This document shows, one piece after another, positions 1 through 64,000 of a stretch of DNA of 64,000 nt (within the stretch, counting starts at the first letter, position 1; each line of letters begins with the position of its first letter). Under the pieces are notes generated by a model. That model was given only the letters and a program-made list of their open reading frames with translations, was not told the DNA's origin and searched no databases. Source of the DNA: a virus; the IMG/VR virus record IMGVR_UViG_3300031857_000025; one strand, given 5' to 3'. Position numbers and translations under genes: made by a program.

Positions 1-1
1 C

Positions 2-541
2 GAAAGAGATAGTATATCATTTTATGATGGCTTTATTGCTACTGATATGAAAGCAAACACGAACTATAACTATAAGGCTAAATACATTAAAGGCAAATCA
101 ATGACCTATTCCCACGATGCTGCTAAAGAAGCGTTAAAAAAGAAAGTAGGACATGATAAAGTTTCCGCTGGAGACATTGTTATATTAAAAGGCAGATGGG
201 ATGCCACCAAGCTTCCAACATTAGAGTTAGAGGATGCTGCTAGCACCGCAGCTGCAGGAGCTACAAAAGTCGCAGGAGGTAATGTATATAGTAAAGCAGC
301 AAGTGAATTGTTCAAAAATGTAGATGAGATTCTTAAACATTACATGGTTGACGATGAATACGAGTACGAACAGTATAAACTAGGTATTAGAAAGATAAAA
401 ACTCAAGAAGATCTTACTAAATGGTATAAAAACATGAGTAAAGAATTAAAAACTGCGTATGGTTCTGATAGCGATCCAATTAAAGACATTGTAAAAGATT
501 CTTCGGCTATTGCAAAAAAGGCTGGTGTTACTCTAAAATAA
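2..541 (+). CDS. hypothetical protein, 5'-truncated
   Basis: The frame of ORF 47..541 stays open back to position 2 (ERDSISFYDGFIATDM...), so the gene probably starts upstream of the window. Confidence 0.7.
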   Translation, partial: ERDSISFYDGFIATDMKANTNYNYKAKYIKGKSMTYSHDAAKEALKKKVGHDKVSAGDIVILKGRWDATKLPTLELEDAASTAAAGATKVAGGNVYSKAASELFKNVDEILKHYMVDDEYEYEQYKLGIRKIKTQEDLTKWYKNMSKELKTAYGSDSDPIKDIVKDSSAIAKKAGVTLK

Positions 542-550
542 TAAAACAAT

Positions 551-844
551 ATGAAAAATCTTTTCCTTATGTTATCAATTGCATTAATAGCCGCGGCATG
601 TGGCCCACAAAACACATGTACATGTAAAGCATGTTTAGATCCTACTGATACTACTCAATGTTGTCCTACTGATGATAATAGAGGCGGTGGATGTTTCGTA
701 GATCCGGATATGCCTATTCCGGCCGCGAAAGATGTGATGCCTAACATACCAATGGTACCACTTCCATTAGGTCATAACCCAGAAGACATTGCTCCAATGT
801 TTGAAGAAGAAATCATCCCAGAGGATGAATTACCACAGGAATAA
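551..844 (+). CDS. Cys-rich lipoprotein
   Basis: MKNLFLMLSIALIAAA-C lipoprotein-type signal, then CTCKAC..CC..C and a Pro/acidic tail. Confidence 0.7.
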   Translation: MKNLFLMLSIALIAAACGPQNTCTCKACLDPTDTTQCCPTDDNRGGGCFVDPDMPIPAAKDVMPNIPMVPLPLGHNPEDIAPMFEEEIIPEDELPQE

Positions 845-845
845 T

Positions 846-2060
846 ATGAAATCAAAACTTAGTAACTTAGCAAAAGAAGTCCTTACAGAAGCTTGCTGGG
901 ATGGATACAAACAAATAGGAATGAAGAAGAAAGGTGACCGTCAGGTTCCAAACTGTGTTCCTATTAAAGAGTCTGAACAAGAACTAGATGAAATTTCGTT
1001 GATGACAGGCGATGCCGATCAAGCAACTAGTTTAGAATTATTAAATGAGTTTGTTGATATGGACGATAAATTCGAAAAGTTATTAATACGATTGTATGAC
1101 AGGGAACAAGTAACAACCTGGAGGAGTGATGACAAATGGTATAATGATCCAATGGTTCGCGATGCTCCAGCCGATGCACGTATAAGAGAGTATATTAAAA
1201 GTAAGGCCAAGGAAAGCCAAGGACAATTATATGTTCTCATTACTCCGAGTGATCGCGGAAGTCGTACTGTACATCATTTAATAAATTTAGCCGAGCCAGT
1301 ACGTACCATGTATGTTGGTAAAATTGAAACTGAGCCTAGTACCGGGCCGTATAGTATGAAAACCATGTTTGGTATTGATAGTCAGGTAGTACATTGGAGT
1401 AATTTTGCACAGGAATATAAAGGCTATGGTTACGGTAAGTTTTTATATGATACATTATTATATCGATATGGCACACTAGAAAGTGATAGTACTTTATATC
1501 AAGGAAGCCAGCGCATGTGGATGGGACATATGCCAAAGGTCGCTAAATTCTTTGGTGGCGTAGTTAAGAATCCAGAAGGTTGGGGCGGCGGAAGTCAGTC
1601 AGAGTATCCTACATTGGTTGTTCCATTAACAGCCGAAGATGTTGCGGATAAAGCATTTATACGTGATGATATAGGATCACTTGTAGCATTCCATAGTAGT
1701 ATACCGACTCAGGTTAAAAAAGTTGCTGCGTTATCTAAAGGATTAAGTTATCGTAACGGTTCATTAGGAATTGCATTTTACGAATTGTCTATTAAAGACA
1801 AAATTGATGACAGAGAAGAGCGAGGAAATCGATATAATGATGATGGTGAACGACAAAGCGAAGATGAAACCTTCATTGAGTGGTTAGACTCGGAACAAGG
1901 CCAAACTAGTTATGAAGAAATAATTACAGCACTATATGATTTATATGATATGTCATCTAAAATAGACTTTGACAAAGCTAAAGTAGTATTTGTAGTAGCA
2001 CAAGATGCTACCGTTATTATAACCAAAAAAGGTAGTAGTTACGACTATGCATTATTATGA
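846..2060 (+). CDS. putative internal head protein with GNAT-like acetyltransferase domain
   Basis: Likely start ATG 846 (MKSKLSNLAKEVLTE). Has the CWDGYKQIGMKKKGDRQVPNCVP module seen in T4-like head-associated proteins and GNAT motif A YKGYGYGKFLY...LESDSTL. Confidence 0.6.
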   Translation: MKSKLSNLAKEVLTEACWDGYKQIGMKKKGDRQVPNCVPIKESEQELDEISLMTGDADQATSLELLNEFVDMDDKFEKLLIRLYDREQVTTWRSDDKWYNDPMVRDAPADARIREYIKSKAKESQGQLYVLITPSDRGSRTVHHLINLAEPVRTMYVGKIETEPSTGPYSMKTMFGIDSQVVHWSNFAQEYKGYGYGKFLYDTLLYRYGTLESDSTLYQGSQRMWMGHMPKVAKFFGGVVKNPEGWGGGSQSEYPTLVVPLTAEDVADKAFIRDDIGSLVAFHSSIPTQVKKVAALSKGLSYRNGSLGIAFYELSIKDKIDDREERGNRYNDDGERQSEDETFIEWLDSEQGQTSYEEIITALYDLYDMSSKIDFDKAKVVFVVAQDATVIITKKGSSYDYALL

Positions 2061-2704
2061 TAAAACTAAGTGAAATACTAAAAGAGATAGGCGAAGGCAC
2101 TGCCGAACCATTCAAATGGCGTGCCGTAGATAAAGCTGATCAGAAAATTGTAACACATGCTAAATCACTACAACCATTTGGAAGTGGCGAGCATAAAACA
2201 CAATTCAGAGTAACTTATTTAGCACAAGGTACAGTTTTATATAACATATCATTTCTAACAGTTATTAGACGCGGAATACATTTTAAAAAGCCAGGAGCTC
2301 CTGAAACGGCTTGGTCACCAAATGGTAAAGTATTAATTGACGCTAATATATCGTTTAGTACTATGAATGATGCTAACGATCAAATGCCTGAAACTAATCT
2401 AAATGAACAATATCAGTTAATGGCTACAGTAATGGAATGTATTGAAGATTACGTTAAACGCTTGGAAGGGTTAAAGGTAGAAGTTGCTGGCGGCAAAGAG
2501 CATACATGTGTGATTTATAAATTATATGTAGTACCTAAATCTGATATAGAAGCTGGCCCTCAATTGGATAGTCGCCGTGGTCGTTTATATAAAGCATTCT
2601 TACAAAAAAATCTAAATAAGCTTCCATTTAAAATGACAATTGATACGGGTAGTGATAATGACTACTTTGAATTGGTACGAGATACTGATAGCTATAAACC
2701 GTAA
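2057..2704 (+). CDS. hypothetical, putative internal head protein
   Basis: N-terminal MIKLSEILKE leader; ATGA overlap with the upstream gene. Confidence 0.6.
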   Translation: MIKLSEILKEIGEGTAEPFKWRAVDKADQKIVTHAKSLQPFGSGEHKTQFRVTYLAQGTVLYNISFLTVIRRGIHFKKPGAPETAWSPNGKVLIDANISFSTMNDANDQMPETNLNEQYQLMATVMECIEDYVKRLEGLKVEVAGGKEHTCVIYKLYVVPKSDIEAGPQLDSRRGRLYKAFLQKNLNKLPFKMTIDTGSDNDYFELVRDTDSYKP

Positions 2705-2711
2705 TATTTAT
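2704..2711 (+). promoter_or_regulatory. putative late promoter ATATTTAT
   Basis: One of about 17 intergenic copies lying shortly upstream of start codons. Confidence 0.6.
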
Positions 2712-2725
2712 TAGAAAGATTAGTC

Positions 2726-2986
2726 ATGGCAAATAAAAATATAAAACTTACGTCTCTACTCCCAAAGGTAAATGAAGGCCAAGCAGAAACTGAGAACTAT
2801 ATGTTCTTTAGTAATATGGAGCAAATGAGACGACAAATAGATATACTGTTACAAATTGATCCACAGGTTATAGAAATGGTTTTACAAAACGGTCATAGTT
2901 GGGCCGAAGATCATATCACTGTGGCCAAAGAAAATATGGACCAGGTGTTTGATTTTTTAATGAATGAATTAAACAAAGGTAAGTAA
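2726..2986 (+). CDS. hypothetical, putative internal head protein
   Basis: IKLTSLLPKVNE leader; 86 aa. Confidence 0.6.
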   Translation: MANKNIKLTSLLPKVNEGQAETENYMFFSNMEQMRRQIDILLQIDPQVIEMVLQNGHSWAEDHITVAKENMDQVFDFLMNELNKGK

Positions 2987-3214
2987 ATGAATTTCTTAAA
3001 ATCATTGTTACAGGACGAGGCTGGGCAACAATCTACTAAACGTATTTTAGCAATTATCGGTACATTATTTTTATGTATCACCATGATGGCAAACTCCTAT
3101 TCTCATGAGTCAATTAAACCATCTACAGAACTAGTTTCTGCAGTTGAAGTTATTGTTTGTGTTTGTATTGGAGCTACATCATTAGATAAATTTGCCGGAC
3201 GTAAAGAATCCTAA
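2987..3214 (+). CDS. small two-TM membrane protein, holin-like
   Basis: Two hydrophobic segments and a charged C-terminus; 75 aa. Confidence 0.4.
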   Translation: MNFLKSLLQDEAGQQSTKRILAIIGTLFLCITMMANSYSHESIKPSTELVSAVEVIVCVCIGATSLDKFAGRKES

Positions 3215-3226
3215 TGAAGTACTGAA

Positions 3227-3520
3227 ATGTTAATATTACTATGCATATTAGTTATTATATCAACAATAATATCTAATGTGTATAGTATTATAACATGGAG
3301 ATCTCAGTTACAATTATCATATCAAAAACCATATTGGATAGTTCAGAAAAAATTCTTAAAATGGTGGGTAACCGGTACCATTAATGGACAACCGGTTGCA
3401 TATGAATCTGAACGACATGCGCGACTATTTATGCGTAATCATTGGAAAACTAAACAACGACGTTTAGGAAAAAGAGAAACAATTTCTATAAAAAATCTGG
3501 ACAAATATTTGGATAACTGA
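3227..3520 (+). CDS. hypothetical membrane-anchored protein
   Basis: N-terminal hydrophobic helix. Confidence 0.5.
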   Translation: MLILLCILVIISTIISNVYSIITWRSQLQLSYQKPYWIVQKKFLKWWVTGTINGQPVAYESERHARLFMRNHWKTKQRRLGKRETISIKNLDKYLDN

Positions 3521-3539
3521 AAGATTATTCTTATCTTTA
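3508..3539 (+). promoter_or_regulatory. Bacteroidota-type sigma70 promoter (-33 TTTG / -7 TATCTTTA)
   Basis: TTTG 3508-3511, 20 nt spacer, TATCTTTA 3532-3539. Confidence 0.65.
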
Positions 3540-3545
3540 TAGTCT

Positions 3546-3914
3546 ATGAGTAAACCAGTAAAACTTAAAGTAAATGACCGTGTACGTATCTTTTGGTTCG
3601 GTACACATTACAAGGGAACGGTCACCCGATTACGTGAAGAATTAGGTGTAGATGTACAGTTAGATCATGATGTATTTTTACCGAGATGTCAGTGGAAAAT
3701 TGTGGAAGCAAAGAAGAGAGCACCATGGTATATCATGGAAAAATTACCTGCTACAGATACCATAAAAGCACCAATAATACCTGTAAAAATGGCGGAAAAA
3801 CCTGTCAAGAAAATCACTAGTGTTACCGATCTTTTTGATGAAAATTCCAAGACAGAACTAGAAAAAACATTTGAAACTCAAAAGAAATTTACCCGTGGAA
3901 AAGTTAAAAAATGA
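3546..3914 (+). CDS. hypothetical protein (SH3/KOW-like N-terminus)
   Basis: LKVNDRVRI...YKGTVT pattern; directly behind a host-type promoter. Confidence 0.6.
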   Translation: MSKPVKLKVNDRVRIFWFGTHYKGTVTRLREELGVDVQLDHDVFLPRCQWKIVEAKKRAPWYIMEKLPATDTIKAPIIPVKMAEKPVKKITSVTDLFDENSKTELEKTFETQKKFTRGKVKK

Positions 3915-4236
3915 CCCATTTCCTTACTGTCATTTATACTATGTACATGTAGGTAATAATCACGGAAGGACCTGGATATTTTATCCTTTGCATTGTGATT
4001 ATCCTAACCCAATGGATAAGCGTAATATCAGTGAAATTCGCCGGAGACTTGGCTGGACATCTACCCCTATGGAGATATTTAAAATAAAACTCATAAAAAA
4101 GGATTACAATGGCCAAAGTCAAAACCAGCAGCGCCTCAAACTTCATAAAGAAGCCGCGCAAAAAGCGTCCCGGAATTCATTCAAAATGCCGCCACTCGAA
4201 ATTAAAAGGCTCAAAGAGATACAAGAAGGTATATAG
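3871..4236 (+). CDS. hypothetical protein (uncertain; overlaps both neighbours)
   Basis: Fills the gap 3914-4109 but needs a TTG/GTG start and overlaps the next gene by 128 nt. Confidence 0.3.
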   Translation: MKLKRNLPVEKLKNDPFPYCHLYYVHVGNNHGRTWIFYPLHCDYPNPMDKRNISEIRRRLGWTSTPMEIFKIKLIKKDYNGQSQNQQRLKLHKEAAQKASRNSFKMPPLEIKRLKEIQEGI

Positions 4237-4255
4237 GGGTCAAGGCCGGGTATAA
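4109..4255 (+). CDS. small very basic protein ending YRGQGRV (not in ORF track)
   Basis: Translated by hand: MAKVKTSSASNFIKKPRKKRPGIHSKCRHSKLKGSKRYKKVYRGQGRV; AAGGA upstream. Confidence 0.7.
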   Translation: MAKVKTSSASNFIKKPRKKRPGIHSKCRHSKLKGSKRYKKVYRGQGRV

Positions 4256-4281
4256 TTGGTATAACTTAATATTTATATAAA

Positions 4282-4518
4282 ATGATAGAATTAATAAACA
4301 TAAATACAGGTCAGGAATTCTACGGTGAAGAATTAGAATACTTTATCGATGATGATAATGCCATCGGAGAGGTATATCTTGATGGTGATTTAATTTTTCA
4401 ACATGTAGAATGTTATTCCGAAGATCAGCTTAAAAAACAATTATATACAGAGTTTGCGGTCCGTTATGATATAGATGATGATAACATTTATATGGACCAA
4501 GATGAGTATGAGTTATAA
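4282..4518 (+). CDS. small acidic hypothetical protein
   Basis: 78 aa, D/E-rich; ATATTTAT at 4269-4276 upstream. Confidence 0.6.
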   Translation: MIELININTGQEFYGEELEYFIDDDNAIGEVYLDGDLIFQHVECYSEDQLKKQLYTEFAVRYDIDDDNIYMDQDEYEL

Positions 4519-4537
4519 ATAAAAAAAAAGGAGTGTT

Positions 4538-4720
4538 ATGACAACATTAGAGCTATTTGATCAAATGAAAACTTTATGGACTGAGTTCGAAGACAACCAT
4601 CTTAAGTTCACTGAAAAGGGTAATAAAGCTGCTGCTACCAGAGCTAGAAAATCTATCGGTGATATTAAGAAGTTAGTTACAGAATACCGTAAAGAATCTG
4701 TTAACGAATCTAAAAAGTAA
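4538..4720 (+). CDS. histone H1-like protein, Hc1 family
   Basis: KGNKAAATRARKS...KKLVTEYRKES matches the short Hc1 family motif GNKAAxxRARK; AGGAG SD. Confidence 0.8.
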   Translation: MTTLELFDQMKTLWTEFEDNHLKFTEKGNKAAATRARKSIGDIKKLVTEYRKESVNESKK

Positions 4721-4753
4721 ACCTATTCTATTGGATCAAAATTTAAGGATAAT

Positions 4754-5143
4754 ATGAAAGATTTAAAAGAAAAACTTAGAAATTTAATTTCAGAAGAAAT
4801 TGCCAGTGTCATGATGGAAGCCTCAGGAAGAGCTGGTGGATTGCTTAATCCTAAAGATTTTGATCCAGTAGATCCTGAGGTTCATATTACCGGATATGGT
4901 ACTATGAGCAGATCGGCATTACGTGAAGAAATTGCACGTAGATTGGAAATGCTAACTAAATCAGCAAAAGAAGCAGCTGCTGCAGAAACGTCATATGCTA
5001 ACTATGAATCCATGTTACCATTGTTAACAGAGAAAGGAATGATAGCATCATTGATTCGTGCTGAGCTAGCTGTTGCTGATGAAATGGAAGCTATACGTAC
5101 ACAAGGTGGTAGAAGAACTACACCTATCCCAAAACAAAAATAA
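4754..5143 (+). CDS. hypothetical, putative internal head protein
   Basis: LRNLISEEIASVMME leader. Confidence 0.6.
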   Translation: MKDLKEKLRNLISEEIASVMMEASGRAGGLLNPKDFDPVDPEVHITGYGTMSRSALREEIARRLEMLTKSAKEAAAAETSYANYESMLPLLTEKGMIASLIRAELAVADEMEAIRTQGGRRTTPIPKQK

Positions 5144-5160
5144 ACTTTTCTTAAAAAAGA

Positions 5161-5192
5161 TTTGGATATTTAGAAATCAGTTATTATATTTA
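5161..5192 (+). promoter_or_regulatory. Bacteroidota-type sigma70 promoter
   Basis: TTTG 5161-5164, 20 nt spacer, TATATTTA 5185-5192. Confidence 0.65.
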
Positions 5193-5216
5193 AGTATAAA
5201 TTAAAATTAATTAGTT

Positions 5217-5414
5217 ATGTATTACATTGGTAAAGTAAAAATTGCAACAGATTCCCCTAAGGGTGGAGTAAAATGGTCAACCGAAACTTATTTGGTTCAA
5301 GCGGAGACCGTAACGCATGCAGAAGCGTTGATTGTTAAGGACTTTGAAGGTTCTGGTATTGAATTTGATGTTAAGTCAGTTTCAGCTAGTAAAATTTGTA
5401 AAGTAATTAAATAA
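5217..5414 (+). CDS. DUF4494-like protein
   Basis: YIGKVK...ETYLVQAETVTHAEA resembles the Bacteroidota DUF4494 motif E.YLVDA.S.TEAEA. Confidence 0.65.
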   Translation: MYYIGKVKIATDSPKGGVKWSTETYLVQAETVTHAEALIVKDFEGSGIEFDVKSVSASKICKVIK

Positions 5415-5424
5415 TCAAAAGGAG

Positions 5425-5772
5425 ATGCGTTATAAACAAGGAGATTTAGTAGTATTCAACTACAGCGGTACTAATCAAGTAGGATTGGTAACAAACGTAA
5501 GAACTAAGAAAGGTGTTTCTACCTATGATATTCGTTCTGAAAAAGGTTCTTGCCATTTAATGGTTCCGGTAAACAATAGTAAAGCCGATATCTGGATTAA
5601 TTCAAAATTAACTCAAATCTGGACTAATACTGGTGGTGATAATAACATGTGGATTGACCGTAAGTATGGTCATACTATTGCAAATTATTCGCCTGAATTA
5701 GAACTTGACGAGTTTCATTTTGAAAAGAATAATGACTTCGTATTTAAAACAGTTGGACCAAGATCTTATTAA
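5425..5772 (+). CDS. hypothetical protein (KOW/SH3-like start)
   Basis: YKQGDLVVF...GLVTNV. Confidence 0.6.
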   Translation: MRYKQGDLVVFNYSGTNQVGLVTNVRTKKGVSTYDIRSEKGSCHLMVPVNNSKADIWINSKLTQIWTNTGGDNNMWIDRKYGHTIANYSPELELDEFHFEKNNDFVFKTVGPRSY

Positions 5773-5773
5773 G

Positions 5774-6043
5774 ATGACACGAGAACAGAAAAGAGTTTTA
5801 AAGGATTATCCTAATGCTAAACTAACCGTCGATGACAATGGTAATTATATCATTGTCAACGGCGATGTTTTCCTAGCCGAAGATTATTATATGCCAGATG
5901 CATATGATCCAGAAACAGCATGGAAATATGCAGCAGTAGCATGTCGTACCACTCAAAATTTCAATAGAACACATCCGGACCGTATGGATATGTCTGATAT
6001 CGAAAATAAAATTATGCGTATCAATAAACGATTAAATCGATGA
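5774..6043 (+). CDS. hypothetical protein
   Basis: ATG 5774 immediately after the previous stop. Confidence 0.6.
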   Translation: MTREQKRVLKDYPNAKLTVDDNGNYIIVNGDVFLAEDYYMPDAYDPETAWKYAAVACRTTQNFNRTHPDRMDMSDIENKIMRINKRLNR

Positions 6044-6771
6044 ACATGTTAAATAATATAAAAAATACAATAAACAATTTGAAACAAAAATTATCACCAG
6101 ATCAAATTGAATTAGAGCCTATACAAAAAACAGTTTTAATTCGTGACAATCAAGATGATGTACCGGTACCTGCCGATGAACTAACTGAAATGCCAGAGGT
6201 TGATACGGGTTATTTATTACATTCATCTGAAATTGTCGGATATGATACAAGAGAACATCAGTGGAATACGTACCGTACTGCCATGGCATATATGGGAGAA
6301 GGCGATTCGGTATTAGATTTTGGTTGTGGTCGTGGAGATTTTAAAGCCGTATATGAATCAGAAACAGGTAATGAACTAGATTATATCGGACTTGAATTAA
6401 ACCAAGCTATGATAGACGCGTCTGCAGAACTATATCCTACATATGATATACAAAAGACAGATTGGTTTAAAATACCAGAAGCATTAATGGCAGATTGGTG
6501 TGTTAATATTCATTCTCTTAATTTGCGATATGATGCTGATCTTACTAAAGATGATAATCAATATAAATTAGCGACAATAGAGCAAATGTATAAACATGCT
6601 AACAAAGGAGTTATTGTAATGCTAGCATCAGATATCATTTCTAAAGATGATGGATTAATTGCGTCTAATCCAGGTGAACTATTAAATTGGGCGCAAAAAG
6701 AATTTGGCAATGTGGCATTAGATCATACCTTCTCGGATGAACTATTTGCATTGATTATATATAAATCTTAA
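6040..6771 (+). CDS. class I SAM-dependent methyltransferase
   Basis: SVLDFGCGRGD motif I, YIGLEL motif II. Confidence 0.8.
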   Translation: MNMLNNIKNTINNLKQKLSPDQIELEPIQKTVLIRDNQDDVPVPADELTEMPEVDTGYLLHSSEIVGYDTREHQWNTYRTAMAYMGEGDSVLDFGCGRGDFKAVYESETGNELDYIGLELNQAMIDASAELYPTYDIQKTDWFKIPEALMADWCVNIHSLNLRYDADLTKDDNQYKLATIEQMYKHANKGVIVMLASDIISKDDGLIASNPGELLNWAQKEFGNVALDHTFSDELFALIIYKS

Positions 6772-6782
6772 AACTTAAAACA

Positions 6783-7055
6783 ATGAGTATTAACAACAGA
6801 TTCGCAGTAGATCAAAACAAAACAAAACGTTATGGACAGTACTACGGAGGTATTGACTTTGAAGTAAATGAGGCTGTATCAGCAAAGGTATTTGCAAATA
6901 ATCCTAGTAAGCCGCCAGTAGGAGAGTTTATTATTGGTAACCGTAATTTTGAAGTTACTATCGATGAACTTGAACTTATCGAGCAGACAGCTAAGGATGC
7001 ACGCGAAACAATCATGAAACGTTACCGTCTTGGTTTGATGGGTCATCTGAGCTAA
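6783..7055 (+). CDS. hypothetical protein
   Basis: 90 aa ORF in operon context. Confidence 0.6.
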   Translation: MSINNRFAVDQNKTKRYGQYYGGIDFEVNEAVSAKVFANNPSKPPVGEFIIGNRNFEVTIDELELIEQTAKDARETIMKRYRLGLMGHLS

Positions 7056-7082
7056 TAACGATATTTATTAGAAAGGACCAGT

Positions 7083-7283
7083 ATGGAATTTAGCTCACAA
7101 GAGAAAATGGAAATACGAAAACTTTTAGAGCTGCAAGATTCAGAATCGCGATTAATTAGACTAAAACAGTTTTTAAGTAGTCGCAATTCTGAGCTTAAAG
7201 CTGAGGGGGTTGATTATACCTATTTAGCAACACAAATGGTACGAGAACATGAATCTAAAAGACCTCGTTATACAAGAAAATGA
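7083..7283 (+). CDS. hypothetical protein
   Basis: ATATTTAT 7061-7068 and AAGGA upstream. Confidence 0.6.
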   Translation: MEFSSQEKMEIRKLLELQDSESRLIRLKQFLSSRNSELKAEGVDYTYLATQMVREHESKRPRYTRK

Positions 7284-7662
7284 ATTTGATATTTTCGTTG
7301 CATTAGATCCTTCACAAAAAATTCAATTTGTTTGGGATGCATTGCAAGATGGTATTGAACATGCAGTTGAACGTCAATTACATGATCTTAATTCTGGTAA
7401 TAAAGGTCGTGGGATTGCATTGGTTCAACTACAAGTAATTCGTGTTGGTAATCAAACATTGAATGTAATGACAGTCGGTAACATTGTTATACTTAATTGC
7501 GATAATTTACGTATCATACGTAGATTTGTACGTAATATGTGGAACAATGGTACCGTGTTATTACGTCGTCCTGATATACGTAAAACAAAGTCACAAGACA
7601 TGTTCAAGTATTTTTTAGCATATGAAATAATAGGTTCCGGCCAGATTATTTGCGATAACTAA
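7249..7662 (+). CDS. hypothetical protein
   Basis: 137 aa ORF. Confidence 0.55.
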   Translation: MNLKDLVIQENEFDIFVALDPSQKIQFVWDALQDGIEHAVERQLHDLNSGNKGRGIALVQLQVIRVGNQTLNVMTVGNIVILNCDNLRIIRRFVRNMWNNGTVLLRRPDIRKTKSQDMFKYFLAYEIIGSGQIICDN

Positions 7663-7675
7663 TATATTATAGAAA

Positions 7676-8166
7676 TTAATGATACTATGGGTCAGTAATT
7701 TTTTTAATTAATAACATAAACCATCTTAGGAGGTAAACATGAGTACATTTGAACACTTTGATCTTTTGGTCAGAAACTTTTTTGATTCAACTGCTGAATT
7801 TAGATCCGCATTTGATTCTAAAATACAATATCCAGTAGACATTTATGAAACAGCATCTGGTATTGTTTTTGAAATAGCAGCTGTAGGAGCTGATAAAGAA
7901 GATATCGCTATATCAACCCAAGGCGATGTTTTAAGAGTTACATATAATAAAGAAATAGCCAGATCTGGCAATTATATTAAGCAATCTATTGCCAAACGTA
8001 ACTTCGATTTAGGGTGGAGATTATCATCTAAATTTGACTTAGGTAAAATTGAGGCTAAATTAGAGAAAGGATTACTGCATTTAGAAATTCCTTATATATC
8101 TAAAGCAACACCTAAAACAATTGAAATTAAGTAATAAGTTATAGTAACTGACCCGTAGATCATTAA
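7676..8166 (+). repeat. inverted repeat flanking hsp20 (arms 7676-7696 and 8147-8166)
   Basis: TTAATGATACTATGGGTCAGT pairs with ACTGACCCGTAGATCATTAA with one bulged A and one U-G wobble. Confidence 0.85.
7739..8134 (+). CDS. small heat shock protein, Hsp20/alpha-crystallin family
   Basis: YPVDIYE...FEIAAVGADKEDI...IAKRNF...IEAKLEKGLLHLEIP...PKTIEIK; AGGAGG SD. Confidence 0.92.
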   Translation: MSTFEHFDLLVRNFFDSTAEFRSAFDSKIQYPVDIYETASGIVFEIAAVGADKEDIAISTQGDVLRVTYNKEIARSGNYIKQSIAKRNFDLGWRLSSKFDLGKIEAKLEKGLLHLEIPYISKATPKTIEIK

Positions 8167-8207
8167 CTTTTACTTGATATCCGAACAAATAACCCCCATT
8201 TTACAGT

Positions 8208-8417
8208 ATGAATTTAATAGTATTCCAGGATAAATTATACTACGTTAAACGAACGGTATTAGAGTCAAAATTAAGACCCGATTTTAATAATGATACGTTC
8301 CGTCAATGGACTAGAACAGATATAATATTACGTAAAGATGGTATTATATATGCATGTGAATTAATTGCAGATGCTGTTATTGAATCAGAAACTTCCGAAA
8401 ACTTTTTTGGTGAATAA
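8208..8417 (+). CDS. hypothetical protein
   Basis: 69 aa ORF. Confidence 0.55.
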   Translation: MNLIVFQDKLYYVKRTVLESKLRPDFNNDTFRQWTRTDIILRKDGIIYACELIADAVIESETSENFFGE

Positions 8418-8449
8418 TTTGGATTCGTACATCAATGTACTTATCTTTA
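8418..8449 (+). promoter_or_regulatory. Bacteroidota-type sigma70 promoter
   Basis: TTTG 8418-8421, 20 nt spacer, TATCTTTA 8442-8449. Confidence 0.65.
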
Positions 8450-8467
8450 AGATCTAAATTAAAATAT

Positions 8468-9526
8468 ATGAATAATAATGTTAGGTTAGGTTATGCATGT
8501 GTCAATCAGACCTTGACTAATCGACCAAAAAAATTAGGTGGCCGTGTTACTACGAGTCGTACCTTACGCAAAGCTTCTTGGCATAGTAATTTTGATCTGC
8601 ATAAGATTGGTGAGCTAGCTGTACAGAATGCTAAGGATTTACTTACTTATCTTAAGTGGAACGAAGAGCATGGTATTCGTTTGTTTCGTGTAGGTTCTGA
8701 GCTTGTTCCATGGCATGATCATTTTGAGCTACACGACTTGCCTCAGTATGACTTATTGTCTATGCATCTTAAGTTAGCTGGTGATTATGCTAAGGCCCAT
8801 GGGCATCGATTGACTACTCATCCTGGTCCATTTCATATCTTAGGTGCGCATGATGATGAGATTGTACGTAGAAGTATTATTGGTCTTGAGCGTCATTCTG
8901 AATTATTTGACCTTATGGGCTTTGAGCCTTCATATGAGAACAAGATCAATATTCATATCGGTGCTGCTTACAAAGATCCTGAGACTACTGCATATCGTTG
9001 GCTTAAGAATTATGACCGGTTATCTGATAACTGTAAAGCTCGATTAGTAGTAGAGAATGACGATAAGGACTCTTTATATAGCGTTCAGATGTTACATGAT
9101 CTTATCTATCGTAACGTCCAAGTACCTATTACCTTTGATTATTATCATCATAAGTTTCATACTAGTGGTTTATCCGAGCAAGAAGCGCTGGAGTTAGCAG
9201 GTACTACCTGGCCTTCCAATGTACGCCAATGTTGTCATTATAGCGAATCTCGTCGACAAGAATATCAACTTATGTTTGATACGATGTGCCGTAACAATAA
9301 CAAGACAATAGAAGAATTAGTTACGTTTCCTACTTTTGCTAAGATGAAAAAAGATTTTGATAAGATCAAAGAGCAGGCACATTCTGATTATATTATACAG
9401 CCAATTCAGACTTATGGGCATAATTTAGATATCATGCTTGAGGCTAAGGCTAAGGAGTTAGCTTTACTTAATTATCAGTATCTACCTGAACTAAATATAT
9501 ATACAAAAGAAAAGGAGTTAATATGA
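8468..9526 (+). CDS. uvsE: UV DNA damage endonuclease
   Basis: RLGYACVN, IRLFRVGSELVP, RLTTHPGPF, INIHIG, RLVVENDDK, FDYYHH, HSDYI, DIMLEAKAKELAL; likely start ATG 8468. Confidence 0.92.
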   Translation: MNNNVRLGYACVNQTLTNRPKKLGGRVTTSRTLRKASWHSNFDLHKIGELAVQNAKDLLTYLKWNEEHGIRLFRVGSELVPWHDHFELHDLPQYDLLSMHLKLAGDYAKAHGHRLTTHPGPFHILGAHDDEIVRRSIIGLERHSELFDLMGFEPSYENKINIHIGAAYKDPETTAYRWLKNYDRLSDNCKARLVVENDDKDSLYSVQMLHDLIYRNVQVPITFDYYHHKFHTSGLSEQEALELAGTTWPSNVRQCCHYSESRRQEYQLMFDTMCRNNNKTIEELVTFPTFAKMKKDFDKIKEQAHSDYIIQPIQTYGHNLDIMLEAKAKELALLNYQYLPELNIYTKEKELI

Positions 9527-9693
9527 AAGACAAAGACAATGTGTTACGCCGTTTAGATGAAGCCGATGACATGGCTCGTATCTTAATTGAACTAGCAGAA
9601 AAACGTGCTATTGATACTGCAGAGGCAGTACGACGTTTACATGAAATTCGCCATAGAATACGCTTTGTTACGGAACGCGTAACTATATCATAA
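9523..9693 (+). CDS. small helical hypothetical protein (not in ORF track)
   Basis: Translated by hand: MKDKDNVLRRLDEADDMARILIELAEKRAIDTAEAVRRLHEIRHRIRFVTERVTIS; AGGAG SD; overlaps both neighbours by 1-4 nt. Confidence 0.7.
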   Translation: MKDKDNVLRRLDEADDMARILIELAEKRAIDTAEAVRRLHEIRHRIRFVTERVTIS

Positions 9694-10724
9694 TGAAGAA
9701 TAAACTACTTCCATATATAATTGCATTGGCAGCATTAGCCGTATCCGGGTCAGCAGCGTTTTATTCTGTATACGGCCTCGGTAAACTATTTGCCGGTGCT
9801 AGTATACAAGTGATGATAATGGCTGGTAGTTTAGAATTTGCAAAGCTTGTTATCGCATCTGCTTTATATCAGTACTGGGATGATGTTAATAAAATATTAC
9901 GTGGTTATTTAGTAACTGCTGTTATTATATTAATGTTAATTACTAGTGCTGGTATATATGGATATTTATCTGGTGCGTATCAAGAAACATATAGCCGTAC
10001 TGAAGTTACGGGTCGTTCATTATCTCTGTTAGAATCTAAAAAGTCTGCATTTGAATCTCAACAAAAATTAGTTGTAGACGAAAAAAATCAATTAACTAAA
10101 TCTATAACAGATATTAGATTAGCCATATCTAATCCAGGACAAACTCAATATGTGGATAATAGAACCGGTCAAGTTATTACTAATACAAATACATCAAGTC
10201 GTGGTATTCTAGAAAAACAACTACAGCAAGCGTTAGGTGATCGTGATAAAATTGACGTAAAACTATCAGGTATAAATGATTCTATTGCTAAGTATGATCT
10301 TAAAATAATTGAACTTAAAAATAATGATACCGGTACTAGAGAATTAGGTCCATTAATGTACTTAGCTACCTTAACCGGCCAAAGTATGGATAAGGTTATT
10401 AACTGGTATTTGTTATTAATTATATTTGTATTCGATCCATTAGCTATCACATTAGTAGTAGTTGCTAACCAAGCTTTTAGTTATAATAAACCTAAAGAGT
10501 CAGTATCTAATATACAAGAACCAGAACCAATACAAGAACCAGTTATTAGTTCGGATATAGAGTCTATTATAGAAGAATCCACTAGTATAGAAGAACCAGT
10601 ACATGAAATTATAGGCAATACACCTATGCATGTAGAAATTAAAGATGACACAAAAGATATTTATCAAGAAAAAGTTATAAACGAAGAACCACCTAAAACT
10701 AAAACAGGCGGTCGATATTATTAA
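9693..10724 (+). CDS. multi-TM membrane protein with coiled coil
   Basis: Three N-terminal TM helices, long coiled coil, C-terminal TM (IIFVFDPLAI). Confidence 0.7.
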   Translation: MKNKLLPYIIALAALAVSGSAAFYSVYGLGKLFAGASIQVMIMAGSLEFAKLVIASALYQYWDDVNKILRGYLVTAVIILMLITSAGIYGYLSGAYQETYSRTEVTGRSLSLLESKKSAFESQQKLVVDEKNQLTKSITDIRLAISNPGQTQYVDNRTGQVITNTNTSSRGILEKQLQQALGDRDKIDVKLSGINDSIAKYDLKIIELKNNDTGTRELGPLMYLATLTGQSMDKVINWYLLLIIFVFDPLAITLVVVANQAFSYNKPKESVSNIQEPEPIQEPVISSDIESIIEESTSIEEPVHEIIGNTPMHVEIKDDTKDIYQEKVINEEPPKTKTGGRYY

Positions 10725-10730
10725 TTAATT

Positions 10731-11222
10731 ATGCAATACAATACACGTACTTATAAAGGTAAACTTTATATGATTTGTCAGAACAGCATACCTGATGGCA
10801 AATATTGGCAGAATAAAGAATGTAAAAATTGGTCAGAGGTAAGTGCCAGAACAACAGCTGTACTATGCAGTGCATGTACAATGGAGTTATTAGGGCCTGC
10901 CGAAACGCGTCAAGGATATGTACCATCTGGTAGACCTCGTGGATGGCAATTTATGAAAGAATATGTAGACCCGCAAGGCAATGTATTTCATAAAGGTATT
11001 GAACAACCAACTCTTAAAGGAACATTACCAGCTACACAATTTGATAATACGGTAGTTAAGAGTCGATTATCTAAACAAGAAAAAGAGGATTTACGTGATC
11101 AGTTACTTGAACAAATGGTATTCCTGCGCGGTGAAGTAAGTAAGTCAGTTACTAAAAAAGATATTCGTACTAATCAAACACAACTTAAAAAAGTTGAACG
11201 TCAGTTAAAAAAGCTTAATTAA
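10731..11222 (+). CDS. hypothetical protein (Cys motifs, PRGWQFMKEYVD)
   Basis: 163 aa ORF with CSAC. Confidence 0.6.
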   Translation: MQYNTRTYKGKLYMICQNSIPDGKYWQNKECKNWSEVSARTTAVLCSACTMELLGPAETRQGYVPSGRPRGWQFMKEYVDPQGNVFHKGIEQPTLKGTLPATQFDNTVVKSRLSKQEKEDLRDQLLEQMVFLRGEVSKSVTKKDIRTNQTQLKKVERQLKKLN

Positions 11223-11225
11223 AAT

Positions 11226-11256
11226 TTTGTTTCTAATTATTTATTAATTATATTTA
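11226..11256 (+). promoter_or_regulatory. Bacteroidota-type sigma70 promoter
   Basis: TTTG 11226-11229, 19 nt spacer, TATATTTA 11249-11256. Confidence 0.5.
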
Positions 11257-11259
11257 GTT

Positions 11260-11880
11260 ATGAGTATATATAACGATAGGCCCAATACGCCAAACAATGA
11301 CACTATTATAGTGCCAACTGAAACAGATAATCCTTATACTGTTATTAATGAACAAATTACTAACCTAGTAGATATCAATGATTCGGTTGTTTTTCTGAAT
11401 GAAGATATTAATAACACTACTTTAATCAAACTTATGATTAAGATACGTGCTATACTTGCTAATAGAACGGAAGGCGATAATAGTCCTATTAACTTAGTAA
11501 TTAATTCATCTGGCGGTGATGTATATGAAATGTTAGGTATTATTGATTATATTGAAACATTAGATGTTAAAGTAAATACAATATGCCGCGGCAGAGCAAT
11601 GAGTTCAGCCGCAGTTATATTGGCATGTGGTACTGGTACGCGTTTGTGTAGTCGTAGATCAGCTGTAATGTTTCATCAGGCATCGACGGATTTATATGGT
11701 AAAACAACGGATATGAATTCTTATATTAAAAACTTAAACTTTATTGAGGATAGTATCTCTGAGTTATTAGCATCTAAAACTAAAAAGGATGTTAAATGGT
11801 GGAAAGACAATCAAATATCAGATATGTATTTAACGCCAGAACAATTATTAGAGTACGGAATTATTGACGAAATTATTTAA
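11260..11880 (+). CDS. clpP: ClpP-family serine protease
   Basis: INSSGGDV, GRAMSSAAVIL (catalytic Ser), VMFHQ (His), DMYLTPEQLLEYGIIDEI. Confidence 0.88.
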   Translation: MSIYNDRPNTPNNDTIIVPTETDNPYTVINEQITNLVDINDSVVFLNEDINNTTLIKLMIKIRAILANRTEGDNSPINLVINSSGGDVYEMLGIIDYIETLDVKVNTICRGRAMSSAAVILACGTGTRLCSRRSAVMFHQASTDLYGKTTDMNSYIKNLNFIEDSISELLASKTKKDVKWWKDNQISDMYLTPEQLLEYGIIDEII

Positions 11881-11884
11881 AATT

Positions 11885-12637
11885 ATGAGTTTATCAGCAG
11901 AACAAATTGAAAAGAATTGGAAAGAGTATCGTAAAAGAGTTAACGAACTATTTCCTAACAGGTCAGAATCATTGAACAAAATGTATGACTATTTTGAAGA
12001 ACGTATGGTTATGATGCCAGCATCTAGTACGGATCATTTTCATAATGCCTTTGAAGGTGGTTATGTAGATCATGTACTCCGTGTTATGGATTGTGCAGAA
12101 TCATTGTATAATACCTGGGAAGCATCTGGTGCTAGTGTAGATGGTTTTTCTAAAGAAGAACTTTTATTTGCAGCAATGCATCACGACTTAGGTAAGGCAG
12201 GATTTCCGCAAGAGAACGGCGAAGTTTATATTCCTAATGATTCTGAATGGCATCGTAAGAATCAAGGTAAAATGTATAAACATAATCCTAATATTCCATT
12301 TACTATGGTACCAGATTTAAGTTTATGGACATTACAACATTTTACAGTACAAGTATCTTGGAATGAATATCAGGCCATTCGAATTCATGACGGATTATAC
12401 GATGAAGCAAATCGTCCTTATTATATTTCTCGTAGTCCAGAATCTAAACTAAGAAATAATATGGCATTGATACTACATCATGCAGACCATATGGCAGCTC
12501 GAATTGAGTATGAAATGTGGAGAGATAACAAGCCATCAGCTCAACCGACTATTACGGCTAAGAAAAATAATAAACTTTCTAGTACGGATGGACTGAATAC
12601 GGCTAAACTATTTACTGATTTATTTGGAGACAACTAA
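11885..12637 (+). CDS. HD-domain phosphohydrolase
   Basis: HNAFEGGYVDHVL, HHDLGK, IHDG, HHAD; likely start ATG 11885. Confidence 0.85.
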   Translation: MSLSAEQIEKNWKEYRKRVNELFPNRSESLNKMYDYFEERMVMMPASSTDHFHNAFEGGYVDHVLRVMDCAESLYNTWEASGASVDGFSKEELLFAAMHHDLGKAGFPQENGEVYIPNDSEWHRKNQGKMYKHNPNIPFTMVPDLSLWTLQHFTVQVSWNEYQAIRIHDGLYDEANRPYYISRSPESKLRNNMALILHHADHMAARIEYEMWRDNKPSAQPTITAKKNNKLSSTDGLNTAKLFTDLFGDN

Positions 12638-12927
12638 TGATTTATTATATATTACTTGCAATATTTGTTAGTGTAACAATTGTATTAGGTTTCATATGTT
12701 ATAATCTATTACGTAAAATTGAAACATTTGAAGATGTTATTTCTGAGTTAGAAAAGAGTAACGAAGAATATGAATTATTATTTACTGATATAAAACAGAC
12801 ATTGAATAATTCAGCATCTCGTATGCGTCAGATTGATAGATTAGGTTCATTTGAATCAGATGATGAAACTGGATATGTATTTAAAGAACTAAAAGATATA
12901 GTTGAACAATTGAATGAGAGGTACTAA
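12637..12927 (+). CDS. membrane-anchored coiled-coil protein
   Basis: N-terminal TM; GSFESDDETG. Confidence 0.65.
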   Translation: MIYYILLAIFVSVTIVLGFICYNLLRKIETFEDVISELEKSNEEYELLFTDIKQTLNNSASRMRQIDRLGSFESDDETGYVFKELKDIVEQLNERY

Positions 12928-13700
12928 TGTCACCAGTTGAAGCATTTTATAGCGAACTAGAAGCTGATATAGCTATAGATCCTAAAGGTAAGAGAGGTAG
13001 AAAGCCAAGTAAAACACAGTACTTTACTATCACTACAGAGAAAGCAATTATTGCATATAACAAGGAAACTAGTCCCAATTTACGTAATAAGATCTACAGA
13101 GAATTTATCGATTATCCGTTTAATAAATTAGTTGAAAACATTTATCATACATTTAAGTTTAGTTATTTTGATGTACCATACGAAGATATTAAATGCGAAG
13201 TAGTTGCTTTCTTAAATGAAAAAATTGATAAGTTTACGGAAGGTAAAGGTAAAGCATTTAGTTACTTTAGTATTATAGCTAAGAACTATCTTATTATTCA
13301 AAACAATGCTAACTATGCTAAATTAAAACGCAAAGTCGAACCTATATTAATTGATGAGACTCGTAACTTAGGTACTGAAATGTCTATATCATCTTATCAA
13401 GAATCGTTACGTGACTTTACTAATTTATGGACAGAGTGGTATGATGCTAACATGAGTATGATATTCACAAACAAGCGTGATATTATAATTGCCGATACTA
13501 TTTTAGAACTATTTCGTATACGTGAATCAATTGAAGACTTTAATAAAAAATCTATCTACATTTTAATTAGGGAACGTACAGGTCTTAAAACACAAAATAT
13601 TACTCGAGTACTTAATGTCATGAAAGCTGATTTTACTCGTATGTTTACTTATTATCAACACCACGGACGTCTATTACCATATGTAGCTGAATTTGCCTAG
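12927..13700 (+). CDS. phage sigma factor, probably late (T4 gp55-like)
   Basis: Sigma region 2-like IDKFTEGKGKAFSYFSIIAKNYLI; sits directly before the structural module. Confidence 0.65.
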   Translation: MSPVEAFYSELEADIAIDPKGKRGRKPSKTQYFTITTEKAIIAYNKETSPNLRNKIYREFIDYPFNKLVENIYHTFKFSYFDVPYEDIKCEVVAFLNEKIDKFTEGKGKAFSYFSIIAKNYLIIQNNANYAKLKRKVEPILIDETRNLGTEMSISSYQESLRDFTNLWTEWYDANMSMIFTNKRDIIIADTILELFRIRESIEDFNKKSIYILIRERTGLKTQNITRVLNVMKADFTRMFTYYQHHGRLLPYVAEFA

Positions 13701-13705
13701 TTTTT

Positions 13706-13713
13706 ATATTTAT
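13706..13713 (+). promoter_or_regulatory. putative late promoter ATATTTAT
   Basis: Opens the baseplate gene block. Confidence 0.6.
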
Positions 13714-13729
13714 AAAAAAGGTAATCAGT

Positions 13730-14086
13730 ATGTCTACGGAATTCGAATTATTTAAAGGTACATCTTTTTCAGACTTGATGAAAGATATATACCACAATTC
13801 AAAAAAGAAATCTAGGCAAATTGACGGTCTAATACAAGAGTTACAGCCGTTAATTAAAAATGTAGGAGATGCAACTGTCATTGTACCTATGATCAAAGAA
13901 TATCTAGAAGTATCTGTTAAAAATGATGATGCATTAGTTAAATTAGCAGCTGTAGTACAGCGTCTAGTTTCTGCAAGTAATAAGTCTGAAGATGGCGGTG
14001 AGTTTGGTTTATCTGATGATGAACGCGAACGTCTATTGCGTGAAGCTGAAAAAGAAATTGAAACACTGCAAAGAAAACAGGAGTAA
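13730..14086 (+). CDS. conserved phage hypothetical protein
   Basis: 118 aa helical protein preceding baseplate genes. Confidence 0.65.
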   Translation: MSTEFELFKGTSFSDLMKDIYHNSKKKSRQIDGLIQELQPLIKNVGDATVIVPMIKEYLEVSVKNDDALVKLAAVVQRLVSASNKSEDGGEFGLSDDERERLLREAEKEIETLQRKQE

Positions 14087-14089
14087 TAA

Positions 14090-15361
14090 ATGAATGTACA
14101 TGCAGAAGTAGTAGATACTTCAATGGCATACAAAGAAACTGTTGATTCTACTGGTATTGTGTATCCGAAAGGTACTATTAAAGTACGTCTAGATAATGGT
14201 GGTAATAATAGTGGCCAACCGACAGAAGCATATGCTACACCATTAAATGCTAATGATTTTGAAATACCAATAACCGGTGAACATGTATTATTAACAACGG
14301 CCAATACCAGTGATACAAATATAGATCGTATACGCACAGGTTATTTTTATTCCAAGCCAATTAACGCTGTTAATAACTTAAACGTTAATGTATTGACAGG
14401 GTTTTATAATACCAAGGCAGTAAAATCTGGTGATCAGACATTACAAAATGGTATACGTAATACTGACCAATCTACTAGTATATTCCAATCACCAAAACTA
14501 TATACATTTGGTACGTCTAATTTATCTTTTCTTCAGCCATTTGAAGGCGATAGAATAATACAATCTAGATTTGGTTCAGCTATTAGATTTAGTTCAACTG
14601 TTAAAGGTGATACTAGTATTTATAACAACCGACCACCATGGGACGGCAGCGCCGCTAACTCTCCTTTAATTGTTATAGCAAATGGTATATCATCTCTTAC
14701 AAAAAATAGCTCGCAGTATGCTATTGAAAATATTAATGATGATAATAGTTCTATTTACATAACATCAGAACAACAGGTAGACTTAAAACCATCACAGGTA
14801 ATTAATGAAACAATATCTACTATTGGTAGTTATTCAAATTCACAGGTTATTATTAATGCCGATCGTTTAGTTTTTAATTCCAAATCTAATAGTATCGTAT
14901 TATCTGCATCAGAAACAATTGCCATGTCTACACCAGACTGGAAACTGGATATGAATAAGTTTTTTAACTTAATGTATCAGTTTGTTGATGAAGTAACTAA
15001 AATTGCAAATCAGCAAGAGACAATTGCAACTGGTGTTGGGCCTACTGGATTATCTACAAATGTAGCTAAATTTATACAGATATTCAATGACTTGACTGCA
15101 ATGAAATCATCTGGTGGTACTCCAATAGCATCTATTAGTACACCAGAAATTGTTACGCCTGCAGCTAATTTAGATACACAGACTACATTGGCAATAACTG
15201 ATACCGCTACTTTAGATCCTACTGGTGCTAGTACAGTTACTACATCACAAACACCAATCACCCAAACTACACCGGTTAGTACGGCAGCCGAATCATCATA
15301 TCAAGGAATTGGTAATTCCGTCGATACTGCATCAAATGACTCTTTTGATACACTTGAGTAA
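14090..15361 (+). CDS. baseplate hub/spike protein (gp5/VgrG-like)
   Basis: OB-fold-like start (GTIKVR..P..GEHV), GDRIIQSRFGSAIRF, INADRLVFNSK beta repeats. Confidence 0.6.
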   Translation: MNVHAEVVDTSMAYKETVDSTGIVYPKGTIKVRLDNGGNNSGQPTEAYATPLNANDFEIPITGEHVLLTTANTSDTNIDRIRTGYFYSKPINAVNNLNVNVLTGFYNTKAVKSGDQTLQNGIRNTDQSTSIFQSPKLYTFGTSNLSFLQPFEGDRIIQSRFGSAIRFSSTVKGDTSIYNNRPPWDGSAANSPLIVIANGISSLTKNSSQYAIENINDDNSSIYITSEQQVDLKPSQVINETISTIGSYSNSQVIINADRLVFNSKSNSIVLSASETIAMSTPDWKLDMNKFFNLMYQFVDEVTKIANQQETIATGVGPTGLSTNVAKFIQIFNDLTAMKSSGGTPIASISTPEIVTPAANLDTQTTLAITDTATLDPTGASTVTTSQTPITQTTPVSTAAESSYQGIGNSVDTASNDSFDTLE

Positions 15362-15366
15362 TAATT

Positions 15367-16632
15367 ATGGCATTAGATGTTAATATACTTAAAGCCTCTT
15401 TAACTGCTATTTATACAGCAACTACTAATACTAATAATGCCACAGCATTATCTAATGCTATATGTAATTATTTAATTCCAATCACTCCTGCTAGTACTGG
15501 CGTAGAATCCGGTAGAGCGCAGATGATAGCTACGTTTAATTCATTTGCAGGTCAGCCTAATGGACATATTAATGCATTGACAACGGCATTGCCGGTATAT
15601 GCAGCTGTTGTCGCATCTGGGATGTCGCCGGAATATACCGGCACTGCACCGACATCAGTTACATTACCAAATTTTACTAGTTTATATAAAGCATTAACAG
15701 ATGTGGAAGCTTCACATGCTGATTGCGCTACTATTATATCAGCTGCTATCCATACATGGTTTAGTAGTGGCACCGCAACACATAATATTGAACAGACAAC
15801 TGTTAATTGGGGTACACCTGTCAAAGTATCGATAATACAAAAATTAAAAAATAAAATTGATAAAGCTGTTACGGTATTATCGGCTGATTATAGAAAAATT
15901 ATGCAGTCAGAATATAATACCATAAAAAATTCTTCGGAAGTGACAACAAAAGAATATGCCGAGTTAATACGTGGCGAATTAAATCAAAATGAATTAGTGT
16001 CGGCACCTATTAACGTTGATAATACAGAAGTATTGGCTGGTATAAAAAATACTCCGACTAAATTCAGATCTACAATTGGCGAACGTATTATTGCTGTTGC
16101 AATAAAAGATATAGGAATGAAAGAAACTCTAGATAAAAACTATGGAGGAATTCCTAGTAAACGTAAAACATCTATAGGCCAGCGATTTGGATTTACGGAT
16201 AAAACATCGTACAAAACTATGATAAAGGAAGGACGTATTGATGAAATGTTAAAACAAACTGGCACAGCAAATCCAAAATCCGTGGGTGAAGGCTATTTTT
16301 GGTGTGCGGCTGCAGTGACTTCATGGTACTTAGAGGCTAATGCAGACGGTCCGAGATCAGCAGGAGTATCTCGATGGAAAGAGTATGCACAAAAAGAGAA
16401 AAGATTTACTAGTAACCCTATATTAGGCTCTGCTATCATATACAATTTTAGTCATATTGGTATTGTAGCAGGCGTAATAGCTGATAAAAACGGTATACCA
16501 ACTCGTATATTAACAATTGAAGGTAATACTAAGGGCGGTAAAGGCGAACGTAACGGTAATACTGTAGCGTATAAAAGTGTCAGTGCTACTAGTAAAACTA
16601 TAGTAGGATATTTTAATCCTGCAAGCAAGTAA
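15367..16632 (+). CDS. virion-associated CHAP-domain peptidoglycan hydrolase
   Basis: YFWCAAAVTSWY (Cys), SHIGIV (His), LTIEGNT. Confidence 0.8.
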   Translation: MALDVNILKASLTAIYTATTNTNNATALSNAICNYLIPITPASTGVESGRAQMIATFNSFAGQPNGHINALTTALPVYAAVVASGMSPEYTGTAPTSVTLPNFTSLYKALTDVEASHADCATIISAAIHTWFSSGTATHNIEQTTVNWGTPVKVSIIQKLKNKIDKAVTVLSADYRKIMQSEYNTIKNSSEVTTKEYAELIRGELNQNELVSAPINVDNTEVLAGIKNTPTKFRSTIGERIIAVAIKDIGMKETLDKNYGGIPSKRKTSIGQRFGFTDKTSYKTMIKEGRIDEMLKQTGTANPKSVGEGYFWCAAAVTSWYLEANADGPRSAGVSRWKEYAQKEKRFTSNPILGSAIIYNFSHIGIVAGVIADKNGIPTRILTIEGNTKGGKGERNGNTVAYKSVSATSKTIVGYFNPASK

Positions 16633-16684
16633 AAACTTGTAACATTATAATATCTACATATTTATTAAAAAGTGAGATAAATAT

Positions 16685-17143
16685 ATGGAATCAAAATCAT
16701 TTTTCAATGCACTACGTAAAATTATACGCGAAGAAGTGCAACAAGCTGTTCGTACAGAAATGAAAAGAATGCTTAACGAAAATAAATCAGATCATACTAA
16801 GGTTATACAACATGGATTAGAATTAAATCGTATGACTAATAAACAGCCTAAAAAAACATTTGCAAAAGATCCAATGTTAAATGATTTACTTAACGAGACA
16901 GCTACAATACCAGCTCCAGTTGATGAATGGTCGACTATGAATTTTAGATCAGAAATGGCCCAGGCCTTTGGTGGTATGCGACATTCCATGGATGATAATA
17001 TTCCGTATGTAGTTCCATCAACTGACCTAAATGGCGCACCTGTTAATTTAGGTAATGAAAACGTTGCTGCGGCTGTAACAGCTATGACAAAAGATTACTC
17101 GGCATTAATGAAAGCTATTGATAAAAAGAAAGGTGTAAAATAA
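16685..17143 (+). CDS. hypothetical virion protein
   Basis: LRKIIREEV...MLNE leader; ATATTTAT 16658-16665 upstream. Confidence 0.65.
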   Translation: MESKSFFNALRKIIREEVQQAVRTEMKRMLNENKSDHTKVIQHGLELNRMTNKQPKKTFAKDPMLNDLLNETATIPAPVDEWSTMNFRSEMAQAFGGMRHSMDDNIPYVVPSTDLNGAPVNLGNENVAAAVTAMTKDYSALMKAIDKKKGVK

Positions 17144-17146
17144 TAA

Positions 17147-17671
17147 ATGGCACGTACTATTTACCAATATCGACCAATAAATACTTTACCTGATAAGGCC
17201 ATAGGCGTTACGTTACCTTTTAATAAAAGTAGCGTATCACGTAAAGATGAAACAGCAAATTATGCTGAGCAAAGCAATGGCGTTGGAGTTTTTAATAGTT
17301 CGTATTCAACAGAAGCACAATCAATTAGCAATCTTAAAAATTTATTATTGACTATAAAAGGCGAACGCGTCATGCAACCTAGATTTGGTACCATGATATA
17401 TTCACTTATTTTTGAGCAAAATACAGATGATTTAGCTGCAGAACTTGATACAACGTTACGTGAAGATATTGCTTACTGGTTACCATATATTGTAATTAAT
17501 GATATAGAAATACTACAAGTACGAGACGAGTATAGTATTTTAATACGATTACATTTTCAGGTAACTACGTCAGGCGCTAATCGTGTTATTAACATATTAG
17601 CATCAGAAAATAGTTTACAGATCCCAGAAACATTTAATGCTCAACAGTTAACACCTATAGGTACAATATAA
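17147..17671 (+). CDS. baseplate wedge subunit, gp25-like
   Basis: NLKNLLLTIKGERVMQPRFGT..LIFEQ, WLPYI. Confidence 0.88.
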   Translation: MARTIYQYRPINTLPDKAIGVTLPFNKSSVSRKDETANYAEQSNGVGVFNSSYSTEAQSISNLKNLLLTIKGERVMQPRFGTMIYSLIFEQNTDDLAAELDTTLREDIAYWLPYIVINDIEILQVRDEYSILIRLHFQVTTSGANRVINILASENSLQIPETFNAQQLTPIGTI

Positions 17672-19548
17672 TGGAATTAGTTAAAAAAGATGTAAAATAT
17701 TTGAATAAGGATTTTGCTCAATTTAGACAGAATCTTATTAATTTTGCTAAACAGTATTTTCCGAATACATACTCCGATTTTAATGAATCATCACCTGGTA
17801 TGATGTTTATTGAAATGGCATCATATGTTGGAGATGTATTATCGTATTATGCAGATCAACAATTCCGTGAATCTGTTTTAAGTTCAGCGAAAGAAGAACC
17901 TAATGTTCTAATGCTATCACAGTTATTTGGATATAAACCAAAATTAAATACGCCTGCTACGGTAGATGTTGATATATTTCAATTAGTTCCATCAATTGGT
18001 ACTGGTGTAAACACTCGACCTGATTATAGATATGCATTAACTATTAAAGCTGGTATGGTAGTACGTACCGAACAAAATATTAAATTTAGAACTATAGAAC
18101 CTGTAGATTTTTCGCAATCAACAACAACTAGTCCAACTGATATATCAGTATATTCTGTTAATGGTAGTGGTGATGTTACGGTTTATTTATTTAAAAAGAC
18201 TGTTCGTGCCGTATCTGGAACTCCTAAGACATTAACATTTACATTTACAGATCCTAAACCTTATGATAAAATTACTTTACCTGATACTAATGTATTAGAT
18301 ATAATTAATGTTACTGATAGCGATGGTAATATATGGTATCAAACTGACTATTTAGCACAAGATACTATATTTGAAGATATTGCTAATATACCATTCAATG
18401 ATCCAGAATTATCAATCTATCGTAGTACTGTCCCTTATATATTAAAGTTACGTCGTACGGCACGTAGATTTGTGACACGAGTACGTGGTGATTATAAAAC
18501 TGAGTTACAGTTCGGATCTGGTATTAGTTCAGATTCAGATGAAGAAATTATTCCAAACCCAAGAAATATTGGATCAGGATTAGAATATTTAGATCGTATT
18601 ACAACATCAAATATTGACCCAACTAATTTTTTGTATACTAGTACATATGGGCTAGCTCCTAATAATGTAACATTAACTGTAAACTATACAGTAGGTGGGG
18701 GAGTTGCTGATAATGTAGGATCTAATACTATTAATACTATTGAGTTTAATACGGTAGTATATGATAATGAAATTTACAGCGTAGATTTAACTGATACAAA
18801 GACTACACTTGCTGTAATAAATGCCGATCCAGCGACTGGCGGTAAAACACGTGATGACATTGAAAGTATTCGTCAAAATGCAATCGCAAATTTTGCAGCA
18901 CAGAATCGTGCTATTACACGTGAAGATTATATTTCTAGATGTTATTCTATGCCAGCAAAGTATGGATCTATTGAAAAGGCATATGTCATTGGTGATACAC
19001 AATTAGATACAGCTGATATTGATTATCCTAGAGAAACTATAACAAATCCATTAGCTTTAAATTTATATGTATTATCATATGATAGTAATAAAAATTTCAT
19101 AACACCTAATAAAGCAATACGCGAAAATTTACGTACATATCTTTCAAATTATCGTATGTTAACTGATGCGTTAAATATTAAAACAGCGTACATTATTAAC
19201 ATTGGTATTAATTTTGAAGTTGTGCCAAGGCCTAGTGAAAATAGTAATGAGGTAGTATTACGATGTGTAGATCGCTTAAAACAAATATTTAATAACGATC
19301 GCATGCAAATAAATGGCACTATTAATATATCTAATGTTGTAACAGAGTTAGATAAATTACAAGGCGTACAAAGTATAGCTAGTCTAGAAATTGTAAATTT
19401 ATTTGATACGAATAATGGATATGCTGGTAATATATATGACATTACGGCTGCCACAAAAAATAATATTATATATCCAAGTTTAGATCCTAGTATTTTTGAA
19501 ATAAAATATCCAAACATAGATATTAAAGGCCGTGTAGTTAAACCATAA
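17671..19548 (+). CDS. baseplate wedge subunit, gp6/baseplate-J-like
   Basis: KDFAQFRQNL, SYVGDVLSYY, LFGYKP, AQNRAITREDY. Confidence 0.88.
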   Translation: MELVKKDVKYLNKDFAQFRQNLINFAKQYFPNTYSDFNESSPGMMFIEMASYVGDVLSYYADQQFRESVLSSAKEEPNVLMLSQLFGYKPKLNTPATVDVDIFQLVPSIGTGVNTRPDYRYALTIKAGMVVRTEQNIKFRTIEPVDFSQSTTTSPTDISVYSVNGSGDVTVYLFKKTVRAVSGTPKTLTFTFTDPKPYDKITLPDTNVLDIINVTDSDGNIWYQTDYLAQDTIFEDIANIPFNDPELSIYRSTVPYILKLRRTARRFVTRVRGDYKTELQFGSGISSDSDEEIIPNPRNIGSGLEYLDRITTSNIDPTNFLYTSTYGLAPNNVTLTVNYTVGGGVADNVGSNTINTIEFNTVVYDNEIYSVDLTDTKTTLAVINADPATGGKTRDDIESIRQNAIANFAAQNRAITREDYISRCYSMPAKYGSIEKAYVIGDTQLDTADIDYPRETITNPLALNLYVLSYDSNKNFITPNKAIRENLRTYLSNYRMLTDALNIKTAYIINIGINFEVVPRPSENSNEVVLRCVDRLKQIFNNDRMQINGTINISNVVTELDKLQGVQSIASLEIVNLFDTNNGYAGNIYDITAATKNNIIYPSLDPSIFEIKYPNIDIKGRVVKP

Positions 19549-19563
19549 AATTAAAGTGTAGAC

Positions 19564-20703
19564 ATGTATCATTTATATTTTGCCGAAAGAGATACTACAT
19601 TATATGAACGTTATCCTAACCGTAACACGGGTATAGATAGTATTATAGAACTAACAAAAATAACATCAGGTAGTAAGTTAGAAAAAGTAGTACAATCTAA
19701 TACATATAACAGTCGTATATTAATAGACTTTGGAGCACAGGTTACTGCAATACGTACTGCTATAGCATCTGGATTAATGCCTCCGATAGGGCCACTATCT
19801 AATAATTCAGCATCTGTATATCTTAATTTAAGAGCAGCTAACGCAACAGATTTACCAACTGATTATACATTATATGCATATCCAGTTTCTGAATCATGGA
19901 CTAATGGAAATGGTAACTATTCTGATGTACCTGAGGTACGTAATGGAGCTTCTTGGTATTATCGTGATAATGAGGACCTTGCAACTAGTTGGCGTACCGG
20001 ATCGGCTCATAGTAGCGGTGATAGTAGTGTTACTGAATTACGCGGTGGCGGTACATGGATAACCGGGTCGACATATGAAGCTAGTCAATCATTTTCATAT
20101 GAACAACCTGATATACGCATGGATGTTACAGATATTGTTAAACGTTGGATTGCACAAGATATTCCTAATTATGGTTTTATAATTAAACGTAGTAAGACTG
20201 ATGAACGTTCTGGCGAAATATTAGGTAGTATTAAATTCTATGGCGTAGATACTAATACAATTTATGTACCGCGTTTAGAAGTAGCGTGGAATGATACGGT
20301 ATTTAATACTGGAAATAATAGTGTAATTGATACTAGTAATTATACTGTTTATATAACTAACATACATGACAGTTATCACGAATCTGAACGTGTTAGATTT
20401 GATGTTGGTATTCGTCCAATGTACCCAACTCGTGCATACGCAACTAGTTCACATTATTTTACTAGTAATGTACTACCATCTTCTAGTTATTACAGTATAA
20501 AAGATGCCGTAACTAATGAAACTATAATTCCATACGATGATAATGCTACAAAGATATCATGTGACGGTAATGGAAGTTTCTTTAATTTACGTTTAAATAC
20601 ATTTATGCCAGAACGTTATTATAAAATAGAACTAAAAATTCAACGCAGTAATAATGATATTCAAATTCATGATAATGGTTTTTATTTTAAGGTTGTTAGA
20701 TAA
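19564..20703 (+). CDS. virion structural protein
   Basis: DTTLYE...SRILIDF...DVTDIVKRW...NYGFIIK...PRLEVAW (DNRLRE-like pattern); baseplate context. Confidence 0.6.
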   Translation: MYHLYFAERDTTLYERYPNRNTGIDSIIELTKITSGSKLEKVVQSNTYNSRILIDFGAQVTAIRTAIASGLMPPIGPLSNNSASVYLNLRAANATDLPTDYTLYAYPVSESWTNGNGNYSDVPEVRNGASWYYRDNEDLATSWRTGSAHSSGDSSVTELRGGGTWITGSTYEASQSFSYEQPDIRMDVTDIVKRWIAQDIPNYGFIIKRSKTDERSGEILGSIKFYGVDTNTIYVPRLEVAWNDTVFNTGNNSVIDTSNYTVYITNIHDSYHESERVRFDVGIRPMYPTRAYATSSHYFTSNVLPSSSYYSIKDAVTNETIIPYDDNATKISCDGNGSFFNLRLNTFMPERYYKIELKIQRSNNDIQIHDNGFYFKVVR

Positions 20704-23333
20704 TGGCTACAAATAGATTTACAGTAAATAATAATGAAAATACAAGTTTACCTAGTCCTGATGAGATTTTGTTAAACATATTAAGGTCAGAATTTCCTGA
20801 TGACCCAGTTTACCAACAAGGTACATTATCACAATCATCTACACAAATTACAGCTAAACCATTACGTACACCAAATACTCGTATTACGTCGACTCGTAAT
20901 GATGCAAATTTTATAGATGTATATACTGACAGTCCTATAAAGACTTATACTGAATATACGATTGATAAAAATGTACCGACTGCTGATGAAACTATTATAG
21001 ACAATTTAATAGACGAGGAATGGCAGTTTTTTATTGAACCACAATCAGGTGTATATAGGCCAGCTGTTACACGTGGGAAGTTTTTAATACCAACTGAAGT
21101 ACAACTCAACCCTGTTGATTTTCATCATGCATACATAAGCTCCGGTCCAGAAAATTTAGATGATATTTTAGCATCGACAAATTCTGATACTAATAACGTT
21201 ACTAGTCAAGTATTTTGCGTGTACTATATTGATAACGATACGTCACGTCCAATACCTAACTATAAAACATTAGAGGTAATGCTAGTAGAACGTGGGTTAA
21301 CATATAAAGATATAGCAGAAGCGACTAACGACCAACAGCGTCAATTTGATATGGTATTTGACGGCGTGTTTACTGGTGATACAACACCTGGCATACCAAA
21401 TCCTGTCGAAGAATTTAAGGTACGTAAAATGCCGGATCGTACAAATGAATGGAATGAACGTGTTAGATTCCAGAGCGGATATCGTCCATTAGCACCATTT
21501 AAGCGTGATCCTGGTGATTATTTAAAGCCGCAAGGCCTTCGTTCATCAAAATCTACAGATATTTTTAGGAAAGAAGATCCTAGTGATTTATATTTTGATA
21601 CGGCATTTCAATGGCAGACGAATCGCGAAATGTTACGTGAACGTTATGAAGGTAAACTAGTTATAAAAAATTGGCCTTTTGGATATGACGAAACTGTCGT
21701 AATAAATGCAGCTGATGTCGAGTTTGACGATCTTGTCAATACATTACGTATGATGACTAATGGATTCTGGAAACAAGTACTGGATCCAGATGTATTACGT
21801 TTATATGCATCACGTGCAAATATTACATTAAATCGATTAGATGAATCTGATGCATTAGGTCCGCTATATGGTGAGAATGGCTATATTAATTTACTAGTTG
21901 AATTAAATGAGATTGAGCCATTACAAATTACTCAAGATACTATAGCAGAAGCTTCAACTGATACAGAAAATCTTATTAAACCTGTATGGAATGATTTTCC
22001 TCATATAATTGAAGCTGATCGATTAGATTATCAAGAATTTTTAAATTATATTGATTATTACAGTAATAATGGCGCGCCGTTTGATATTGAACATTTAAAA
22101 CCGTATGAACCGGCTGGTAGTATTAAATATTATCCAACTGACCGAGTAGATGAACTTAATGAGCAGGCTATTTTACAAAATGCATTAACTAACGTTAAAG
22201 AACAAATTTTAGAATTATGGCCGACAACTGTTAGTATGGTTGAAAATTTAGAAATGCGTTTAAAGGGTGTATTACAGCAATCGTTTAGTGACTATTTTAG
22301 AGCAGTTTATGATGCGGATAATGGTGATCTGTATAACATGTTAGTGTCTAGGGATAAATGGAGATTCGTTAAAAAAGATAACGTTAAAGATGATGATCTT
22401 AGTTTATTACGTATAGTTGAAAAAAACTGGAACATAACAAGAGTAATGGACCGTAGTGAAGAAGATCGGATTGTAAATGTCGGTAAATGGGGTTTGGTGC
22501 CAGATTTAGTACGTGATACACGTATAAATAATATTAGTAATGTTATTTTAGGTACAATTACAGCCGCGGCTGCAGCTTCTGCATTAATTGGAGCGGCTAC
22601 ATTATCAACTGCTACAGCACAGCCATCTATTTACATAGTTACAAGCCACTTAATAGCAAGTAATGCTGACTTTTTAGCATTTGCTGTTGATAGTGCTGGC
22701 TTAAAGATTGAAGAATATTTTAGTGGTATACAAAATACTGGATTATATGAATTACCGCGTAATAATGATAATACACGTGATAAGAAATTTATCAAACAGA
22801 ATTGGTATATAAACTTAATGATATCACTTGAGGCGGATAGACGATTATTACAGCCTACTCGTGATCCTGTAGCGTCAATGCCTACAGAACTGCGTGAGCC
22901 GTTACTTGGATTGAATATGTATGAGCGTATTGATTTTGCTGATAAATATATGCCTGAATTACGTGATGCAATTACAGAAGCGAAAGATTTGTTAGTAAAT
23001 ATAGATGATATTATAGCAAATTCAAACGACCTAAATGAAGTACAAGATATTTATACTAGTATAAAGGCAATACATGATTTGTTTAGAGATGCAGAAAAAG
23101 GTACATTTCAGTATTGTGTAGATACTAAAGAAATTTTAGACTCGTATATTCAATCTCATGTGTATAACATATATCAAGGAATTGAATATTTACGTAGTGT
23201 TGTATATAATAAAGTAGGATTAAATGATAATAATTTTGGTATAATATATCCCGACTCAGTTAAGAATATTATATCTAAATGGATACCATCAGCTAATTTT
23301 GATTATTATATACCAGAAAAATGGGAAGGTTAA
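20703..23333 (+). CDS. large hypothetical virion protein
   Basis: 876 aa; translationally coupled within the baseplate operon. Confidence 0.6.
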   Translation: MATNRFTVNNNENTSLPSPDEILLNILRSEFPDDPVYQQGTLSQSSTQITAKPLRTPNTRITSTRNDANFIDVYTDSPIKTYTEYTIDKNVPTADETIIDNLIDEEWQFFIEPQSGVYRPAVTRGKFLIPTEVQLNPVDFHHAYISSGPENLDDILASTNSDTNNVTSQVFCVYYIDNDTSRPIPNYKTLEVMLVERGLTYKDIAEATNDQQRQFDMVFDGVFTGDTTPGIPNPVEEFKVRKMPDRTNEWNERVRFQSGYRPLAPFKRDPGDYLKPQGLRSSKSTDIFRKEDPSDLYFDTAFQWQTNREMLRERYEGKLVIKNWPFGYDETVVINAADVEFDDLVNTLRMMTNGFWKQVLDPDVLRLYASRANITLNRLDESDALGPLYGENGYINLLVELNEIEPLQITQDTIAEASTDTENLIKPVWNDFPHIIEADRLDYQEFLNYIDYYSNNGAPFDIEHLKPYEPAGSIKYYPTDRVDELNEQAILQNALTNVKEQILELWPTTVSMVENLEMRLKGVLQQSFSDYFRAVYDADNGDLYNMLVSRDKWRFVKKDNVKDDDLSLLRIVEKNWNITRVMDRSEEDRIVNVGKWGLVPDLVRDTRINNISNVILGTITAAAAASALIGAATLSTATAQPSIYIVTSHLIASNADFLAFAVDSAGLKIEEYFSGIQNTGLYELPRNNDNTRDKKFIKQNWYINLMISLEADRRLLQPTRDPVASMPTELREPLLGLNMYERIDFADKYMPELRDAITEAKDLLVNIDDIIANSNDLNEVQDIYTSIKAIHDLFRDAEKGTFQYCVDTKEILDSYIQSHVYNIYQGIEYLRSVVYNKVGLNDNNFGIIYPDSVKNIISKWIPSANFDYYIPEKWEG

Positions 23334-23340
23334 TTAACAT

Positions 23341-26300
23341 ATGTCATTAGATCGATTTTCAAATAAACAGTCAGTACTTGAATCAAATGGGTTACAACGT
23401 GGTATAATTTGGTCAAATAACATATTACCATCATTAATGTTGGACCAGCGTATAATTACGCCAAAAGAAAATACATCAGTGGAAGTATTTGTATACTCTA
23501 CAGATGGTACATATTTAACTGGCGATATTGTAAATGATTATATTATTGAGAATAGTAAAATTGCAATTGACTATGCATCAGTACTAAACAAATTTAATAT
23601 ATCACGTGGTAGTTTTGAAGTTGTCACAAATATATACAGTAATTTAATTGGGACAACAGACGAACCTGTTATACTAATTAAAGAAATATCACCTAACCGT
23701 AGAGAATTATTACTAGAATTAGTTACTGATACGGAGAAATATGGTGATAAATATGCATTAACATTACCACAATATTTTAACAATTATACTAGTGCATTTA
23801 CTTCAGATTTAGCATTAAATTTTGGACGTAACCGAATATATCGCATTATTAATCAAAAACTATGGACCGGGACAAATACATTTGTAGTTCGTTTATATCG
23901 GCCATTAGAAGCTGGGTTAACAGTTAATGATAGATTATGTTTAATTGAAGAATTAGCCGATACATATATTGATAATGTATTATTACATACTAAACCAGCT
24001 AATGTACTAGCAGAATTATTATTGAATGAGTCATTATCTGAAACTGAATTACAAGCGATATTGACAGATTTAGTAAAAGATAACCCAAGATTACTTGAAG
24101 CATTATTAAACAATCCAGAGTTACGTAAAAAATTACAGTATATACCATTATCATCCGTTAACGTATTACGTCGTCCTAATTTTGATCTTGATGCTAATTA
24201 TAGTACAATAACTGAAACAGAATTTAAAAACTGGAATACGTTATTAGATGCAAATCTATCGACATCGCAACAAATTATTAATAGTTATTTTTCTGGCTCG
24301 TTAACTGGTATTGATATAGGTATAGATTATACTGCATTTGATAATTTTGTATTTTATGGTTCGTCTACAGATAGATTAGAAAACTTTAAATATAAATTAG
24401 AATTATTAGAATATTACAATACACAGTTACATACATTAAATAATGCTAACGGAAACGATACTGCATTTGCAAATAATATATCACTGTTTAATACACGTAT
24501 AGAAAATACATTAGGTACATTTGATAATTTTGAACGTTGGTTATACTATGAACCAACTAGCAGTTTAACTACACATGGTACATCTGGTAGTTATATCGGA
24601 GCTGAAGGTTATTCGCTAACACCATGGCCAAAATATTTATCAGGTAGTGTATACTATGTACATCACACTACTAGTAGTATCGCTGAATCATGGTATAATG
24701 GATTTTTAGCAACAGCCTCGTTATATGACCAAGAAAATGCTACATCTTTAGTTAAAACCGTACCAGAACATATTCGTAATGATCAAAACAATAGCGAATA
24801 TGAACTGTTTGTTAATATGATCGGCCAGCATTTTGATATACTATATACATATGTAAATGCATTAACTAAAACATATAAGCCAGAAGAACAGCCTAAATTA
24901 GGTATGGGTAAAGAAGCTTTATATGAAGTAGCACAATCAATGGGCTGGGAACTAGCTAACGGAAAGCAAGCGTCATCATTATGGCAATACAAGTTAGGTT
25001 ATAATGATTCTGGCAGTTATACTAGTACTGGCAGTTTATTTAGTAAAACAGATGAACAGATTACTACCGAAGTATGGCGTCGTATTGTTAATAATTTACC
25101 ATATCTACTTAAAACGAAAGGTACTGCCCGTAGTATTAAAGCGTTAATGAATGCATACGGTATTCCACAAACATTATTAAGTATACGTGAATATGGCGGC
25201 CCACATCCGGACGCCGAAACACCGGCTTTAATTGAAGATCGATTTGCATATAACCTTTATATATCTAGTTCATATACTAGTAACACAGTTTCTGGATCAA
25301 TAGTTTATTATCCAATTATATATGCTACATCTTCTGGTAATTGGAATTCAGGTATTACAGATTCGTCAAATGATAGAGTTGCTCCAATAACGCGTGAAAT
25401 TAGGTTTCAACCAGCTGTTAAAAATTCTATGCCAATCTTAAGCGTACGTGGAACGGCACTTACTACAACAGCTTTTAGTGGTATTACTGTAGAATATACT
25501 GGCTCATATTCGGGTAGTACTGATTATGGTAGAGTATGGATATCTCATTTTAGTTCATCTGCCGGAACTGCACCATATGCAGTATCTGCAAGTACTGATT
25601 GGTTACCACTATATGACGGCGATATGTGGAACTTAAGATGGTGGTGGACTGGTGGTGGATCATCTTATAATACTAGTAATAATACAAATACAACTTATTA
25701 TGTACAAGTACAAAAAGCTAGTGATTATATATCAGGTAAAATAATTCATCAAGCTAGTGCATCAGTAACTCCTAGCTCTGCTCAAGCTGACCATTGGTCA
25801 TGGTGGAGCACTATCAATGCCACTACCGGCCCTAGGGCGTTTTATATAGGCGGAAATGCTAATATGACCGGTTATACTAAATTTCCGTTTAAGGTATCTA
25901 GTTCTAACATGTATGTACAAGAATATCGTGAATGGTTAGAAGAATTAGATCAAAATACCTTTGATATACATACACTTAATCCGACTAGTTATGTTTCATC
26001 ACTTAATGCGACAGCTAGTTATAATACATTAGTACGTCATTATCCATTTGGTAGTGATTTAAATGCTGTAGATCATAGTACTAATTTAATAATTACATCT
26101 AGCCACCCAGCTAGTAATATCATAACTAATTTTTCCATTGATACAACTACAAACTTTGGATTAGGTACTGGTGGTAGTTCATATGCATTTGCTGCTTATA
26201 GCGGTTCATTGGTATCGACATTTGCACCAGTAACAGATTCAGAACGTGGCCAATATGTACCGATCGAAGAAACATATTACATTGACGGTGTTTCATTAGG

Positions 26301-27900
26301 AGGTCAACTTCCAAGATCTGAAAAAATACGATTAGAGGATAACTATTTAATACGTCGTTTATCGCCTAGAAATACCGCCGAGCGTAGTACTTTTGATTAT
26401 GCTCCTATTGACAGTAATCGTTTAGGTTTATTTTATAGCCAAGCAGACCAGGTTAACAAAGATATATTTGATCAAATTGGTGATATTGCATTAGATGATT
26501 ATATTGGTAATCCAGAAGATGAATTTGATTACCGATATCCGCAGTTAAACAGTTTTAGTACGGAATATTGGAAAAAATATACTAACCGAAATGATATAAA
26601 TGCATATATACGAGTATTTAGTCAATTTGATTTTACATTATTCAATCAAATAAAACAATTACTACCAGCCCGTGTTGATGAAGCAATGGGACTTTTAGTT
26701 GAACCGCATGCATTAGAACGTAATAAAATTGCATTAACAAAACGTGTAATTGTAGAGAATCCGCAATATGAATTTACTTTACCAGGATTACAACCTACTG
26801 CTAGTTCAGATCTAGCAACTGAATACTCAGCTTCTATTAATACTAGTTATATTGTATCGGCTGATAGCGTTTATAATTCTGGTAGTAATAGTTATACAGA
26901 TGCAGGTAACACTTTAGCTAATATAGTATTACGCGATCACGTAGTACCTACTGAATATTTAGTAGAAGAAGTGCCATTAGATCAAATTGGTAATATAGTT
27001 ACATGTAGTATAGTAAATAATTTTTATAAATTAAATTCTGGAATAGCATTAGAAAATAATGTTACAGGTAACGTATGGAGATTAAAATTACCGTATAATA
27101 CTAATTTTAATAATACTACATCAGCATCATTAGCTAGCGGTGATATTTCATCACAACTAATAACGGAATTTAATATATTTAGCCAATCAGATATACTTTA
27201 TAACAACGTAACTGTTACAATAGATATACGTGATGTAGATGATGGGGTTGCTCCGTATTTATTATCCGTATGTTCATTATGTTTAATTGATACAAATAAT
27301 GTTATAACTTATATAACTACTGATTCGTTAAATATTAATCTACAATCTGACGTCAATACAATTACATTTACATTTAATAATATTCGTATACCAGCATATA
27401 CTACGAGATTTGGTGTTGCATTAGAATTTAACAATGATATTGTCAACGATACTTTAAAATTATGTATTTTACGGATGAATACAACTGTACAATTAGAAAA
27501 AGTATATACGTCAGCAATACGTCCGGAAATATTACAGAATCGTACTAGTAAAGAGTTTAGTACTATTGTATATCATTATTCGGGCAGTATTAATACTTCT
27601 GATAAAATACTAAAAAATGCATATCATGCTACTAGCCAATCATTAGGTTTATATTATAGCTCTAGTCTAATACCATCTGAATTTAATGATGATGATATTC
27701 TACAAATTAATAATGCAAAATATTACGGTTGTAAGTTAACAGCAAGTGATATTAACATTAATTCGAATATTGCAGCTATTAATAATACACCAGTAATTGA
27801 AGTATATGAAACCAATGCTAATCAGTTAATATTTACAACGACTCCAGAAGAACGTACTAATGGAGTATTTACTCAACCAGGTAACTTAAGAATTCGTTAA
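23341..27900 (+). CDS. large baseplate wedge protein (gp7-like)
   Basis: LPYLLKTKGTARSIKALMNAYG motif typical of gp7/P2 gpI-like wedge proteins. Confidence 0.65.
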   Translation: MSLDRFSNKQSVLESNGLQRGIIWSNNILPSLMLDQRIITPKENTSVEVFVYSTDGTYLTGDIVNDYIIENSKIAIDYASVLNKFNISRGSFEVVTNIYSNLIGTTDEPVILIKEISPNRRELLLELVTDTEKYGDKYALTLPQYFNNYTSAFTSDLALNFGRNRIYRIINQKLWTGTNTFVVRLYRPLEAGLTVNDRLCLIEELADTYIDNVLLHTKPANVLAELLLNESLSETELQAILTDLVKDNPRLLEALLNNPELRKKLQYIPLSSVNVLRRPNFDLDANYSTITETEFKNWNTLLDANLSTSQQIINSYFSGSLTGIDIGIDYTAFDNFVFYGSSTDRLENFKYKLELLEYYNTQLHTLNNANGNDTAFANNISLFNTRIENTLGTFDNFERWLYYEPTSSLTTHGTSGSYIGAEGYSLTPWPKYLSGSVYYVHHTTSSIAESWYNGFLATASLYDQENATSLVKTVPEHIRNDQNNSEYELFVNMIGQHFDILYTYVNALTKTYKPEEQPKLGMGKEALYEVAQSMGWELANGKQASSLWQYKLGYNDSGSYTSTGSLFSKTDEQITTEVWRRIVNNLPYLLKTKGTARSIKALMNAYGIPQTLLSIREYGGPHPDAETPALIEDRFAYNLYISSSYTSNTVSGSIVYYPIIYATSSGNWNSGITDSSNDRVAPITREIRFQPAVKNSMPILSVRGTALTTTAFSGITVEYTGSYSGSTDYGRVWISHFSSSAGTAPYAVSASTDWLPLYDGDMWNLRWWWTGGGSSYNTSNNTNTTYYVQVQKASDYISGKIIHQASASVTPSSAQADHWSWWSTINATTGPRAFYIGGNANMTGYTKFPFKVSSSNMYVQEYREWLEELDQNTFDIHTLNPTSYVSSLNATASYNTLVRHYPFGSDLNAVDHSTNLIITSSHPASNIITNFSIDTTTNFGLGTGGSSYAFAAYSGSLVSTFAPVTDSERGQYVPIEETYYIDGVSLGGQLPRSEKIRLEDNYLIRRLSPRNTAERSTFDYAPIDSNRLGLFYSQADQVNKDIFDQIGDIALDDYIGNPEDEFDYRYPQLNSFSTEYWKKYTNRNDINAYIRVFSQFDFTLFNQIKQLLPARVDEAMGLLVEPHALERNKIALTKRVIVENPQYEFTLPGLQPTASSDLATEYSASINTSYIVSADSVYNSGSNSYTDAGNTLANIVLRDHVVPTEYLVEEVPLDQIGNIVTCSIVNNFYKLNSGIALENNVTGNVWRLKLPYNTNFNNTTSASLASGDISSQLITEFNIFSQSDILYNNVTVTIDIRDVDDGVAPYLLSVCSLCLIDTNNVITYITTDSLNINLQSDVNTITFTFNNIRIPAYTTRFGVALEFNNDIVNDTLKLCILRMNTTVQLEKVYTSAIRPEILQNRTSKEFSTIVYHYSGSINTSDKILKNAYHATSQSLGLYYSSSLIPSEFNDDDILQINNAKYYGCKLTASDININSNIAAINNTPVIEVYETNANQLIFTTTPEERTNGVFTQPGNLRIR

Positions 27901-27940
27901 AATAAGATATTGATATATTTATTAAAAAGATAGGAATATT

Positions 27941-28615
27941 ATGGGATATTTGAATAATTCTACAATAACAGTTGATGCCATCCTTACCAAAAAAGGACGT
28001 GAACTTTTAGCACGTGGAAGAGATGAGTTTAAAATTACTCAATTTGCTTTGAGTGATGATGAAATTGATTATGATTTATATAATACAGAACATCCATTAG
28101 GTACTGCATATTACGGAGCGGCTATTGAAAATATGCCAATCATTGAAGCTATTCCAGATGAAACTCAAATGATGAAATATAAATTAGTTACATTACCCAA
28201 AGGTACGGCTAGAATACCAATTGTAAGTATTGGACAGACAGTGTTAAATTTACAAGGACGTGAGCGTGCACTTATCGCCCCTAATACAATAAACTTTACT
28301 AATGGTAATGCACAATATGGATATACAGCAATTTTAGCTGATTCAGATATAGCCGAAATTAGAGTAACTAGAGCAGCATCAAATCAAGCTGGAGCTCCGA
28401 CAGTAGCGCAATTTATTGGTGATTCGGAAGCCGCGCAAAGTGTAACAGTCTCTGGAATGGAATTTGAAATTGTTGCTAAGGAACAATTATTAACAAGTAA
28501 GACAACTACTGTATTATTTATTGGTAATGAAACTGGTGGTAGAGCTTTGTTGACAATTAATGTAGCAAGATTAGAAGTTGCAGTAACGGCAGGTGCTCCT
28601 ACTGAACAAAGATAA
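27941..28615 (+). CDS. baseplate/tail-collar structural protein
   Basis: ILTKKGRELLARG..FKITQFALSD; ATATTTAT 27915-27922 upstream. Confidence 0.65.
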   Translation: MGYLNNSTITVDAILTKKGRELLARGRDEFKITQFALSDDEIDYDLYNTEHPLGTAYYGAAIENMPIIEAIPDETQMMKYKLVTLPKGTARIPIVSIGQTVLNLQGRERALIAPNTINFTNGNAQYGYTAILADSDIAEIRVTRAASNQAGAPTVAQFIGDSEAAQSVTVSGMEFEIVAKEQLLTSKTTTVLFIGNETGGRALLTINVARLEVAVTAGAPTEQR

Positions 28616-28630
28616 TAAGGAAAATAATAT

Positions 28631-29875
28631 ATGGCAACATTAGGTCGTAACACAGGAAACATTAGCAGATTTGCAAATACAAACACTAATGCAGTTACTA
28701 CACAAATTGAATCATTAGCTCGACAATTGGCAGATCGTACGATACGCGAACGTGAATTTGCATTGACACGGCAGCGTAATGGTCGTATATATACGACATT
28801 TAATAGTGTAGATGATATACTAGCAAATAACATTGAAACTGTTACTCGTGGATTGTTTACAGGTACTGCTGGTAGTACTGGTAGTTTATTAACATTTAGA
28901 ACATCATCAACAGCTACAGCAATACAAAATACATATTTCCGTGAAATATTTAGTGATGCAGATAATACATATCCACAGTTTTCCGTAGCATATGGTCATT
29001 TTGAAGGGTCAGGTAGTGAAGATTTAACTGGTGGGTTACATAATGATACTCCTAGCCGTGCAATTTACAAACAATATGCACAGTTATTATTACCACCAAC
29101 GGATACACGATTTACTATTAATGGTACTAATACTAATAGTATTTACGTACTTAATTTTAATAGAGCACGTTTCCGTGAAAAATTAGATCCAGGAAATTTA
29201 GAAATTAATTTAGCAGTATTATCTGGTTCTAAAGTGGCTAATAACGTACATACTGGTTCAAATGTACGTCCTATACCAACTAGTCAAACTGGTAATGGCG
29301 TTATTCGATTAATTGATGATTCATCATTATCAAGCGCAACTATAGGCGAAGCTGGGCAAGTATATAATATAGTATCAGGTACCATTGACGAAGGCACTCT
29401 AATACATAATCCATCAAGTCCTGTATATTATGGATTGATATATCCTCAGTTTGGTGTAGTAATATTAAATGCAGATACGTTAAATACTAATGTTGGATTT
29501 GGCACTGTTACTGGGTCAGGTGTTCAGGGTGATAATGCCATGAAACTTGTCGTATCATTATCGGGATCAGCTGATAGAGCACCAGCCGGTGATGATTTTG
29601 GTTTACAAGCTCGTTCAAGTGAACAAGTAAAATCAACATATTATTTTGTACGTGTTAAAAATGGTGAATATAATTATAGTAACAATCCTACATTTACTAG
29701 TGGTTCATTAGGTCAATTAAGATATAGTACATTTATTAATGATCCGCAGACATATATTACAACTGTAGGTTTATATAATGACCGTAGAGAATTATTAGCT
29801 GTTGCAAAATTAAGTCGTCCATTACTTAAATCATTTACTCGTGAAGCATTGATTAAAGTAAAATTAGATTTTTAA
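28631..29875 (+). CDS. baseplate/tail structural protein
   Basis: C-terminal YITTVGLYNDRRELLAVAKLSRP. Confidence 0.65.
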   Translation: MATLGRNTGNISRFANTNTNAVTTQIESLARQLADRTIREREFALTRQRNGRIYTTFNSVDDILANNIETVTRGLFTGTAGSTGSLLTFRTSSTATAIQNTYFREIFSDADNTYPQFSVAYGHFEGSGSEDLTGGLHNDTPSRAIYKQYAQLLLPPTDTRFTINGTNTNSIYVLNFNRARFREKLDPGNLEINLAVLSGSKVANNVHTGSNVRPIPTSQTGNGVIRLIDDSSLSSATIGEAGQVYNIVSGTIDEGTLIHNPSSPVYYGLIYPQFGVVILNADTLNTNVGFGTVTGSGVQGDNAMKLVVSLSGSADRAPAGDDFGLQARSSEQVKSTYYFVRVKNGEYNYSNNPTFTSGSLGQLRYSTFINDPQTYITTVGLYNDRRELLAVAKLSRPLLKSFTREALIKVKLDF

Positions 29876-29886
29876 AATAAAATGAT

Positions 29887-31647
29887 ATGCCAGCAGTACC
29901 ATACGTATTTAGACCTGTAAAGTCTGGTGATGTACAATTAAGGCCGTTCAAAGCTTATAAAAGTTATACATTACAAAGTAATACTGACTATTCAAGTTCT
30001 GGTTATCGTGTGCATGATGCAATATATAAGCGTCCTCCTATACATGTAGGAGTTGATAGTTATAATTATCCTATTAATGCAAGTGACGGTACTAACCAAC
30101 ATGTAGTTTGGAGTAATATCGATCATAGATATTATCACTATCCATACGATATTAGCAGATGTCATGAACTAACAAATAATCGTGTTACAGAAAAATACTT
30201 AAACATATCAGCTAGTATACTTACTATTCCTTATTTTGATATTGGCGAAAAAATTAAACCGGGTAGTGTTAATATAAATGGAATTGTTAATGGTATTAAC
30301 ATTTTACTACAAGATGATGGCCATGGAAATTTAAGAGATATGGCTATATTAACAGCTTCATTTGCAAGTGCTAGTAGTCAGATATTATATGCTTCATTTA
30401 ATAATGCGTTCCGAGATACTGAAGTAGGTAGTAATTTATCACTGTTAAATGTAAAAGTAGATAATATAAATGTTAATGCTACTGTCAATAATGTACGATT
30501 AACAGAAGGATTAGAATTACATACTAATATTAATACATCATCACCAAACGATTTAGATTCTAGAAGTGGTTATTTGGGATTTATACCAACTAGTACAGCG
30601 GGGTATGTACAAATACCACATCATGATATTTTTAATCGGTTTAATAGAACAGACCATTGGACAATATCATTTTGGTACAGACAGGCATTAAATAAATATA
30701 ATAATAACGGTACTATTATATCTAAAGCATTTCAGCGTACCAATACTCAAATAATTAACGGAGTGCGTAGCTTTGTAACTCAAAGTATAACACCGCCCGT
30801 AGATGCATCTATAGTTGGTTCATACAATCAAATACAAACACCGTTTCATATCTTTACTGATACGGTAGGTTCTACTGATTGTATATGTTTTAAAGCTAGT
30901 AACGGTAGTAGTGAATTATTCATATCAGGCGCTATTAGTTATAGTACTACATTAAGTTGGGAACATTTTGCTTTTGTAAATGATGGCGAATTTGTACGTA
31001 TGTATATTAACGGTAATTTACATCCGCTTAGTGGTAGTTTACCTTTAACTGGTAGTACTGCAAATAACGCCGATGTTATGATGTTTTCCGCTAATACACA
31101 GTTTGATAATCCAATTGATAATGCATATTTAGGTGAGGTACGTATGTATGATTATGCATTATCAACATCGGAAATACAATCATTAAGTAATAGACATTAT
31201 ATATCTGCTTCATTATATCAAACAAATGTAGCTGGTAATATATTTTATCGTAATGGACAGATAGTATTATCATCACCTTTATCAAAATATCACTCTGGTT
31301 CAAGCTTTTTTAGTAATGAATGGACGGCCTCATGGAAAGGTACACATACTATATATGAAAATGAAGTAATGGTACGTATACCAGCTGATCAATTTAATTA
31401 TTCAGTTAATCCAACAGTGACGTACCGGCCGGCTATGGCTGTCGATTCGACTAGTGAAATTGAAAAACAAAATGGACCAGGTTCATTATATAAATCAATA
31501 TTTACAGGTAGTTTAGCTAAGCCATATATTACTACTATTGGTTTATATAATGATAAAGCACAATTATTAGCTGTCGGTAAATTAGCCCAACCAGTTCAAA
31601 AACGTGATGATGTTGACATGAATATTATAGTTCGTTGGGACTATTAA
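29887..31647 (+). CDS. tail structural protein with LamG/concanavalin-like domain
   Basis: WTISFWY, WEHFAFV..G..VRMYING, GEVRMYDYALS; same YITTIGLYND C-terminus as the previous gene. Confidence 0.7.
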   Translation: MPAVPYVFRPVKSGDVQLRPFKAYKSYTLQSNTDYSSSGYRVHDAIYKRPPIHVGVDSYNYPINASDGTNQHVVWSNIDHRYYHYPYDISRCHELTNNRVTEKYLNISASILTIPYFDIGEKIKPGSVNINGIVNGINILLQDDGHGNLRDMAILTASFASASSQILYASFNNAFRDTEVGSNLSLLNVKVDNINVNATVNNVRLTEGLELHTNINTSSPNDLDSRSGYLGFIPTSTAGYVQIPHHDIFNRFNRTDHWTISFWYRQALNKYNNNGTIISKAFQRTNTQIINGVRSFVTQSITPPVDASIVGSYNQIQTPFHIFTDTVGSTDCICFKASNGSSELFISGAISYSTTLSWEHFAFVNDGEFVRMYINGNLHPLSGSLPLTGSTANNADVMMFSANTQFDNPIDNAYLGEVRMYDYALSTSEIQSLSNRHYISASLYQTNVAGNIFYRNGQIVLSSPLSKYHSGSSFFSNEWTASWKGTHTIYENEVMVRIPADQFNYSVNPTVTYRPAMAVDSTSEIEKQNGPGSLYKSIFTGSLAKPYITTIGLYNDKAQLLAVGKLAQPVQKRDDVDMNIIVRWDY

Positions 31648-31670
31648 TATTTATAAAAAAGGAACGAGTT

Positions 31671-32123
31671 ATGGCATGGAATAGTAAGTCTAAAGTACGA
31701 GCTAACGCAATCAAATACGGTTATAGATCCGGATTTGAACATAAAATTTCTGAACAGCTTGAACAACAAAATATCAATCCACAGTATGAAACTACAGTAG
31801 TTAAGTATACTATACCAGCGCGTGATTCTAAATATACAGTCGACTTCACATTACCTAATGGTATCCTTGTAGAGACTAAAGGTAGGTGGATGCCAGATGA
31901 CCGTAAGAAACATTTACTAGTAAAAGAACAACATCCGGAGTTAGATATTCGTATCGTGTTCCAAAGTGCTAAAAGTAAACTACGTAAAGGTAGTAAGACA
32001 ACCTATGCAGATTATTGTGACAAACATGGTATTCAGTGGGCGGAAAAAACAATACCACAGTCATGGATCGATGAAGAAAAAAAAGCAGACAAAAAGGTTG
32101 ATCTTTTGAAAAAGTTTTTATAA
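31671..32123 (+). CDS. Holliday junction resolvase, T7 endonuclease I-like
   Basis: YRSGFE, YTVDFTLPNGILVETKG, DRKKHLLVKEQHPELDIRIVF; likely start ATG 31671. Confidence 0.9.
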   Translation: MAWNSKSKVRANAIKYGYRSGFEHKISEQLEQQNINPQYETTVVKYTIPARDSKYTVDFTLPNGILVETKGRWMPDDRKKHLLVKEQHPELDIRIVFQSAKSKLRKGSKTTYADYCDKHGIQWAEKTIPQSWIDEEKKADKKVDLLKKFL

Positions 32124-32220
32124 ATTCATTTATATAAATTTTCAATTGAAAGTTATTGAGATTGAAACATTGTTGTATATTATATGACAATGCTAATATT
32201 AATAATATTAATAATATATA

Positions 32221-33147
32221 ATGAGTAAGTTATCGGTTATTTCTCTTCTCGAATCTGTTCTTGGTAAAAGTCGCCAATCAACTGACGATAATTTAGCTTT
32301 TCATTGTCCATTCTGTCATCATCATAAACCTAAGTTAGAAGTTAATATCGTAACTCAACATTGGCATTGTTGGGTATGTAATGCGGCTGGTAGAAAGATA
32401 CCTATCTTATTTCGTAAACTTAATACACCTCGAGAAAAAGTAGCTCAATTAATTAAACTACTAGATGGTGTAGAATATAAGCCTACTAAGACTACAACGG
32501 ATACACCTGTAGTTGAACTTCCTAAAGAATATCGACCATTATGGGTTATGGATAAAGCTAATCCTGAGTATCGTAACGCCGTACGTTATTTACTTAACCG
32601 TGGTATTACTATTCATGATATACTAAAATACAGAATTGGATATTGTGAAACTGGTCAATATTCCGGTAAGATAATTATTCCTAGTTATGATGCTAATGGT
32701 AGTCTTAATTATTTTGTAGGTCGTGCCTATTATGAATCAGATGGCATGCGTCATAAGAATCCAAAAGTATCAAAAGATATAATTGGATTTGAACTGCATA
32801 TAAACTGGAATATGCCAATTATATTAGTAGAAGGCGCATTTGATGCGATTGCTATTAAACGTAATGTTATTCCATTATTTGGTAAAACTATTTCAAATAC
32901 ACTTAAGAAACGTATTGTAGAACGTAAAGTGAAAACTATATACATATGTCTAGATCTAGATGCTAGAAAACAAGCACTTGAAACAGCTGAGTATTTTATT
33001 AATAACGGTATAGATGTATACTTTGTAGAACTAACTGGTAAAGATCCTAGTGAATTAGGATTTGAACAGACTAAACATATACTAGATGCTACAACTAGAT
33101 TAACAGAACAGAATTTAATGCAAGAAAAGATATTATGCGCACTATAG
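32221..33147 (+). CDS. DNA primase (Zn finger + TOPRIM)
   Basis: CPFC...WHCWVC, ILVEGAFDA, ICLDLDA, KDPSE. Confidence 0.88.
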   Translation: MSKLSVISLLESVLGKSRQSTDDNLAFHCPFCHHHKPKLEVNIVTQHWHCWVCNAAGRKIPILFRKLNTPREKVAQLIKLLDGVEYKPTKTTTDTPVVELPKEYRPLWVMDKANPEYRNAVRYLLNRGITIHDILKYRIGYCETGQYSGKIIIPSYDANGSLNYFVGRAYYESDGMRHKNPKVSKDIIGFELHINWNMPIILVEGAFDAIAIKRNVIPLFGKTISNTLKKRIVERKVKTIYICLDLDARKQALETAEYFINNGIDVYFVELTGKDPSELGFEQTKHILDATTRLTEQNLMQEKILCAL

Positions 33148-36100
33148 ATATTGGGTTACCTACCATAGATAAAATTTTTCATATTGCTGATGTACATGTA
33201 CGTAATGTAAAACGTCATACAGAATATGAGCAAGTATTTAAACGATTATATAAATACATTAAGAAACATAAAACGGATAATAGTGTAATTTACGTTGCTG
33301 GCGATATTGTACATGCTAAGACAGATATGTCACCGGAACTAGTACATTGTGTATCAGATTTCTTTAGCAGTTTAGCGGCCATTGCGCCTACATTAATTAT
33401 TACTGGTAATCATGATTGCAACTTAAATAACTCCCATCGTCTAGATGCCATTTCCCCTATAGTTAAAGCCTTAAATGACTCCAATATACACTATCTTAAA
33501 GATAACGGTATATACTATATTTCAGGCATACACTTTAACGTTATGTCAGTGTTTGAAAAGCCAGCGAACTATATAAAAGCTAGTGATTTTACAGGTAATT
33601 ATAAGATTGCATTTCACCATGGTGCAGTAAATTCTGCAGAAACTGATATGGGCATGACATTGAGTAATACTCATGTTACAACTGAATTGTTTGAAGGGCA
33701 TGATTTAGTATTATTAGGTGATATTCATAAACCGCAATTCTTAAATAAGAATAAGACAATTGCATATGCTGGTAGTTTAATACAACAAAATTTTGGCGAA
33801 GGACTTCACCATGGCATCATGGTATGGGATCTGGCTACACGTTCTTGTGAATTTGTTGAAATAGGAAATGATTATGGTTATTATACATTTGATATTGATA
33901 ACGGAGTAATACAAAACCCAGCTACGGTAATGCCTAAAAAACCTAGAATTCGTTTAAAGGTTAAAGATACAGATTCGGGTACGCTTAAAACGATAGTAGC
34001 TGAAATAAAACATAAATACAAAGTACAAGAAATTACCATACAGAAAGTTAATCCATTATCATCTGTTACTGCTGGTAAAAGAATATCATTTGGTAATGTA
34101 CGTGATGTAGAATGGCAAAACACGGTAATATCAGATTACCTATCTGACGAATTAGCATTAGATGACGCCATGCTTGACTGTGTACGTCATATCAATCGTA
34201 CGGTATTTTCAAAACTACCAGATTCTGAGTTAACTCGCAATGTAGTATGGGTGCCAAAATATTTTGAATTTAGTAACATGTTTAGTTATGGCGATGATAA
34301 TCATGTTGACTTTGCTAATATGTCAGGTACATATGGATTGTTTGCTCCTAATGCTTCTGGTAAGTCTACATTGTTAGATGCTTTAGCATTTTGTTGTTTT
34401 GATAAATGTAGTCGTACTAATAAAGCTGTTCATGTATTGAATAATAAATGCGATCGTTTTGCTAGTAAATTTACATTTGATCTAGACGGTAAGACATATG
34501 TAATTGAACGTAATGGTAAAAAGCAAAGTAACGGGCATGTTAAAGTAGATGTAGAATTTTATCATGTAGATGATACTGGTAATATTACATCATTAAACGG
34601 TGACCAACGTGATTCTACTAATAAAATAGTACAACAGTACTTAGGTACATATGAAGACTTTGTATTAACGGCACTATCACTGCAAAATAATAATACTGGA
34701 TTTATTGACATGTCTCAAAAAGATCGTAAAGACTTATTGAGTCAGTTTTTAGATATCAATGTATTTGAAAAACAGTATCAGATCGCAGCTGATGATAGTA
34801 AAGACACTGCCGCATTAATACGGGAATATAAACGAACTGATATAGGTACAATATTGGCAGATGCTGAACGTATCATATCACATACATCTCAAAGTTACAA
34901 TGAATTGTTAACTGAAAAACAAACAGTTGATCGTATGAAGGATGATATTAATGATCAGATTATTGATCTGTCAAAACAACTACGTCCTATAGATGATAAT
35001 ATAAAACACCCAGAGCAACTACAAACGGCATATCATACCATGCTGTCAGAATTAGATACATTAAAAGAGACTGTTACGGCTATTGAAACAGATATTAACA
35101 ATCAACAAGATATTGTAGATTCATGGCGTAATAATGTAGCAGAATATGACATTACAGAAATACGTAGTAATATTATTACTGAAGAACAAAATAAAAAACG
35201 TTTAGCTGAGTTAACTACAAAATTACAAGTATTACAACAACAAATATCACATGCTAACCGTATGGTTGATAAATTAGATAATCATAAGTGGGATCCAAAT
35301 TGTGAATATTGCATGGCTAATCCATGGTTACATGATACTAAATTGGAGGCCGAAAAATTACCAAAACTACAAGAAGAACATGATAATCTATTAATTGAAA
35401 TTGCCGATATTAAAGTTAATTTTCCAACAGTAAGTGCTACTAATTTATTAAATGGGTATCAAGTAGCAGAACAACGTTTACATACTGAAGAACAAAAACT
35501 ATCGACACTGACAAATAAACTAAATAGTACATTATTAACAGTACAATCTAGTGAAGATAAGATTACTCGATTAGTAGAGCTAATAAAAACAGCTGAAGAC
35601 CGTATTACTGATATTGAAACTAATAAACAACTAGAATCTGAAATATCAGAACTTCAAAGTGAAGTAACATACTTAACATCAGAACTTAAACAAGTAGATA
35701 ATCGTTTATTAGAATGTTCTGGTAAACTTCATGCTGCGGAAACAGCTAAGCAAAATGCTATACGAGATATTGAGCGGTTAACTGAGTTAGAAGTACAGTA
35801 CAAAGCATATGAATATTATCTACAAGCAGTTAAACGTGACGGCGTACCGTATCAATTAATAGCTCGAGCATTACCACAAATTGAAGCCGAAATAAATAAT
35901 ATATTAACGCAGATAGTAGATTTTACTGTTATATTAAATACTGATGGTAAAAATATACATGGCTTTATTGTATATGATAATGATAATTATTGGCCAATGG
36001 AACTAACATCCGGTATGGAAAAGTTTATTGCATCTCTTGCAATACGTACGTCATTGATTAACGTCAGTAGTTTACCTAGACCTAATTTCTTAGCTATTGA

Positions 36101-36287
36101 TGAAGGGTTTGGTGTACTTGATTCGGATAATTTGAATAGTATGTACATGTTGTTCGACTACCTTAAATCTCAGTTTGGTTTTATTATGTGTATATCTCAT
36201 ATTGATGCTATGCGTGATGTAGTTGATAAGCTTATTGAGATTAAAAAAGAAAACGGGTACTCTAAAATAAATTACTCATATTTATAA
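33135..36287 (+). CDS. fused SbcD(Mre11/gp47)-SbcC(Rad50/gp46) recombination nuclease-ATPase
   Basis: Phosphoesterase motifs DVH, GD, GNHD, HH, GDIH; Walker A APNASGKS; Zn hook CEYC; signature TSGME; Walker B IDEGFG; ISH switch. Confidence 0.9.
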   Translation: MRTIDIGLPTIDKIFHIADVHVRNVKRHTEYEQVFKRLYKYIKKHKTDNSVIYVAGDIVHAKTDMSPELVHCVSDFFSSLAAIAPTLIITGNHDCNLNNSHRLDAISPIVKALNDSNIHYLKDNGIYYISGIHFNVMSVFEKPANYIKASDFTGNYKIAFHHGAVNSAETDMGMTLSNTHVTTELFEGHDLVLLGDIHKPQFLNKNKTIAYAGSLIQQNFGEGLHHGIMVWDLATRSCEFVEIGNDYGYYTFDIDNGVIQNPATVMPKKPRIRLKVKDTDSGTLKTIVAEIKHKYKVQEITIQKVNPLSSVTAGKRISFGNVRDVEWQNTVISDYLSDELALDDAMLDCVRHINRTVFSKLPDSELTRNVVWVPKYFEFSNMFSYGDDNHVDFANMSGTYGLFAPNASGKSTLLDALAFCCFDKCSRTNKAVHVLNNKCDRFASKFTFDLDGKTYVIERNGKKQSNGHVKVDVEFYHVDDTGNITSLNGDQRDSTNKIVQQYLGTYEDFVLTALSLQNNNTGFIDMSQKDRKDLLSQFLDINVFEKQYQIAADDSKDTAALIREYKRTDIGTILADAERIISHTSQSYNELLTEKQTVDRMKDDINDQIIDLSKQLRPIDDNIKHPEQLQTAYHTMLSELDTLKETVTAIETDINNQQDIVDSWRNNVAEYDITEIRSNIITEEQNKKRLAELTTKLQVLQQQISHANRMVDKLDNHKWDPNCEYCMANPWLHDTKLEAEKLPKLQEEHDNLLIEIADIKVNFPTVSATNLLNGYQVAEQRLHTEEQKLSTLTNKLNSTLLTVQSSEDKITRLVELIKTAEDRITDIETNKQLESEISELQSEVTYLTSELKQVDNRLLECSGKLHAAETAKQNAIRDIERLTELEVQYKAYEYYLQAVKRDGVPYQLIARALPQIEAEINNILTQIVDFTVILNTDGKNIHGFIVYDNDNYWPMELTSGMEKFIASLAIRTSLINVSSLPRPNFLAIDEGFGVLDSDNLNSMYMLFDYLKSQFGFIMCISHIDAMRDVVDKLIEIKKENGYSKINYSYL

Positions 36288-36303
36288 GAAAATGAGGATA
36301 TAA

Positions 36304-39300
36304 ATGCCGTTACGTAAACGTGTAGGTTATTTTGGCTTACGTGATTTATCTTATTCAATAATAGATACTAGTGAAAATTCACCAAACTTTTTTCGGATAA
36401 TTGAATTTCCTGAAAAGTTTAAAGCTGGTAAAAATCTTATTAAGATATCAGCAAATCGTGAATATTTAGTTGATGGTAGTGAAATACATATTGAAATACT
36501 AGATTATAATAATAACCCAGTTTATTACGAACCTATCCGTTACGTAGAAAAAGATGGTACACGTGTAATTGCAGTTTATATCTACCCGGATACATCGCCA
36601 GGTGATTGTACTGTATTTTTAGCAGGAAGGGCTTCTCAAGACCCCAGTACTGGTAATCTATATCGTTTTAGTAAAAATAGTAATGACGCTGATTATTTTC
36701 AAGTACCAAATGTTATTTGGTCGCGTAAATGTAATGTAGCACCAAAGGCATCAAACGATATTGAAATAATATTCACACAACAACCTAGAGTTACTATAAC
36801 AGAAATAGTACAGCCTTATTTGCAACCAGTTAATTTAACTAATATATTTACTCAGGTAAGTAGTAGTGGTACTATATCATTAAGTACTCCATCTACATTA
36901 GCACGTACAGGGCTTACTGATATTGATAGTTCAGTTGCAGAAGGAGCAGGGTCTACTCGTACGCCGTCATTCGGTAGACAATTTTATAATAATAACACTG
37001 TACAGTCGCAATTAACTGATACATCTGCAGCAGTTACAGTATCTCCGACACTGCAAACTTTAACTGGATACTCCACTGTAACAACTAGTCAGCCATTTTT
37101 CTCAGCAAGTATGGTTAACGGTACGTTAACTGTAAAAAATCCGATATTGACTATTAGTGGATTAACGGCTGGTGCTAATAATTTAGTATATCCAGCATCG
37201 CAGTTTAATGAAACAACTAATGATTATGGAGGTGCGACACGCGCATTGAGCGGTTCATATGATTTTGCAATCGTACAGGTACTTAATAATACATCAGCAC
37301 GTGTATCACAAATTGGTGGATTTCTTAATGGTGAAGATACATTAGGTCAATTTAATGTTAGTTTGTTGTCTGTTGGAACATCTGGTACATCAATTCGTGA
37401 TTCGCGTGATTATACATTATATAACGTAAATAGTTTTAACGCGTCTTCAGATTTTACAGCTAGTTTTATAAAGCCTTCTGAAGTAATATACACCGAAAAT
37501 TCTGCTAGCTTTGCTGATATTATATTATCAAATACAGAACCAGCAACCGGCGATGTATATCGTATTAAAACATTATTTAAACCTAGTGGTCAATTTGGTG
37601 ATTTTATTGATTTAGGTGATACTATAGTAGAACAGACAGATATATTAATTGATACAAGTTCTTTAGAAACTAATGTAACAGTTGGTTCATATTATGAAAA
37701 TTTTGGAACAATAGAAAGTTTATCTGAAATAAACACATACTGGACAGCATCGGCATTGGGTACAATTAGTACATCTAATCCAATGACCATTGCATATGAT
37801 ATGGATACACTAGTCGGTGGAATAAAAATGACACCTACAACTACTGCGTTTCAAGATAATGATGCGGTTATATTATCAATTAAACCACAATATAATCCAA
37901 GAGTATATAAAGATACGGAATATATTGTAGTATTTAATATAGCAAATACATCTAATATAACATCATTTTCATCGACAAATACTAATATACCTAATGCGCG
38001 TTTAGATGTTTATATATCCGGATCTGCGGTTACATCTCAAGAAGCATTTAAACGAGTCACTACCGGTGATGTACTACCAGTAAGTAATTTTAATTCGACG
38101 GTTATTAATAATTTTAAAGATAATGGAGTACTAGGTTCACGTATTGGTACATATGAAACAACTAAAGTACCAGAAGCAAATGCTACAGTAACATTTAGAT
38201 TTATTGCAACAGAAGATAAACCTATTGATTTAAAATTTGTAACACGTCATGGTGCATTTATAATAAGTGATATTCAAGTTTTGGCTAATCAAGAGACTGG
38301 ATTTTCACCTAATTATATACGTATTAATAAAAGAATACCGACAGAGCATCTTAAAACGCCATTAACGTTTAAGTTTCAATATTTTGATTTTCGTGGACGT
38401 AAAGCTGATACTGAAACTATAGCTTATGGTGCGGTATTTGATGGCGATAACACATATATAAATGGTACTAATAATCTATTAACAGGCTCTGTATATATAG
38501 GTAATGGTATTGGTACTGGTATTGAAATGGCCGGTGTAAATTCAGGTTTTATACGTTCGATAGGATATGAAGGATTTATATCAGCATCAGATCCAGCAAA
38601 AGGTGGCGCACCCGGATGGATGTTGTATTCAGGATCAGTACTACCAAATTCGGGTGATAATTATTCAGGTGTAGGACTTGAACTAGTTGCTGGATCTGAT
38701 AATTACTTTAAATACGGAACGTCAAATGGCGGCTCATTAGAAGTACGTACTAACAAATTCTTTTTAGGTAGTGCTAATCAATTTATTTCTGGGGCAAATG
38801 GTAATATAGAAATATCATCTAGTAATTTTCATTTAACTGCTCAAGGTAATGTAACAGCATCAAATGCATTATTTACTGGTGTGGCATTAGCAAATATAAT
38901 ACGCGATAAAACCGTAGTTATAACAGCCGCAAACTCTGCTAGTTATTTTGACCGTTATGATTATAGTAGTAATCTAGGCGACCAGTGGGCATATTGGTTA
39001 CGATTAGATGGTAACAATGGCGGAGAGCAAGTACGACGTGTGACAATTAATTGTGATTTATTGTATCCATTAGGAAAAATTGCATTTCCTAGTTTAGGTA
39101 ATAGTTCTAGGATTGATATTATTATAGAAAATAACGTAGCCGGTAATGAAATTTTAGATATATTCAATGTTGAAAAAGGTACTATCACAAATCCAGCTAG
39201 AGTATCATTACCAGCAGGAGCCGTAATGCAACTTGCCTCTGTATTTCCTGGTACATCACAAACAGATTGGAATTGTATTGGTGGTAGTATACAGCCATTC

Positions 39301-39822
39301 TCTGGATATACATATAAACGCGGTGTAATTGTAACAGGTTCGTTAGAAGTTACGGGTTCATTAATAATGAACAACAATAAGCAGTTTAATCATGGAGCTT
39401 TTAGTAATACATCTAGCATAACAAATCCAGGGGCTAATGTATCGGCTTCATTTACATATACTACGGTAGATGTTGCTGACGGTATAACGTATACAAACAA
39501 CTCTCGTATACAATTTCCGAATGATGGAGTATACAATATACAATTTTCAGCTCAAATAGATAACATCAGCGGAGCAGATGATGTGTATATATGGTTAAAG
39601 AAAAACGGTCAGAATATTGCAAATACCGCAACACAAATAACTGCCGCAAATAATATAACAACTGTTGCAGCATGGAATTGGGTATATTCATTTTTAAACG
39701 CTGATTATGCGGAAATTGCATGGCAAACTAGCGCAGGAAATGCTATAATTGATGCATTCCCTGCCTTAGGGAACATACCAGCTATACCAAGTGTAATAGT
39801 AACCGTAACGCAAGTAGCGTAA
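36304..39822 (+). CDS. tail fibre/virion structural protein with C1q/BclA-like C-terminus
   Basis: Ser/Thr-rich; C-terminal GVYNIQFSAQ..IWLKKNG..PAIPSVIVTVTQ. Confidence 0.65.
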   Translation: MPLRKRVGYFGLRDLSYSIIDTSENSPNFFRIIEFPEKFKAGKNLIKISANREYLVDGSEIHIEILDYNNNPVYYEPIRYVEKDGTRVIAVYIYPDTSPGDCTVFLAGRASQDPSTGNLYRFSKNSNDADYFQVPNVIWSRKCNVAPKASNDIEIIFTQQPRVTITEIVQPYLQPVNLTNIFTQVSSSGTISLSTPSTLARTGLTDIDSSVAEGAGSTRTPSFGRQFYNNNTVQSQLTDTSAAVTVSPTLQTLTGYSTVTTSQPFFSASMVNGTLTVKNPILTISGLTAGANNLVYPASQFNETTNDYGGATRALSGSYDFAIVQVLNNTSARVSQIGGFLNGEDTLGQFNVSLLSVGTSGTSIRDSRDYTLYNVNSFNASSDFTASFIKPSEVIYTENSASFADIILSNTEPATGDVYRIKTLFKPSGQFGDFIDLGDTIVEQTDILIDTSSLETNVTVGSYYENFGTIESLSEINTYWTASALGTISTSNPMTIAYDMDTLVGGIKMTPTTTAFQDNDAVILSIKPQYNPRVYKDTEYIVVFNIANTSNITSFSSTNTNIPNARLDVYISGSAVTSQEAFKRVTTGDVLPVSNFNSTVINNFKDNGVLGSRIGTYETTKVPEANATVTFRFIATEDKPIDLKFVTRHGAFIISDIQVLANQETGFSPNYIRINKRIPTEHLKTPLTFKFQYFDFRGRKADTETIAYGAVFDGDNTYINGTNNLLTGSVYIGNGIGTGIEMAGVNSGFIRSIGYEGFISASDPAKGGAPGWMLYSGSVLPNSGDNYSGVGLELVAGSDNYFKYGTSNGGSLEVRTNKFFLGSANQFISGANGNIEISSSNFHLTAQGNVTASNALFTGVALANIIRDKTVVITAANSASYFDRYDYSSNLGDQWAYWLRLDGNNGGEQVRRVTINCDLLYPLGKIAFPSLGNSSRIDIIIENNVAGNEILDIFNVEKGTITNPARVSLPAGAVMQLASVFPGTSQTDWNCIGGSIQPFSGYTYKRGVIVTGSLEVTGSLIMNNNKQFNHGAFSNTSSITNPGANVSASFTYTTVDVADGITYTNNSRIQFPNDGVYNIQFSAQIDNISGADDVYIWLKKNGQNIANTATQITAANNITTVAAWNWVYSFLNADYAEIAWQTSAGNAIIDAFPALGNIPAIPSVIVTVTQVA

Positions 39823-39843
39823 TATTTATTCAAAAGGATATCA

Positions 39844-41505
39844 ATGAATTTAGGTGAATGGCTAGTAGAACAAATCATAACTGAAGATACTAATATTAAA
39901 CAAATCATAGCTGTATACCCAGGACGTTTTCAACCATTTGGTCGTCATCATGCAGAAGCATTTCGCTGGTTACAAAAACAATTCGGCGCTAACAATGCAT
40001 TTGTAGTTACTAGTGATAAAGTGGAAAAACCTAAATCGCCATTTTCATTTGCTGATAAAAAACTTATAATCGGTCAGTATGGTATTAAAAATGTAATACA
40101 AGTTAAGAATCCATATAAAGCCGAAGAGTTATTATCACAATACGATCCAGCCACTACTGCGGTAGTATTTATGGTTGGTGATAAGGATATGCAAGAAGAT
40201 CCTAGATTCCGTATTGGTAAACTTAAGTCTGGTAAAGATTCTTATTTCCAAGATTATAAAACACATAAAAACAATATGGTCGGATATGACCAACATGGAT
40301 ACTTAATTGTAGCACCTCATGTATCATTAAACATTCCAGGATATGGAGAAATGTCAGGAACGGCATTAAGAGCTGCATTAAAAAACGGTACACCAGAAAC
40401 ATTTAAAAAAATATTAGGATGGGATGATATGAAGTTAGTTGATTTAGTAAAAGATCGTTTATCAGAAGGACTGATAACAGAAGGTGGTGCTGGTGGACAC
40501 ATGGCACATCCATTTGATATTGATTGGGTAAAGACTGGAAAGGATCTAGTTAAAGTATTTGTACAGTCAGCTGAATACCTAAAGAAAGGACCAGCCTCTG
40601 TTAAAATTGATGGCGTAAATGCTAGTATTCGTTTAGTAGATGTCGATGGTAAAAAAGTGTTTGTAATGGACCGCGGTTCTAATAAACCATTAGATGTTAA
40701 AGGTATTACAAAAGCTGATTTAGAAGATCGTTTTGGTGTGGGCCATGGTATGATTATTATTGGTGGAAAAGTATTAGATATATTTAATGACGCATTACCA
40801 GATATTACGCCAATGCTTAAGAAATTAGGAATGTGGGACAATCCAAATATTTTGTTTAATATTGAATATGTAGCTGGTAGTACTAATGTATTATCATATA
40901 ATAAAAACTTCTTAGCTATACACGGATTGCTAGAAATTGAACAAGTAACTCCAAAGCGTAGAGCTACTAAAGAGATTTCATATAATAAAAAAGCATTGCA
41001 AGACTTATTAAATGCTTTAGCTCCGACTGCTAATGAAAATGGATATGAGGTATTAGGATCAGTTCCTACTACATTAGATTCAGATCCGGACTTTCAAGGC
41101 GAATTAGCAAAGAAATATACTGTTATTGTTAATGGTAAAAAAGTATCAAAGACATTGAGCCAATGGTTAGCTACTGCTACTAATCAAAAAGAAACTATGA
41201 TTAAATTAGCAGATGGTAAAACGGTAGGTGCTCAAAGTAAACAAATATTAATGGCAATTGCAGATAAAAAGGATGTAGCCGAGTTAGTAGCAGATCCTGC
41301 AGATCAACAAAAAGCAATTGACGGATTTGTTATGTATTTAGCTACTATGGAACTAGGAAATGCAGTACTAGAAGCATTAAGTTCTCCACTAGGTCCAGTA
41401 CGTGAACATGAAGGTATTGTAATACGTGATCCTAAAATATACAGTAAACCATTTAAGATTACTGGTAGATTCATAGTTAAAGGATTAGAATCATCTTTTA
41501 GATAA
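39844..41505 (+). CDS. HxGH-family nucleotidyltransferase fused to a ligase-like domain
   Basis: YPGRFQPFGRHH and MSGTALR in the N-half; KIDG, IEY, EGIVIR, FKITG in the C-half. Confidence 0.65.
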   Translation: MNLGEWLVEQIITEDTNIKQIIAVYPGRFQPFGRHHAEAFRWLQKQFGANNAFVVTSDKVEKPKSPFSFADKKLIIGQYGIKNVIQVKNPYKAEELLSQYDPATTAVVFMVGDKDMQEDPRFRIGKLKSGKDSYFQDYKTHKNNMVGYDQHGYLIVAPHVSLNIPGYGEMSGTALRAALKNGTPETFKKILGWDDMKLVDLVKDRLSEGLITEGGAGGHMAHPFDIDWVKTGKDLVKVFVQSAEYLKKGPASVKIDGVNASIRLVDVDGKKVFVMDRGSNKPLDVKGITKADLEDRFGVGHGMIIIGGKVLDIFNDALPDITPMLKKLGMWDNPNILFNIEYVAGSTNVLSYNKNFLAIHGLLEIEQVTPKRRATKEISYNKKALQDLLNALAPTANENGYEVLGSVPTTLDSDPDFQGELAKKYTVIVNGKKVSKTLSQWLATATNQKETMIKLADGKTVGAQSKQILMAIADKKDVAELVADPADQQKAIDGFVMYLATMELGNAVLEALSSPLGPVREHEGIVIRDPKIYSKPFKITGRFIVKGLESSFR

Positions 41506-41531
41506 TATTTATACAATATAAAAGGAACAAT

Positions 41532-42074
41532 ATGACAGAAAAACAATTACGTGAAGCAATTCGTAAGGAAATACGTAGCCAAATAAGTGAAGCGGATACT
41601 GATTTTTTAAACAAAATTGGTAGCAACTTAAGATCTAAATTAGGATCTGCAAAAACTCAGTTAAACGTTGGTTTAGGTAAAATTGACCCAAAACGTATTG
41701 CTAGTATGACACCGGAACAAAAGGCTGAATTAACTGCACAATTAACACAGCAGTTAGGATTAACGGCAAAAGATTTTAATACTATCAAACAACGTATTGC
41801 TCGTAAATTAGGAGCGGCTGAAAAGTTAACAACAACTGAGAGTATAATTAATGAGTTAGATATGGATACACCAGAATCTAAAGTATCTTCTGGATTATCA
41901 CAACGATCAGATCGAGTTAAAGAAACTGCTGCGTTTAAGCAGATGGTAAAGATGTTAGAAAATAAGCCAGCTACGGAACAAGCTAATTTTGTATTAGAAT
42001 TATTACAAGGTTTACCATTAGATGAAGCAGCTAAACGTATGTTACGCATGCGTATTAAAACCGAGTTAAAATAA
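41532..42074 (+). CDS. hypothetical, putative internal head protein
   Basis: LREAIRKEIRSQISE leader; ATATTTAT 41505-41512 upstream. Confidence 0.6.
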   Translation: MTEKQLREAIRKEIRSQISEADTDFLNKIGSNLRSKLGSAKTQLNVGLGKIDPKRIASMTPEQKAELTAQLTQQLGLTAKDFNTIKQRIARKLGAAEKLTTTESIINELDMDTPESKVSSGLSQRSDRVKETAAFKQMVKMLENKPATEQANFVLELLQGLPLDEAAKRMLRMRIKTELK

Positions 42075-42075
42075 T

Positions 42076-42678
42076 ATGTCAAATAAGTTACAAAACACAA
42101 AAGCTTTAAAAGAGCTATTATCTGGCCAACACAAAAGTCAAACCAGAACTAGTTACGGTTACACTAGTACATCAACTGAAAAACATAATGTAGGTGATGT
42201 ATGGACAGAAACAGATCCTAAAACAGGAACTGTATGGAGATTTGAACAGAAGGATGGATATCGTACAAAAACTGTTGATAATAGTATTTTAGATACAATA
42301 CGTAAATCATTAGCAGTTCCAGATAAATGTCCTTGTTGTAATGGTAATATGCGAGATCATGAAAAGCAGTTACATTTCAAAATGTATTTCATGCATAAAA
42401 AATGCTTTTCATGTGTATTAAAGGAAGAACATGCTATTCGATTACAAGGTACGGAGGCATGGGAACAGTATAGTAAACAGCGTATGTTAGCAAATGCAGA
42501 AGCATGGTTTACTGATGCAGATAAAGAAGTGGCATTATTACGTGAAGCGGTTAAATTACAATTTGCACAAAATGCGGACGGTCGTATGGAAGAATGGGAC
42601 CAATCAGCATTTTTAGAAAAATTTGATAGTGATTATATCAAACTTAAAGAACAAATATTAAACGACCTTAAAGGATAA
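42076..42678 (+). CDS. hypothetical Zn-binding protein
   Basis: CPCC...CFSC. Confidence 0.6.
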   Translation: MSNKLQNTKALKELLSGQHKSQTRTSYGYTSTSTEKHNVGDVWTETDPKTGTVWRFEQKDGYRTKTVDNSILDTIRKSLAVPDKCPCCNGNMRDHEKQLHFKMYFMHKKCFSCVLKEEHAIRLQGTEAWEQYSKQRMLANAEAWFTDADKEVALLREAVKLQFAQNADGRMEEWDQSAFLEKFDSDYIKLKEQILNDLKG

Positions 42679-42679
42679 G

Positions 42680-44062
42680 ATGGCAAAAGGACGATCAATT
42701 AGTAAAATATCTAAAGAGCTTGAGACATTAGTCGATAAAATGAAAAAGAAGGCCAAAGAGTTTGCAGAAGCCGATGGTGCTAAGAAGCAAAAAATTACCA
42801 ACGAGTTAAAGAAAATGACATTTGATAAAAAAATGTTAGAAAAAGAACTTGAATCATCTGTTGCTGAATTAGATAAAAATGCTCAATTACAAGTTGATGA
42901 ACGTGTTATATTATCCAATGCCATTAAAAAAATAGTCGAGCAAGAAATTAAGTTTTTTTTTCCTAATAGATACACCCGACGTAAACTACAAAAACTGACA
43001 GAATCTACAGTAGTGTTAGAAAGTCAGGCTAAGCGAGTAGCAAAATCATTAAAACGCGGTATGTCTGAATCCCAATGGACCAACTTAGTAAATTTTGTAC
43101 AGCCTGTAATGGGTGTTAATGAAGTTGGCGCTGTATCAGATGATGTTGTAGCTAAGGCAATTGCTCAAATTGCTAAAGAAGCAACAAAAGGAAAAGTAAC
43201 TGTTGATCCAAATAAAATTAATGTAGATGCATTAGAGGATCCCAAGTCAATAGATTCAAAAGATGATGTTATTGATGAAGGATTACTTATGGAGATGGGG
43301 CCATTAGAAACTGGATTATTAGCTGCTCCTACCTTACTAAAATTTTTAGGAAATATAGTCGATTGGATTGGCGGATTAACTTTTGGTGATGAAAAATCTA
43401 GATCTATACGTCGTATTATAGGTCGTATGTACGAGTATGCTAAGAAAAACAAAGAAATACCGTCAAAAGCTGACATGGTAAAGCAACTAGGTGGTACAGT
43501 TAAAGGTATGTTACAAGGTGTATCATTTGAAGCAGATAAAAAGTATATTGATGATGCATATGCATATCTTGGTCAAACGATAGAAAAAAGTCATAAGTCA
43601 GATGATCATGCAGTAAGTTTTGATAGTAGTGGAGCATCAGCACAACCAGTCGATGAACACATGTTACATGTTATACATGATGCATCCGCAGATACAAAAT
43701 TAGGTAAATGGCTTAAAAATACGGCTCATGAAATGCATGATGCATATTTAATACCATTAAGGGCAGTTATTTCAGGCGTAATGTTATTAGGAGATCCGAG
43801 TAATTTTTTACGTGTAAAGAAAGTATGGGAGACTTCTAAACGTGTAGCAGATGTAATCTATACTATAGGTATGTTTTTTATTGCTATTGATGGTGGAATG
43901 CATGCAATTGACCAAGTAGTTGAGGCATTACCAGAAATCAAAGCTACTGCATCAGCGGCTGGTCAATCCGGAACTATATTTACAGCAGTAGCCGATTCTA
44001 TTAAAGCTGGTGATATGTCAGTAGCTATATTGAAAGGTGTATTGGAAAAGGCATTAGCATAA
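42680..44062 (+). CDS. hypothetical protein, hydrophobic C-terminus
   Basis: 460 aa; several LxE sites. Confidence 0.6.
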   Translation: MAKGRSISKISKELETLVDKMKKKAKEFAEADGAKKQKITNELKKMTFDKKMLEKELESSVAELDKNAQLQVDERVILSNAIKKIVEQEIKFFFPNRYTRRKLQKLTESTVVLESQAKRVAKSLKRGMSESQWTNLVNFVQPVMGVNEVGAVSDDVVAKAIAQIAKEATKGKVTVDPNKINVDALEDPKSIDSKDDVIDEGLLMEMGPLETGLLAAPTLLKFLGNIVDWIGGLTFGDEKSRSIRRIIGRMYEYAKKNKEIPSKADMVKQLGGTVKGMLQGVSFEADKKYIDDAYAYLGQTIEKSHKSDDHAVSFDSSGASAQPVDEHMLHVIHDASADTKLGKWLKNTAHEMHDAYLIPLRAVISGVMLLGDPSNFLRVKKVWETSKRVADVIYTIGMFFIAIDGGMHAIDQVVEALPEIKATASAAGQSGTIFTAVADSIKAGDMSVAILKGVLEKALA

Positions 44063-44083
44063 TAATAAATTAACTAGAGTTAC

Positions 44084-45667
44084 ATGGCACAGAAAAGTTT
44101 ACGTGAAATAATTTCAGAAGAATACAAACGTTGTGCAGTGGATCCTATCCATTTCATGCGCAAGTATTGTATTATTCAACATCCCACAAAAGGTAAAATG
44201 TATTTTAACCTTTATCCATTTCAGGAAGAGGTATTAACATCCTTACAACATAACCGATATAGTGTAATACTTAAATCGCGTCAGTTAGGTATATCAACAG
44301 TAACTGCTGGTTATGTGTTATGGGCAATGCTGTTTAAATCAGATTATAATGTATTAGTTATTGCAACTACTCAAGACGTTGCTAAAAACTTGGTTACAAA
44401 GATACGTGTAATGCACGAAAATCTTCCTAGTTGGTTAAAGGGTACGTCTATTGAAGATAACAAATTATCCTTACGCTTTAAGAACGGTTCTCAAGTTAAA
44501 GCTGTATCAAGTACTGGTACTGCCGGTCGTTCTGAAGCATTATCTCTTTTAGTAATTGATGAGGCAGCGTTTATTAGAAACATTGATGAAATATGGACAT
44601 CGGCTCAACAAACACTTGCGACAGGTGGTGGATGTATTTCTTTATCTACTCCTAATGGTACTGGTAATTGGTTTCATAAAATTTGGTCAGATGCGGAAGC
44701 GGGTGGTCAATTTCATCCGATAAAACTGCATTGGACAGTACATCCAGATCGTGATGACAAATGGAGAGTTCAACAGACAGAGTTGTTAGGAGAAAAACAA
44801 GCAGCCCAAGAATGTGATTGTGACTTTATATCATCAGGACATACTGTTATTGACGGTCCTATTCTGCAATGGTATGAACAAACATATATTAAAGAGCCAA
44901 TAGAAAAACGTGGATTTGATAGTAATTATTGGGTATGGGAATATCCAGAATACGGTACTAACAAAAGCTATGCAGTTGTAGCTGACGTTGCCCGAGGCGA
45001 TGGAGCAGACTATTCAGCTTTCCATGTTATAGAAATCAATTCAATGACTCAAGTAGCTGAATATCGTGGTAAGATAGGAACAACTGATTACGGTAATATG
45101 CTTGTATCTGTAGCAACTGAATATGATAATGCCTTACTAGTAATTGAAAATGCTAATATAGGATGGGCAGTACTACAAGTAGCGATAGATCGTAATTACA
45201 ATAACTTATATTATTCATATCGTTCAGATGCATATGTAGATGAAAATGTACATTTAGCAAAAGGATATGATTTGAAAAGTAAGTCAGATAAAGTTCCTGG
45301 CTTTTCAATGAATTCAAAAACTCGTCCACTTGTAATATCTAAACTAGAAACATATTTTCGTGAAAAAAGTCCAGTAGTACGTAGTAAACGATTAATAGAT
45401 GAACTGTTAGTATTTATATGGACTGGTCAACGTGCAGAAGCACAAAGAGGTTATAATGATGACTTGGTAATGTCCTTTGGTACCGCTTTATGGGTACGTG
45501 ATACAGCACTTCGTCTACATCAACAAGGTATAGATTTATCTAGAAAAACGTTAGGTCATTTTGGCAAGACTACCCCGGGTGTATATAGTAGTAATAATAC
45601 TGCTGCTAATAATAGTTGGTCATGGGGTACAGCTAATGGAAACGAGAGCCTTACCTGGCTTATCTAA
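44084..45667 (+). CDS. terL: terminase large subunit (gp17-like)
   Basis: LYPFQ, KSRQLGIS, LLVIDEAAF, STPNG, ADVARGDGADYS, YNDDLVMS. Confidence 0.95.
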   Translation: MAQKSLREIISEEYKRCAVDPIHFMRKYCIIQHPTKGKMYFNLYPFQEEVLTSLQHNRYSVILKSRQLGISTVTAGYVLWAMLFKSDYNVLVIATTQDVAKNLVTKIRVMHENLPSWLKGTSIEDNKLSLRFKNGSQVKAVSSTGTAGRSEALSLLVIDEAAFIRNIDEIWTSAQQTLATGGGCISLSTPNGTGNWFHKIWSDAEAGGQFHPIKLHWTVHPDRDDKWRVQQTELLGEKQAAQECDCDFISSGHTVIDGPILQWYEQTYIKEPIEKRGFDSNYWVWEYPEYGTNKSYAVVADVARGDGADYSAFHVIEINSMTQVAEYRGKIGTTDYGNMLVSVATEYDNALLVIENANIGWAVLQVAIDRNYNNLYYSYRSDAYVDENVHLAKGYDLKSKSDKVPGFSMNSKTRPLVISKLETYFREKSPVVRSKRLIDELLVFIWTGQRAEAQRGYNDDLVMSFGTALWVRDTALRLHQQGIDLSRKTLGHFGKTTPGVYSSNNTAANNSWSWGTANGNESLTWLI

Positions 45668-45689
45668 TATTTATTAATAAATAGAACTT

Positions 45690-47591
45690 ATGGCAGATAC
45701 TTCACTACAAGCTAGACTTAAACGACTGTTTTCAACTAATGTCGTTGTGCGTAGAATAGCAAAAAACCGTTTAAAGGCTATTGATACTAATAAGTTACAA
45801 TCAAACGGTTCATTGTCAACAACTGCATATATAGATCGTTTTGCCGGTCTACATAGAGGTCAAGGAGGCCAGTCAGTTTACAATGGTACATATAACTTTC
45901 ATCAATCTAAAGTAGAATTATTTTCAGATTATGAGGCTATGGATTTAGATCCTATTATCGCATCGGCATTAGACATATATGCAGATGAAAGTACAGTTAA
46001 AGATTCGGAAGGTGATACTTTAACAATATCATCGCCTAATAATGAAATACGTAAAGTACTTCATAATTTGTTTTATGATATACTTAATATAGATTATAAT
46101 TTATGGCCATGGATACGTAATGCTTGTAAGTATGGAGACTTTTATCTTTATCTAGATATTGAAGATGAGTTAGGAGTTATTAATGTAATTCCAATGTCTG
46201 CATATGAAATGGTACGTGAAGAAGGATATGATCAAGAAAATCCATATGCATATCGATTTGTAATGCAAGGTGCTCATACTACTACTAGACATTTTGCGGG
46301 TACCGGAGGACAAAATCCACGTAATGAATTTGAAAATTACCAAATAGCTCATTTCCGTTTATTATCAGATACTAATTTCTTACCATATGGTAAATCAATG
46401 ATTGAACCAGCACGTAAGATTTTTAAACAACTTACGTTGATGGAAGATGCTATGTTAATACATCGTATTATGAGAGCACCAGAACGTCGTATTTTTAAAA
46501 TTGATGTCGGTAATATACCACCTAACGAAGTTGATAGTTATATGCAACAGATTATCAACAAGATGAAAAAGACCCCGTATATTGATGAAACAACTGGGCA
46601 ATATAATTTAAAGTTTAATATACAAAACATGATGGAAGACTATTATCTTCCGGTACGTGGTGGAGATTCGGGAACAGCTATTGATACATTATCTGGATTA
46701 AGTTCGGATGGTCAGATTGAAGATATTGAATACTTACGTAATAAAATGCATGCCGCTCTTAAAATACCTAAAGCATTTTTAGGATATGATGAAGGTGTAG
46801 AAGGTAAAGCTACTTTAGCGGCTGAAGATGTACGTTTTGCTAGAACTATTGAACGTATACAAAAAATATTCGTATCAGAGTTAACTAAAATTGCTATTGT
46901 ACATTTATATGCACAAGGATTCCGTGATGAAGATTTGGTTAATTTTAGTTTATCACTAACTAACCCATCATTAATATATGAAAAGCAAAAAATTGAATCT
47001 CTTAATGAAAAGGTAAGTTTGGCCGGTAATCTTAAAGAGACTACCATGTTTTCAGAAAAATATATTTATGAAAATGTATTTGGATTAAGTGAAGAAGAAT
47101 GGCAAGCTGAACGTGAATTAGTTATTGAGGACTTAAAACAAGACTTCCGTAAGGAACAAATTAAGTCAGAAGGTAATGATCCAAAGAAAACTAATATGAG
47201 TTTTGGTACACCTCATGATATTGCTAGTATGCACGTTGCTAATAAAGGTGGATTGTTACCAGGTATGGAGCAAGAACATGTAGCCGGGCCAGGAAGACCT
47301 CAAGAGCCAGGTACTTGGGGTAGCCATGCAAGTCCGCATGGAAGAGATCCATTAGGTATTAAAGATTTAGGTAAAACATTTACTACTGATAAATCACCAT
47401 TACAACATAATTTCCGTGGTGGTAGTGCATTAAGTACGGAGCATATTGATACTAAAGCTATAATAAAATCAATGGCTAGTAAAGTAAAAACAAAACAAGT
47501 ATTAAAAGAGTCATTAGATATTGAGATTAAAAATGATGATGCTGGTACTATGTTAGATGAAAACAATTTACTAGATATAAATTTAACATAA
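45690..47591 (+). CDS. portal protein (gp20-like)
   Basis: LMEDAMLIHRIMRAPERRIFKIDVGN, EDYYLPVRGG, ALKIPK; ATATTTAT 45667-45674 upstream. Confidence 0.95.
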   Translation: MADTSLQARLKRLFSTNVVVRRIAKNRLKAIDTNKLQSNGSLSTTAYIDRFAGLHRGQGGQSVYNGTYNFHQSKVELFSDYEAMDLDPIIASALDIYADESTVKDSEGDTLTISSPNNEIRKVLHNLFYDILNIDYNLWPWIRNACKYGDFYLYLDIEDELGVINVIPMSAYEMVREEGYDQENPYAYRFVMQGAHTTTRHFAGTGGQNPRNEFENYQIAHFRLLSDTNFLPYGKSMIEPARKIFKQLTLMEDAMLIHRIMRAPERRIFKIDVGNIPPNEVDSYMQQIINKMKKTPYIDETTGQYNLKFNIQNMMEDYYLPVRGGDSGTAIDTLSGLSSDGQIEDIEYLRNKMHAALKIPKAFLGYDEGVEGKATLAAEDVRFARTIERIQKIFVSELTKIAIVHLYAQGFRDEDLVNFSLSLTNPSLIYEKQKIESLNEKVSLAGNLKETTMFSEKYIYENVFGLSEEEWQAERELVIEDLKQDFRKEQIKSEGNDPKKTNMSFGTPHDIASMHVANKGGLLPGMEQEHVAGPGRPQEPGTWGSHASPHGRDPLGIKDLGKTFTTDKSPLQHNFRGGSALSTEHIDTKAIIKSMASKVKTKQVLKESLDIEIKNDDAGTMLDENNLLDINLT

Positions 47592-47636
47592 TAACTATAT
47601 TTATTAAAAAGATACGTACAAACAGGATGTATAAAC

Positions 47637-48485
47637 ATGAGTAAGATTAAACATGCGAAAGTAAAGAATACTGGTTTAATTTTTGAGTTACTCGTACGCC
47701 AAGTAGCATCGGATACTATGAACAATAAAGATTCGGCAGCACTTCGTATAATTAAAAGAAATTTTAGAAAGAACTCAGAATTATCAAAAGAGTTAAAATT
47801 ATACCGTTCTTTACATGAAGAAACGTTTAACTCACAGCGTAAAGCAGAAATGTTTTTAGAAGCAGTACTTCGTACAAAACGCAGTATTAACGAAACAGCT
47901 TTAAAGCGTGAAAAATATAATTTAATAAAAGAAATACGTAACAATTATAACATTGAAGATTTTTTCAAATCACGTGTTAATAATTATAAACTACATGCTT
48001 CGATTTATAAATTATTTGAATTTGCAGAATCAGATGATCCAAAAGAATATGTAGAAAATCGATTTTCATTAACCGAATATATTTGTACAGTACGTAAGAC
48101 AGATACTGAAGCAGTACCGGTATTAACTAATGAAGATAAAGATGTTCGATTATTAGCATCTAAATTAATCATTGATCGTTTTAACGAAAAATATGCTACA
48201 TTAAACGAATCACAAAAACGTTTACTACGCGAATATATTAATAATGTAACTAACTCAGTGACACTTAAACAGTTTATTGTTAAAGAATCTGCTATGTTAC
48301 GTGATACTATTAATAAACTAAAAACTACAGTACCTAGCAAAGTTATACGTATCAAATTAAATGAAGTCGCTAATTTATTAACTACAATGAGCCGTCGTAA
48401 TAATATCGAAGATAAAGATATATTAACAATGCTTCGTTACTATGAATTAGTAGAAGAACTTAAAAGCATTAAAGGAGCAAAATGA
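47637..48485 (+). CDS. conserved head-module hypothetical protein
   Basis: KNTGLIFELL; FNEKYATLNESQK; located between portal and protease. Confidence 0.65.
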   Translation: MSKIKHAKVKNTGLIFELLVRQVASDTMNNKDSAALRIIKRNFRKNSELSKELKLYRSLHEETFNSQRKAEMFLEAVLRTKRSINETALKREKYNLIKEIRNNYNIEDFFKSRVNNYKLHASIYKLFEFAESDDPKEYVENRFSLTEYICTVRKTDTEAVPVLTNEDKDVRLLASKLIIDRFNEKYATLNESQKRLLREYINNVTNSVTLKQFIVKESAMLRDTINKLKTTVPSKVIRIKLNEVANLLTTMSRRNNIEDKDILTMLRYYELVEELKSIKGAK

Positions 48486-48784
48486 GTTTTTATCCTGGAT
48501 ATACAGCCACAGAACAAAATCAATTTACTAGACTAGGGCATCCTGGTAAGTATGTGTCATCGTATTTATATACTAGTGGTCAAGTAGACTTTACTGGTAG
48601 TAATTATGGATATGGTAGTATTATTGTTAAGACACCTGGTAATGCAACCGCTAGTTTATCGGACGGCGGAGAAATTATATTAAATGACTTAACAGCCGGT
48701 GTTATATATGACTTGTCAGTGAGACAGATTAAAGGTGGATCGGCTAGTGTTATTTACGTACTAAAGCGTCAAACAGGATTCTAA
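48482..48784 (+). CDS. small virion structural protein
   Basis: Beta-rich, 100 aa; AGGAG SD. Confidence 0.6.
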   Translation: MSFYPGYTATEQNQFTRLGHPGKYVSSYLYTSGQVDFTGSNYGYGSIIVKTPGNATASLSDGGEIILNDLTAGVIYDLSVRQIKGGSASVIYVLKRQTGF

Positions 48785-48785
48785 T

Positions 48786-49607
48786 ATGGGCCTACGTAAA
48801 GATATAGAAAAGAATTTTCGTCGGTTAATGGAAGCAGTAGACCGCGTTTCTGATAAAGAAGCCAACACGGATTTTGAAGACTTGGACGATAAAGATTTAG
48901 ACAATGATGGCGATACTGATAGTTCAGATCGATATCTAAAAAAGCGTTTAAGTAAAGTTGCTAAAATGGACGAAGAAGAAGAGTTAGATGAAATGTCTAC
49001 GACTGCAGGTGTACCTGGCTATGATTCGCCAATGGCATTTGGTAAAGCTGATGATGATACTATTGAAGCTGATGGTTGGAAAAAAACTCCTAAGACAAAT
49101 AAATTCTTTAAACGTATGGAAAGTAAAACATCTGATTATAAAAAAATGATGTCCGAAATGTACGGTGTTAACCCTAGTATTACAGAATCTAGTAATCCAG
49201 AAATGGATAAGTTAGTTACGGCATTTGTTGATAAGATAGCGGATAGAAATGGGTATCCAACATCAGAAGCTATCATATCAATATTTGAAGCACTTAAGCG
49301 AAAAGGATTTTTACATAAAAGCGTTGAATACAAATCACCTTCAGGCTATAGTATTGATGAAGCAGTATCATATCGTGAATACAAAAAAGATGAATCTGCT
49401 ACACCATCACAAAAGGTAAACAAAAGTATTATGGAAGTTAATCGTATGTTAGCTGAAATAGAACGAGTAGTAGCACATAACTTAAAATTAAAAAATGAAT
49501 CTGGTGTTAATTCTGGACAATTCTGGAAATCAACAGGGGCTCGTTTTTCAAAAATTAACGAACGTATAGTTCGTATTTCAAATAGATTAAAGGAATTATC
49601 AAAATGA
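48786..49607 (+). CDS. putative internal head/core protein with DxDxDG loop
   Basis: RRLME leader; DKDLDNDGDTDSSD; multiple I/LxE sites. Confidence 0.6.
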   Translation: MGLRKDIEKNFRRLMEAVDRVSDKEANTDFEDLDDKDLDNDGDTDSSDRYLKKRLSKVAKMDEEEELDEMSTTAGVPGYDSPMAFGKADDDTIEADGWKKTPKTNKFFKRMESKTSDYKKMMSEMYGVNPSITESSNPEMDKLVTAFVDKIADRNGYPTSEAIISIFEALKRKGFLHKSVEYKSPSGYSIDEAVSYREYKKDESATPSQKVNKSIMEVNRMLAEIERVVAHNLKLKNESGVNSGQFWKSTGARFSKINERIVRISNRLKELSK

Positions 49608-50419
49608 GTAATTTTTTAGATTGGCGTGATTATACAAGACAGCCACATATCAAACAATTAATTGAAACAAAAGGCGTTGAAGCTGCCCGTATACAATTCG
49701 TAAAAGAAAGTAATAAGGCATTATGGGATGATCCATTTATTATAAACGAATCATATGAATCACCTGGTACGTCGGTATCATCTAATAATTCAGCTGCGGT
49801 CGGTACTAATCCACAGTTGATTAGCGTAACAGCTGAAACTCAGAGCTTTGCATGGGCATCTGGATTGACTAATAATATTACCGGTTCTAATCATCCGACA
49901 AGTGCTAGTATACATGAATATTATTTTGATGTAACTGCTTATAACGGAGGAGTTGACTATACATATGACCACGTTGATACATTTAAAAAATTCAGATTTT
50001 TAATTGTATCTGGAGCAGCTGGATATACATATAGTAATACAACTGGTTTAGCAGGATTAATTACTGCATCTTATACAAGATCTGAAACTGGTAATATTAC
50101 TGGTAGTTTGTTAAACAGATTTAAAGATGCCGTTAATACCCAAGCCGCCGGAGCAGTAGTTGCTGGATTTACAAATACAATCGCACCAGCTGATTTATTT
50201 ACTGTAACATTAACAGCAGGAAGTGGCTCTTTGACAATTGAACATGACAATGAAGGTGGTGTACCGGATCCATATACAAACTTTATATCAGCTACAGCAT
50301 CAATCACAGTAACTACAAACGGTACAGATAAGATATATGATGAGACAGGTACGTATTATGATACAATTTTAGTAGATGGTGCTGTGTATCCATATACATC
50401 ATTAACTCGTAAAGGATAA
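49604..50419 (+). CDS. virion structural protein
   Basis: Thr/Ser/Gly-rich; head module. Confidence 0.6.
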   Translation: MSNFLDWRDYTRQPHIKQLIETKGVEAARIQFVKESNKALWDDPFIINESYESPGTSVSSNNSAAVGTNPQLISVTAETQSFAWASGLTNNITGSNHPTSASIHEYYFDVTAYNGGVDYTYDHVDTFKKFRFLIVSGAAGYTYSNTTGLAGLITASYTRSETGNITGSLLNRFKDAVNTQAAGAVVAGFTNTIAPADLFTVTLTAGSGSLTIEHDNEGGVPDPYTNFISATASITVTTNGTDKIYDETGTYYDTILVDGAVYPYTSLTRKG

Positions 50420-50420
50420 T

Positions 50421-51026
50421 ATGAGCAAACAACTTTTAGTTGATTATACAGTATTTGAAGTATCACCTCAACAAATAAACGAATCATTAACACAAAATAA
50501 CGGACGTTTAATTGTTAATGGAGTACTACAACGTGCTAATGCTCAGAATCAAAACGGCCGTGTATATCCAATGGAAATATTACAACGTGAAGCAAAAAAA
50601 TATAGTCAAACATTTATTGCGGAACGTAGAGCATTAGGAGAACTAGACCATCCAGATTCATCTGTTGTTAATTTGAATAACGTTAGTCATAATGTATTAG
50701 GTATGAATTGGAATGGTAACGATCTTGTCGGTACAGTAGAAATTCTCAATACACCGTCAGGTAATATACTTAAAGCATTATTTCAATCAGGAATTCGTTT
50801 AGGTATTTCATCACGCGGCATGGGGTCAGTTAAAGAAGTAATGCGTGAAGGAAATGCTACATTAGTAGTACAAGATGACTTTGATTTGATTGCATTTGAC
50901 TTTGTAAGTAATCCATCCACCCACGGAGCTTTCTTATCACCCGTCAATGAGTCAGTTAATAAAGTAATAAATGACAAATACGGTCATATAAATCGTATTA
51001 TACAAGATATCATAATGGAGTTTTAA
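50421..51026 (+). CDS. prohead core protease (gp21-like)
   Basis: NQNGRVYP, ALGELDHP, VSH, TPSG, LGISSRGMGS, DFVSNPSTHGA. Confidence 0.95.
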   Translation: MSKQLLVDYTVFEVSPQQINESLTQNNGRLIVNGVLQRANAQNQNGRVYPMEILQREAKKYSQTFIAERRALGELDHPDSSVVNLNNVSHNVLGMNWNGNDLVGTVEILNTPSGNILKALFQSGIRLGISSRGMGSVKEVMREGNATLVVQDDFDLIAFDFVSNPSTHGAFLSPVNESVNKVINDKYGHINRIIQDIIMEF

Positions 51027-51027
51027 T

Positions 51028-51288
51028 ATGCCATCATTATTAGAATTAGCACATACATCACAATACGGGCCTATCAATCCAGGACAAATGGGAACTGGAT
51101 ATACTACTGGTCCTAATGCAGAACCATTGGTTAACATGCAATTAGGTAACCCAGTTGCTAGTTCTGTATCATTTGATAGTTTGGAACAAGCATCTCATAA
51201 CAGTCTTTATGGTCCTTATAATACGCCAGGTCAGCCAGGCGCTGGATTTATTCCAGATCCATTTGCAAATATACCGCCTGAACTATAA
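51028..51288 (+). CDS. Gly/Pro-rich small protein with internal duplication
   Basis: SLLELAHTSQYGPINPGQMG and SLEQASHNSLYGPYNTPGQPG. Confidence 0.6.
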   Translation: MPSLLELAHTSQYGPINPGQMGTGYTTGPNAEPLVNMQLGNPVASSVSFDSLEQASHNSLYGPYNTPGQPGAGFIPDPFANIPPEL

Positions 51289-51296
51289 GGATTAGT

Positions 51297-51635
51297 ATGA
51301 ACTTAAAACATAAGTATAATAAACTGTTTACGGGTAAGCCAAAGTCTAATGATCAGTTACTTACGGAAGGTACTGTATTTTTAGGTATTGGAAACGCTAA
51401 ACGTAAAATTAATGAAGCAGAAAATGCCTCATATTATCAGGATCTTATGTCACAATTAGATGAAGCTGTAGCACAACTTAATCAGGTAATAGCTGATATA
51501 GATGCTCAGACAGAAGATGATATGGCATATGATTATGAAGTGAAAGCTGCACGTACAACAATTAACCGTTACGGTTCAGCTGCAATGAAAAATATAGCAG
51601 GTATTAGAAAAGTACTTAGAGGATTATCAAAATGA
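51297..51635 (+). CDS. hypothetical, putative internal head protein
   Basis: LLTE and INE sites; AAGGA SD. Confidence 0.6.
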   Translation: MNLKHKYNKLFTGKPKSNDQLLTEGTVFLGIGNAKRKINEAENASYYQDLMSQLDEAVAQLNQVIADIDAQTEDDMAYDYEVKAARTTINRYGSAAMKNIAGIRKVLRGLSK

Positions 51636-52042
51636 AAAAGTTTGAACAACAATTACTACGTAGTATCTTAAATGAAAAGTATTTAGGAGAAACTGAAAAA
51701 CCTAAAATGACTAAAGAGGAAAAGAAAGCTTTCTTGGAAGCAGTATCTCAATATCATAAGTTAGGAGAAATGGTTTACCGTAACAATCAGTTATCAGAAT
51801 TATCAGAGACATTAAGTAACATTGTTACTACTGCAGAAAATTTAACTATGCAAGAGTCTGAACATTGGTTTGATAATGTTACGGTTAGCCGTCATATGAA
51901 GCAAATACAAGAAGCCTTTAAGGTATTTGAAAAGACTGCCGGTGAGATGTCAGGCATGCAACAACGTTTAGAAGCTGCATACGAAGATATTGGTACAGTA
52001 CTAAACAAGTACTATAATGTAAATAATGCATTAGAAGGATAA
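51632..52042 (+). CDS. hypothetical, putative internal head protein
   Basis: LLRSILNE leader. Confidence 0.6.
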   Translation: MKKFEQQLLRSILNEKYLGETEKPKMTKEEKKAFLEAVSQYHKLGEMVYRNNQLSELSETLSNIVTTAENLTMQESEHWFDNVTVSRHMKQIQEAFKVFEKTAGEMSGMQQRLEAAYEDIGTVLNKYYNVNNALEG

Positions 52043-52043
52043 A

Positions 52044-52358
52044 ATGAATTTCATAACAAGTTACTGGAGAGAGTTATTGATATTGGTATTATTTGTATCA
52101 TTGTTAATAACTCTTTCTATGTTATATAATAAACCAACTGTTACGGTAACTATAGAAGATACCAAACAGATTGAACGCCTTAGGGAACAAGTTAATAAGT
52201 TAAACTCAGATCTATCAAATCTACAAACGGCTTATGATAATAAACAAGGTGAAACAGTTACACGAATAAAAAAAATAAAAGAACGCAATGCTGAAGAAAT
52301 TAACGCTCTTGATAAGTTGTCTACTGCTGGCCGCGATAGTGTCTGGACAACATTTTAG
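52044..52358 (+). CDS. N-anchored coiled-coil membrane protein (i-spanin-like)
   Basis: N-terminal TM followed by a coiled coil. Confidence 0.45.
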   Translation: MNFITSYWRELLILVLFVSLLITLSMLYNKPTVTVTIEDTKQIERLREQVNKLNSDLSNLQTAYDNKQGETVTRIKKIKERNAEEINALDKLSTAGRDSVWTTF

Positions 52359-52722
52359 TCCTAAACGTATAGTATATAATAACGACTCCTTAGTTTGTTT
52401 TTCATATAAACAAGAGTTGGATCTATTACGTAAAATTAAATTATGTAACGGCGTTGAAATTGAATTAACAGAGACTCGCTCGTTATGGAATGATTGTAAT
52501 AAGCAATTAACCATAGAACGTAAATATTACAAAGATTTAAACAAGTTATATACAGACCTAGAAACGGAAGCAGATAGTCTTCGTACTAAATATCAGAATG
52601 AAATTGTATTACATGCTAATACTAAAGCATTATTAGATACTGAAACCAATCGTAAGCGTAACTGGAGAATGGCAGCAATAGCCGAAGGCATAATAATAGT
52701 TGCTATTTTTCTTGTTAAATAA
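52288..52722 (+). CDS. secreted coiled-coil protein with C-terminal TM (spanin partner-like)
   Basis: Signal peptide ending VSG|Q, coiled coil, C-terminal hydrophobic helix; overlaps the previous gene. Confidence 0.45.
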   Translation: MLKKLTLLISCLLLAAIVSGQHFSPKRIVYNNDSLVCFSYKQELDLLRKIKLCNGVEIELTETRSLWNDCNKQLTIERKYYKDLNKLYTDLETEADSLRTKYQNEIVLHANTKALLDTETNRKRNWRMAAIAEGIIIVAIFLVK

Positions 52723-52757
52723 AGAAATAGTTATTATAATAATCAAAAATAAGTTAT

Positions 52758-53015
52758 ATGAATTACATAAGTAAAAAACAAAAACATTTTGCAAGCATCC
52801 AACCCGGAGTAGAAATTGGAGCTCGAGTAGTAAAAATTGGAGACCGTGGAGACATTTCATTTGCTTTACGTAAATGGAAAAAGGGTCTTAAAGATTCTGG
52901 TAAATTAGAAATCCTAAAGGAACGGCAAGAATATATTCCTGCTTCAGTTACTAAAAGGATTAATAGAGAAAGGGCTAGGTTTATAGCTCAAAGAGAATCA
53001 GAACGAAACGGTTAA
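52758..53015 (+). CDS. rpsU: phage-encoded ribosomal protein bS21
   Basis: DISFALRKWKK..KDSGKLEILKERQEYIPASVTKR..RERARF follows the bS21 pattern (AL++FK+...G...E.+.R..Y.KPS..++). Confidence 0.85.
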   Translation: MNYISKKQKHFASIQPGVEIGARVVKIGDRGDISFALRKWKKGLKDSGKLEILKERQEYIPASVTKRINRERARFIAQRESERNG

Positions 53016-53030
53016 CAAAACAAAGTTTAT

Positions 53031-53059
53031 AAAAAGATGTCAGTAACGGCATCTTTTTT
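53031..53059 (+). terminator. rho-independent terminator
   Basis: AAAAAGATGTC-AGTAAC-GGCATCTTTTTT. Confidence 0.8.
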
Positions 53060-53186
53060 ACTATTCGTTATATATATAATTGTTAATGATACCGTAACAG
53101 TCTATTATACGGTCACTCAAATTATATTATACAAATTATTAAGACTCTGAATAGTCTTATTTCCAAATTAAATACGAGGACAAATT

Positions 53187-54062
53187 ATGAACAAACTCTT
53201 AAAAGAGGCAATCGCAGATGCTAAAGCTGTTCGTGAGACTGCATTAGCAAACGCAAAAATTGCATTAGAAGAAACATTCAGACCAAGACTTCAAAACATG
53301 ATTTCTGCCCGTTTAGCTGAAGAAGAGGATATGGACGACGACATGGATGACATGGACGATGAAGAAATGCCAGCTCCTGCTCCTGCTGAAGAAGGATATG
53401 AAAATGATGAAGATGGTACTCCTAATCCAGGACCAGCTATTGAAGAAGAAGATGACATGGACGGTGTAGATGAAGAATTAGATCTAGAAGCTATCATCCG
53501 TGAACTTGAAGGCGATGAAGAAGAAATGGCTACCGAAGGTGAAGAAGAAGAAATGCCTATGGAAGGTGAAGAAGAAGAAATGGCTAATGAGGCTGAGGAC
53601 AAAGAAATGGACGAGGAAATTGATATCAATGAAATCATCCGTTCTTTAACTGAAGAAGAAGATTCTGAAGAAATGACTAACGAAGAAGAAGATTCTGAAG
53701 AAACGCCAAGTAAGGATCTAGAAGAAGCTTATCGTGTTATCAAATTCATGCAATCTAAACTTAATGAAGTAAATCTTCTTAATGCAAAATTATTATTTTC
53801 TAACAAGTTGTTTAGAAATTATGAGTTAAATGAATCTCAAAAGATGAAAGTAATTGAAAACTTTGACCGTGCAAATAGCTTGCGTGAAGTTAAATTAGTT
53901 TACAGTACTATCTGTGAGTCATTGACAACTAAAAAAGCAAAAAAACAAATCAAAGAAAGCTATGCTTCTAAACCAACCCGTAGTACTGCTCCAAAGAAAG
54001 AAATTCTTTCTGAAGGAAATGCTTTAGCTGCTCGTTGGAAGAAATTAGCTAACTTAAAGTAA
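53187..54062 (+). CDS. prohead core scaffolding protein (gp22-like)
   Basis: LLKEAIADAKAVRETA, very acidic middle, EVNLLNAKLL; directly upstream of the major capsid gene. Confidence 0.8.
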   Translation: MNKLLKEAIADAKAVRETALANAKIALEETFRPRLQNMISARLAEEEDMDDDMDDMDDEEMPAPAPAEEGYENDEDGTPNPGPAIEEEDDMDGVDEELDLEAIIRELEGDEEEMATEGEEEEMPMEGEEEEMANEAEDKEMDEEIDINEIIRSLTEEEDSEEMTNEEEDSEETPSKDLEEAYRVIKFMQSKLNEVNLLNAKLLFSNKLFRNYELNESQKMKVIENFDRANSLREVKLVYSTICESLTTKKAKKQIKESYASKPTRSTAPKKEILSEGNALAARWKKLANLK

Positions 54063-54083
54063 AAAATTAACAAAAGGAAAAAA

Positions 54084-55787
54084 ATGAATTTAAACTCATT
54101 ATTACCTCATGAATCAAATGCAACTCAACATGCTGCTGCGATCGCTTTGGAAAAGAAGTGGCAGAAGACCGGTTTGTTGGAAGGTTTGAACGGAGAGGTT
54201 GAAAGACGTGGTATGGCTGTTCTTTTAGAGAACCAAGCCAAGCAACTTGTAACTGAAGCAAACCAAACTGGTACTGGTGCAAATGCAGAAGATTGGAACG
54301 GTGTTGCCCTTCCATTGGTTCGTCGTATCTTTGCTGAAATTGCTGCGAAAGATTTCGTTAGTGTTCAGCCAATGAACTTGCCATCTGGTCTAGTGTTCTT
54401 CTTGGATTTCAAATATGGAAACAAGCAAGGAACTACTGGTACAGCTGGTGGTAACGATTTCTTATCCGGTGTTGGTCGTACTTCACAAAACGATTCTGTA
54501 TTCGGTGTAACTGATGCTACTAAAGGTACTACTGCCGGAACCGAAGGTCTTTATGGCGCTGGTCGTTTTGGATATACTATTAACGATTATAGCTCATCTC
54601 AATTAACTAATATAACGCCTGCTACTGCAACTACTGCTATTGCAACTACTAGATTTGCAACCGGCTCAGTTAGCCCAGCTGATGTTAACTTTGACACTGA
54701 ATTCTTGAATAGCACTGGTTCAACTGCTGCTTTAATTCAAACTTTAGATGTTAAGTTGTCTGACCTTGATGGTGCTGATACTAACGGTGTACGTGCATTT
54801 AACTTAGTTGATGCTGACGGTGATATTACAGCTGTATATCCTCAATTCACTAAATTGGTAACTCGTGCAGCTACTAATGATACTGTTCGTTTCGTTGTTA
54901 AATTAGCTTCCGCCGGTGTTACAGTAACACCAAACGTAGTATACCATAAGCAACCAGGTTCAAGCACTCGTGGTGATTTTGAAGATGTAAATGCAATCGG
55001 TGTAAACGGAGCAACGCCAGGTTCAACTTTGGATATTCCAGAAATTAACTTGGAATTGCGCTCTGAGGCTATTGTTGCTAAGACACGTAAGTTAAAGGCA
55101 ATCTGGAGTCCAGAATTTGCTCAAGACTTGAATGCTTATCATTCAATTGACGCTGAAGCAGAATTGACTTCAATGTTATCTGAGTATATCTCTCAAGAAA
55201 TTGATTTAGAGATCTTGGATATGTTGATTCAAAATGCCCAAACAACTGAGCGTTGGTCAGCTCAAATTGGTTTTGTATATGACGCAGCTACTACTTCATT
55301 CGTGAATGGAGCAATCTCTGGTCAAGCATACAACCAAGGAACTTGGTTCCAAACTTTAGGAACTAAGATTCAAAAGGTATCAAACCAAATTCACCGTTTA
55401 ACTTTACGTGGTGGAGCTAACTTCTTAGTATGTTCTCCAACTGTAGCAACTATCCTAGAGTCTATCCCAGGATATGCTGCTGATACTGACGGTGATAAGA
55501 TGCAGTTTGCAATGGGTGTTCAGAAAGTTGGTGCTATTAACAATAGATTCCAAGTTTATAAGAACCCATACATGACTGAAAATACCATCTTAATGGGATA
55601 CCGTGGAAGTCAATTCTTGGAAACAGGTGCTGTATATGCTCCATATATTCCATTGATCATGACTCCATTAGTGTACGATCCAACTAACTTCACTCCAAGA
55701 AAAGGTGTGATGACTCGTTACGCTAAGAAAATGGTACGTCCAGAATTCTATGGTAAAGTATTTGTACATGGTTTAGACCGCGTATAA
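54084..55787 (+). CDS. major capsid protein (gp23-like)
   Basis: LLENQ, LPLVRR, VSVQPMNLPSGLVF, AKTRKLKA.WSPEFAQDL, EIDLEI, YAPYIPL, PRKGVMTRY. Confidence 0.97.
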   Translation: MNLNSLLPHESNATQHAAAIALEKKWQKTGLLEGLNGEVERRGMAVLLENQAKQLVTEANQTGTGANAEDWNGVALPLVRRIFAEIAAKDFVSVQPMNLPSGLVFFLDFKYGNKQGTTGTAGGNDFLSGVGRTSQNDSVFGVTDATKGTTAGTEGLYGAGRFGYTINDYSSSQLTNITPATATTAIATTRFATGSVSPADVNFDTEFLNSTGSTAALIQTLDVKLSDLDGADTNGVRAFNLVDADGDITAVYPQFTKLVTRAATNDTVRFVVKLASAGVTVTPNVVYHKQPGSSTRGDFEDVNAIGVNGATPGSTLDIPEINLELRSEAIVAKTRKLKAIWSPEFAQDLNAYHSIDAEAELTSMLSEYISQEIDLEILDMLIQNAQTTERWSAQIGFVYDAATTSFVNGAISGQAYNQGTWFQTLGTKIQKVSNQIHRLTLRGGANFLVCSPTVATILESIPGYAADTDGDKMQFAMGVQKVGAINNRFQVYKNPYMTENTILMGYRGSQFLETGAVYAPYIPLIMTPLVYDPTNFTPRKGVMTRYAKKMVRPEFYGKVFVHGLDRV

Positions 55788-55806
55788 TCTTAACTGATTG
55801 TATATT

Positions 55807-55835
55807 AAAAGGGAAGCTTCGGTTTCCCTTTTTTT
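55807..55835 (+). terminator. rho-independent terminator after major capsid gene
   Basis: AAAAGGGAAGC-TTCG-GTTTCCCTTTTTTT. Confidence 0.9.
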
Positions 55836-55867
55836 ATGTCTTTATATTTATACAAAAGGTAAAAGTT

Positions 55868-56548
55868 ATGGACCAACCAACCAAGTTATCAAATTTAGAA
55901 AAGCGTAAGCCTAAGAATCCTATTAAGTTTAAATTGGAACTTAATGAAGAGCAAAAGGTAGCTAAGTCATTAATATTTGATAATCCAGTAGTATTGATCA
56001 AAGGACAAGCAGGTTCTGGTAAAACTCTACTTGCATGCCAATGTGCATTAGATATGTTTTTTAAACGTGAAATTGAAAAAATAGTTATCACAAGACCGAC
56101 GGTTGCAAAAGAAGATATCGGATTCCTACCTGGCGACTTAAAAGAAAAAATGGATCCATGGTTAGCTCCTATCTATGCTAATCTATACATGTTATATAAT
56201 AGAGAAGGTGTAGATAAAATGGCAGCTGAAGGTAATATTGAAATTGTGCCATTTGCATTTATGCGTGGACGTACTTTTCCAAATACATTTGTACTTGTAG
56301 ACGAATGCCAGAACATAACACATAGTCAGACTGAAATGATGTTAGGTCGTTTAGGTAAGGGCGGTAAGATGGTATTCTGTGGTGATATTAGTCAAACAGA
56401 CTTAAAAAATAAAAAAGATTCTGGTATTAGTTTCTTTACTCGTCTTGAAGAAAATGTTAAAGGTGTACGTGTTTGTACTCTTAAGACTAATCACCGACAT
56501 GAAATTGTTGAGCCAATCCTTAATATTTACTCAGAATACCGTGATTAA
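55868..56548 (+). CDS. phoH: PhoH-family ATPase
   Basis: GQAGSGKT, IGFLPGDLKEKMDPW, FMRGRTF, VDECQN, GDISQTD. Confidence 0.93.
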   Translation: MDQPTKLSNLEKRKPKNPIKFKLELNEEQKVAKSLIFDNPVVLIKGQAGSGKTLLACQCALDMFFKREIEKIVITRPTVAKEDIGFLPGDLKEKMDPWLAPIYANLYMLYNREGVDKMAAEGNIEIVPFAFMRGRTFPNTFVLVDECQNITHSQTEMMLGRLGKGGKMVFCGDISQTDLKNKKDSGISFFTRLEENVKGVRVCTLKTNHRHEIVEPILNIYSEYRD

Positions 56549-56711
56549 AAAAGTCAAAGTGTATCTACTATGAATTAGATATTAACTAGGACTTATAGAA
56601 TAGTATACTTGTTCGGTAATGATACTATAGTATAATAAAAATACCATAGTTATCATACTACATGTACTGCATGAAATACATATTTATATAAAAAATGCAT
56701 AGAAGAGCTAC

Positions 56712-57065
56712 ATGCGAGTAATACAGGTATTTTCACAAGGACCGCAAGGTATTCCTGGACCAATAGGCCCACAAGGCCCACAAGGTCCTGCAGGATCTTC
56801 AACAGCGGCAGGTCCATTTTTTATTAAAGCAGATCAATATAATACGTGGTTTACTACAAGTAGTATTTTAATTTCTAGTTCATTGCAAATACAAAGTGAT
56901 GAGGATAATTTATTAACAGTTAATAACAGTACTGGCAGTACTATTTTTACTGTAACGCAAAGTGGTTATGTGGTTATAGCTACACAGAGTATGTTATTAA
57001 CTAATCCTGCACCATATGGCGGAATATATTTTACATCGTCTAGTTTTTTTGTAGGATTAGAATAA
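56712..57065 (+). CDS. short collagen-like virion protein
   Basis: GPQGIPGPIGPQGPQGPAG. Confidence 0.65.
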   Translation: MRVIQVFSQGPQGIPGPIGPQGPQGPAGSSTAAGPFFIKADQYNTWFTTSSILISSSLQIQSDEDNLLTVNNSTGSTIFTVTQSGYVVIATQSMLLTNPAPYGGIYFTSSSFFVGLE

Positions 57066-57119
57066 ATAGTTAAAATGAAATATTTATATATATAATTAAA
57101 AAGAATAACAGGATATAAT

Positions 57120-59123
57120 ATGTCAACTCCGACTTGGAAAAAAGTTATAGTATCAGGAAGTCAAGCTGAGTTAGGTGAGTTAAACGTCGGTGCTAACCAA
57201 CAAATATCTAGCTCTGCAGCGGATACATTTTTATCTGGATCATTTTCCGGATCATTCTCAGGTAATTTTAGTATAGGACCTGCTGAAGATGGAACTTATA
57301 CAGATGGTTTATTTACTGACTTTATAACAACAACTCCAATTGGTACAGCTGTTGATAGATTTAATGAGGTATTACGTGGACTAGCTCCATTACAAGCACC
57401 GTTATTAGATTATATTGATGCTACTAGTACTAGTACAAGGGCAAATAATCAGCGGCTATCATTTGACGCTACTAATACAACTGCTTCATATTCGCCTATG
57501 TCCGGTAGTATTACTGCATTTGCTAATATTACTGCATTTAATATGGATTATGCACAAACAGCCGGTGACGGTGGCAATAACATACGATTAGGAGTTATAG
57601 CATCAAGTACTAATCCAGTCGTTTTAACATTAAATAATGATGTATCTGCCGATTCAGCAACAGCTGTTAACTATCCAGCAAATGCATTTAGAGTAACTAA
57701 TGATGTCGGTTTTGGTGAGTCTTATACATTAAATGTTAATGGTAATAATTTTAGTTATACTACTGCTAATGCTAATGCAGTATCTAGCCAAAATTTAGGA
57801 GCAGGTCCTGCAACTATAACACTTGCTGCAGCAAAAACAGGTTCATTTATAAATTCCGGTCAGTCATTTAATTTATGGTGGCACAGAACCGGTTCGGTAT
57901 CAATACCGACATCAATGTGGAGAAGTGGTTCTAATTTTGCAATTGTATCATCATCATTAGGTGTATCATCCGCATATGTAGATTGGGTATATGATCCATT
58001 AGCATCATCAACCGATACTTTATTTCAGTATAGCATAACAACACCTGTATCAGCTTCTATCGATACGGGTAGTATTGTATGGTTATCTGGAATTCCATAT
58101 TGTAATAAATTTGAATATGTGTTTAGTTCATCTATTGATAATTACTATCGTAATACATTTGCAACTACAGCAATTGGCGCAAGTAATGCTGCACAAGGGT
58201 TTAATACATTCCAACTAGGTAACATAACTACTACTATATTAACAGCGGCGGCTGTATCGATTGCTACACCGACATCACCGTCTAGCAGTTTACAAGTTGC
58301 TAGCACTCATAGCGTTAACTCCAACCAAGCTATAACAGGTTCTACTTTATCATCAAGATTTACTGTTACAAATGCATTTGGAAAGACAGCAAATTCAACA
58401 GCATTAACAACGCCAAGAGTAATTGTTAACAGACATAGTAATTCCAATAGTACTACCAGTGAGACATTTACTGGTGAAAATTATCGATTAGAATATGGTA
58501 TTACATATGATAGCCAAGCTAATGTTACTACGTACCTAAATCAATATCCAAGTGCATCTAGTTTAGTCGCAGGTGGTAATACTGATGAGTTAGCAGTCTG
58601 GGTTGCGCCTGGTAGTTCGCCGGTTGGACGTTTAACATACCCGACTAGAGCATTCGGCAGTAGTGTAGGAGGAAATATAAGCGGTATAGGTGCATTATAT
58701 CCTGATAACGCATTTGCATCGCATCCAAATTATAGTGGAGCAACTGGTACACGTTATTATCTGCGTGCCTTCCAAAATGGTGACAGTGTTAAGGCACAAT
58801 TTACTATTGCAATTGCCGGCAGTGGATTAACATTTGTAACAGAAGGAGCTTCAATTGGGTCAAGTATAAAAGTATCAGCAAAGATTCCTGGTACAACAGC
58901 TTGGAGAGACGTACTTACCGGCGCACCTGGTTCGACAGTTGGAATACCAACAGATACAGATAACACATACGGATGTGGATCAGGTATTACTCCACTCGCT
59001 ACTAGCCTAGCCGGTTCAGTAAATTTTGTAAACCAAAATGCAGCTGCAAATCAATATGTATTAATACGCATTACAGCAGCTGCCGGATGGACTGGTACAA
59101 TTACAAGTATATCGTTAACATAA
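57120..59123 (+). CDS. tail fibre/virion structural protein
   Basis: WKKVIVSGS start; Ser/Thr/Gly-rich beta-type sequence; ATATTTAT 57080-57087 upstream. Confidence 0.65.
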   Translation: MSTPTWKKVIVSGSQAELGELNVGANQQISSSAADTFLSGSFSGSFSGNFSIGPAEDGTYTDGLFTDFITTTPIGTAVDRFNEVLRGLAPLQAPLLDYIDATSTSTRANNQRLSFDATNTTASYSPMSGSITAFANITAFNMDYAQTAGDGGNNIRLGVIASSTNPVVLTLNNDVSADSATAVNYPANAFRVTNDVGFGESYTLNVNGNNFSYTTANANAVSSQNLGAGPATITLAAAKTGSFINSGQSFNLWWHRTGSVSIPTSMWRSGSNFAIVSSSLGVSSAYVDWVYDPLASSTDTLFQYSITTPVSASIDTGSIVWLSGIPYCNKFEYVFSSSIDNYYRNTFATTAIGASNAAQGFNTFQLGNITTTILTAAAVSIATPTSPSSSLQVASTHSVNSNQAITGSTLSSRFTVTNAFGKTANSTALTTPRVIVNRHSNSNSTTSETFTGENYRLEYGITYDSQANVTTYLNQYPSASSLVAGGNTDELAVWVAPGSSPVGRLTYPTRAFGSSVGGNISGIGALYPDNAFASHPNYSGATGTRYYLRAFQNGDSVKAQFTIAIAGSGLTFVTEGASIGSSIKVSAKIPGTTAWRDVLTGAPGSTVGIPTDTDNTYGCGSGITPLATSLAGSVNFVNQNAAANQYVLIRITAAAGWTGTITSISLT

Positions 59124-59137
59124 CGTAAGAGAATAAC

Positions 59138-60880
59138 ATGGCAACTACACAATATAATCAATTAGCAATTGCATACAAAAAATTATCCGGAAAGTCTCAT
59201 ACTAGCGTCAATTTTGACCCTGGCAATGAAACAATCGGATCTGGTGTACAAATATCAGCATTACAAACATTCGGTCAAGATGTATCAACTACTACTGCAG
59301 TACGTTCTACAGCATTAGGTAATACATCCACAAATGCATCTGGTGAAACTGTAGTACAGTATGTAAGATTCACGTTAACGGGAATTGGTACATCACTAGT
59401 AGCCACTGGACTTGGTAATGTAACAGGCAATACTAGTATCGATGATACCGGAAATGAAACAGCAGCTGCAAGCTTGTATCATGCATATGCGTTATCATTA
59501 CCATCAGACTATGAAAGTAATTCCGCATATGCACATACAAAACGCGGAACATTTCCATTCAAAGCTAATCAATCATTTTCTGGAAGTAATGGTAGGTTAC
59601 AAGTAATACCTGCACGATTTGCTTCCGGTTCTATTATCGACCAGTTTGATCCTAAGGTATTAGAAAGCAATGTCACCACAGAAATCACACCAGGTGATCC
59701 TATTGATTGGGTGTTTGATCCTTTTGCTGGAGTATTATATGTACAAGATCCTAGTTCAACTAAAACGCCTGGATTTATAGAAGGCTATTTGTATATCGGT
59801 AATTATGTCGATGAAGTTATAAATAGTATTGAAGGAGGTGGTGGTGGTTCTGGTAATTATATATCATCAAGTAATGGTAATAATATTGTATCGGCGAGTA
59901 ATGAAAATATTTTAGTACAAGGCGATTACACTACTACAGCAGTTACAATTGTTAATTTAAGTACTACCTCAGCATCATTTGGTGTTCCGGTAGTAGCGAC
60001 ATCATTTACTGGTAGTTTACAAGGAACTGGAAGTTGGTCAGTAGTGGCTGTATCGGCTAGTATTACGGATAATACTAGTACTAATGCAAGTTATTATCCA
60101 GTATTTGTAACAGCATCAGGTAGTCAGGCATTAACTATTGATACTAATACATTATCTTATAATCCAAGTACTAACATATTAACAACTACTGCAAGCTCAG
60201 CATTGACTGCTAGTAATATTAGTACAGCATTTGTCGGGTCAATAGTAGCACCTAATAATCAAATTTTAATATCTAACGGTACTGGTCAAGTTACTGGCAG
60301 TGGATTATTAAGTTTTAACCCTGCTGTGGACGGTGGTCAATTAACTATCGGTGCAGTGACTATAGATGAGAATTCATTTAATAGTACTAATAATGCATTT
60401 ACTTTTAATTTCGGAAGCTCATTAGACAATTATATAGAAATAACCAATGCTAATAACCCTAATGCGGCATTAATAACATTTAATTTATCAGCTAGTTTTA
60501 CTGGTGATACTACATTTGTAAATGCTAATAATAGTGTTTTTGATGACCAGTTTATTTTGTTAGCATCTGGATCAGCTGCTGGTTCTTCTGATCTAGATTC
60601 GGGTATTGTATTTGAATATGGTGATCAAATAGGTACTGGTTCGGCATTGTTTTTTGACGCTTTTTCAACTAAACGTTTAGCATTCCGTTATTCAGCATCT
60701 ATATCAGATACTAATATGACACCCCAATCGTATATTACAACTACATTTGTACATGGCGTTGGTAGTATTAATAGTACCTCTGACGTGGATAATAATTTTA
60801 CAAATGCTGGTGGTTTAGCTACTAACAGTCATGGACTTATGTTTATTGATGATGTCGGTAATATTTATATTAAATCGTAA
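59138..60880 (+). CDS. tail fibre protein
   Basis: N-terminal ~225 aa shared with 61424..63841; DQFILLASGS...DSGIVF fibre-like C-terminus. Confidence 0.65.
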   Translation: MATTQYNQLAIAYKKLSGKSHTSVNFDPGNETIGSGVQISALQTFGQDVSTTTAVRSTALGNTSTNASGETVVQYVRFTLTGIGTSLVATGLGNVTGNTSIDDTGNETAAASLYHAYALSLPSDYESNSAYAHTKRGTFPFKANQSFSGSNGRLQVIPARFASGSIIDQFDPKVLESNVTTEITPGDPIDWVFDPFAGVLYVQDPSSTKTPGFIEGYLYIGNYVDEVINSIEGGGGGSGNYISSSNGNNIVSASNENILVQGDYTTTAVTIVNLSTTSASFGVPVVATSFTGSLQGTGSWSVVAVSASITDNTSTNASYYPVFVTASGSQALTIDTNTLSYNPSTNILTTTASSALTASNISTAFVGSIVAPNNQILISNGTGQVTGSGLLSFNPAVDGGQLTIGAVTIDENSFNSTNNAFTFNFGSSLDNYIEITNANNPNAALITFNLSASFTGDTTFVNANNSVFDDQFILLASGSAAGSSDLDSGIVFEYGDQIGTGSALFFDAFSTKRLAFRYSASISDTNMTPQSYITTTFVHGVGSINSTSDVDNNFTNAGGLATNSHGLMFIDDVGNIYIKS

Positions 60881-60899
60881 ATATATAAAACAATTAGTT

Positions 60900-61118
60900 A
60901 TGGCACTAGCAGATAAATTTATAACAGATACTGAAATAAAACATGATATTGTATCAAACAAGTTAACTACAGAAGAATTAGATTTTTTATTACATTATTT
61001 ACGTAATGCTGATCTGAAAGGATATCAAGTTGAAATGTTTTATAATCTAGTTATCAAATTGCAAAATCAATATATCGAACATTCAAATAAAGGTTACAAT
61101 GGAAATCAATCTAGCTGA
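60900..61118 (+). CDS. small helical protein (fibre chaperone-like)
   Basis: Likely start ATG 60900; LTTEELDFLL...LVIKLQ. Confidence 0.55.
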   Translation: MALADKFITDTEIKHDIVSNKLTTEELDFLLHYLRNADLKGYQVEMFYNLVIKLQNQYIEHSNKGYNGNQSS

Positions 61119-61296
61119 AATACAAACCATACGCGCGGCATTAGATGTAATTACAATTACTGGTAAAGATGCTATTTTTATTGCAAACTTACAGACAAAA
61201 CTATCAAATGAAATTACACGACTTCAAAGTACGACGCAAAATTTACCGAACGATAAACCAGTATCAGCTGTACAGAAATCTAACTCAAAAAAATAA
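61099..61296 (+). CDS. small helical protein (fibre chaperone-like)
   Basis: ITITGKDAIFIANLQTKL; resembles the preceding gene. Confidence 0.55.
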   Translation: MEINLAEIQTIRAALDVITITGKDAIFIANLQTKLSNEITRLQSTTQNLPNDKPVSAVQKSNSKK

Positions 61297-61423
61297 CTAG
61301 TATATTTATATATAGAATCTACTAGTATTCATGCATAGTAAAGGAATAATGTTTATATTAAACGTATACGCTATAATAGAGTTAACTATAATTACTAATA
61401 TTATTAGCTAATAATAAGTTCAT

Positions 61424-63841
61424 ATGGCAACTACTCAGTATAATCAATTAGCAATTGCATACAAAAAATTATCTGGCAAATCACATACTAGCGTCAATTT
61501 TGACCCTGGCAATGAAACAATTGGATCAGGTGTACAGATATCAGCGTTTCAGGCATTTGGTCAAGATGTATCAACTACCACAGCAGTACGTACTGGGGCA
61601 ACGTTAGGTAATACATATGCAAATGCATCTGGTGAAACTGTAGTACAATATGTAAGATTCACGTTAACAGGAATTGGTACATCACTGGTACTTACGGAAC
61701 CAGGTGATATATCAGGTACTAGTATTGATGATACCGGAGAAATTTCAGCAGCCGCAAGTTTACATCATGCATATGCATTAGCACTGCCGTCAGACTATCA
61801 AAGTAATTCCGCGTATACGCATGCAAAACGTGGAACATTTCCATTCACGGCTAATCAATCATTCTCCGGAAGTAACGGTAGACTACAAGTTATTCCTGCA
61901 CGATTTGCTTCCGGATCTATTATCGACCAGTTTGATCCTAAGGTATTAAAATCAGATTTAACAGAAATTACGCCAGGTGATCCTATTGATTGGGTGTTTG
62001 ATCCTTTTGCCGGAGTATTATATGTACAAGATCCTAGTGTTAGTACTGTTCCAGCCTTCATAGAAGGCTATTTGTATATTGGCAATTATATTAGCGAAAT
62101 AATAAATAATGGTACATCGTTTTCTGGGCTAACACCATACCGTGCAGTATATGCAAGTTCTTCAACATCAATAACTACTGAGCCATTAACTAATGTACGT
62201 CTATTACGAGAATTTGACCCAGGTTCTGGAAATTTTGGACAAATACTGCAAGCGGGTATAAATAATGCACCGACAGGTGCTATTCTTGATTGTACGTCAT
62301 ATACTGGATCTCAACAAATAACAGAGACCGTTGTTTTTACTAAACCAATCAGTATACGTTTAGGCGAAATTAATATTACAGCTAGTTTTGCATCACCAAC
62401 AACTCAGTCCCATGCATTTTTAATACAAGGAATAAACGGCGTATCAATTGAAGGTTTAGGTAGATCACCAAAAGCTGATCTGTTAGTATCACCTACTACT
62501 ATTGAAATGAGAACTTCAGGATCTGGGTATCATATTTTTGCTACTGGTTCAAATGTACTTACATTTGAAGGTTTCGACTGTTACGGTATACAAAGTGATA
62601 ATTACAATATTAGATCGGGCTCGGGTGGCATATGTTTAATTGAACCTGATCCAGATGTCAGTGGCGGAGGAAATAACGTTAACCAAGTGCTCCTAGAAAG
62701 CGTTTACGTACAAGGCACGCGTGATCATGGTATATGGGTAGTAGGCGCGATTCTAGCTCAAATACGTAATTGTCGTGTTGCTCAAGCTGGTGGCCATGGA
62801 TTTTATGTATCTACAGGAACAACATCTACCTATATTCTTAATTGTTATGCTAGTTCTGGCGAATTAGCTGGTTTTTGCATAGACGGATCAAGCTATACCC
62901 AGTTACAAAACTGCGCGGCTGAATTTTTTGGTGTAGGATATTGGTTACGAAGTTCATTTAATATTTCTTTGTTAGGATGTGGAGCTGAACAAAACACACC
63001 AAAGACGAACGTACCTAATAACCTAGGAATAGTATTTCCTAATAGCCTAGGATCATATGCAGTTAATGATATAGGTAGTGGTTTTACGAATGAATTTAGG
63101 GGTACAAATTATCTAATAACTGGTGGAAGAAATATCTACATACCAGTGCCATATTCAAAAGATCCAGGTGATAATGCATTTGCTACTGTAGTTGAATATA
63201 ACGGTACTCGTCATTATAAAATACGAGGAAATGCTCGTGCAGTATATCTGGTTAATCCTAGGTGCACTGGTGATACGCCACTGCGATATGATATCAGTAT
63301 TGAAGATGATGGTACCAATGCTCCTCGTGATGTGAATTTGTTTTTTAATCCAGTCGAAGACGGTACTGTACATTTGCTCACTCAGGATATATTTACAAGT
63401 TCATATGCTACAGGTACTATACTTACAAATACTGGCCGTTATATATACACTGGTAGTAATAGTGGACCCGGCGCGGCTCTTAGTTCGTCAGTTATTTTAG
63501 ACCAAGGTGATAACACGGAAATTAAAAATGGTACTATATATTATACAAGTTTAATTGCTAATCTACAAGGCACATCATCCTGGGCAAATAATAGTTTACA
63601 GACAGTTACGGCATCATATGCCTTTACTGCTTCATATATAGATCCAATATTTATATCATCATCAGCCGCAGCATCAGGATTTGGTGCTGGCGGAGGTGGT
63701 GGCGTAACACAAATTACAGCCGGCTCTAATATTACAATTGACCCGGTCGGGGGTACTGGTAACGTTACTATTAATTCTACCGGCGGTGGCACCAACCTAG
63801 GATTAGTATATGCAGTTTCATTAGGATATTTAATGCCTTGA
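61424..63841 (+). CDS. tailspike/receptor-binding protein with right-handed beta-helix (depolymerase-like)
   Basis: Parallel beta-helix repeats DHGIWV..AQIRNCRV..GHGFYV..YILNCYA..AGFCID..QLQNCAA. Confidence 0.75.
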   Translation: MATTQYNQLAIAYKKLSGKSHTSVNFDPGNETIGSGVQISAFQAFGQDVSTTTAVRTGATLGNTYANASGETVVQYVRFTLTGIGTSLVLTEPGDISGTSIDDTGEISAAASLHHAYALALPSDYQSNSAYTHAKRGTFPFTANQSFSGSNGRLQVIPARFASGSIIDQFDPKVLKSDLTEITPGDPIDWVFDPFAGVLYVQDPSVSTVPAFIEGYLYIGNYISEIINNGTSFSGLTPYRAVYASSSTSITTEPLTNVRLLREFDPGSGNFGQILQAGINNAPTGAILDCTSYTGSQQITETVVFTKPISIRLGEINITASFASPTTQSHAFLIQGINGVSIEGLGRSPKADLLVSPTTIEMRTSGSGYHIFATGSNVLTFEGFDCYGIQSDNYNIRSGSGGICLIEPDPDVSGGGNNVNQVLLESVYVQGTRDHGIWVVGAILAQIRNCRVAQAGGHGFYVSTGTTSTYILNCYASSGELAGFCIDGSSYTQLQNCAAEFFGVGYWLRSSFNISLLGCGAEQNTPKTNVPNNLGIVFPNSLGSYAVNDIGSGFTNEFRGTNYLITGGRNIYIPVPYSKDPGDNAFATVVEYNGTRHYKIRGNARAVYLVNPRCTGDTPLRYDISIEDDGTNAPRDVNLFFNPVEDGTVHLLTQDIFTSSYATGTILTNTGRYIYTGSNSGPGAALSSSVILDQGDNTEIKNGTIYYTSLIANLQGTSSWANNSLQTVTASYAFTASYIDPIFISSSAAASGFGAGGGGGVTQITAGSNITIDPVGGTGNVTINSTGGGTNLGLVYAVSLGYLMP

Positions 63842-63864
63842 TAATTATATAAAAGAGATACATT

Positions 63865-64000
63865 ATGTCACAGAATACGGCTCCAATATTTACACAAACA
63901 CCTGATATTCAATTTGCTAGAATGATCACAACAGCAAATCCAGATCACACCATGGCAACTGGAGTAAGTTCATCAATATTTCTAGCAGGCCCTTCAGGTA
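63865..64000 (+). CDS. hypothetical virion protein, 3'-truncated
   Basis: MSQNTAPIFTQTPDIQF... open to the window end. Confidence 0.55.
   Translation, partial: MSQNTAPIFTQTPDIQFARMITTANPDHTMATGVSSSIFLAGPSG

Follow-up and report, generated by a model that had tools for sequence, protein, structure and literature searches.

Leaders and modules of the dispersed genes

The window, i.e. the whole 64,000-nucleotide stretch of DNA analyzed here, comes from an uncultured, freshwater, T4-like phage. Ten unrelated proteins, named here by the first position of their genes, had been listed in the initial annotation as starting with a short helix that ends in (I/L/V/M)-x-E. All ten are genuine ATG starts, and the quoted N-termini were reproduced at each of them. 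The features outside the head block are as follows (a slash marks a predicted cut).

2–541 (+): first ORF, 5' end open; its residues in the window match residues 35–213 of L186_8573 (98% identity)
846–890 (+): class a leader of 846, MKSKLSNLAKEVLTE/A, shared with P0003, P0004, P0014, P0016, P0020, and P0021
891–971 (+): basic 'CW' peptide module of 27 residues, ACWDGYKQIGMKKKGDRQVPNCVPIKE, pI 9.2, flanked by LTE/ and IKE/
993–2057 (+): mature GNAT-like domain of 846, beginning ISLMTGDAD after ELDE/
2057–2086 (+): class c leader of 2057, T4-type, 10 residues, MIKLSEILKE/IGE/G
2726–2776 (+): class b leader of 2726, MANKNIKLTSLLPKVNE/G, conserved in the L185 and L189 orthologues
4754–4819 (+): class d leader of 4754, MKDLKEKLRNLISEEIASVMME/A, matching the class d core motif
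16685–16780 (+): class d-type N-terminus of 16685, ..LRKIIREEV..MLNE/N
39844–39885 (+): leader of 39844, MNLGEWLVEQIITE/D, retained in the closest relative, L083
39886–40455 (+): NMNAT/cytidylyltransferase-like module of 39844 (PHROG 'cytidyltransferase' families, E 4.5e-7 and 8.5e-7)
40456–40482 (+): joint between the two modules of 39844, RLSE/GLITE/
40483–41502 (+): RNA/DNA-ligase-like module of 39844, GGAGGHMAHPFD.., with the KxDG motif VKIDGVN
41532–41591 (+): leader of 41532, a class d variant, MTEKQLREAIRKEIRSQISE/A

The leaders are real, exchangeable modules ending in the T4-type cutting motif, although not of one single type. In related phages, at least four recurrent classes replace one another before the same mature domain. 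These are class a (MKSKLSNLAKEVLTE, as in 846), class b (MKNIKLTS.., as in 2726), the T4-like class c of 10 residues (for example 2057), and class d, the 'IREEV' class of 20 residues (MKxxELRKIIREEVxxxLxE). The GNAT-like domain of 846 is headed by a class a, b, c, or d leader depending on the phage, the CW peptide or an HExxH module being present in some cases and absent in others, and [LIV]-x-E stands immediately before it in 26/26 homologues. The residue following this joint is always Ile in the GNAT family, so the triplet may be no more than the point at which conservation of the domain begins, which counts against the cleavage proposed below. The domain has an AlphaFold model with a pLDDT of 85.5, and Foldseek matched it to acetyl-CoA-binding GNAT domains (E 1.4e-4, probability 0.99). 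Motif-bearing joints are the places where the CW peptide, like other modules, passes from one protein to another. The CW module matches 275 phage records, mostly T4-like cyanophages, and inner stretches of several PHROG families; it lies inside the NMNAT-ligase protein of L091 and precedes the 2057-type body in L191 and L197.

In T4, cleavage follows L/I-x-E, and within the 10-residue leader residues 4 and 7 serve targeting and residues 8 and 10 direct processing (PMC9026906). The 2057 leader satisfies these rules exactly, positions 4 and 7 being hydrophobic, position 8 L, and position 10 E. Its body (IGE[GA]xAxP.KW) is preceded by MIKLSEILKE/ in the window, by AINE/ in L191, and by GINE/ in L104, where it is internal in the polyprotein L104_7552. 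The 2726 leader has KNIKLTS in common with MKNIKLTSIVKQIIKE/S, which heads the GNAT domain in P0002, P0005, P0007, and P0008, and in the orthologues of 4754 the position of hydrophobic-x-E is constant while its neighbours vary (INE/E, LAE/G, LSE/G). L186_8573, the orthologue of the first ORF in a relative, starts further upstream with the class d leader MKAQEFRNLIREEISKIIKE/T; for the window's ORF such a leader is only presumed, because it falls outside the window.

In gene 39844, the NMNAT-like module matches PHROG families 3041 and 395 and scores 19.2 bits against Pfam PF01467, under the cut-off of 21; a tblastn search found no cyanophage counterpart. The ligase-like module retains an invariant K, D, and G of KxDG, has a predicted model with a pLDDT of 90.5, and is matched in structure, through the 23 highest-ranking entries, by nothing but ligases and capping enzymes, with T4 Rnl1 first (Z 8.1). 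The order of the two modules is permuted in L092, and they are separate genes in L093–L095, where the NMNAT-like module stands behind MKTFKQYISE/. The ligase-like module starts directly after [LI]xE, when internal as well as when headed by MKTFKNYILNE/, MITFKQFLLE/, or MFLKE/, leaders that include a T4-like one of 10 residues, and the joint reads LINE/, VLTE/, LIKE/, or LLKE/ in relatives. The orthologues in L085–L089 have no N-terminal leader, which counts against the reading proposed below, and LLVC replaces the motif at the joint in L086–L089; leader and site are therefore dispensable there. Orthologues of the neighbouring 41532 carry ..ILNE/G at the matching position in L083 and L090, and the gene is missing from its slot in L084–L089. 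The suggestion that part of the set is built as polyproteins was supported by comparison: 846, 39844, and 48786 (see below) are multi-module precursors with the motif at their joints, where relatives split, permute, or swap modules.

The element ATATTTAT is found upstream of portal, head, and tail genes and of the leader-gene arrays of relatives. It also lies upstream of 2726 (by 22 nt), 16685, 39844, and 41532, the last two each with a Shine-Dalgarno site as well. This distribution speaks for the reading proposed below. We infer the timing of this element, and its presence before non-structural genes such as phoH counts against the proposed reading.

The head block and its conserved sites

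The head block contains the following features.

48786–48833 (+): leader of 48786, MGLRKDIEKNFRRLME/A
49362–49604 (+): conserved C-terminal domain of 48786, AVSYREYKKD.., after SIDE/
49604–49750 (+): probable propeptide of 49604, a gene absent from the initial list, with sites LIE21/ and INE49/
50421–51026 (+): prohead protease, T4 gp21 family (phrog_207, E 3.8e-54; T4 gp21 structure 5JBL, E 1.3e-14)
51297–51368 (+): 24-residue leader of 51297, MNLKHKYNKLFTGKPKSNDQLLTE/G
51632–51676 (+): N-terminal segment of 51632, MKKFEQQLLRSILNE/K
53187–54062 (+): gp22-like acidic scaffold protein, assigned by composition and by adjoining the capsid gene, with sites LKE7/A and LEE29/
54084–54257 (+): propeptide of the gp23-type major capsid protein (phrog_138, E 1.7e-74) with sites LLE33/G, LLE49/N, and VTE58/A

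The sites first reported in the capsid protein (LVTE58/A) and the protease (INE21/S and VNE177/S) are present as described. The hydrophobic-x-Glu sites of these two proteins and of the scaffold persist in 31–61 of 36–61 relatives: INE21/S in 61/61, MRE143/G and VNE177/S each in 60/61, LKE7/A in 31/37, LEE29/ in 37/37, and all three capsid sites in 36/36. Mature T4 gp23* aligns with the VRR arm, which follows VTE58/A at a distance of 21 residues.

The neighbouring genes combine fixed sites with changing surroundings. Both sites of 49604 are kept in 14/14 orthologues with varying flanks, and 51632 has hydrophobic-x-E at position 15 in 57/57. Orthologues of 48786 begin with MDYLKKFKKYLKE/A, MKLLDEIEKYFE/A, and similar leaders, followed by variable modules and the C-terminal domain, which has hydrophobic-x-E 0–2 residues upstream in 49 of the 53 distinct orthologues despite unlike surrounding sequence. 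Relatives of 51632 carry extra C-terminal modules after ..SE/ or ..NE/ joints, while the window protein stops at ALE/G, and one module of 75 residues is mobile between the families of 48786 and 51632, where it is preceded by LINE/ and RLNE/. Members of the 51297 family are 26%–60% identical overall, the leader being the best-kept part, and this leader recurs in L028_5868 before an unrelated body of 180 residues. This slot, with a conserved leader before unrelated bodies, resembles the internal-protein loci of T-even phages, in which the targeting sequence alone is conserved (PMC3012670).

Motif statistics and the class d leaders

The sites and N-termini initially described exist, but the bare motif is not above chance: [ILVM]xE occurs within the first 30 residues of 32/72 proteins (44%) compared with 37% of internal 30-residue windows, and it is also present at the start of the primase and of the large terminase. 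A stricter pattern based on the T4 leader (hydrophobic-x-x-hydrophobic-[LIVM]-x-E in the first 16 residues) is nevertheless five-fold enriched, with 7/72 proteins vs. 1.9% of internal windows (binomial p = 5e-4); it occurs in 3/162 spurious ORFs. Among 1753 ORFs from the head and baseplate loci of relatives, the strict T4 leader of 10 residues shows no clear enrichment (10 matches, 0.57%, vs. 0.34% per internal position), which counts against the proposed reading.

The class d core motif was found in the first 24 residues of 105/2264 ORFs, with ~1.2 expected from its internal frequency, an ~85-fold enrichment at N-termini. Class d leaders head 22 unrelated body families, often in tandem arrays, including arrays of very small proteins, and such genes also lie within the head block of close relatives (L002_6648, L052_6686, and L056_6658). 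Leaders resembling those of the window, of whatever class, occur in a cultured relative, Flavobacterium phage immuto, on its nucleotidase and on genes adjoining the terminase.

Comparison with relatives placed 9/10 of the listed N-termini in recurrent or conserved leaders ending in hydrophobic-x-Glu. The tenth, 16685, has a leader of this kind too but is doubtful as head cargo. It is a core gene of the baseplate block, with over 557 related loci, and is flanked by genes for a lysozyme-like protein and a gp25-like baseplate wedge protein, and its product is predicted to be mostly disordered, with the entire N-terminus conserved including L[TN]E. That the clearest class d core belongs to this baseplate-block gene counts against the proposed reading.

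A proposed loading and trimming system

We favor, with a probability of roughly 0.62, a T4-type capsid-targeting and prohead-protease system for head proteins, with multi-module precursors. Short N-terminal leaders would direct proteins into the scaffold core of the prohead, where the gp21-family protease 50421 would cut after hydrophobic-x-Glu, removing the leaders and separating the modules of the precursors. The predicted substrates in the head are the capsid protein, the scaffold, the protease itself, 48786, 49604, 51297, and 51632. Dispersed candidates are 846 (leader, CW, GNAT-like), 2057, 2726, 4754, 41532, and 39844 (leader, NMNAT-like, and ligase-like modules), with the first ORF as a probable further substrate. 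Sequence comparison shows the modular anatomy, the leader exchange, the return of the motif at joints, and the conservation of sites, while binding to the core, cleavage, persistence in the virion, and ejection along with the DNA are modelled on T4 and would apply here by analogy. We found no description of such a system outside T-even phages in the literature.

It is unlikely that the substrates are confined to the head block (48786, 49604, 51297, 51632, scaffold, capsid protein, and protease), whose proteins would be core- or scaffold-like, fragmented, and for the most part expelled, while the dispersed proteins bear look-alike helices for another reason and stay unpackaged. The best-documented site conservation is indeed that of the head block, the genes from 846 to 4754 have small neighbours of unknown role, 16685 is part of the baseplate block, and some 39844 orthologues have no leader. 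Yet the leaders of the dispersed bodies are interchangeable with T4-type 10-residue leaders, and class d leader genes occur inside the head block of close relatives. A scattered arrangement is also that of the T4 internal-protein genes. The CW module, moreover, is a link from 846 to a cyanophage protein whose kind has been reported in virions (PMC3037559).

Equally improbable is a different job for the leaders as genuine shared tags with an incidental terminal Glu, for example recognition by another enzyme, oligomerisation, control of translation or stability, or cytoplasmic processing. The occurrence of class d leaders in arrays of very small proteins and on a gene of the baseplate block would fit such roles; however, every leader class terminates in the protease motif, the identical motif is found where modules join internally, the leaders are interchangeable with one that nearly copies the T4 targeting sequence, and no partner enzyme other than the protease was seen in the window. 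Chance, by which K-, E-, and L-rich N-terminal helices of an AT-rich genome often yield (I/L/V/M)-x-E, would suit the bare-motif frequencies and the motif in the terminase and primase but is already disfavoured as a very improbable account, given the enrichment of the stricter pattern and the class d core and given that homologous joints carry the motif again and again in differing surroundings.

The proposed system resembles that of T4 IPI, IPII, IPIII, and Alt, which carry a capsid targeting sequence processed by gp21 (PMC3012670, PMC9026906), in its gp21-family protease, in leaders ending in L/I-x-E, and in the conformity of 2057 at positions 4, 7, 8, and 10. An enzyme among the predicted cargo recalls Alt, and conserved leaders before unrelated variable bodies, with genes scattered outside the head block, recall the internal proteins. 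In contrast to the latter, there are at least four leader classes, mostly of 14–24 residues, about a dozen candidate cargo genes instead of four, and multi-module precursors whose modules relatives permute, split, or swap at joints. The predicted cargo also differs, with a GNAT-like protein, an NMNAT-like module joined to a ligase-like one, and a basic Cys peptide of 27 residues. Like the T4 core proteins gp22, gp67, and gp68, 48786, 49604, 51297, and 51632 surround the protease between the portal and capsid genes, and they have several predicted sites, as core proteins cut into fragments do. Neither PHROG nor Pfam gave a match, so that no similarity in sequence to gp67 or gp68 was found, and unlike in those proteins their middle parts are variable cassettes.

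Head proteins of the giant phages phiKZ, 201phi2-1, and SPN3US are cut after Glu by gp21-related proteases (PMC9026906, PMC10052503, PMC7411985). There many propeptide-bearing virion proteins are cut after Glu and ejection proteins are packed with the DNA, as would be the case here, but motif and substrates are different and unrelated, and exchangeable short leader classes or module swaps at joints are undescribed. Mass spectrometry of T4-like cyanophage virions detected 'cytidylyltransferase' proteins, S-SM1 T4-GC190 (PMC3037559) and S-CREM2 ORF154 (PMC10665884), non-structural proteins comparable to the cargo predicted here, which lends the proposed reading weak support. SfCH8_135, annotated as a cytidylyltransferase, carries the CW module and many hydrophobic-x-Glu sites, is 59% identical over part of its length to a Syn9 protein so named, and may by this shared name belong to T4-GC190. 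The cyanophage protein of the virion-found kind matches PHROG family 764, unlike the NMNAT-like module of the window, and the shared CW module is the one, weak, link that may connect the two.

Phages and conjugative elements also encode polyvalent proteins, effector precursors with several domains, GNAT among them, whose delivery is believed to accompany that of the DNA (Iyer et al. 2017, PMC5512222). The precursors described here are likewise multi-domain and include a GNAT-like domain. For polyvalent proteins release via their own peptidase domains has been proposed, whereas here the prohead-protease motif lies at the joints and entry would depend on a T4-type leader. As about a dozen unrelated proteins of this phage have interchangeable leaders ending in the head-protease motif, they are, by analogy with T4, probably loaded into the capsid and trimmed.

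The head block and its predicted cleavage sites

The window has a G+C content of ~33% and contains 72 credible genes, named here by their start coordinates, all on the + strand. The nearest cultured relative, the T4-like Flavobacterium myovirus vB_FspM_immuto, is distant, with protein identities of 35–58%. Comparison with this cultured phage recovered no orthologues of the candidates located outside the head block (the dispersed candidates); similar leaders are present in immuto, but on other genes. The head block is arranged as follows:

44084, + strand, large terminase
45690, + strand, gp20 portal
47637, 48482, 48786 and 49604, + strand, genes between portal and protease
50421, + strand, gp21-family prohead serine protease (phrog_207, E 3.8e-54; T4 gp21 structure 5JBL, E 1.3e-14)
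51028, 51297 and 51632, + strand, genes following the protease
53187, + strand, acidic gp22-like scaffold
54084, + strand, gp23-type capsid protein

The GELDHP and SSRGMGS stretches of the 50421 protease align with the corresponding stretches of T4 gp21 (5JBL). When scored in 80 related head modules, the predicted protease sites of the head-block proteins were kept in most or all relatives.

Table. Conservation of predicted prohead-protease sites in head-block proteins (slash, predicted cut)
Protein; site; relatives keeping the site
Protease; INE21/S; 61/61
Protease; MRE143/G; 60/61
Protease; VNE177/S; 60/61
Capsid protein; LLE33/G, LLE49/N and VTE58/A; 36/36 each
Scaffold; LKE7/A; 31/37
Scaffold; LEE29; 37/37
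51632; position 15; 57/57
49604; positions 21 and 49; 14/14 each

In 51632 and 49604, the sites are constant and the flanking residues variable. Proteins of the 48786 family start with leaders such as MDYLKKFKKYLKE/A and end with a conserved C-terminal domain (SYRDYKKD..), which is preceded by hydrophobic-x-Glu in 49 of 53 distinct orthologues, with differing modules inserted between the two. The 24-residue leader is the best-kept part of the 51297 family and also stands in front of an unrelated body in the related locus L028. Furthermore, a 75-residue module is found both in a 48786-type protein (L053), following LINE/, and as the last part of a 51632-type protein (L028), following RLNE/.

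Several further features of this region and its surroundings were observed. Between 51632 and the scaffold gene, the head block encodes an overlapping spanin-like pair and a bS21 gene (52044-53015); 52044 matches an Rz-like PHROG family and 52288 starts with a lipoprotein-type signal, and close relatives carry class-d leader genes (described below) in this slot instead. In the loci L086-L089 (e.g. L089:5547-7847), the large terminase is interrupted. As its N-terminal 160 residues lie ~1 kb from the continuation in a different ORF, this suggests an intein or homing-endonuclease insertion. Two large proteins (59138-60880 and 61424-63841) have identical first ~40 residues (MATTQYNQLAIAYKKLSGKSHTSVNFDPGNETIGSGVQISA) and are probably paralogous fibre proteins with a common attachment domain, and a 117-residue protein (56712-57065) contains collagen-like GPQGxxG repeats near its N-terminus.

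Leader motifs and leader classes

The starts and N-termini quoted in the initial annotation for ten candidates (846, 2057, 2726, 4754, 16685, 39844, 41532, 48786, 51297, and 51632) are all correct. The bare [ILVM]xE ending by which these were recognized is a poor marker: within the N-terminal 30 residues it occurs in 44% of the proteins, vs. 37% of internal windows, and it is also present at the start of terminase and primase. With a frequency so near background, only comparison with relatives can decide on the candidate list. A stricter pattern based on the T4 leader (P7 and P4 hydrophobic, P3 [LIVM], P1 Glu) is enriched: it lies within the N-terminal 16 residues of 7/72 proteins, vs. 1.9% of internal windows (p = 5e-4) and 3/162 spurious ORFs.

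In T4, gp21 cuts after L/I-x-E, and the first 10 residues of the internal protein IPIII suffice for packaging, positions 4 and 7 serving targeting and 8 and 10 processing (PMC9026906). The leader of 2057, MIKLSEILKE (class c), follows this rule exactly: it has 10 residues, of which 4 and 7 are hydrophobic, 8 is I/L, and 10 is Glu. The leaders MITFKQFLLE, MKTFKQYISE, and MFKLKDIVKE of homologous modules in relatives also fit. The remaining nine leaders in the window have 14–32 residues and match only the C-terminal half of the rule. Since the strict 10-residue leader shows no clear enrichment in the head and baseplate loci of relatives, it was not taken as a general leader definition.

The IREEV-type leader of 4754, 41532, and 16685 (class d; core motif [LIVMF][IVL][RKSI]EE[IVL]) is far more frequent at N-termini: among the 2264 ORFs of the window and the fetched loci, 105 have the core in their first 24 residues, against ~1.2 expected from its internal frequency (11 internal occurrences). 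A class-d gene orthologue also forms the first ORF of the window, which is open at its 5' end, and class-d families include genes within the head block of the closest relatives. Conservation of the leader on unrelated or variable mature parts is seen in class d, which precedes 22 unrelated body families, in the 51297 leader, and in the four leader classes found on the GNAT-like body of 846.

Arrays of leader genes were also observed in related phages. One freshwater phage has a tandem array of seven consecutive genes behind MKxxELRKIIREEV..E/ (L186:8573-11470), and the array of another includes a superoxide dismutase-like protein behind MIRLRDIITE/ (L104:2243-9084). In Synechococcus phage S-B43, a 'structural protein' (T4-like GC0119) encoded directly upstream of the terminase (L103:2479-4081) consists of small basic Cys modules in a row, one of them the CW peptide described below, and the following gene starts with MKSFQDFLQE/, which closely resembles the T4 targeting sequence.

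Exchange of leaders and modules in the dispersed genes

Gene 846 combines a leader (class a), the CW peptide (residues 16-42; 27 residues, basic, pI 9.2), and a GNAT-like domain (residues 50-404) starting at ISLMTGDAD. Matches to the CW peptide lie within proteins of several phage families, and 275 phage records, chiefly of T4-like cyanophages, also gave hits. The model of the GNAT-like domain (pLDDT 85.5) has the Mycobacterium tuberculosis ICL2 C-terminal domain as a Foldseek match (E 1.4e-4, probability 0.99), with further matches to Rv1916, NatD, and TacT, all GNAT-type acetyl-CoA-binding domains, and YKGYGYGKFLYD is invariant or nearly so. On these grounds, the domain is predicted to adopt a GNAT fold with the acetyl-CoA-binding motif A and would be a putative acetyltransferase.

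Of 30 homologues of this domain, 26 were read, and all 26 have [LIV]-x-E directly in front of it. The front ends behind which it occurs are the 846 leader with the CW peptide; MKNIKLTSIVKQIIKE/, which has KNIKLTS in common with the leader of 2726 (class b); the T4-type MIKLTDLLKE/ or MFKLKDIVKE/, like 2057; MKRSDLVRIIKEEVASTVKE/, like 4754, 41532, and 16685; and, in one case, a leader followed by the CW peptide and an HExxH module. Since Ile invariably follows the joint in this family, the triplet could be part of the domain itself.

Orthologues of these genes came from a metagenome scan; in IMG/VR, neither 2057 nor 4754 yielded relatives when scanned, and the 846 domain yielded one locus. The body of 2057 lies behind GINE/ inside a polyprotein in L104, and behind a leader with the CW peptide in L191 and L197. 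In the orthologues of 4754 and 41532, the hydrophobic-x-Glu position is kept while neighbouring residues change.

Gene 39844 encodes a leader (residues 1-14), an NMNAT-like module (15-204), the joint RLSE/GLITE/, and a ligase-like module (214-553) starting with GGAGGHMAHPFD. The NMNAT-like module scores 19.2 bits with Pfam PF01467, below the cut-off of 21, matches the PHROG 'cytidyltransferase' families 3041 and 395 at E ~5e-7, and contains GRFQPFGRHH, a variant of the canonical GxFxPxHxGH. In the ligase-like module, which has no match in Pfam or PHROG, all 11 sequences compared share the K, D, and G of KxDG (VKIDGVN). Ligases or capping enzymes account for each of the 23 best VIA-align matches of its model (pLDDT 90.5), with T4 Rnl1 first at a moderate Z of 8.1 (176 residues aligned, rmsd 3.9); Foldseek gave weak rows (E 2e-3).

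Across 19 related loci, the ligase-like module directly follows [LI]xE, except in L086-L089 (LLVC) and the distant L101. Where internal, it is preceded by LINE/, VLTE/, LIKE/, or LLKE/, and where N-terminal, by MKTFKNYILNE/, MITFKQFLLE/, or MFLKE/, all close to the T4 leader MKTYQEFIAE. The order of the two modules is reversed in L092, they are separate genes in L093-L095, and the CW peptide is inserted in L091. Orthologues in L085-L089 are without an N-terminal leader, which is evidence against the leader being absolutely required.

Comparison with relatives supports the proposal that these proteins are partly built as polyproteins: module boundaries drawn from homology alone fall on the motif, and it is there that related phages divide or rearrange the proteins. 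Such boundaries are found in the families of 39844 (fused, permuted, split, and with inserted modules), 846, 2057, 48786, and 51632.

A role as head cargo is doubtful for 16685, a core gene with >557 related loci. Its entire N-terminus is conserved, the protein is predicted to be mostly disordered, and the gene adjoins gp25-like baseplate genes. Shortly before 16685 and the gp25-like gene lies 15367-16632, whose 421-residue product is endolysin-like in its C-terminal part (phrog_9589, E 3.9e-8) and is a possible baseplate hub lysozyme of the gp5 type.

Most candidates have a Shine-Dalgarno site. The element ATATTTAT has 23 copies in the window, of which 15 sit 13-40 nt upstream of gene starts (2704-57087; e.g. 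2704, 16658, 39822, 45667, and 47597). It precedes structural and neighbouring genes, including the portal gene, 47637, and the large ORFs 27941, 36304, and 57120, as well as phoH and four of the ten candidates (2726, 16685, 39844, and 41532), and heads leader-gene arrays in relatives. Partly similar to the reverse complement of the T4 late box TATAAATA, it is probably a late promoter, which would place these genes late in infection.

Proposed capsid targeting, cutting and delivery

An anatomy of exchangeable leaders and modules bounded by hydrophobic-x-Glu is well supported, and we consider it highly likely to be correct. The best reading of the mechanism is capsid targeting and cutting by the 50421 protease, to which we assign a probability of roughly 0.6. 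Conservation of the motif at leaders and joints suggests that the prohead protease may cut after the Glu of L/I-x-E. The candidates may be present in mature virions and be ejected with the DNA; the one observation pointing that way is the CW module, which also occurs in a cyanophage protein of a type known from virions. Injection of cargo into the host, as the initial annotation had proposed, is plausible only by analogy.

In T4, four proteins are known to carry the capsid-targeting sequence, which has already been used to load foreign proteins into heads. The window fits this logic of targeting and cutting, and extends it: leaders fall into several classes, the candidate cargo genes number about a dozen, precursors have multiple modules, and the predicted cargo includes enzymes. 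The targeting sequence alone is conserved in the diverse internal proteins of T-even phages (PMC3012670), a pattern that the 51297 family matches. Polyvalent proteins (PMC5512222) are a related concept, but self-processing peptidase domains are invoked there. Virion 'cytidylyltransferases' have been published for cyanophages (PMC3037559, PMC10665884); their link to the window is solely via the CW module. They are not taken as homologues of the NMNAT-like module of 39844, for which tblastn yielded no cyanophage counterpart. Literature searches for capsid-targeting leaders in marine T4-like phages and cyanophages gave nothing beyond T4/T-even and giant phages.

More tentatively, and with odds somewhat against it, these features may represent a plug-in cargo system common to aquatic T4-like phages, with swappable leaders, protease-cut precursors, and enzymes delivered with the DNA. 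Each of several interchangeable leaders could direct any protein module into the capsid, and modules strung into precursors would be cut apart by the head protease. Enzymes would thereby arrive in the cell ready-made, together with the DNA, and serve as counter-defence or takeover tools for the first minute. The cargo of the window phage would comprise a GNAT-like acetyltransferase, an NMNAT-like protein paired with a ligase-like one, and small basic Cys peptides.

The cargo idea predicts exact mature N-termini. If the same logic operates, the proteins delivered at infection by abundant environmental phages could be read directly from their genomes; each genome would carry roughly a dozen cargo genes, the leaders would be of several classes, and precursors would be separated by the protease. 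If true, this would explain many small "hypothetical" genes of aquatic T4-like phages as cargo.

Follow-up and report, generated by a model that had tools for sequence, protein, structure and literature searches.

To our knowledge, bacterial mRNAs whose 5′ end pairs with the 3′ end have been described in only a handful of cases, each of them dissected singly (hbs, icaR and hok). The mRNAs of the hok-family type I toxins fold back from 5′ to 3′ through the fbi and tac elements, and the closed message is translationally inert until its 3′ end is trimmed. A related geometry is found in the RNase III stalks of rRNA, in which sequences flanking the 16S and 23S rRNAs pair and the RNA product is looped out. 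For stabilisation, the precedent is the hbs mRNA of B. subtilis, a highly expressed message in which pairing of the 5′ and 3′ UTRs alters the access of ribonucleases and so the stability of the transcript (Braun, Durand and Condon 2017, PMC5737220). The hbs interaction comprises 14 nt with an energy of −19 kcal/mol and is internal to the 5′ UTR, where it covers an RNase Y site; a normal terminator lies downstream (PMC5737220). In S. aureus icaR, the 3′ UTR pairs with the Shine-Dalgarno (SD) region and blocks translation (PMC3868564).

Here we describe a comparable arrangement around the small heat-shock gene hsp20 in phage DNA from the IMG/VR record IMGVR_UViG_3300031857_000025, analysed as one stretch of 64,000 nucleotides (the window). 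The G+C content of this DNA is 34%, and the phage baseplate protein is 52% identical to that of Microcystis phage Mel-JY01 and 41% identical to that of Flavobacterium phage vB_FspM_immuto. Large aquatic Bacteroidota phages with HSP20 have been described (PMC12619734). Like hbs, the hsp20 unit would carry complementary 5′ and 3′ UTRs on one short mRNA. Unlike the hbs interaction, the hsp20 helix measures 10–31 bp in the loci studied here, starts from the predicted 5′ terminus, is not accompanied by a separate terminator and belongs to a portable phage element; the kind of evidence differs as well, being covariation for hsp20 and mutagenesis for hbs. The helix resembles an rRNA stalk in being formed by sequences immediately flanking a looped-out RNA of several hundred nt, but the hsp20 loop is a translated mRNA and the helix begins at the promoter, not inside a long precursor. 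As in hok, the 5′ end of the hsp20 mRNA would pair with the 3′ end to give a compact closed message, although the helix leaves out the hsp20 ribosome-binding site (RBS), the gene carried encodes a chaperone and there is no sign of an antisense RNA. In contrast to icaR, the hsp20 SD sequence (7729–7733) does not take part in the helix. Our literature search found no description of an hsp20 closing-helix element, which we regard as a variant of 5′/3′ UTR pairing and of processing-stalk-like closure, both already known. The features of the locus are as follows.

7249–7662, + strand: upstream gene encoding 137 aa without a family match; it ends in a stop codon directly before the cassette
7662–7671, + strand: variant late-promoter-like motif, one base off; relatives carry the exact 9-mer ATATTTATA here
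7666–7675, + strand: possible outer A/U-rich extension of the helix, pairing with 8167–8177
7676–7696, + strand: 5′ arm of the closing helix, present in all relatives, with the frame AC-NNNN-GG and a co-varying centre
7720–7734, + strand: small SD-sequestering hairpin, with the SD GGAGG at 7729–7733 and a bulged A7723; present in the centroid fold
7739–8134, + strand: hsp20, the looped-out cargo, encoding a 131-aa small heat-shock protein (Pfam PF00011, E 1.4e-10)
8147–8166, + strand: 3′ arm of the closing helix, beginning 12 nt past the hsp20 stop
8167–8177, + strand: tail after the 3′ arm, a C and four U followed by A/U-rich sequence
8208–8417, + strand: downstream gene, 69 aa, a conserved neighbour; its own promoter motif is absent here

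The first-pass annotation of the window had placed hsp20 between two complementary arms with a bulged A and a U-G wobble, and all of these details, arm coordinates included, were verified in the window sequence. The 5′ arm (21 nt) pairs with the 3′ arm (20 nt) through 12 bp, the bulged A (7684) and a further 8 bp, giving 20 bp in total with a single U-G wobble and enclosing a loop of 450 nt. The duplex of the strict arms has an energy of −27.2 kcal/mol, which becomes approximately −32 kcal/mol once the A/U-rich outer extension (7666–7675 with 8167–8177) is counted. The upstream strand of this extension may lie ahead of the transcription start, and the tail at 8167–8177 is either an outer extension of the helix or a weak U-tract. 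The closing helix is kept in both the MFE and the centroid folds of the full 517-nt RNA (z = −2.78). No match was obtained in an Rfam scan of positions 7000–9000 at E values up to 1.

The arms are the strongest inverted pair up to 1.5 kb apart anywhere in the window. Their complementarity could nevertheless be due to chance, or be what is left of a decaying hairpin that took up hsp20 in its loop, and serve no function today. Of 40 dinucleotide shuffles of the window, seven matched the closing-helix energy somewhere, so that window-internal energy alone cannot exclude chance. Spacers of more than 40 nt account for only about 2.3% of the window, and both arms lie in spacers flanking one gene; this position around a single gene argues against chance, and conservation in relatives argues against it more strongly.

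Relatives were collected from IMG/VR viral contigs, 7 by protein, 18 by a 19-nt RBS motif and 80 by protein alignment, and after deduplication 74 distinct loci were left, each with sufficient flank. These loci come from uncultured aquatic myoviruses of lakes and oceans, and the Hsp20 identity of the relatives to the window protein is 43–55%. Isolate phage genomes, searched by blastn and tblastn with the region and with Hsp20, gave no match. Comparison of the flanks showed an equivalent helix around the hsp20 unit in every one of the 74 distinct loci, built from arms that differ in sequence and co-vary. The energies of the cognate duplexes range from −19.9 to −43.3 kcal/mol (median near −32), and the means for non-cognate duplexes, in which a 5′ flank was paired with the 3′ flanks of other loci, are −13 to −24 kcal/mol; in this cross-pairing the window arms reach −32.8 with their own partner vs. 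−26.5 with the best foreign one. The arm sequences vary by lineage within a common 5′ frame, AC-NNNN-GG, whose four central bases change with their partners.

From an ordinary MAFFT alignment of the full 540–600-nt regions of 53 one-gene loci (754 columns), RNAalifold, unsupervised, chose the long-range helix as the main consensus structure. In the 11-pair core of this helix, 81.2% of the cells are paired vs. 61.6% in shuffles, and none of 500 shuffles reached the observed value. The first-pass annotation had proposed covariation of the arms in related hsp20 loci as a check, and the arms do co-vary: the covariation score is 0.578, vs. 0.245 for shuffles and 0.10–0.23 when the partner columns are slid by 1–3 positions, and compensatory double changes are seen in nine of the 11 core pairs. 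Since about a dozen alignment rows have a misplaced 3′ arm, the covariation figures are conservative. Contiguous helix cores in the relatives measure 10–20 bp, many of them only 10–16 bp, and 10–31 bp when interruptions are allowed. For these values the helix ends were set by conservative extension, and unrestricted duplex folding was discarded because it over-extends through the A/T-rich flanks.

We also considered the arms as mere local hairpins and rejected this, as local folding of the 5′ arm is no better than that of shuffles (mean z about 0); a local 6–10-bp alternative fold of the arm is present in some lineages. For the hsp20 genes of the cyanomyoviruses S-PM2, S-CAM1 and MA10 (approximately 30% identical), no obvious long-range helix was found. 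These genes have ordinary terminator-like local hairpins and T-runs beside them, and the long-range helix is therefore not general to phage hsp20.

In 14 loci, a gene encoding a DUF2061 membrane protein of 69–79 aa lies between hsp20 and the 3′ arm.

L052, 1890–2126: DUF2061 gene
L065, 1892–2098: DUF2061 gene
12 other loci: DUF2061 gene in the same place

No 3′ arm is found beside hsp20 in these loci. The arm is located at the stop of the second gene, 210–250 nt downstream of the hsp20 stop, the duplexes have energies of −30 to −41 kcal/mol, and the loop of the two-gene units extends to about 700 nt. Near-identical arms occur with and without the DUF2061 gene (L081 vs. L073 and L096). The placement of the 3′ arm after the DUF2061 gene indicates that the arms mark the ends of the unit, not hsp20 as such; across the relatives, the 3′ arm starts about 0–30 nt past the stop codon that ends the unit's last gene.

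The unit occurs in at least 13 upstream and at least six downstream gene-family contexts. Homologues of the window's upstream gene (7249–7662) are located upstream of hsp20 in 25 of 72 loci, and the family of the downstream gene (8208–8417) follows hsp20 in 34 of 61. Relatives that have the upstream gene and lack hsp20 were retrieved with an alignment query, the upstream protein alone having retrieved none. In four such relatives (L109, L116, L117 and L121) both the promoter motif and the two arms are absent, and in three of the four the flanking genes abut or overlap, with 0–10 nt from stop to start. On the basis of the extra-gene, context and empty-site comparisons, the gene, its leader, the promoter motif and both arms are present or absent together as a single block. 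We therefore describe the unit as a portable cassette composed of a late-type promoter, the 5′ arm, a leader with an RBS hairpin, hsp20 with or without the DUF2061 gene, and the 3′ arm. Like the promoter-gene-terminator cassettes known as phage 'morons', it is self-contained and has its own promoter.

The same comparisons bear on the origin of the arms. Insertion of hsp20 into the loop of a pre-existing hairpin was rejected, because the four hsp20-less sites show neither hairpin nor arms. In addition, pairing is kept down to approximately 43% Hsp20 identity with compensatory changes, and the arms shift with the end of the unit when a second gene is present. Chance complementarity or a functionless hairpin remnant is thereby already refuted in practice.

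The closest relative by the upstream protein (L135, 46% identity) lacks hsp20 and the 69-aa gene; its upstream gene is followed by a spacer of approximately 190 nt and then by uvdE, from which it follows that the region is highly variable in gene content.

To assign the helix to a strand, we reverse-complemented each 3′ arm and aligned it with its 5′ arm under a strand-neutral scoring scheme. Transition mismatches corresponding to G-U pairs in the sense RNA numbered 83, vs. 29 corresponding to antisense G-U pairs. The sense fold was the more stable one in 56 of 71 distinct helices, and it was favoured in 60 of 68 under a separate scoring that is biased toward the sense strand. This asymmetry would not be predicted if the arms were DNA-level inverted repeats, whether recombination or inversion sites or the ends of an hsp20 mobile element. 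Such repeats could account for the presence or absence of the unit as a block in many gene contexts and for the partly conserved frame that the arms have in common. The centre of the arms co-varies, though, where conservation would be expected of a protein-binding site; we saw no target-site duplication; and the flanking genes are opposite to hsp20 in none of the 74 loci, none of which is inverted. No recombinase or transposase was found near the element in the window, and the first-pass annotation was right on this point. We consider a DNA repeat highly improbable, and the comparative sequence evidence indicates that the helix is a selected sense-strand RNA structure and not a recombination site.

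An RNA-level helix looping out the whole hsp20 message, as originally put forward, is thus borne out by covariation in 53–74 loci together with the sense-strand G-U bias. Selection at the RNA level had been argued from the bulged A and the wobble in the window. The RNA level itself is upheld by the comparative data, but one wobble in one sequence is no evidence by itself.

The 5′ arm follows closely on a motif that recurs in this phage. In the window, the 9-mer ATATTTATA occurs in 12 copies on the + strand and in none on the − strand (positions include 4269, 13706, 31647, 36278, 41505, 55844, 56680 and 57080), and an A-rich run follows most copies. Nine copies are intergenic, eight of these sitting 13–40 nt before the start codons of structural genes and one sitting 122 nt before a start codon. 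Reverse-complementing the core of the 9-mer gives the T4 late-promoter octamer TATAAATA, and judging from these placements ATATTTATA is likely to act as the late promoter in this group of phages. Ordinary late genes of the phage have very short leaders, and the distance from motif to start codon for hsp20 in the relatives is about 80 nt. Within this leader, the gap from the promoter motif to the first paired base of the 5′ arm is mostly 2–10 nt in the relatives. The position of the 5′ arm only a few bases past the promoter motif makes it probable that the arm forms the very beginning of the hsp20 mRNA. A scan of the region around hsp20 (7000–9000) for sigma-70 promoters and local terminators gave nothing above shuffles and no terminator. 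The downstream gene at 8208–8417 has no promoter motif of its own and is thus probably read through from hsp20.

Temperature-dependent control had been listed among the possible roles of the long helix. This is unlikely: in the thermodynamic model the pairing probability of the closing helix is approximately 1 across 10–65 °C, on which ground we do not regard it as a thermometer. The SD (7729–7733) lies beyond the 5′ arm by 33 nt, outside both arms, and is left unoccluded by the long helix. According to the modelled energies, a better thermosensor candidate is the small, conserved hairpin at 7720–7734, predicted at −7.0 kcal/mol at 10 °C, −3.2 at 37 °C and −0.8 at 55 °C. In the RNAalifold consensus, pair 141/148 of this hairpin is UA in 28 sequences and CG in 22, which makes one co-varying pair, and the 19-nt motif around the hairpin retrieved hsp20 loci only when used as a query.

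As to function, we infer a transcription start at the promoter motif, formation of the helix in vivo and an effect on message stability or termination. Our best explanation, to which we give an even chance, is that the closing helix is an end clamp that protects and delimits the hsp20 message and that acts as a terminator stem where a U-tract follows. The 5′ arm, a few bases past the late-type promoter motif, would be the 5′ end of the mRNA and would pair with the sequence just past the last stop codon of the unit. Such a clamp would bury the 5′ terminus and so protect the message from 5′-end-dependent decay; at the other end it would block 3′ exonucleases and set the 3′ boundary of the message. 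With a U-tract after the helix, the closing helix would in addition serve as the stem of a terminator.

U-tracts in this position are found in 13 loci, in which a run of 5–7 U begins 0–2 nt past the long-range helix. These loci represent at least four helix sequence classes, and the local fold of the 45 nt preceding the U-run is weak (0 to −5.8 kcal/mol). In having a G+C-rich stem followed by 5–7 U within 0–2 nt, the 13 relatives resemble an intrinsic terminator, but the loop is the whole 450–700-nt message vs. 3–8 nt, and a proper U-tract is missing in most loci. The U-run loci are mostly those with groES-groEL downstream, several of them with a promoter-like motif past the U-run, and a proper U-tract is absent from loci whose downstream gene lacks its own promoter motif. 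The window, with a C and four U, belongs to the latter; judged as an intrinsic terminator it falls short, since its U-tract has fewer than five U and its loop is 450 nt long rather than that of a local hairpin.

The organisation of the groES-groEL lineages is illustrated by L012 (2120–4026), in which hsp20, a U-run and a promoter-like motif are followed by groES (Cpn10) and groEL (Cpn60), forming a phage chaperone cluster. The groES-type downstream gene family of L012 is present in 17 loci.

These tracts raise the tentative alternative that the closing helix is a long-range intrinsic terminator, in which the 5′ end of the transcript would pair with the sequence before the U-tract and the polymerase would release an end-locked mRNA. 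If so, a single structure would combine a 5′ stabiliser, a 3′ stabiliser and a terminator, and it would exist in full form in the U-tract lineages and in a weak or leaky form in the window. We regard this as possible but on the whole doubtful. As approximately 60 of the 74 loci have no U-run, termination cannot be the common function of the helix.

Several points also weigh against the end clamp. Closure of a 450–700-nt loop during transcription is kinetically unfavourable, and in the window itself the promoter motif deviates by one base and the U-tract consists of just four U. Furthermore, ordinary local terminators are used elsewhere by the phage, so the advantage of the design is unexplained. 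A textbook example lies immediately upstream of the promoter motif at 55844.

55807–55832: intrinsic terminator with an 11-bp stem, a 4-nt loop and a U-run

Two G's in the middle of the 5′ arm (alignment A2 columns 79–80, window positions 7690–7691) are invariant in the 53 aligned loci, with partners that alternate between C and U. They hint at an added sequence-specific constraint which the clamp model does not explain. Of the other roles considered at the outset, nothing in our analysis points to covalent circularisation of the hsp20 message.

The main rival to the end clamp is RNase III processing. Here the helix would be a processing stalk cut by the host enzyme, by which a monocistronic hsp20 mRNA would be freed from longer late transcripts with short paired stubs left at both of its ends. 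The geometry is that of the rRNA stalks, with pairing flanks and a looped-out product, and the window helix, with 20 bp, one bulge and the extension, is of a suitable substrate length. Read-through transcripts are likely as well, since the cassette sits between genes that abut or overlap in hsp20-less relatives. Yet the contiguous core is just 10–16 bp in many relatives, which is short for RNase III; a phage RNase III is absent from five complete relatives (155–183 kb); and cleavage does not explain the U-tract directly past the helix in 13 loci. Taken together, we judge processing by RNase III to be rather unlikely, though a serious contender.

Another explanation arises from the position of the helix between two genes. 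By looping out the cassette, the helix would bring the stop codon of the upstream gene beside the start codon of the downstream gene and so control translation of the neighbour; in some lineages it would bury the downstream start, and a ribosome finishing hsp20 would melt the 3′ arm. The spacing of 0–10 nt between the flanking genes in three hsp20-less loci suggests translational coupling. In at least six loci, the sole in-frame start codon of the downstream gene, a GTG, is inside the core of the 3′ arm (L037, L066, L095, L088, L070 and L041; 15–17 nt past the hsp20 stop), and at least five further loci have an ATG at the edge of the helix. This suggests that translation of the downstream gene in the GTG-in-arm loci is coupled to hsp20 via melting of the helix. 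Such control is not general: the downstream start in the window (8208) is 42 nt beyond the 3′ arm, the unit in the groES-groEL lineages is bordered by a U-run resembling a terminator and by a new promoter motif, and the helix is retained across the 13 or more upstream contexts. We consider it an improbable account of the helix as a whole.

The known cases of end pairing concern individual messages. Here the closure is a conserved, co-varying and portable part of a cassette for phage gene expression, with examples from more than 70 genomes. Natural controls are built into this collection in the form of an extra gene within the helix, empty sites without the helix and U-tract variants, and the loci thus offer a ready system for testing whether end-to-end pairing stabilises or terminates messages. 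They also suggest a rule by which self-contained gene cassettes could be designed for insertion between coupled genes.

Elsewhere in the window, the second strongest inverted pair forms a helix of approximately 21 bp (4725–4750 with 4847–4872; −32 kcal/mol). It joins the ribosome-binding region of the open reading frame at 4754–5143, whose 129-aa product gave no Pfam match, to the frame's own coding sequence about 95 nt in, and is a candidate translational repressor structure.

Follow-up and report, generated by a model that had tools for sequence, protein, structure and literature searches.

A gene for ribosomal protein bS21 lies in the head module of the virus genome analyzed here, directly before the genes for the scaffold and the major capsid protein, and it raises the question of what a ribosomal protein does among the genes that build a virion. 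The analyzed DNA is a stretch of 64,000 nucleotides from IMG/VR record IMGVR_UViG_3300031857_000025, called the window below; positions count from its first letter, and features lie on the plus strand unless stated otherwise. A sequence-only reading had answered the question with a translational switch, in which the phage bS21 replaces the host protein, frees the anti-Shine-Dalgarno (anti-SD) tail of 16S rRNA and redirects the ribosomes of a Bacteroidota host to late mRNAs that bear Shine-Dalgarno (SD) sites. Part of that reading stands: bS21 and SD sites occur together, SD sites are linked to the late gene class, and the bS21 message has a leader without SD. Its argument from the loss of a host tyrosine does not stand. 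Judged from sequence comparisons, the pattern suggests that the phage retunes the ribosomes of its host.

The window has a GC content of 33.7%, with nearly all of its genes on the plus strand, and is syntenic with 77-137 kb of Flavobacterium phage vB_FspM_immuto (NC_055915; immuto below), a T4-like myovirus that is its closest cultured relative by DNA, with 58% capsid identity. The gene order common to the two runs from baseplate and tail fibers through primase, TerL, portal, prohead protease, scaffold and capsid to PhoH. The window capsid gene at 54084 is of the Gp23 type (Pfam E 6e-79), and PhoH follows at 55868. Compared with immuto, the window has several extra genes between protease and scaffold, and the last of them is bS21. 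Its head module is ordered TerL 44084, portal 45690, protease 50421, bS21 52758, scaffold 53187 and capsid 54084, which confirms the placement of bS21 given by the sequence-only reading and puts it within the capsid module in the sense of Chen et al. (2022; PMC9723584). The phage is a freshwater T4-like phage, probably with a host of the Flavobacteria type, whose ribosomes would ignore SD sites; a Bacteroidota host is suggested indirectly by the kinship with a Flavobacterium phage, by the early promoters, which resemble those of immuto, and by the bS21 itself, which among solved chains is closest to that of Flavobacterium johnsoniae. Searches for tRNA genes and Rfam families within the window found none.

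The bS21 gene (52758-53015) encodes 85 residues, an extension of about 20 aa followed by the bS21 core. The match to Pfam Ribosomal_S21 (PF01165) is 22.2 bits (E 1.1e-4), below the 27-bit cut-off, and the TIGR00030 score is 14.2 against a cut-off of 28.95. There are 13 metagenomic homologues at 50-84% identity, and those tested (51-84% identity) reach 27.3-40.9 bits on the same Pfam family, above the cut-off. The closest Atlas clusters are viral RpsU, with PF01165 on 79-99% of members. bS21 chains account for 8 of the 12 rows listed in the comparison with solved structures, the best match being F. johnsoniae bS21 (7jil_z, E 0.007; window residues 24-77 against 3-56). An AlphaFold2 model (pLDDT 74) has a hairpin at 26-31, helices at 33-47, 49-55 and 62-84, and a low-confidence N terminus. 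Foldseek found no significant match for this model; its top rows, all weak (E 0.6-1.4), were mitoribosome small-subunit chains, probably bS21m, and the Bacillus subtilis chain 7qv1_b. We accept the protein as bS21. A tblastn search with it against 50,697 cultured-phage records returned nothing at E 0.01, and the annotated S21 of Microcystis phage Mel-JY01 surfaced solely through a capsid search. No relative turned up when bacterial genomes were scanned with the bS21 alignment. The N-terminal extension, already noted from the sequence, is real: the motif KKQKxFxSIIPG is conserved in 14 homologues, and K6, K9, P16 and G17 are invariant in 15 sequences. This conservation indicates that the first 20 or so residues, which have no counterpart in the F. 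johnsoniae protein, are translated and under selection.

The signals around the gene make it, as far as sequence can tell, a cassette of its own with a host-type promoter, a non-pairing leader and a terminator hairpin, an arrangement that is new here. A candidate sigma-70-like promoter, TTGTTA-17-TATAAT, lies directly 5' of it at 52712-52740 (10 of 12 matches in a consensus scan), followed by an A/T-rich leader without SD (52741-52757) that scores +0.1 kcal/mol for pairing with the anti-SD ACCUCCUUUCU. Behind the gene, at 53031-53058, a hairpin followed by a U-rich stretch resembles a terminator (RNA fold centroid -11.4 kcal/mol, z -3.2 against shuffles); the consensus scan misses it because the stem has too few G-C pairs. 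Two relatives (G001 and G002) have TTG-N20-TATATT at the same place before bS21, and this arrangement also stands 5' of the window primase, the ClpP-like gene and gene 5217. With these parts the bS21 gene appears to be wired like the early and replication genes though it sits inside the late head module. All bS21 homologues of the window clade have SD-less leaders, which end in AAGTTA(T/C)ATG. In other clades the bS21 gene itself has an SD (11 of 38 relatives), so that bS21 leaders without SD characterize the window clade and two further clades and are not a general rule. One such form, AAGGAAA..GGTT ATG, precedes bS21 at L054-L064, L072, L085, L100 and L103, where the protein has a basic tail and no aromatic residue.

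SD sites were scored before the first ATG of every non-nested ORF of at least 40 aa, an SD core being AGGA, GGAG or GAGG within -17 to -5. By this rule 27 of the 71 window genes have an SD core, 5-9 nt from the ATG, against a background of 4.7% at other ATGs and 5.1% at random positions; 2000 shuffles of the window leaders gave 3.3 cores on average and never more than 11. Nearly all motif starts fall at -13 to -8, and the most frequent form, AAAGGA, is complementary to the UCCUUU in the 16S tail. All 15 SD sites listed in the sequence-only reading contain one of the three cores in this range. The six leaders that it had called SD-less (3546, 5217, 8468, 11260, 32221 and 52758) pair at -3.1 kcal/mol or weaker, five of them between +0.1 and +2.9 kcal/mol, with the value for 8468 taken at the alternative start 8435. 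At ORF 5425 an AAGGAG directly abuts the first ATG; with no spacer between them, translation probably begins further downstream, and the first-ATG rule misplaces a few starts.

The scaffold gene (53187-54062) has GAGGA at 53176-53180 (-5.9 kcal/mol) and the major capsid gene (54084-55787) has AAGGA at 54074-54078 (-6.2 kcal/mol). In the late head operon, which extends over 47597-52722 behind a ATATTTAT motif, SD sites precede the genes at 47637, 48482, 48786, 49604, 50421, 51028, 51297, 51632 and 52044, and the last gene, 52288, has none. The baseplate and tail-fiber module (13706-31647), with late motifs at 13706, 16658 and 27915, has SD sites at 14090, 27941 and 28631 and lacks them at 17671, 19564, 20703 and 29887. 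The large terminase and portal genes (44084-47591) are late-module exceptions without SD. The exceptions that had been named beforehand, namely terminase 44084, portal 45690 and the baseplate genes 17671, 19564 and 29887, are thus real, and together with the SD sites in the small-gene region they count against a switch.

Two promoter classes can be told apart in the window. A late-type motif, ATATTTAT[AT], occurs 23 times on the plus strand and 4 times on the minus strand; 15 copies are followed after 12-40 nt, in most cases 21-27 nt, by the start of a gene, usually a structural one; examples are the copies at 13706, 27915, 31647, 36278, 39822, 41505, 45667, 47597, 55844 and 57080. Immuto has the motif in the same placement before late genes (30 copies against 4), and it is also present in Mel-JY01. 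Read in reverse, the motif resembles the T4 late box TATAAATA. The second class has the form TTG-N17-22-T[AT]TA[TA]T and precedes gene 5217, the ClpP-like protease gene 11260, the primase gene 32221 and the bS21 gene 52758; the primase gene (32221-33147), behind TTG-N-TATATT, has an SD-less leader at +2.9 kcal/mol. Promoters of the form TTGGAT-N-TTATCTTTA, likewise with SD-less leaders, lie at 3509-3545 before gene 3546 and at 8420-8467 before the endonuclease gene that starts at 8468. They have the shape of many immuto early promoters (TTG-N-TTATCTTTAGGTAT). The Bacteroidota promoter consensus is TTG / TAnnTTTG, and the early promoters of the window and of immuto come close to it. The motif scans therefore bear out the host-type promoters that had been proposed before 3546, 5217, 8468 and 11260. 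The strict -7 motif TAnnTTTG was not enriched before genes, nor in a Flavobacterium phage control, which makes that test uninformative; the relaxed form TTG-N16-21-TAnnTTT was enriched before genes.

The grouping of SD sites by promoter class, a comparison set beforehand, gave a clear asymmetry. In six bS21-bearing genomes pooled, an SD precedes 48 of 95 late-motif genes (51%) and 6 of 84 genes behind host-type promoters (7%; Fisher p 6e-11). In two bS21-less genomes neither class has any SD (0 of 28 and 0 of 46). When genes of the six bS21-bearing genomes were classed by homology to annotated immuto genes, SD sites were found on 59 of 112 structural genes against 3 of 40 genes of replication and nucleotide metabolism (p 2e-7). 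The window alone points the same way (8 of 14 against 1 of 5), with small counts. A switch would place SD sites in one temporal class and keep them off the bS21 message, and the pooled counts and the non-pairing leader of the window bS21 agree with this, while the bS21 genes with an SD in other clades do not. For the window itself, the earlier wording that SD sites are "restricted to late genes" is too strong, because 8 of the 29 genes in its first 13.7 kb also have an SD core, in a sequence where clear early genes are few; the link of SD sites to late genes holds in the pooled genomes.

Comparison of related phages with and without bS21 showed that bS21 and SD sites travel together. Immuto, whose complete genome yielded no S21, and G016, a second complete bS21-less genome, have SD sites on 5 of 225 and 7 of 251 genes (2-3%; 2% for immuto) although they share the late promoter, against 13-42% of genes in bS21-bearing genomes. 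Window leaders pair with the anti-SD at a median of -3.8 kcal/mol, those of immuto at -0.8 kcal/mol (p 4e-10), and the late leaders of immuto differ from those of bS21-bearing phages essentially by an AAGGA insert. IMG/VR capsid homologues gave 106 distinct loci with enough data. The SD fraction is at least 0.2 at 67 of the 68 loci with bS21 and below 0.2 at 32 of the 38 loci without, and the capsid gene itself has an SD at 32 of 38 bS21-bearing loci. At 44 of the 80 loci in a first set of relatives, bS21 has the same position as in the window, with the capsid gene 1-3 kb downstream. The single bS21-bearing exception among the 68 is L229, with SD sites on 2 of 20 genes and a GC content of 0.39. 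The capsid tree implies about seven changes in the bS21 state, with five independent pairs on well-supported branches; SD use is concordant with bS21 in about four of the five and opposite in none (sign test p ~0.125). The raw rank test (p 3.5e-9) overstates the association, which rests on only five to seven evolutionary changes. We put the chance of a functional coupling, with SD-dependent initiation on late mRNAs made possible or more efficient by the phage bS21, at about even, and that of any one route lower.

The main alternative to a functional coupling is that bS21 and SD sites are both inherited in clades that infect SD-reading hosts, such as Cyanobacteria or unusual Bacteroidota, while the clades lacking both infect SD-blind Flavobacteria, with no causal link between the two features. 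The small number of independent changes on the capsid tree, five to seven, leaves room for this. So does a clade (L077, L080, L087, L092, L097, L098 and L110; GC 0.38-0.53) with no S21 in its partial contigs that has a real SD peak, on 10-33% of genes and with a spacing to the ATG slightly longer, by a few bases, than that of the window clade. Phage bS21 is moreover described from phages of other phyla in the relevant part of Mizuno et al. (2019; PMC6375957). A further point in its favor is Mel-JY01 (PP395634; locus L207, PP395634.1 13062-38624, GC 0.35), a cultured phage inside a bS21-bearing, SD-using clade, with SD at 17 of 31 annotated starts and an annotated RpsU between protease and capsid, whose recorded host is Microcystis elabens. 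The S21 of Mel-JY01 belongs to the generic type with a basic tail, and its best solved matches lie outside the Bacteroidota. The recorded cyanobacterial host is at odds with the Bacteroidota hosts assumed for this capsid family, and the options are a different host phylum for the Mel-JY01 clade or a record that should be checked. Under either option shared inheritance keeps some weight as an explanation, though less in view of the early genes: an SD-reading host does not explain why, in bS21-bearing genomes, the genes behind host-type promoters and the replication genes have SD sites at background level (7%). Further points against it are the C-terminal Bacteroidia signature of the window bS21 and its best solved match in F. 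johnsoniae, the window promoters TTGGAT-N-TTATCTTTA of the same form as those of immuto, and the repeated nesting of bS21-less, SD-less clades among bS21-bearing ones. Taken with these points, shared inheritance by host is an unlikely explanation of the pattern.

How a phage bS21 could open the anti-SD, if the coupling is real, is constrained by the protein itself. The sequence-only reading had taken the motif ARFIA to mean that the host tyrosine that stacks on the anti-SD has been lost. The alignment to F. johnsoniae bS21, which it had put forward as a check, places Phe75 at the Tyr54 position, a conservative aromatic change, and does not bear out the loss; homologues at 51-56% identity have Tyr there, as do L004-L014 and other relatives. 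Bacteroidia bS21 is marked by Tyr54, which stacks on A1534, by Ile55 and, in comparison with other phyla, by a less basic C-terminal region (PMC7797042). The window protein has Ile76 after Phe75, in the place of Ile55, and its tail IAQRESERNG has a net charge of 0, as in the non-basic Bacteroidia signature. Among 56 aligned phage bS21 the Tyr54 position is Y in 22, F in 5 and R, K or V in 29 (I is also reported), and SD use is equally high in clades with and without the aromatic residue, so that aromatic loss is not what tracks SD use. Since the latch signature is kept, the window bS21 could hold the anti-SD like the host protein. The lever in the window clade would then have to be something else, and the sole universal difference from the host protein is the N-terminal extension. 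From the sequences, this conserved extension is the likeliest active part; it is attached to the portion of bS21 that PMC9723584 describes as covering the anti-SD. That bS21 is a plausible lever follows from F. johnsoniae, where the Y54A and deltaC variants raise strong-SD reporters 3-5 fold and leave SD-less ones unchanged (PMC9976891), showing that bS21 controls SD reading in such hosts.

The full sequence of events proposed for the window phage would be as follows. Unmodified host ribosomes would make the phage bS21 from its SD-less message; the protein would be taken up by 30S subunits at the platform site where bS21 is exchangeable, and would free the 16S 3' tail (UCCUUU, nucleotides 1537-1542) for pairing; from then on ribosomes would favor late mRNAs, whose short leaders have AAGGA at 5-9 nt from the ATG, over host and early messages that lack an SD. 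As a timed switch, in which early-made bS21 turns SD-blind Bacteroidota ribosomes into SD-reading ones and late virion mRNAs outcompete SD-less messages, this remains a tentative reading, with a chance a little under even.

A simpler role is that a host-like phage bS21 serves as a supply of a loosely bound essential protein after host shut-off, or blunts rpsU feedback, and that late SD sites are read in some other way, for instance by ribosomes that have lost bS21 or with the help of another phage factor. The host-like C-terminal helix (Phe/Tyr, Ile, non-basic tail) suits such a role, and in F. johnsoniae bS21 is essential and ribosomes without it read SD sites (PMC9976891). Supply leaves unexplained why bS21-less relatives have no SD on the same late leaders. 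A host-like bS21 would also close the anti-SD and work against the SD-led genes of the phage itself, and the conserved 20-aa extension has no host counterpart. We consider this role improbable. That AAGGA is a signal of late transcripts (initially transcribed sequence, processing site or stability element) and not a ribosome-binding site is very hard to credit, for although many copies lie just 3' of the late motif, and hence at the extreme 5' end of short leaders, the distance of AAGGA is fixed relative to the ATG (-13 to -8) and variable relative to the promoter (12 to 40 nt), it also precedes promoterless operon-internal genes (48482-52044), and it is complementary to the 16S tail at typical SD spacing.

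The idea of a phage bS21 that replaces the host protein and favors phage or late messages is already published (PMC6375957, PMC7162821, PMC9723584, PMC9976891, as far as the passages on bS21 in the first three go). The system closest to the window is that of the freshwater Bacteroidetes myoviruses of Chen et al. (2022, ISME Commun; PMC9723584), where the sections on bS21 place the gene among terminase, portal, protease and capsid and describe an aromatic residue at the Tyr54 position, as in the window, which shares the freshwater source. Those sections hold that the phage protein enters host ribosomes and favors late phage messages. They argue that the anti-SD stays blocked, and the passages on Shine-Dalgarno sequences are silent on SD sites of phage genes. 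Unlike the account in those sections, SD sites in the window are characteristic of the late class and are nearly absent from bS21-less relatives, and a separate host-type promoter precedes bS21. In the wider T4-like group, many bS21 from the capsid module also lack the aromatic residue found in the bS21 described there.

The autoregulation of rpsU in F. johnsoniae (Jha 2021, PMC7797042; McNutt 2023, PMC9976891) resembles the proposed coupling in that bS21 decides whether the 16S 3' tail pairs with an SD, and in that SD messages are selectively translated by a ribosome subpopulation that differs in bS21. There, the absence of bS21 opens the anti-SD and the SD message is rpsU; here, the proposal is that a phage bS21 translated from an SD-less message opens it for late genes by the dozen, and the window protein keeps latch-type residues. 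Like the window protein, the S21 of huge phages (Al-Shayeb 2020, PMC7162821) and the bS21 of pelagiphage HTVC008M (Mizuno 2019, PMC6375957) have basic and aromatic N-terminal extensions, according to the passages on these proteins; the hosts and phage lineages differ from those of the window. The same passages propose that phage S21 competes for the ribosome and favors phage mRNAs, and HTVC008M bS21 is reported there to be incorporated into Escherichia coli ribosomes. As to Shine-Dalgarno sequences, the available text of PMC6375957 never mentions them and that of PMC7162821 relates them to S1, with no link between S21 and SD sites or gene timing in either. No paper found by searching the accessible literature connects phage bS21 with SD sites on the late genes of phages.

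Phage-encoded bS21 is widespread in aquatic viruses, and the comparative pattern turns its presence into a concrete molecular prediction. If the prediction is true, a virus re-specializes the ribosomes of its host by swapping one exchangeable protein, and the SD blindness of Bacteroidota is reversible in vivo. The window sets two limits on the mechanism: loss of the latch tyrosine is unneeded, and bS21 is wired as an early gene within the late head module.

Several further features of these genomes deserve mention. The ClpP-like protease gene at 11260-11880, behind a host-type promoter (PHROG head maturation/ATP-dependent protease, E 1e-31), is a different gene from that of the T4-type prohead protease at 50421. 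Two bS21-bearing genomes (G038 and G040) have homologues of it, and none was found in immuto or G016. A Clp protease is likewise mentioned for bS21 phages in the pertinent passages of PMC9723584, and a protease aimed at host bS21 has been speculated upon (PMC9976891). Window genes exclusive to bS21-bearing genomes (the ClpP-like gene, the endonuclease, an SbcC-like gene and others) were dropped as evidence, since kinship confounds them. SD-like 4-mers occur at 13.5% of internal non-start ATGs in immuto (L019-L021) against 6-7% in bS21-bearing genomes; the bS21-bearing phages may avoid such internal sites, or this may be an effect of base composition. Two long intergenic regions with inverted repeats, 53016-53186 (171 nt, before the scaffold gene) and 56549-56711 (163 nt, after PhoH), had no Rfam match. 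Just upstream of bS21, the small ORFs 52044-52358 and 52288-52722 overlap; the first is weakly similar to an Rz-like spanin (PHROG E 3.4e-5), and the pair may be lysis genes within the head module.
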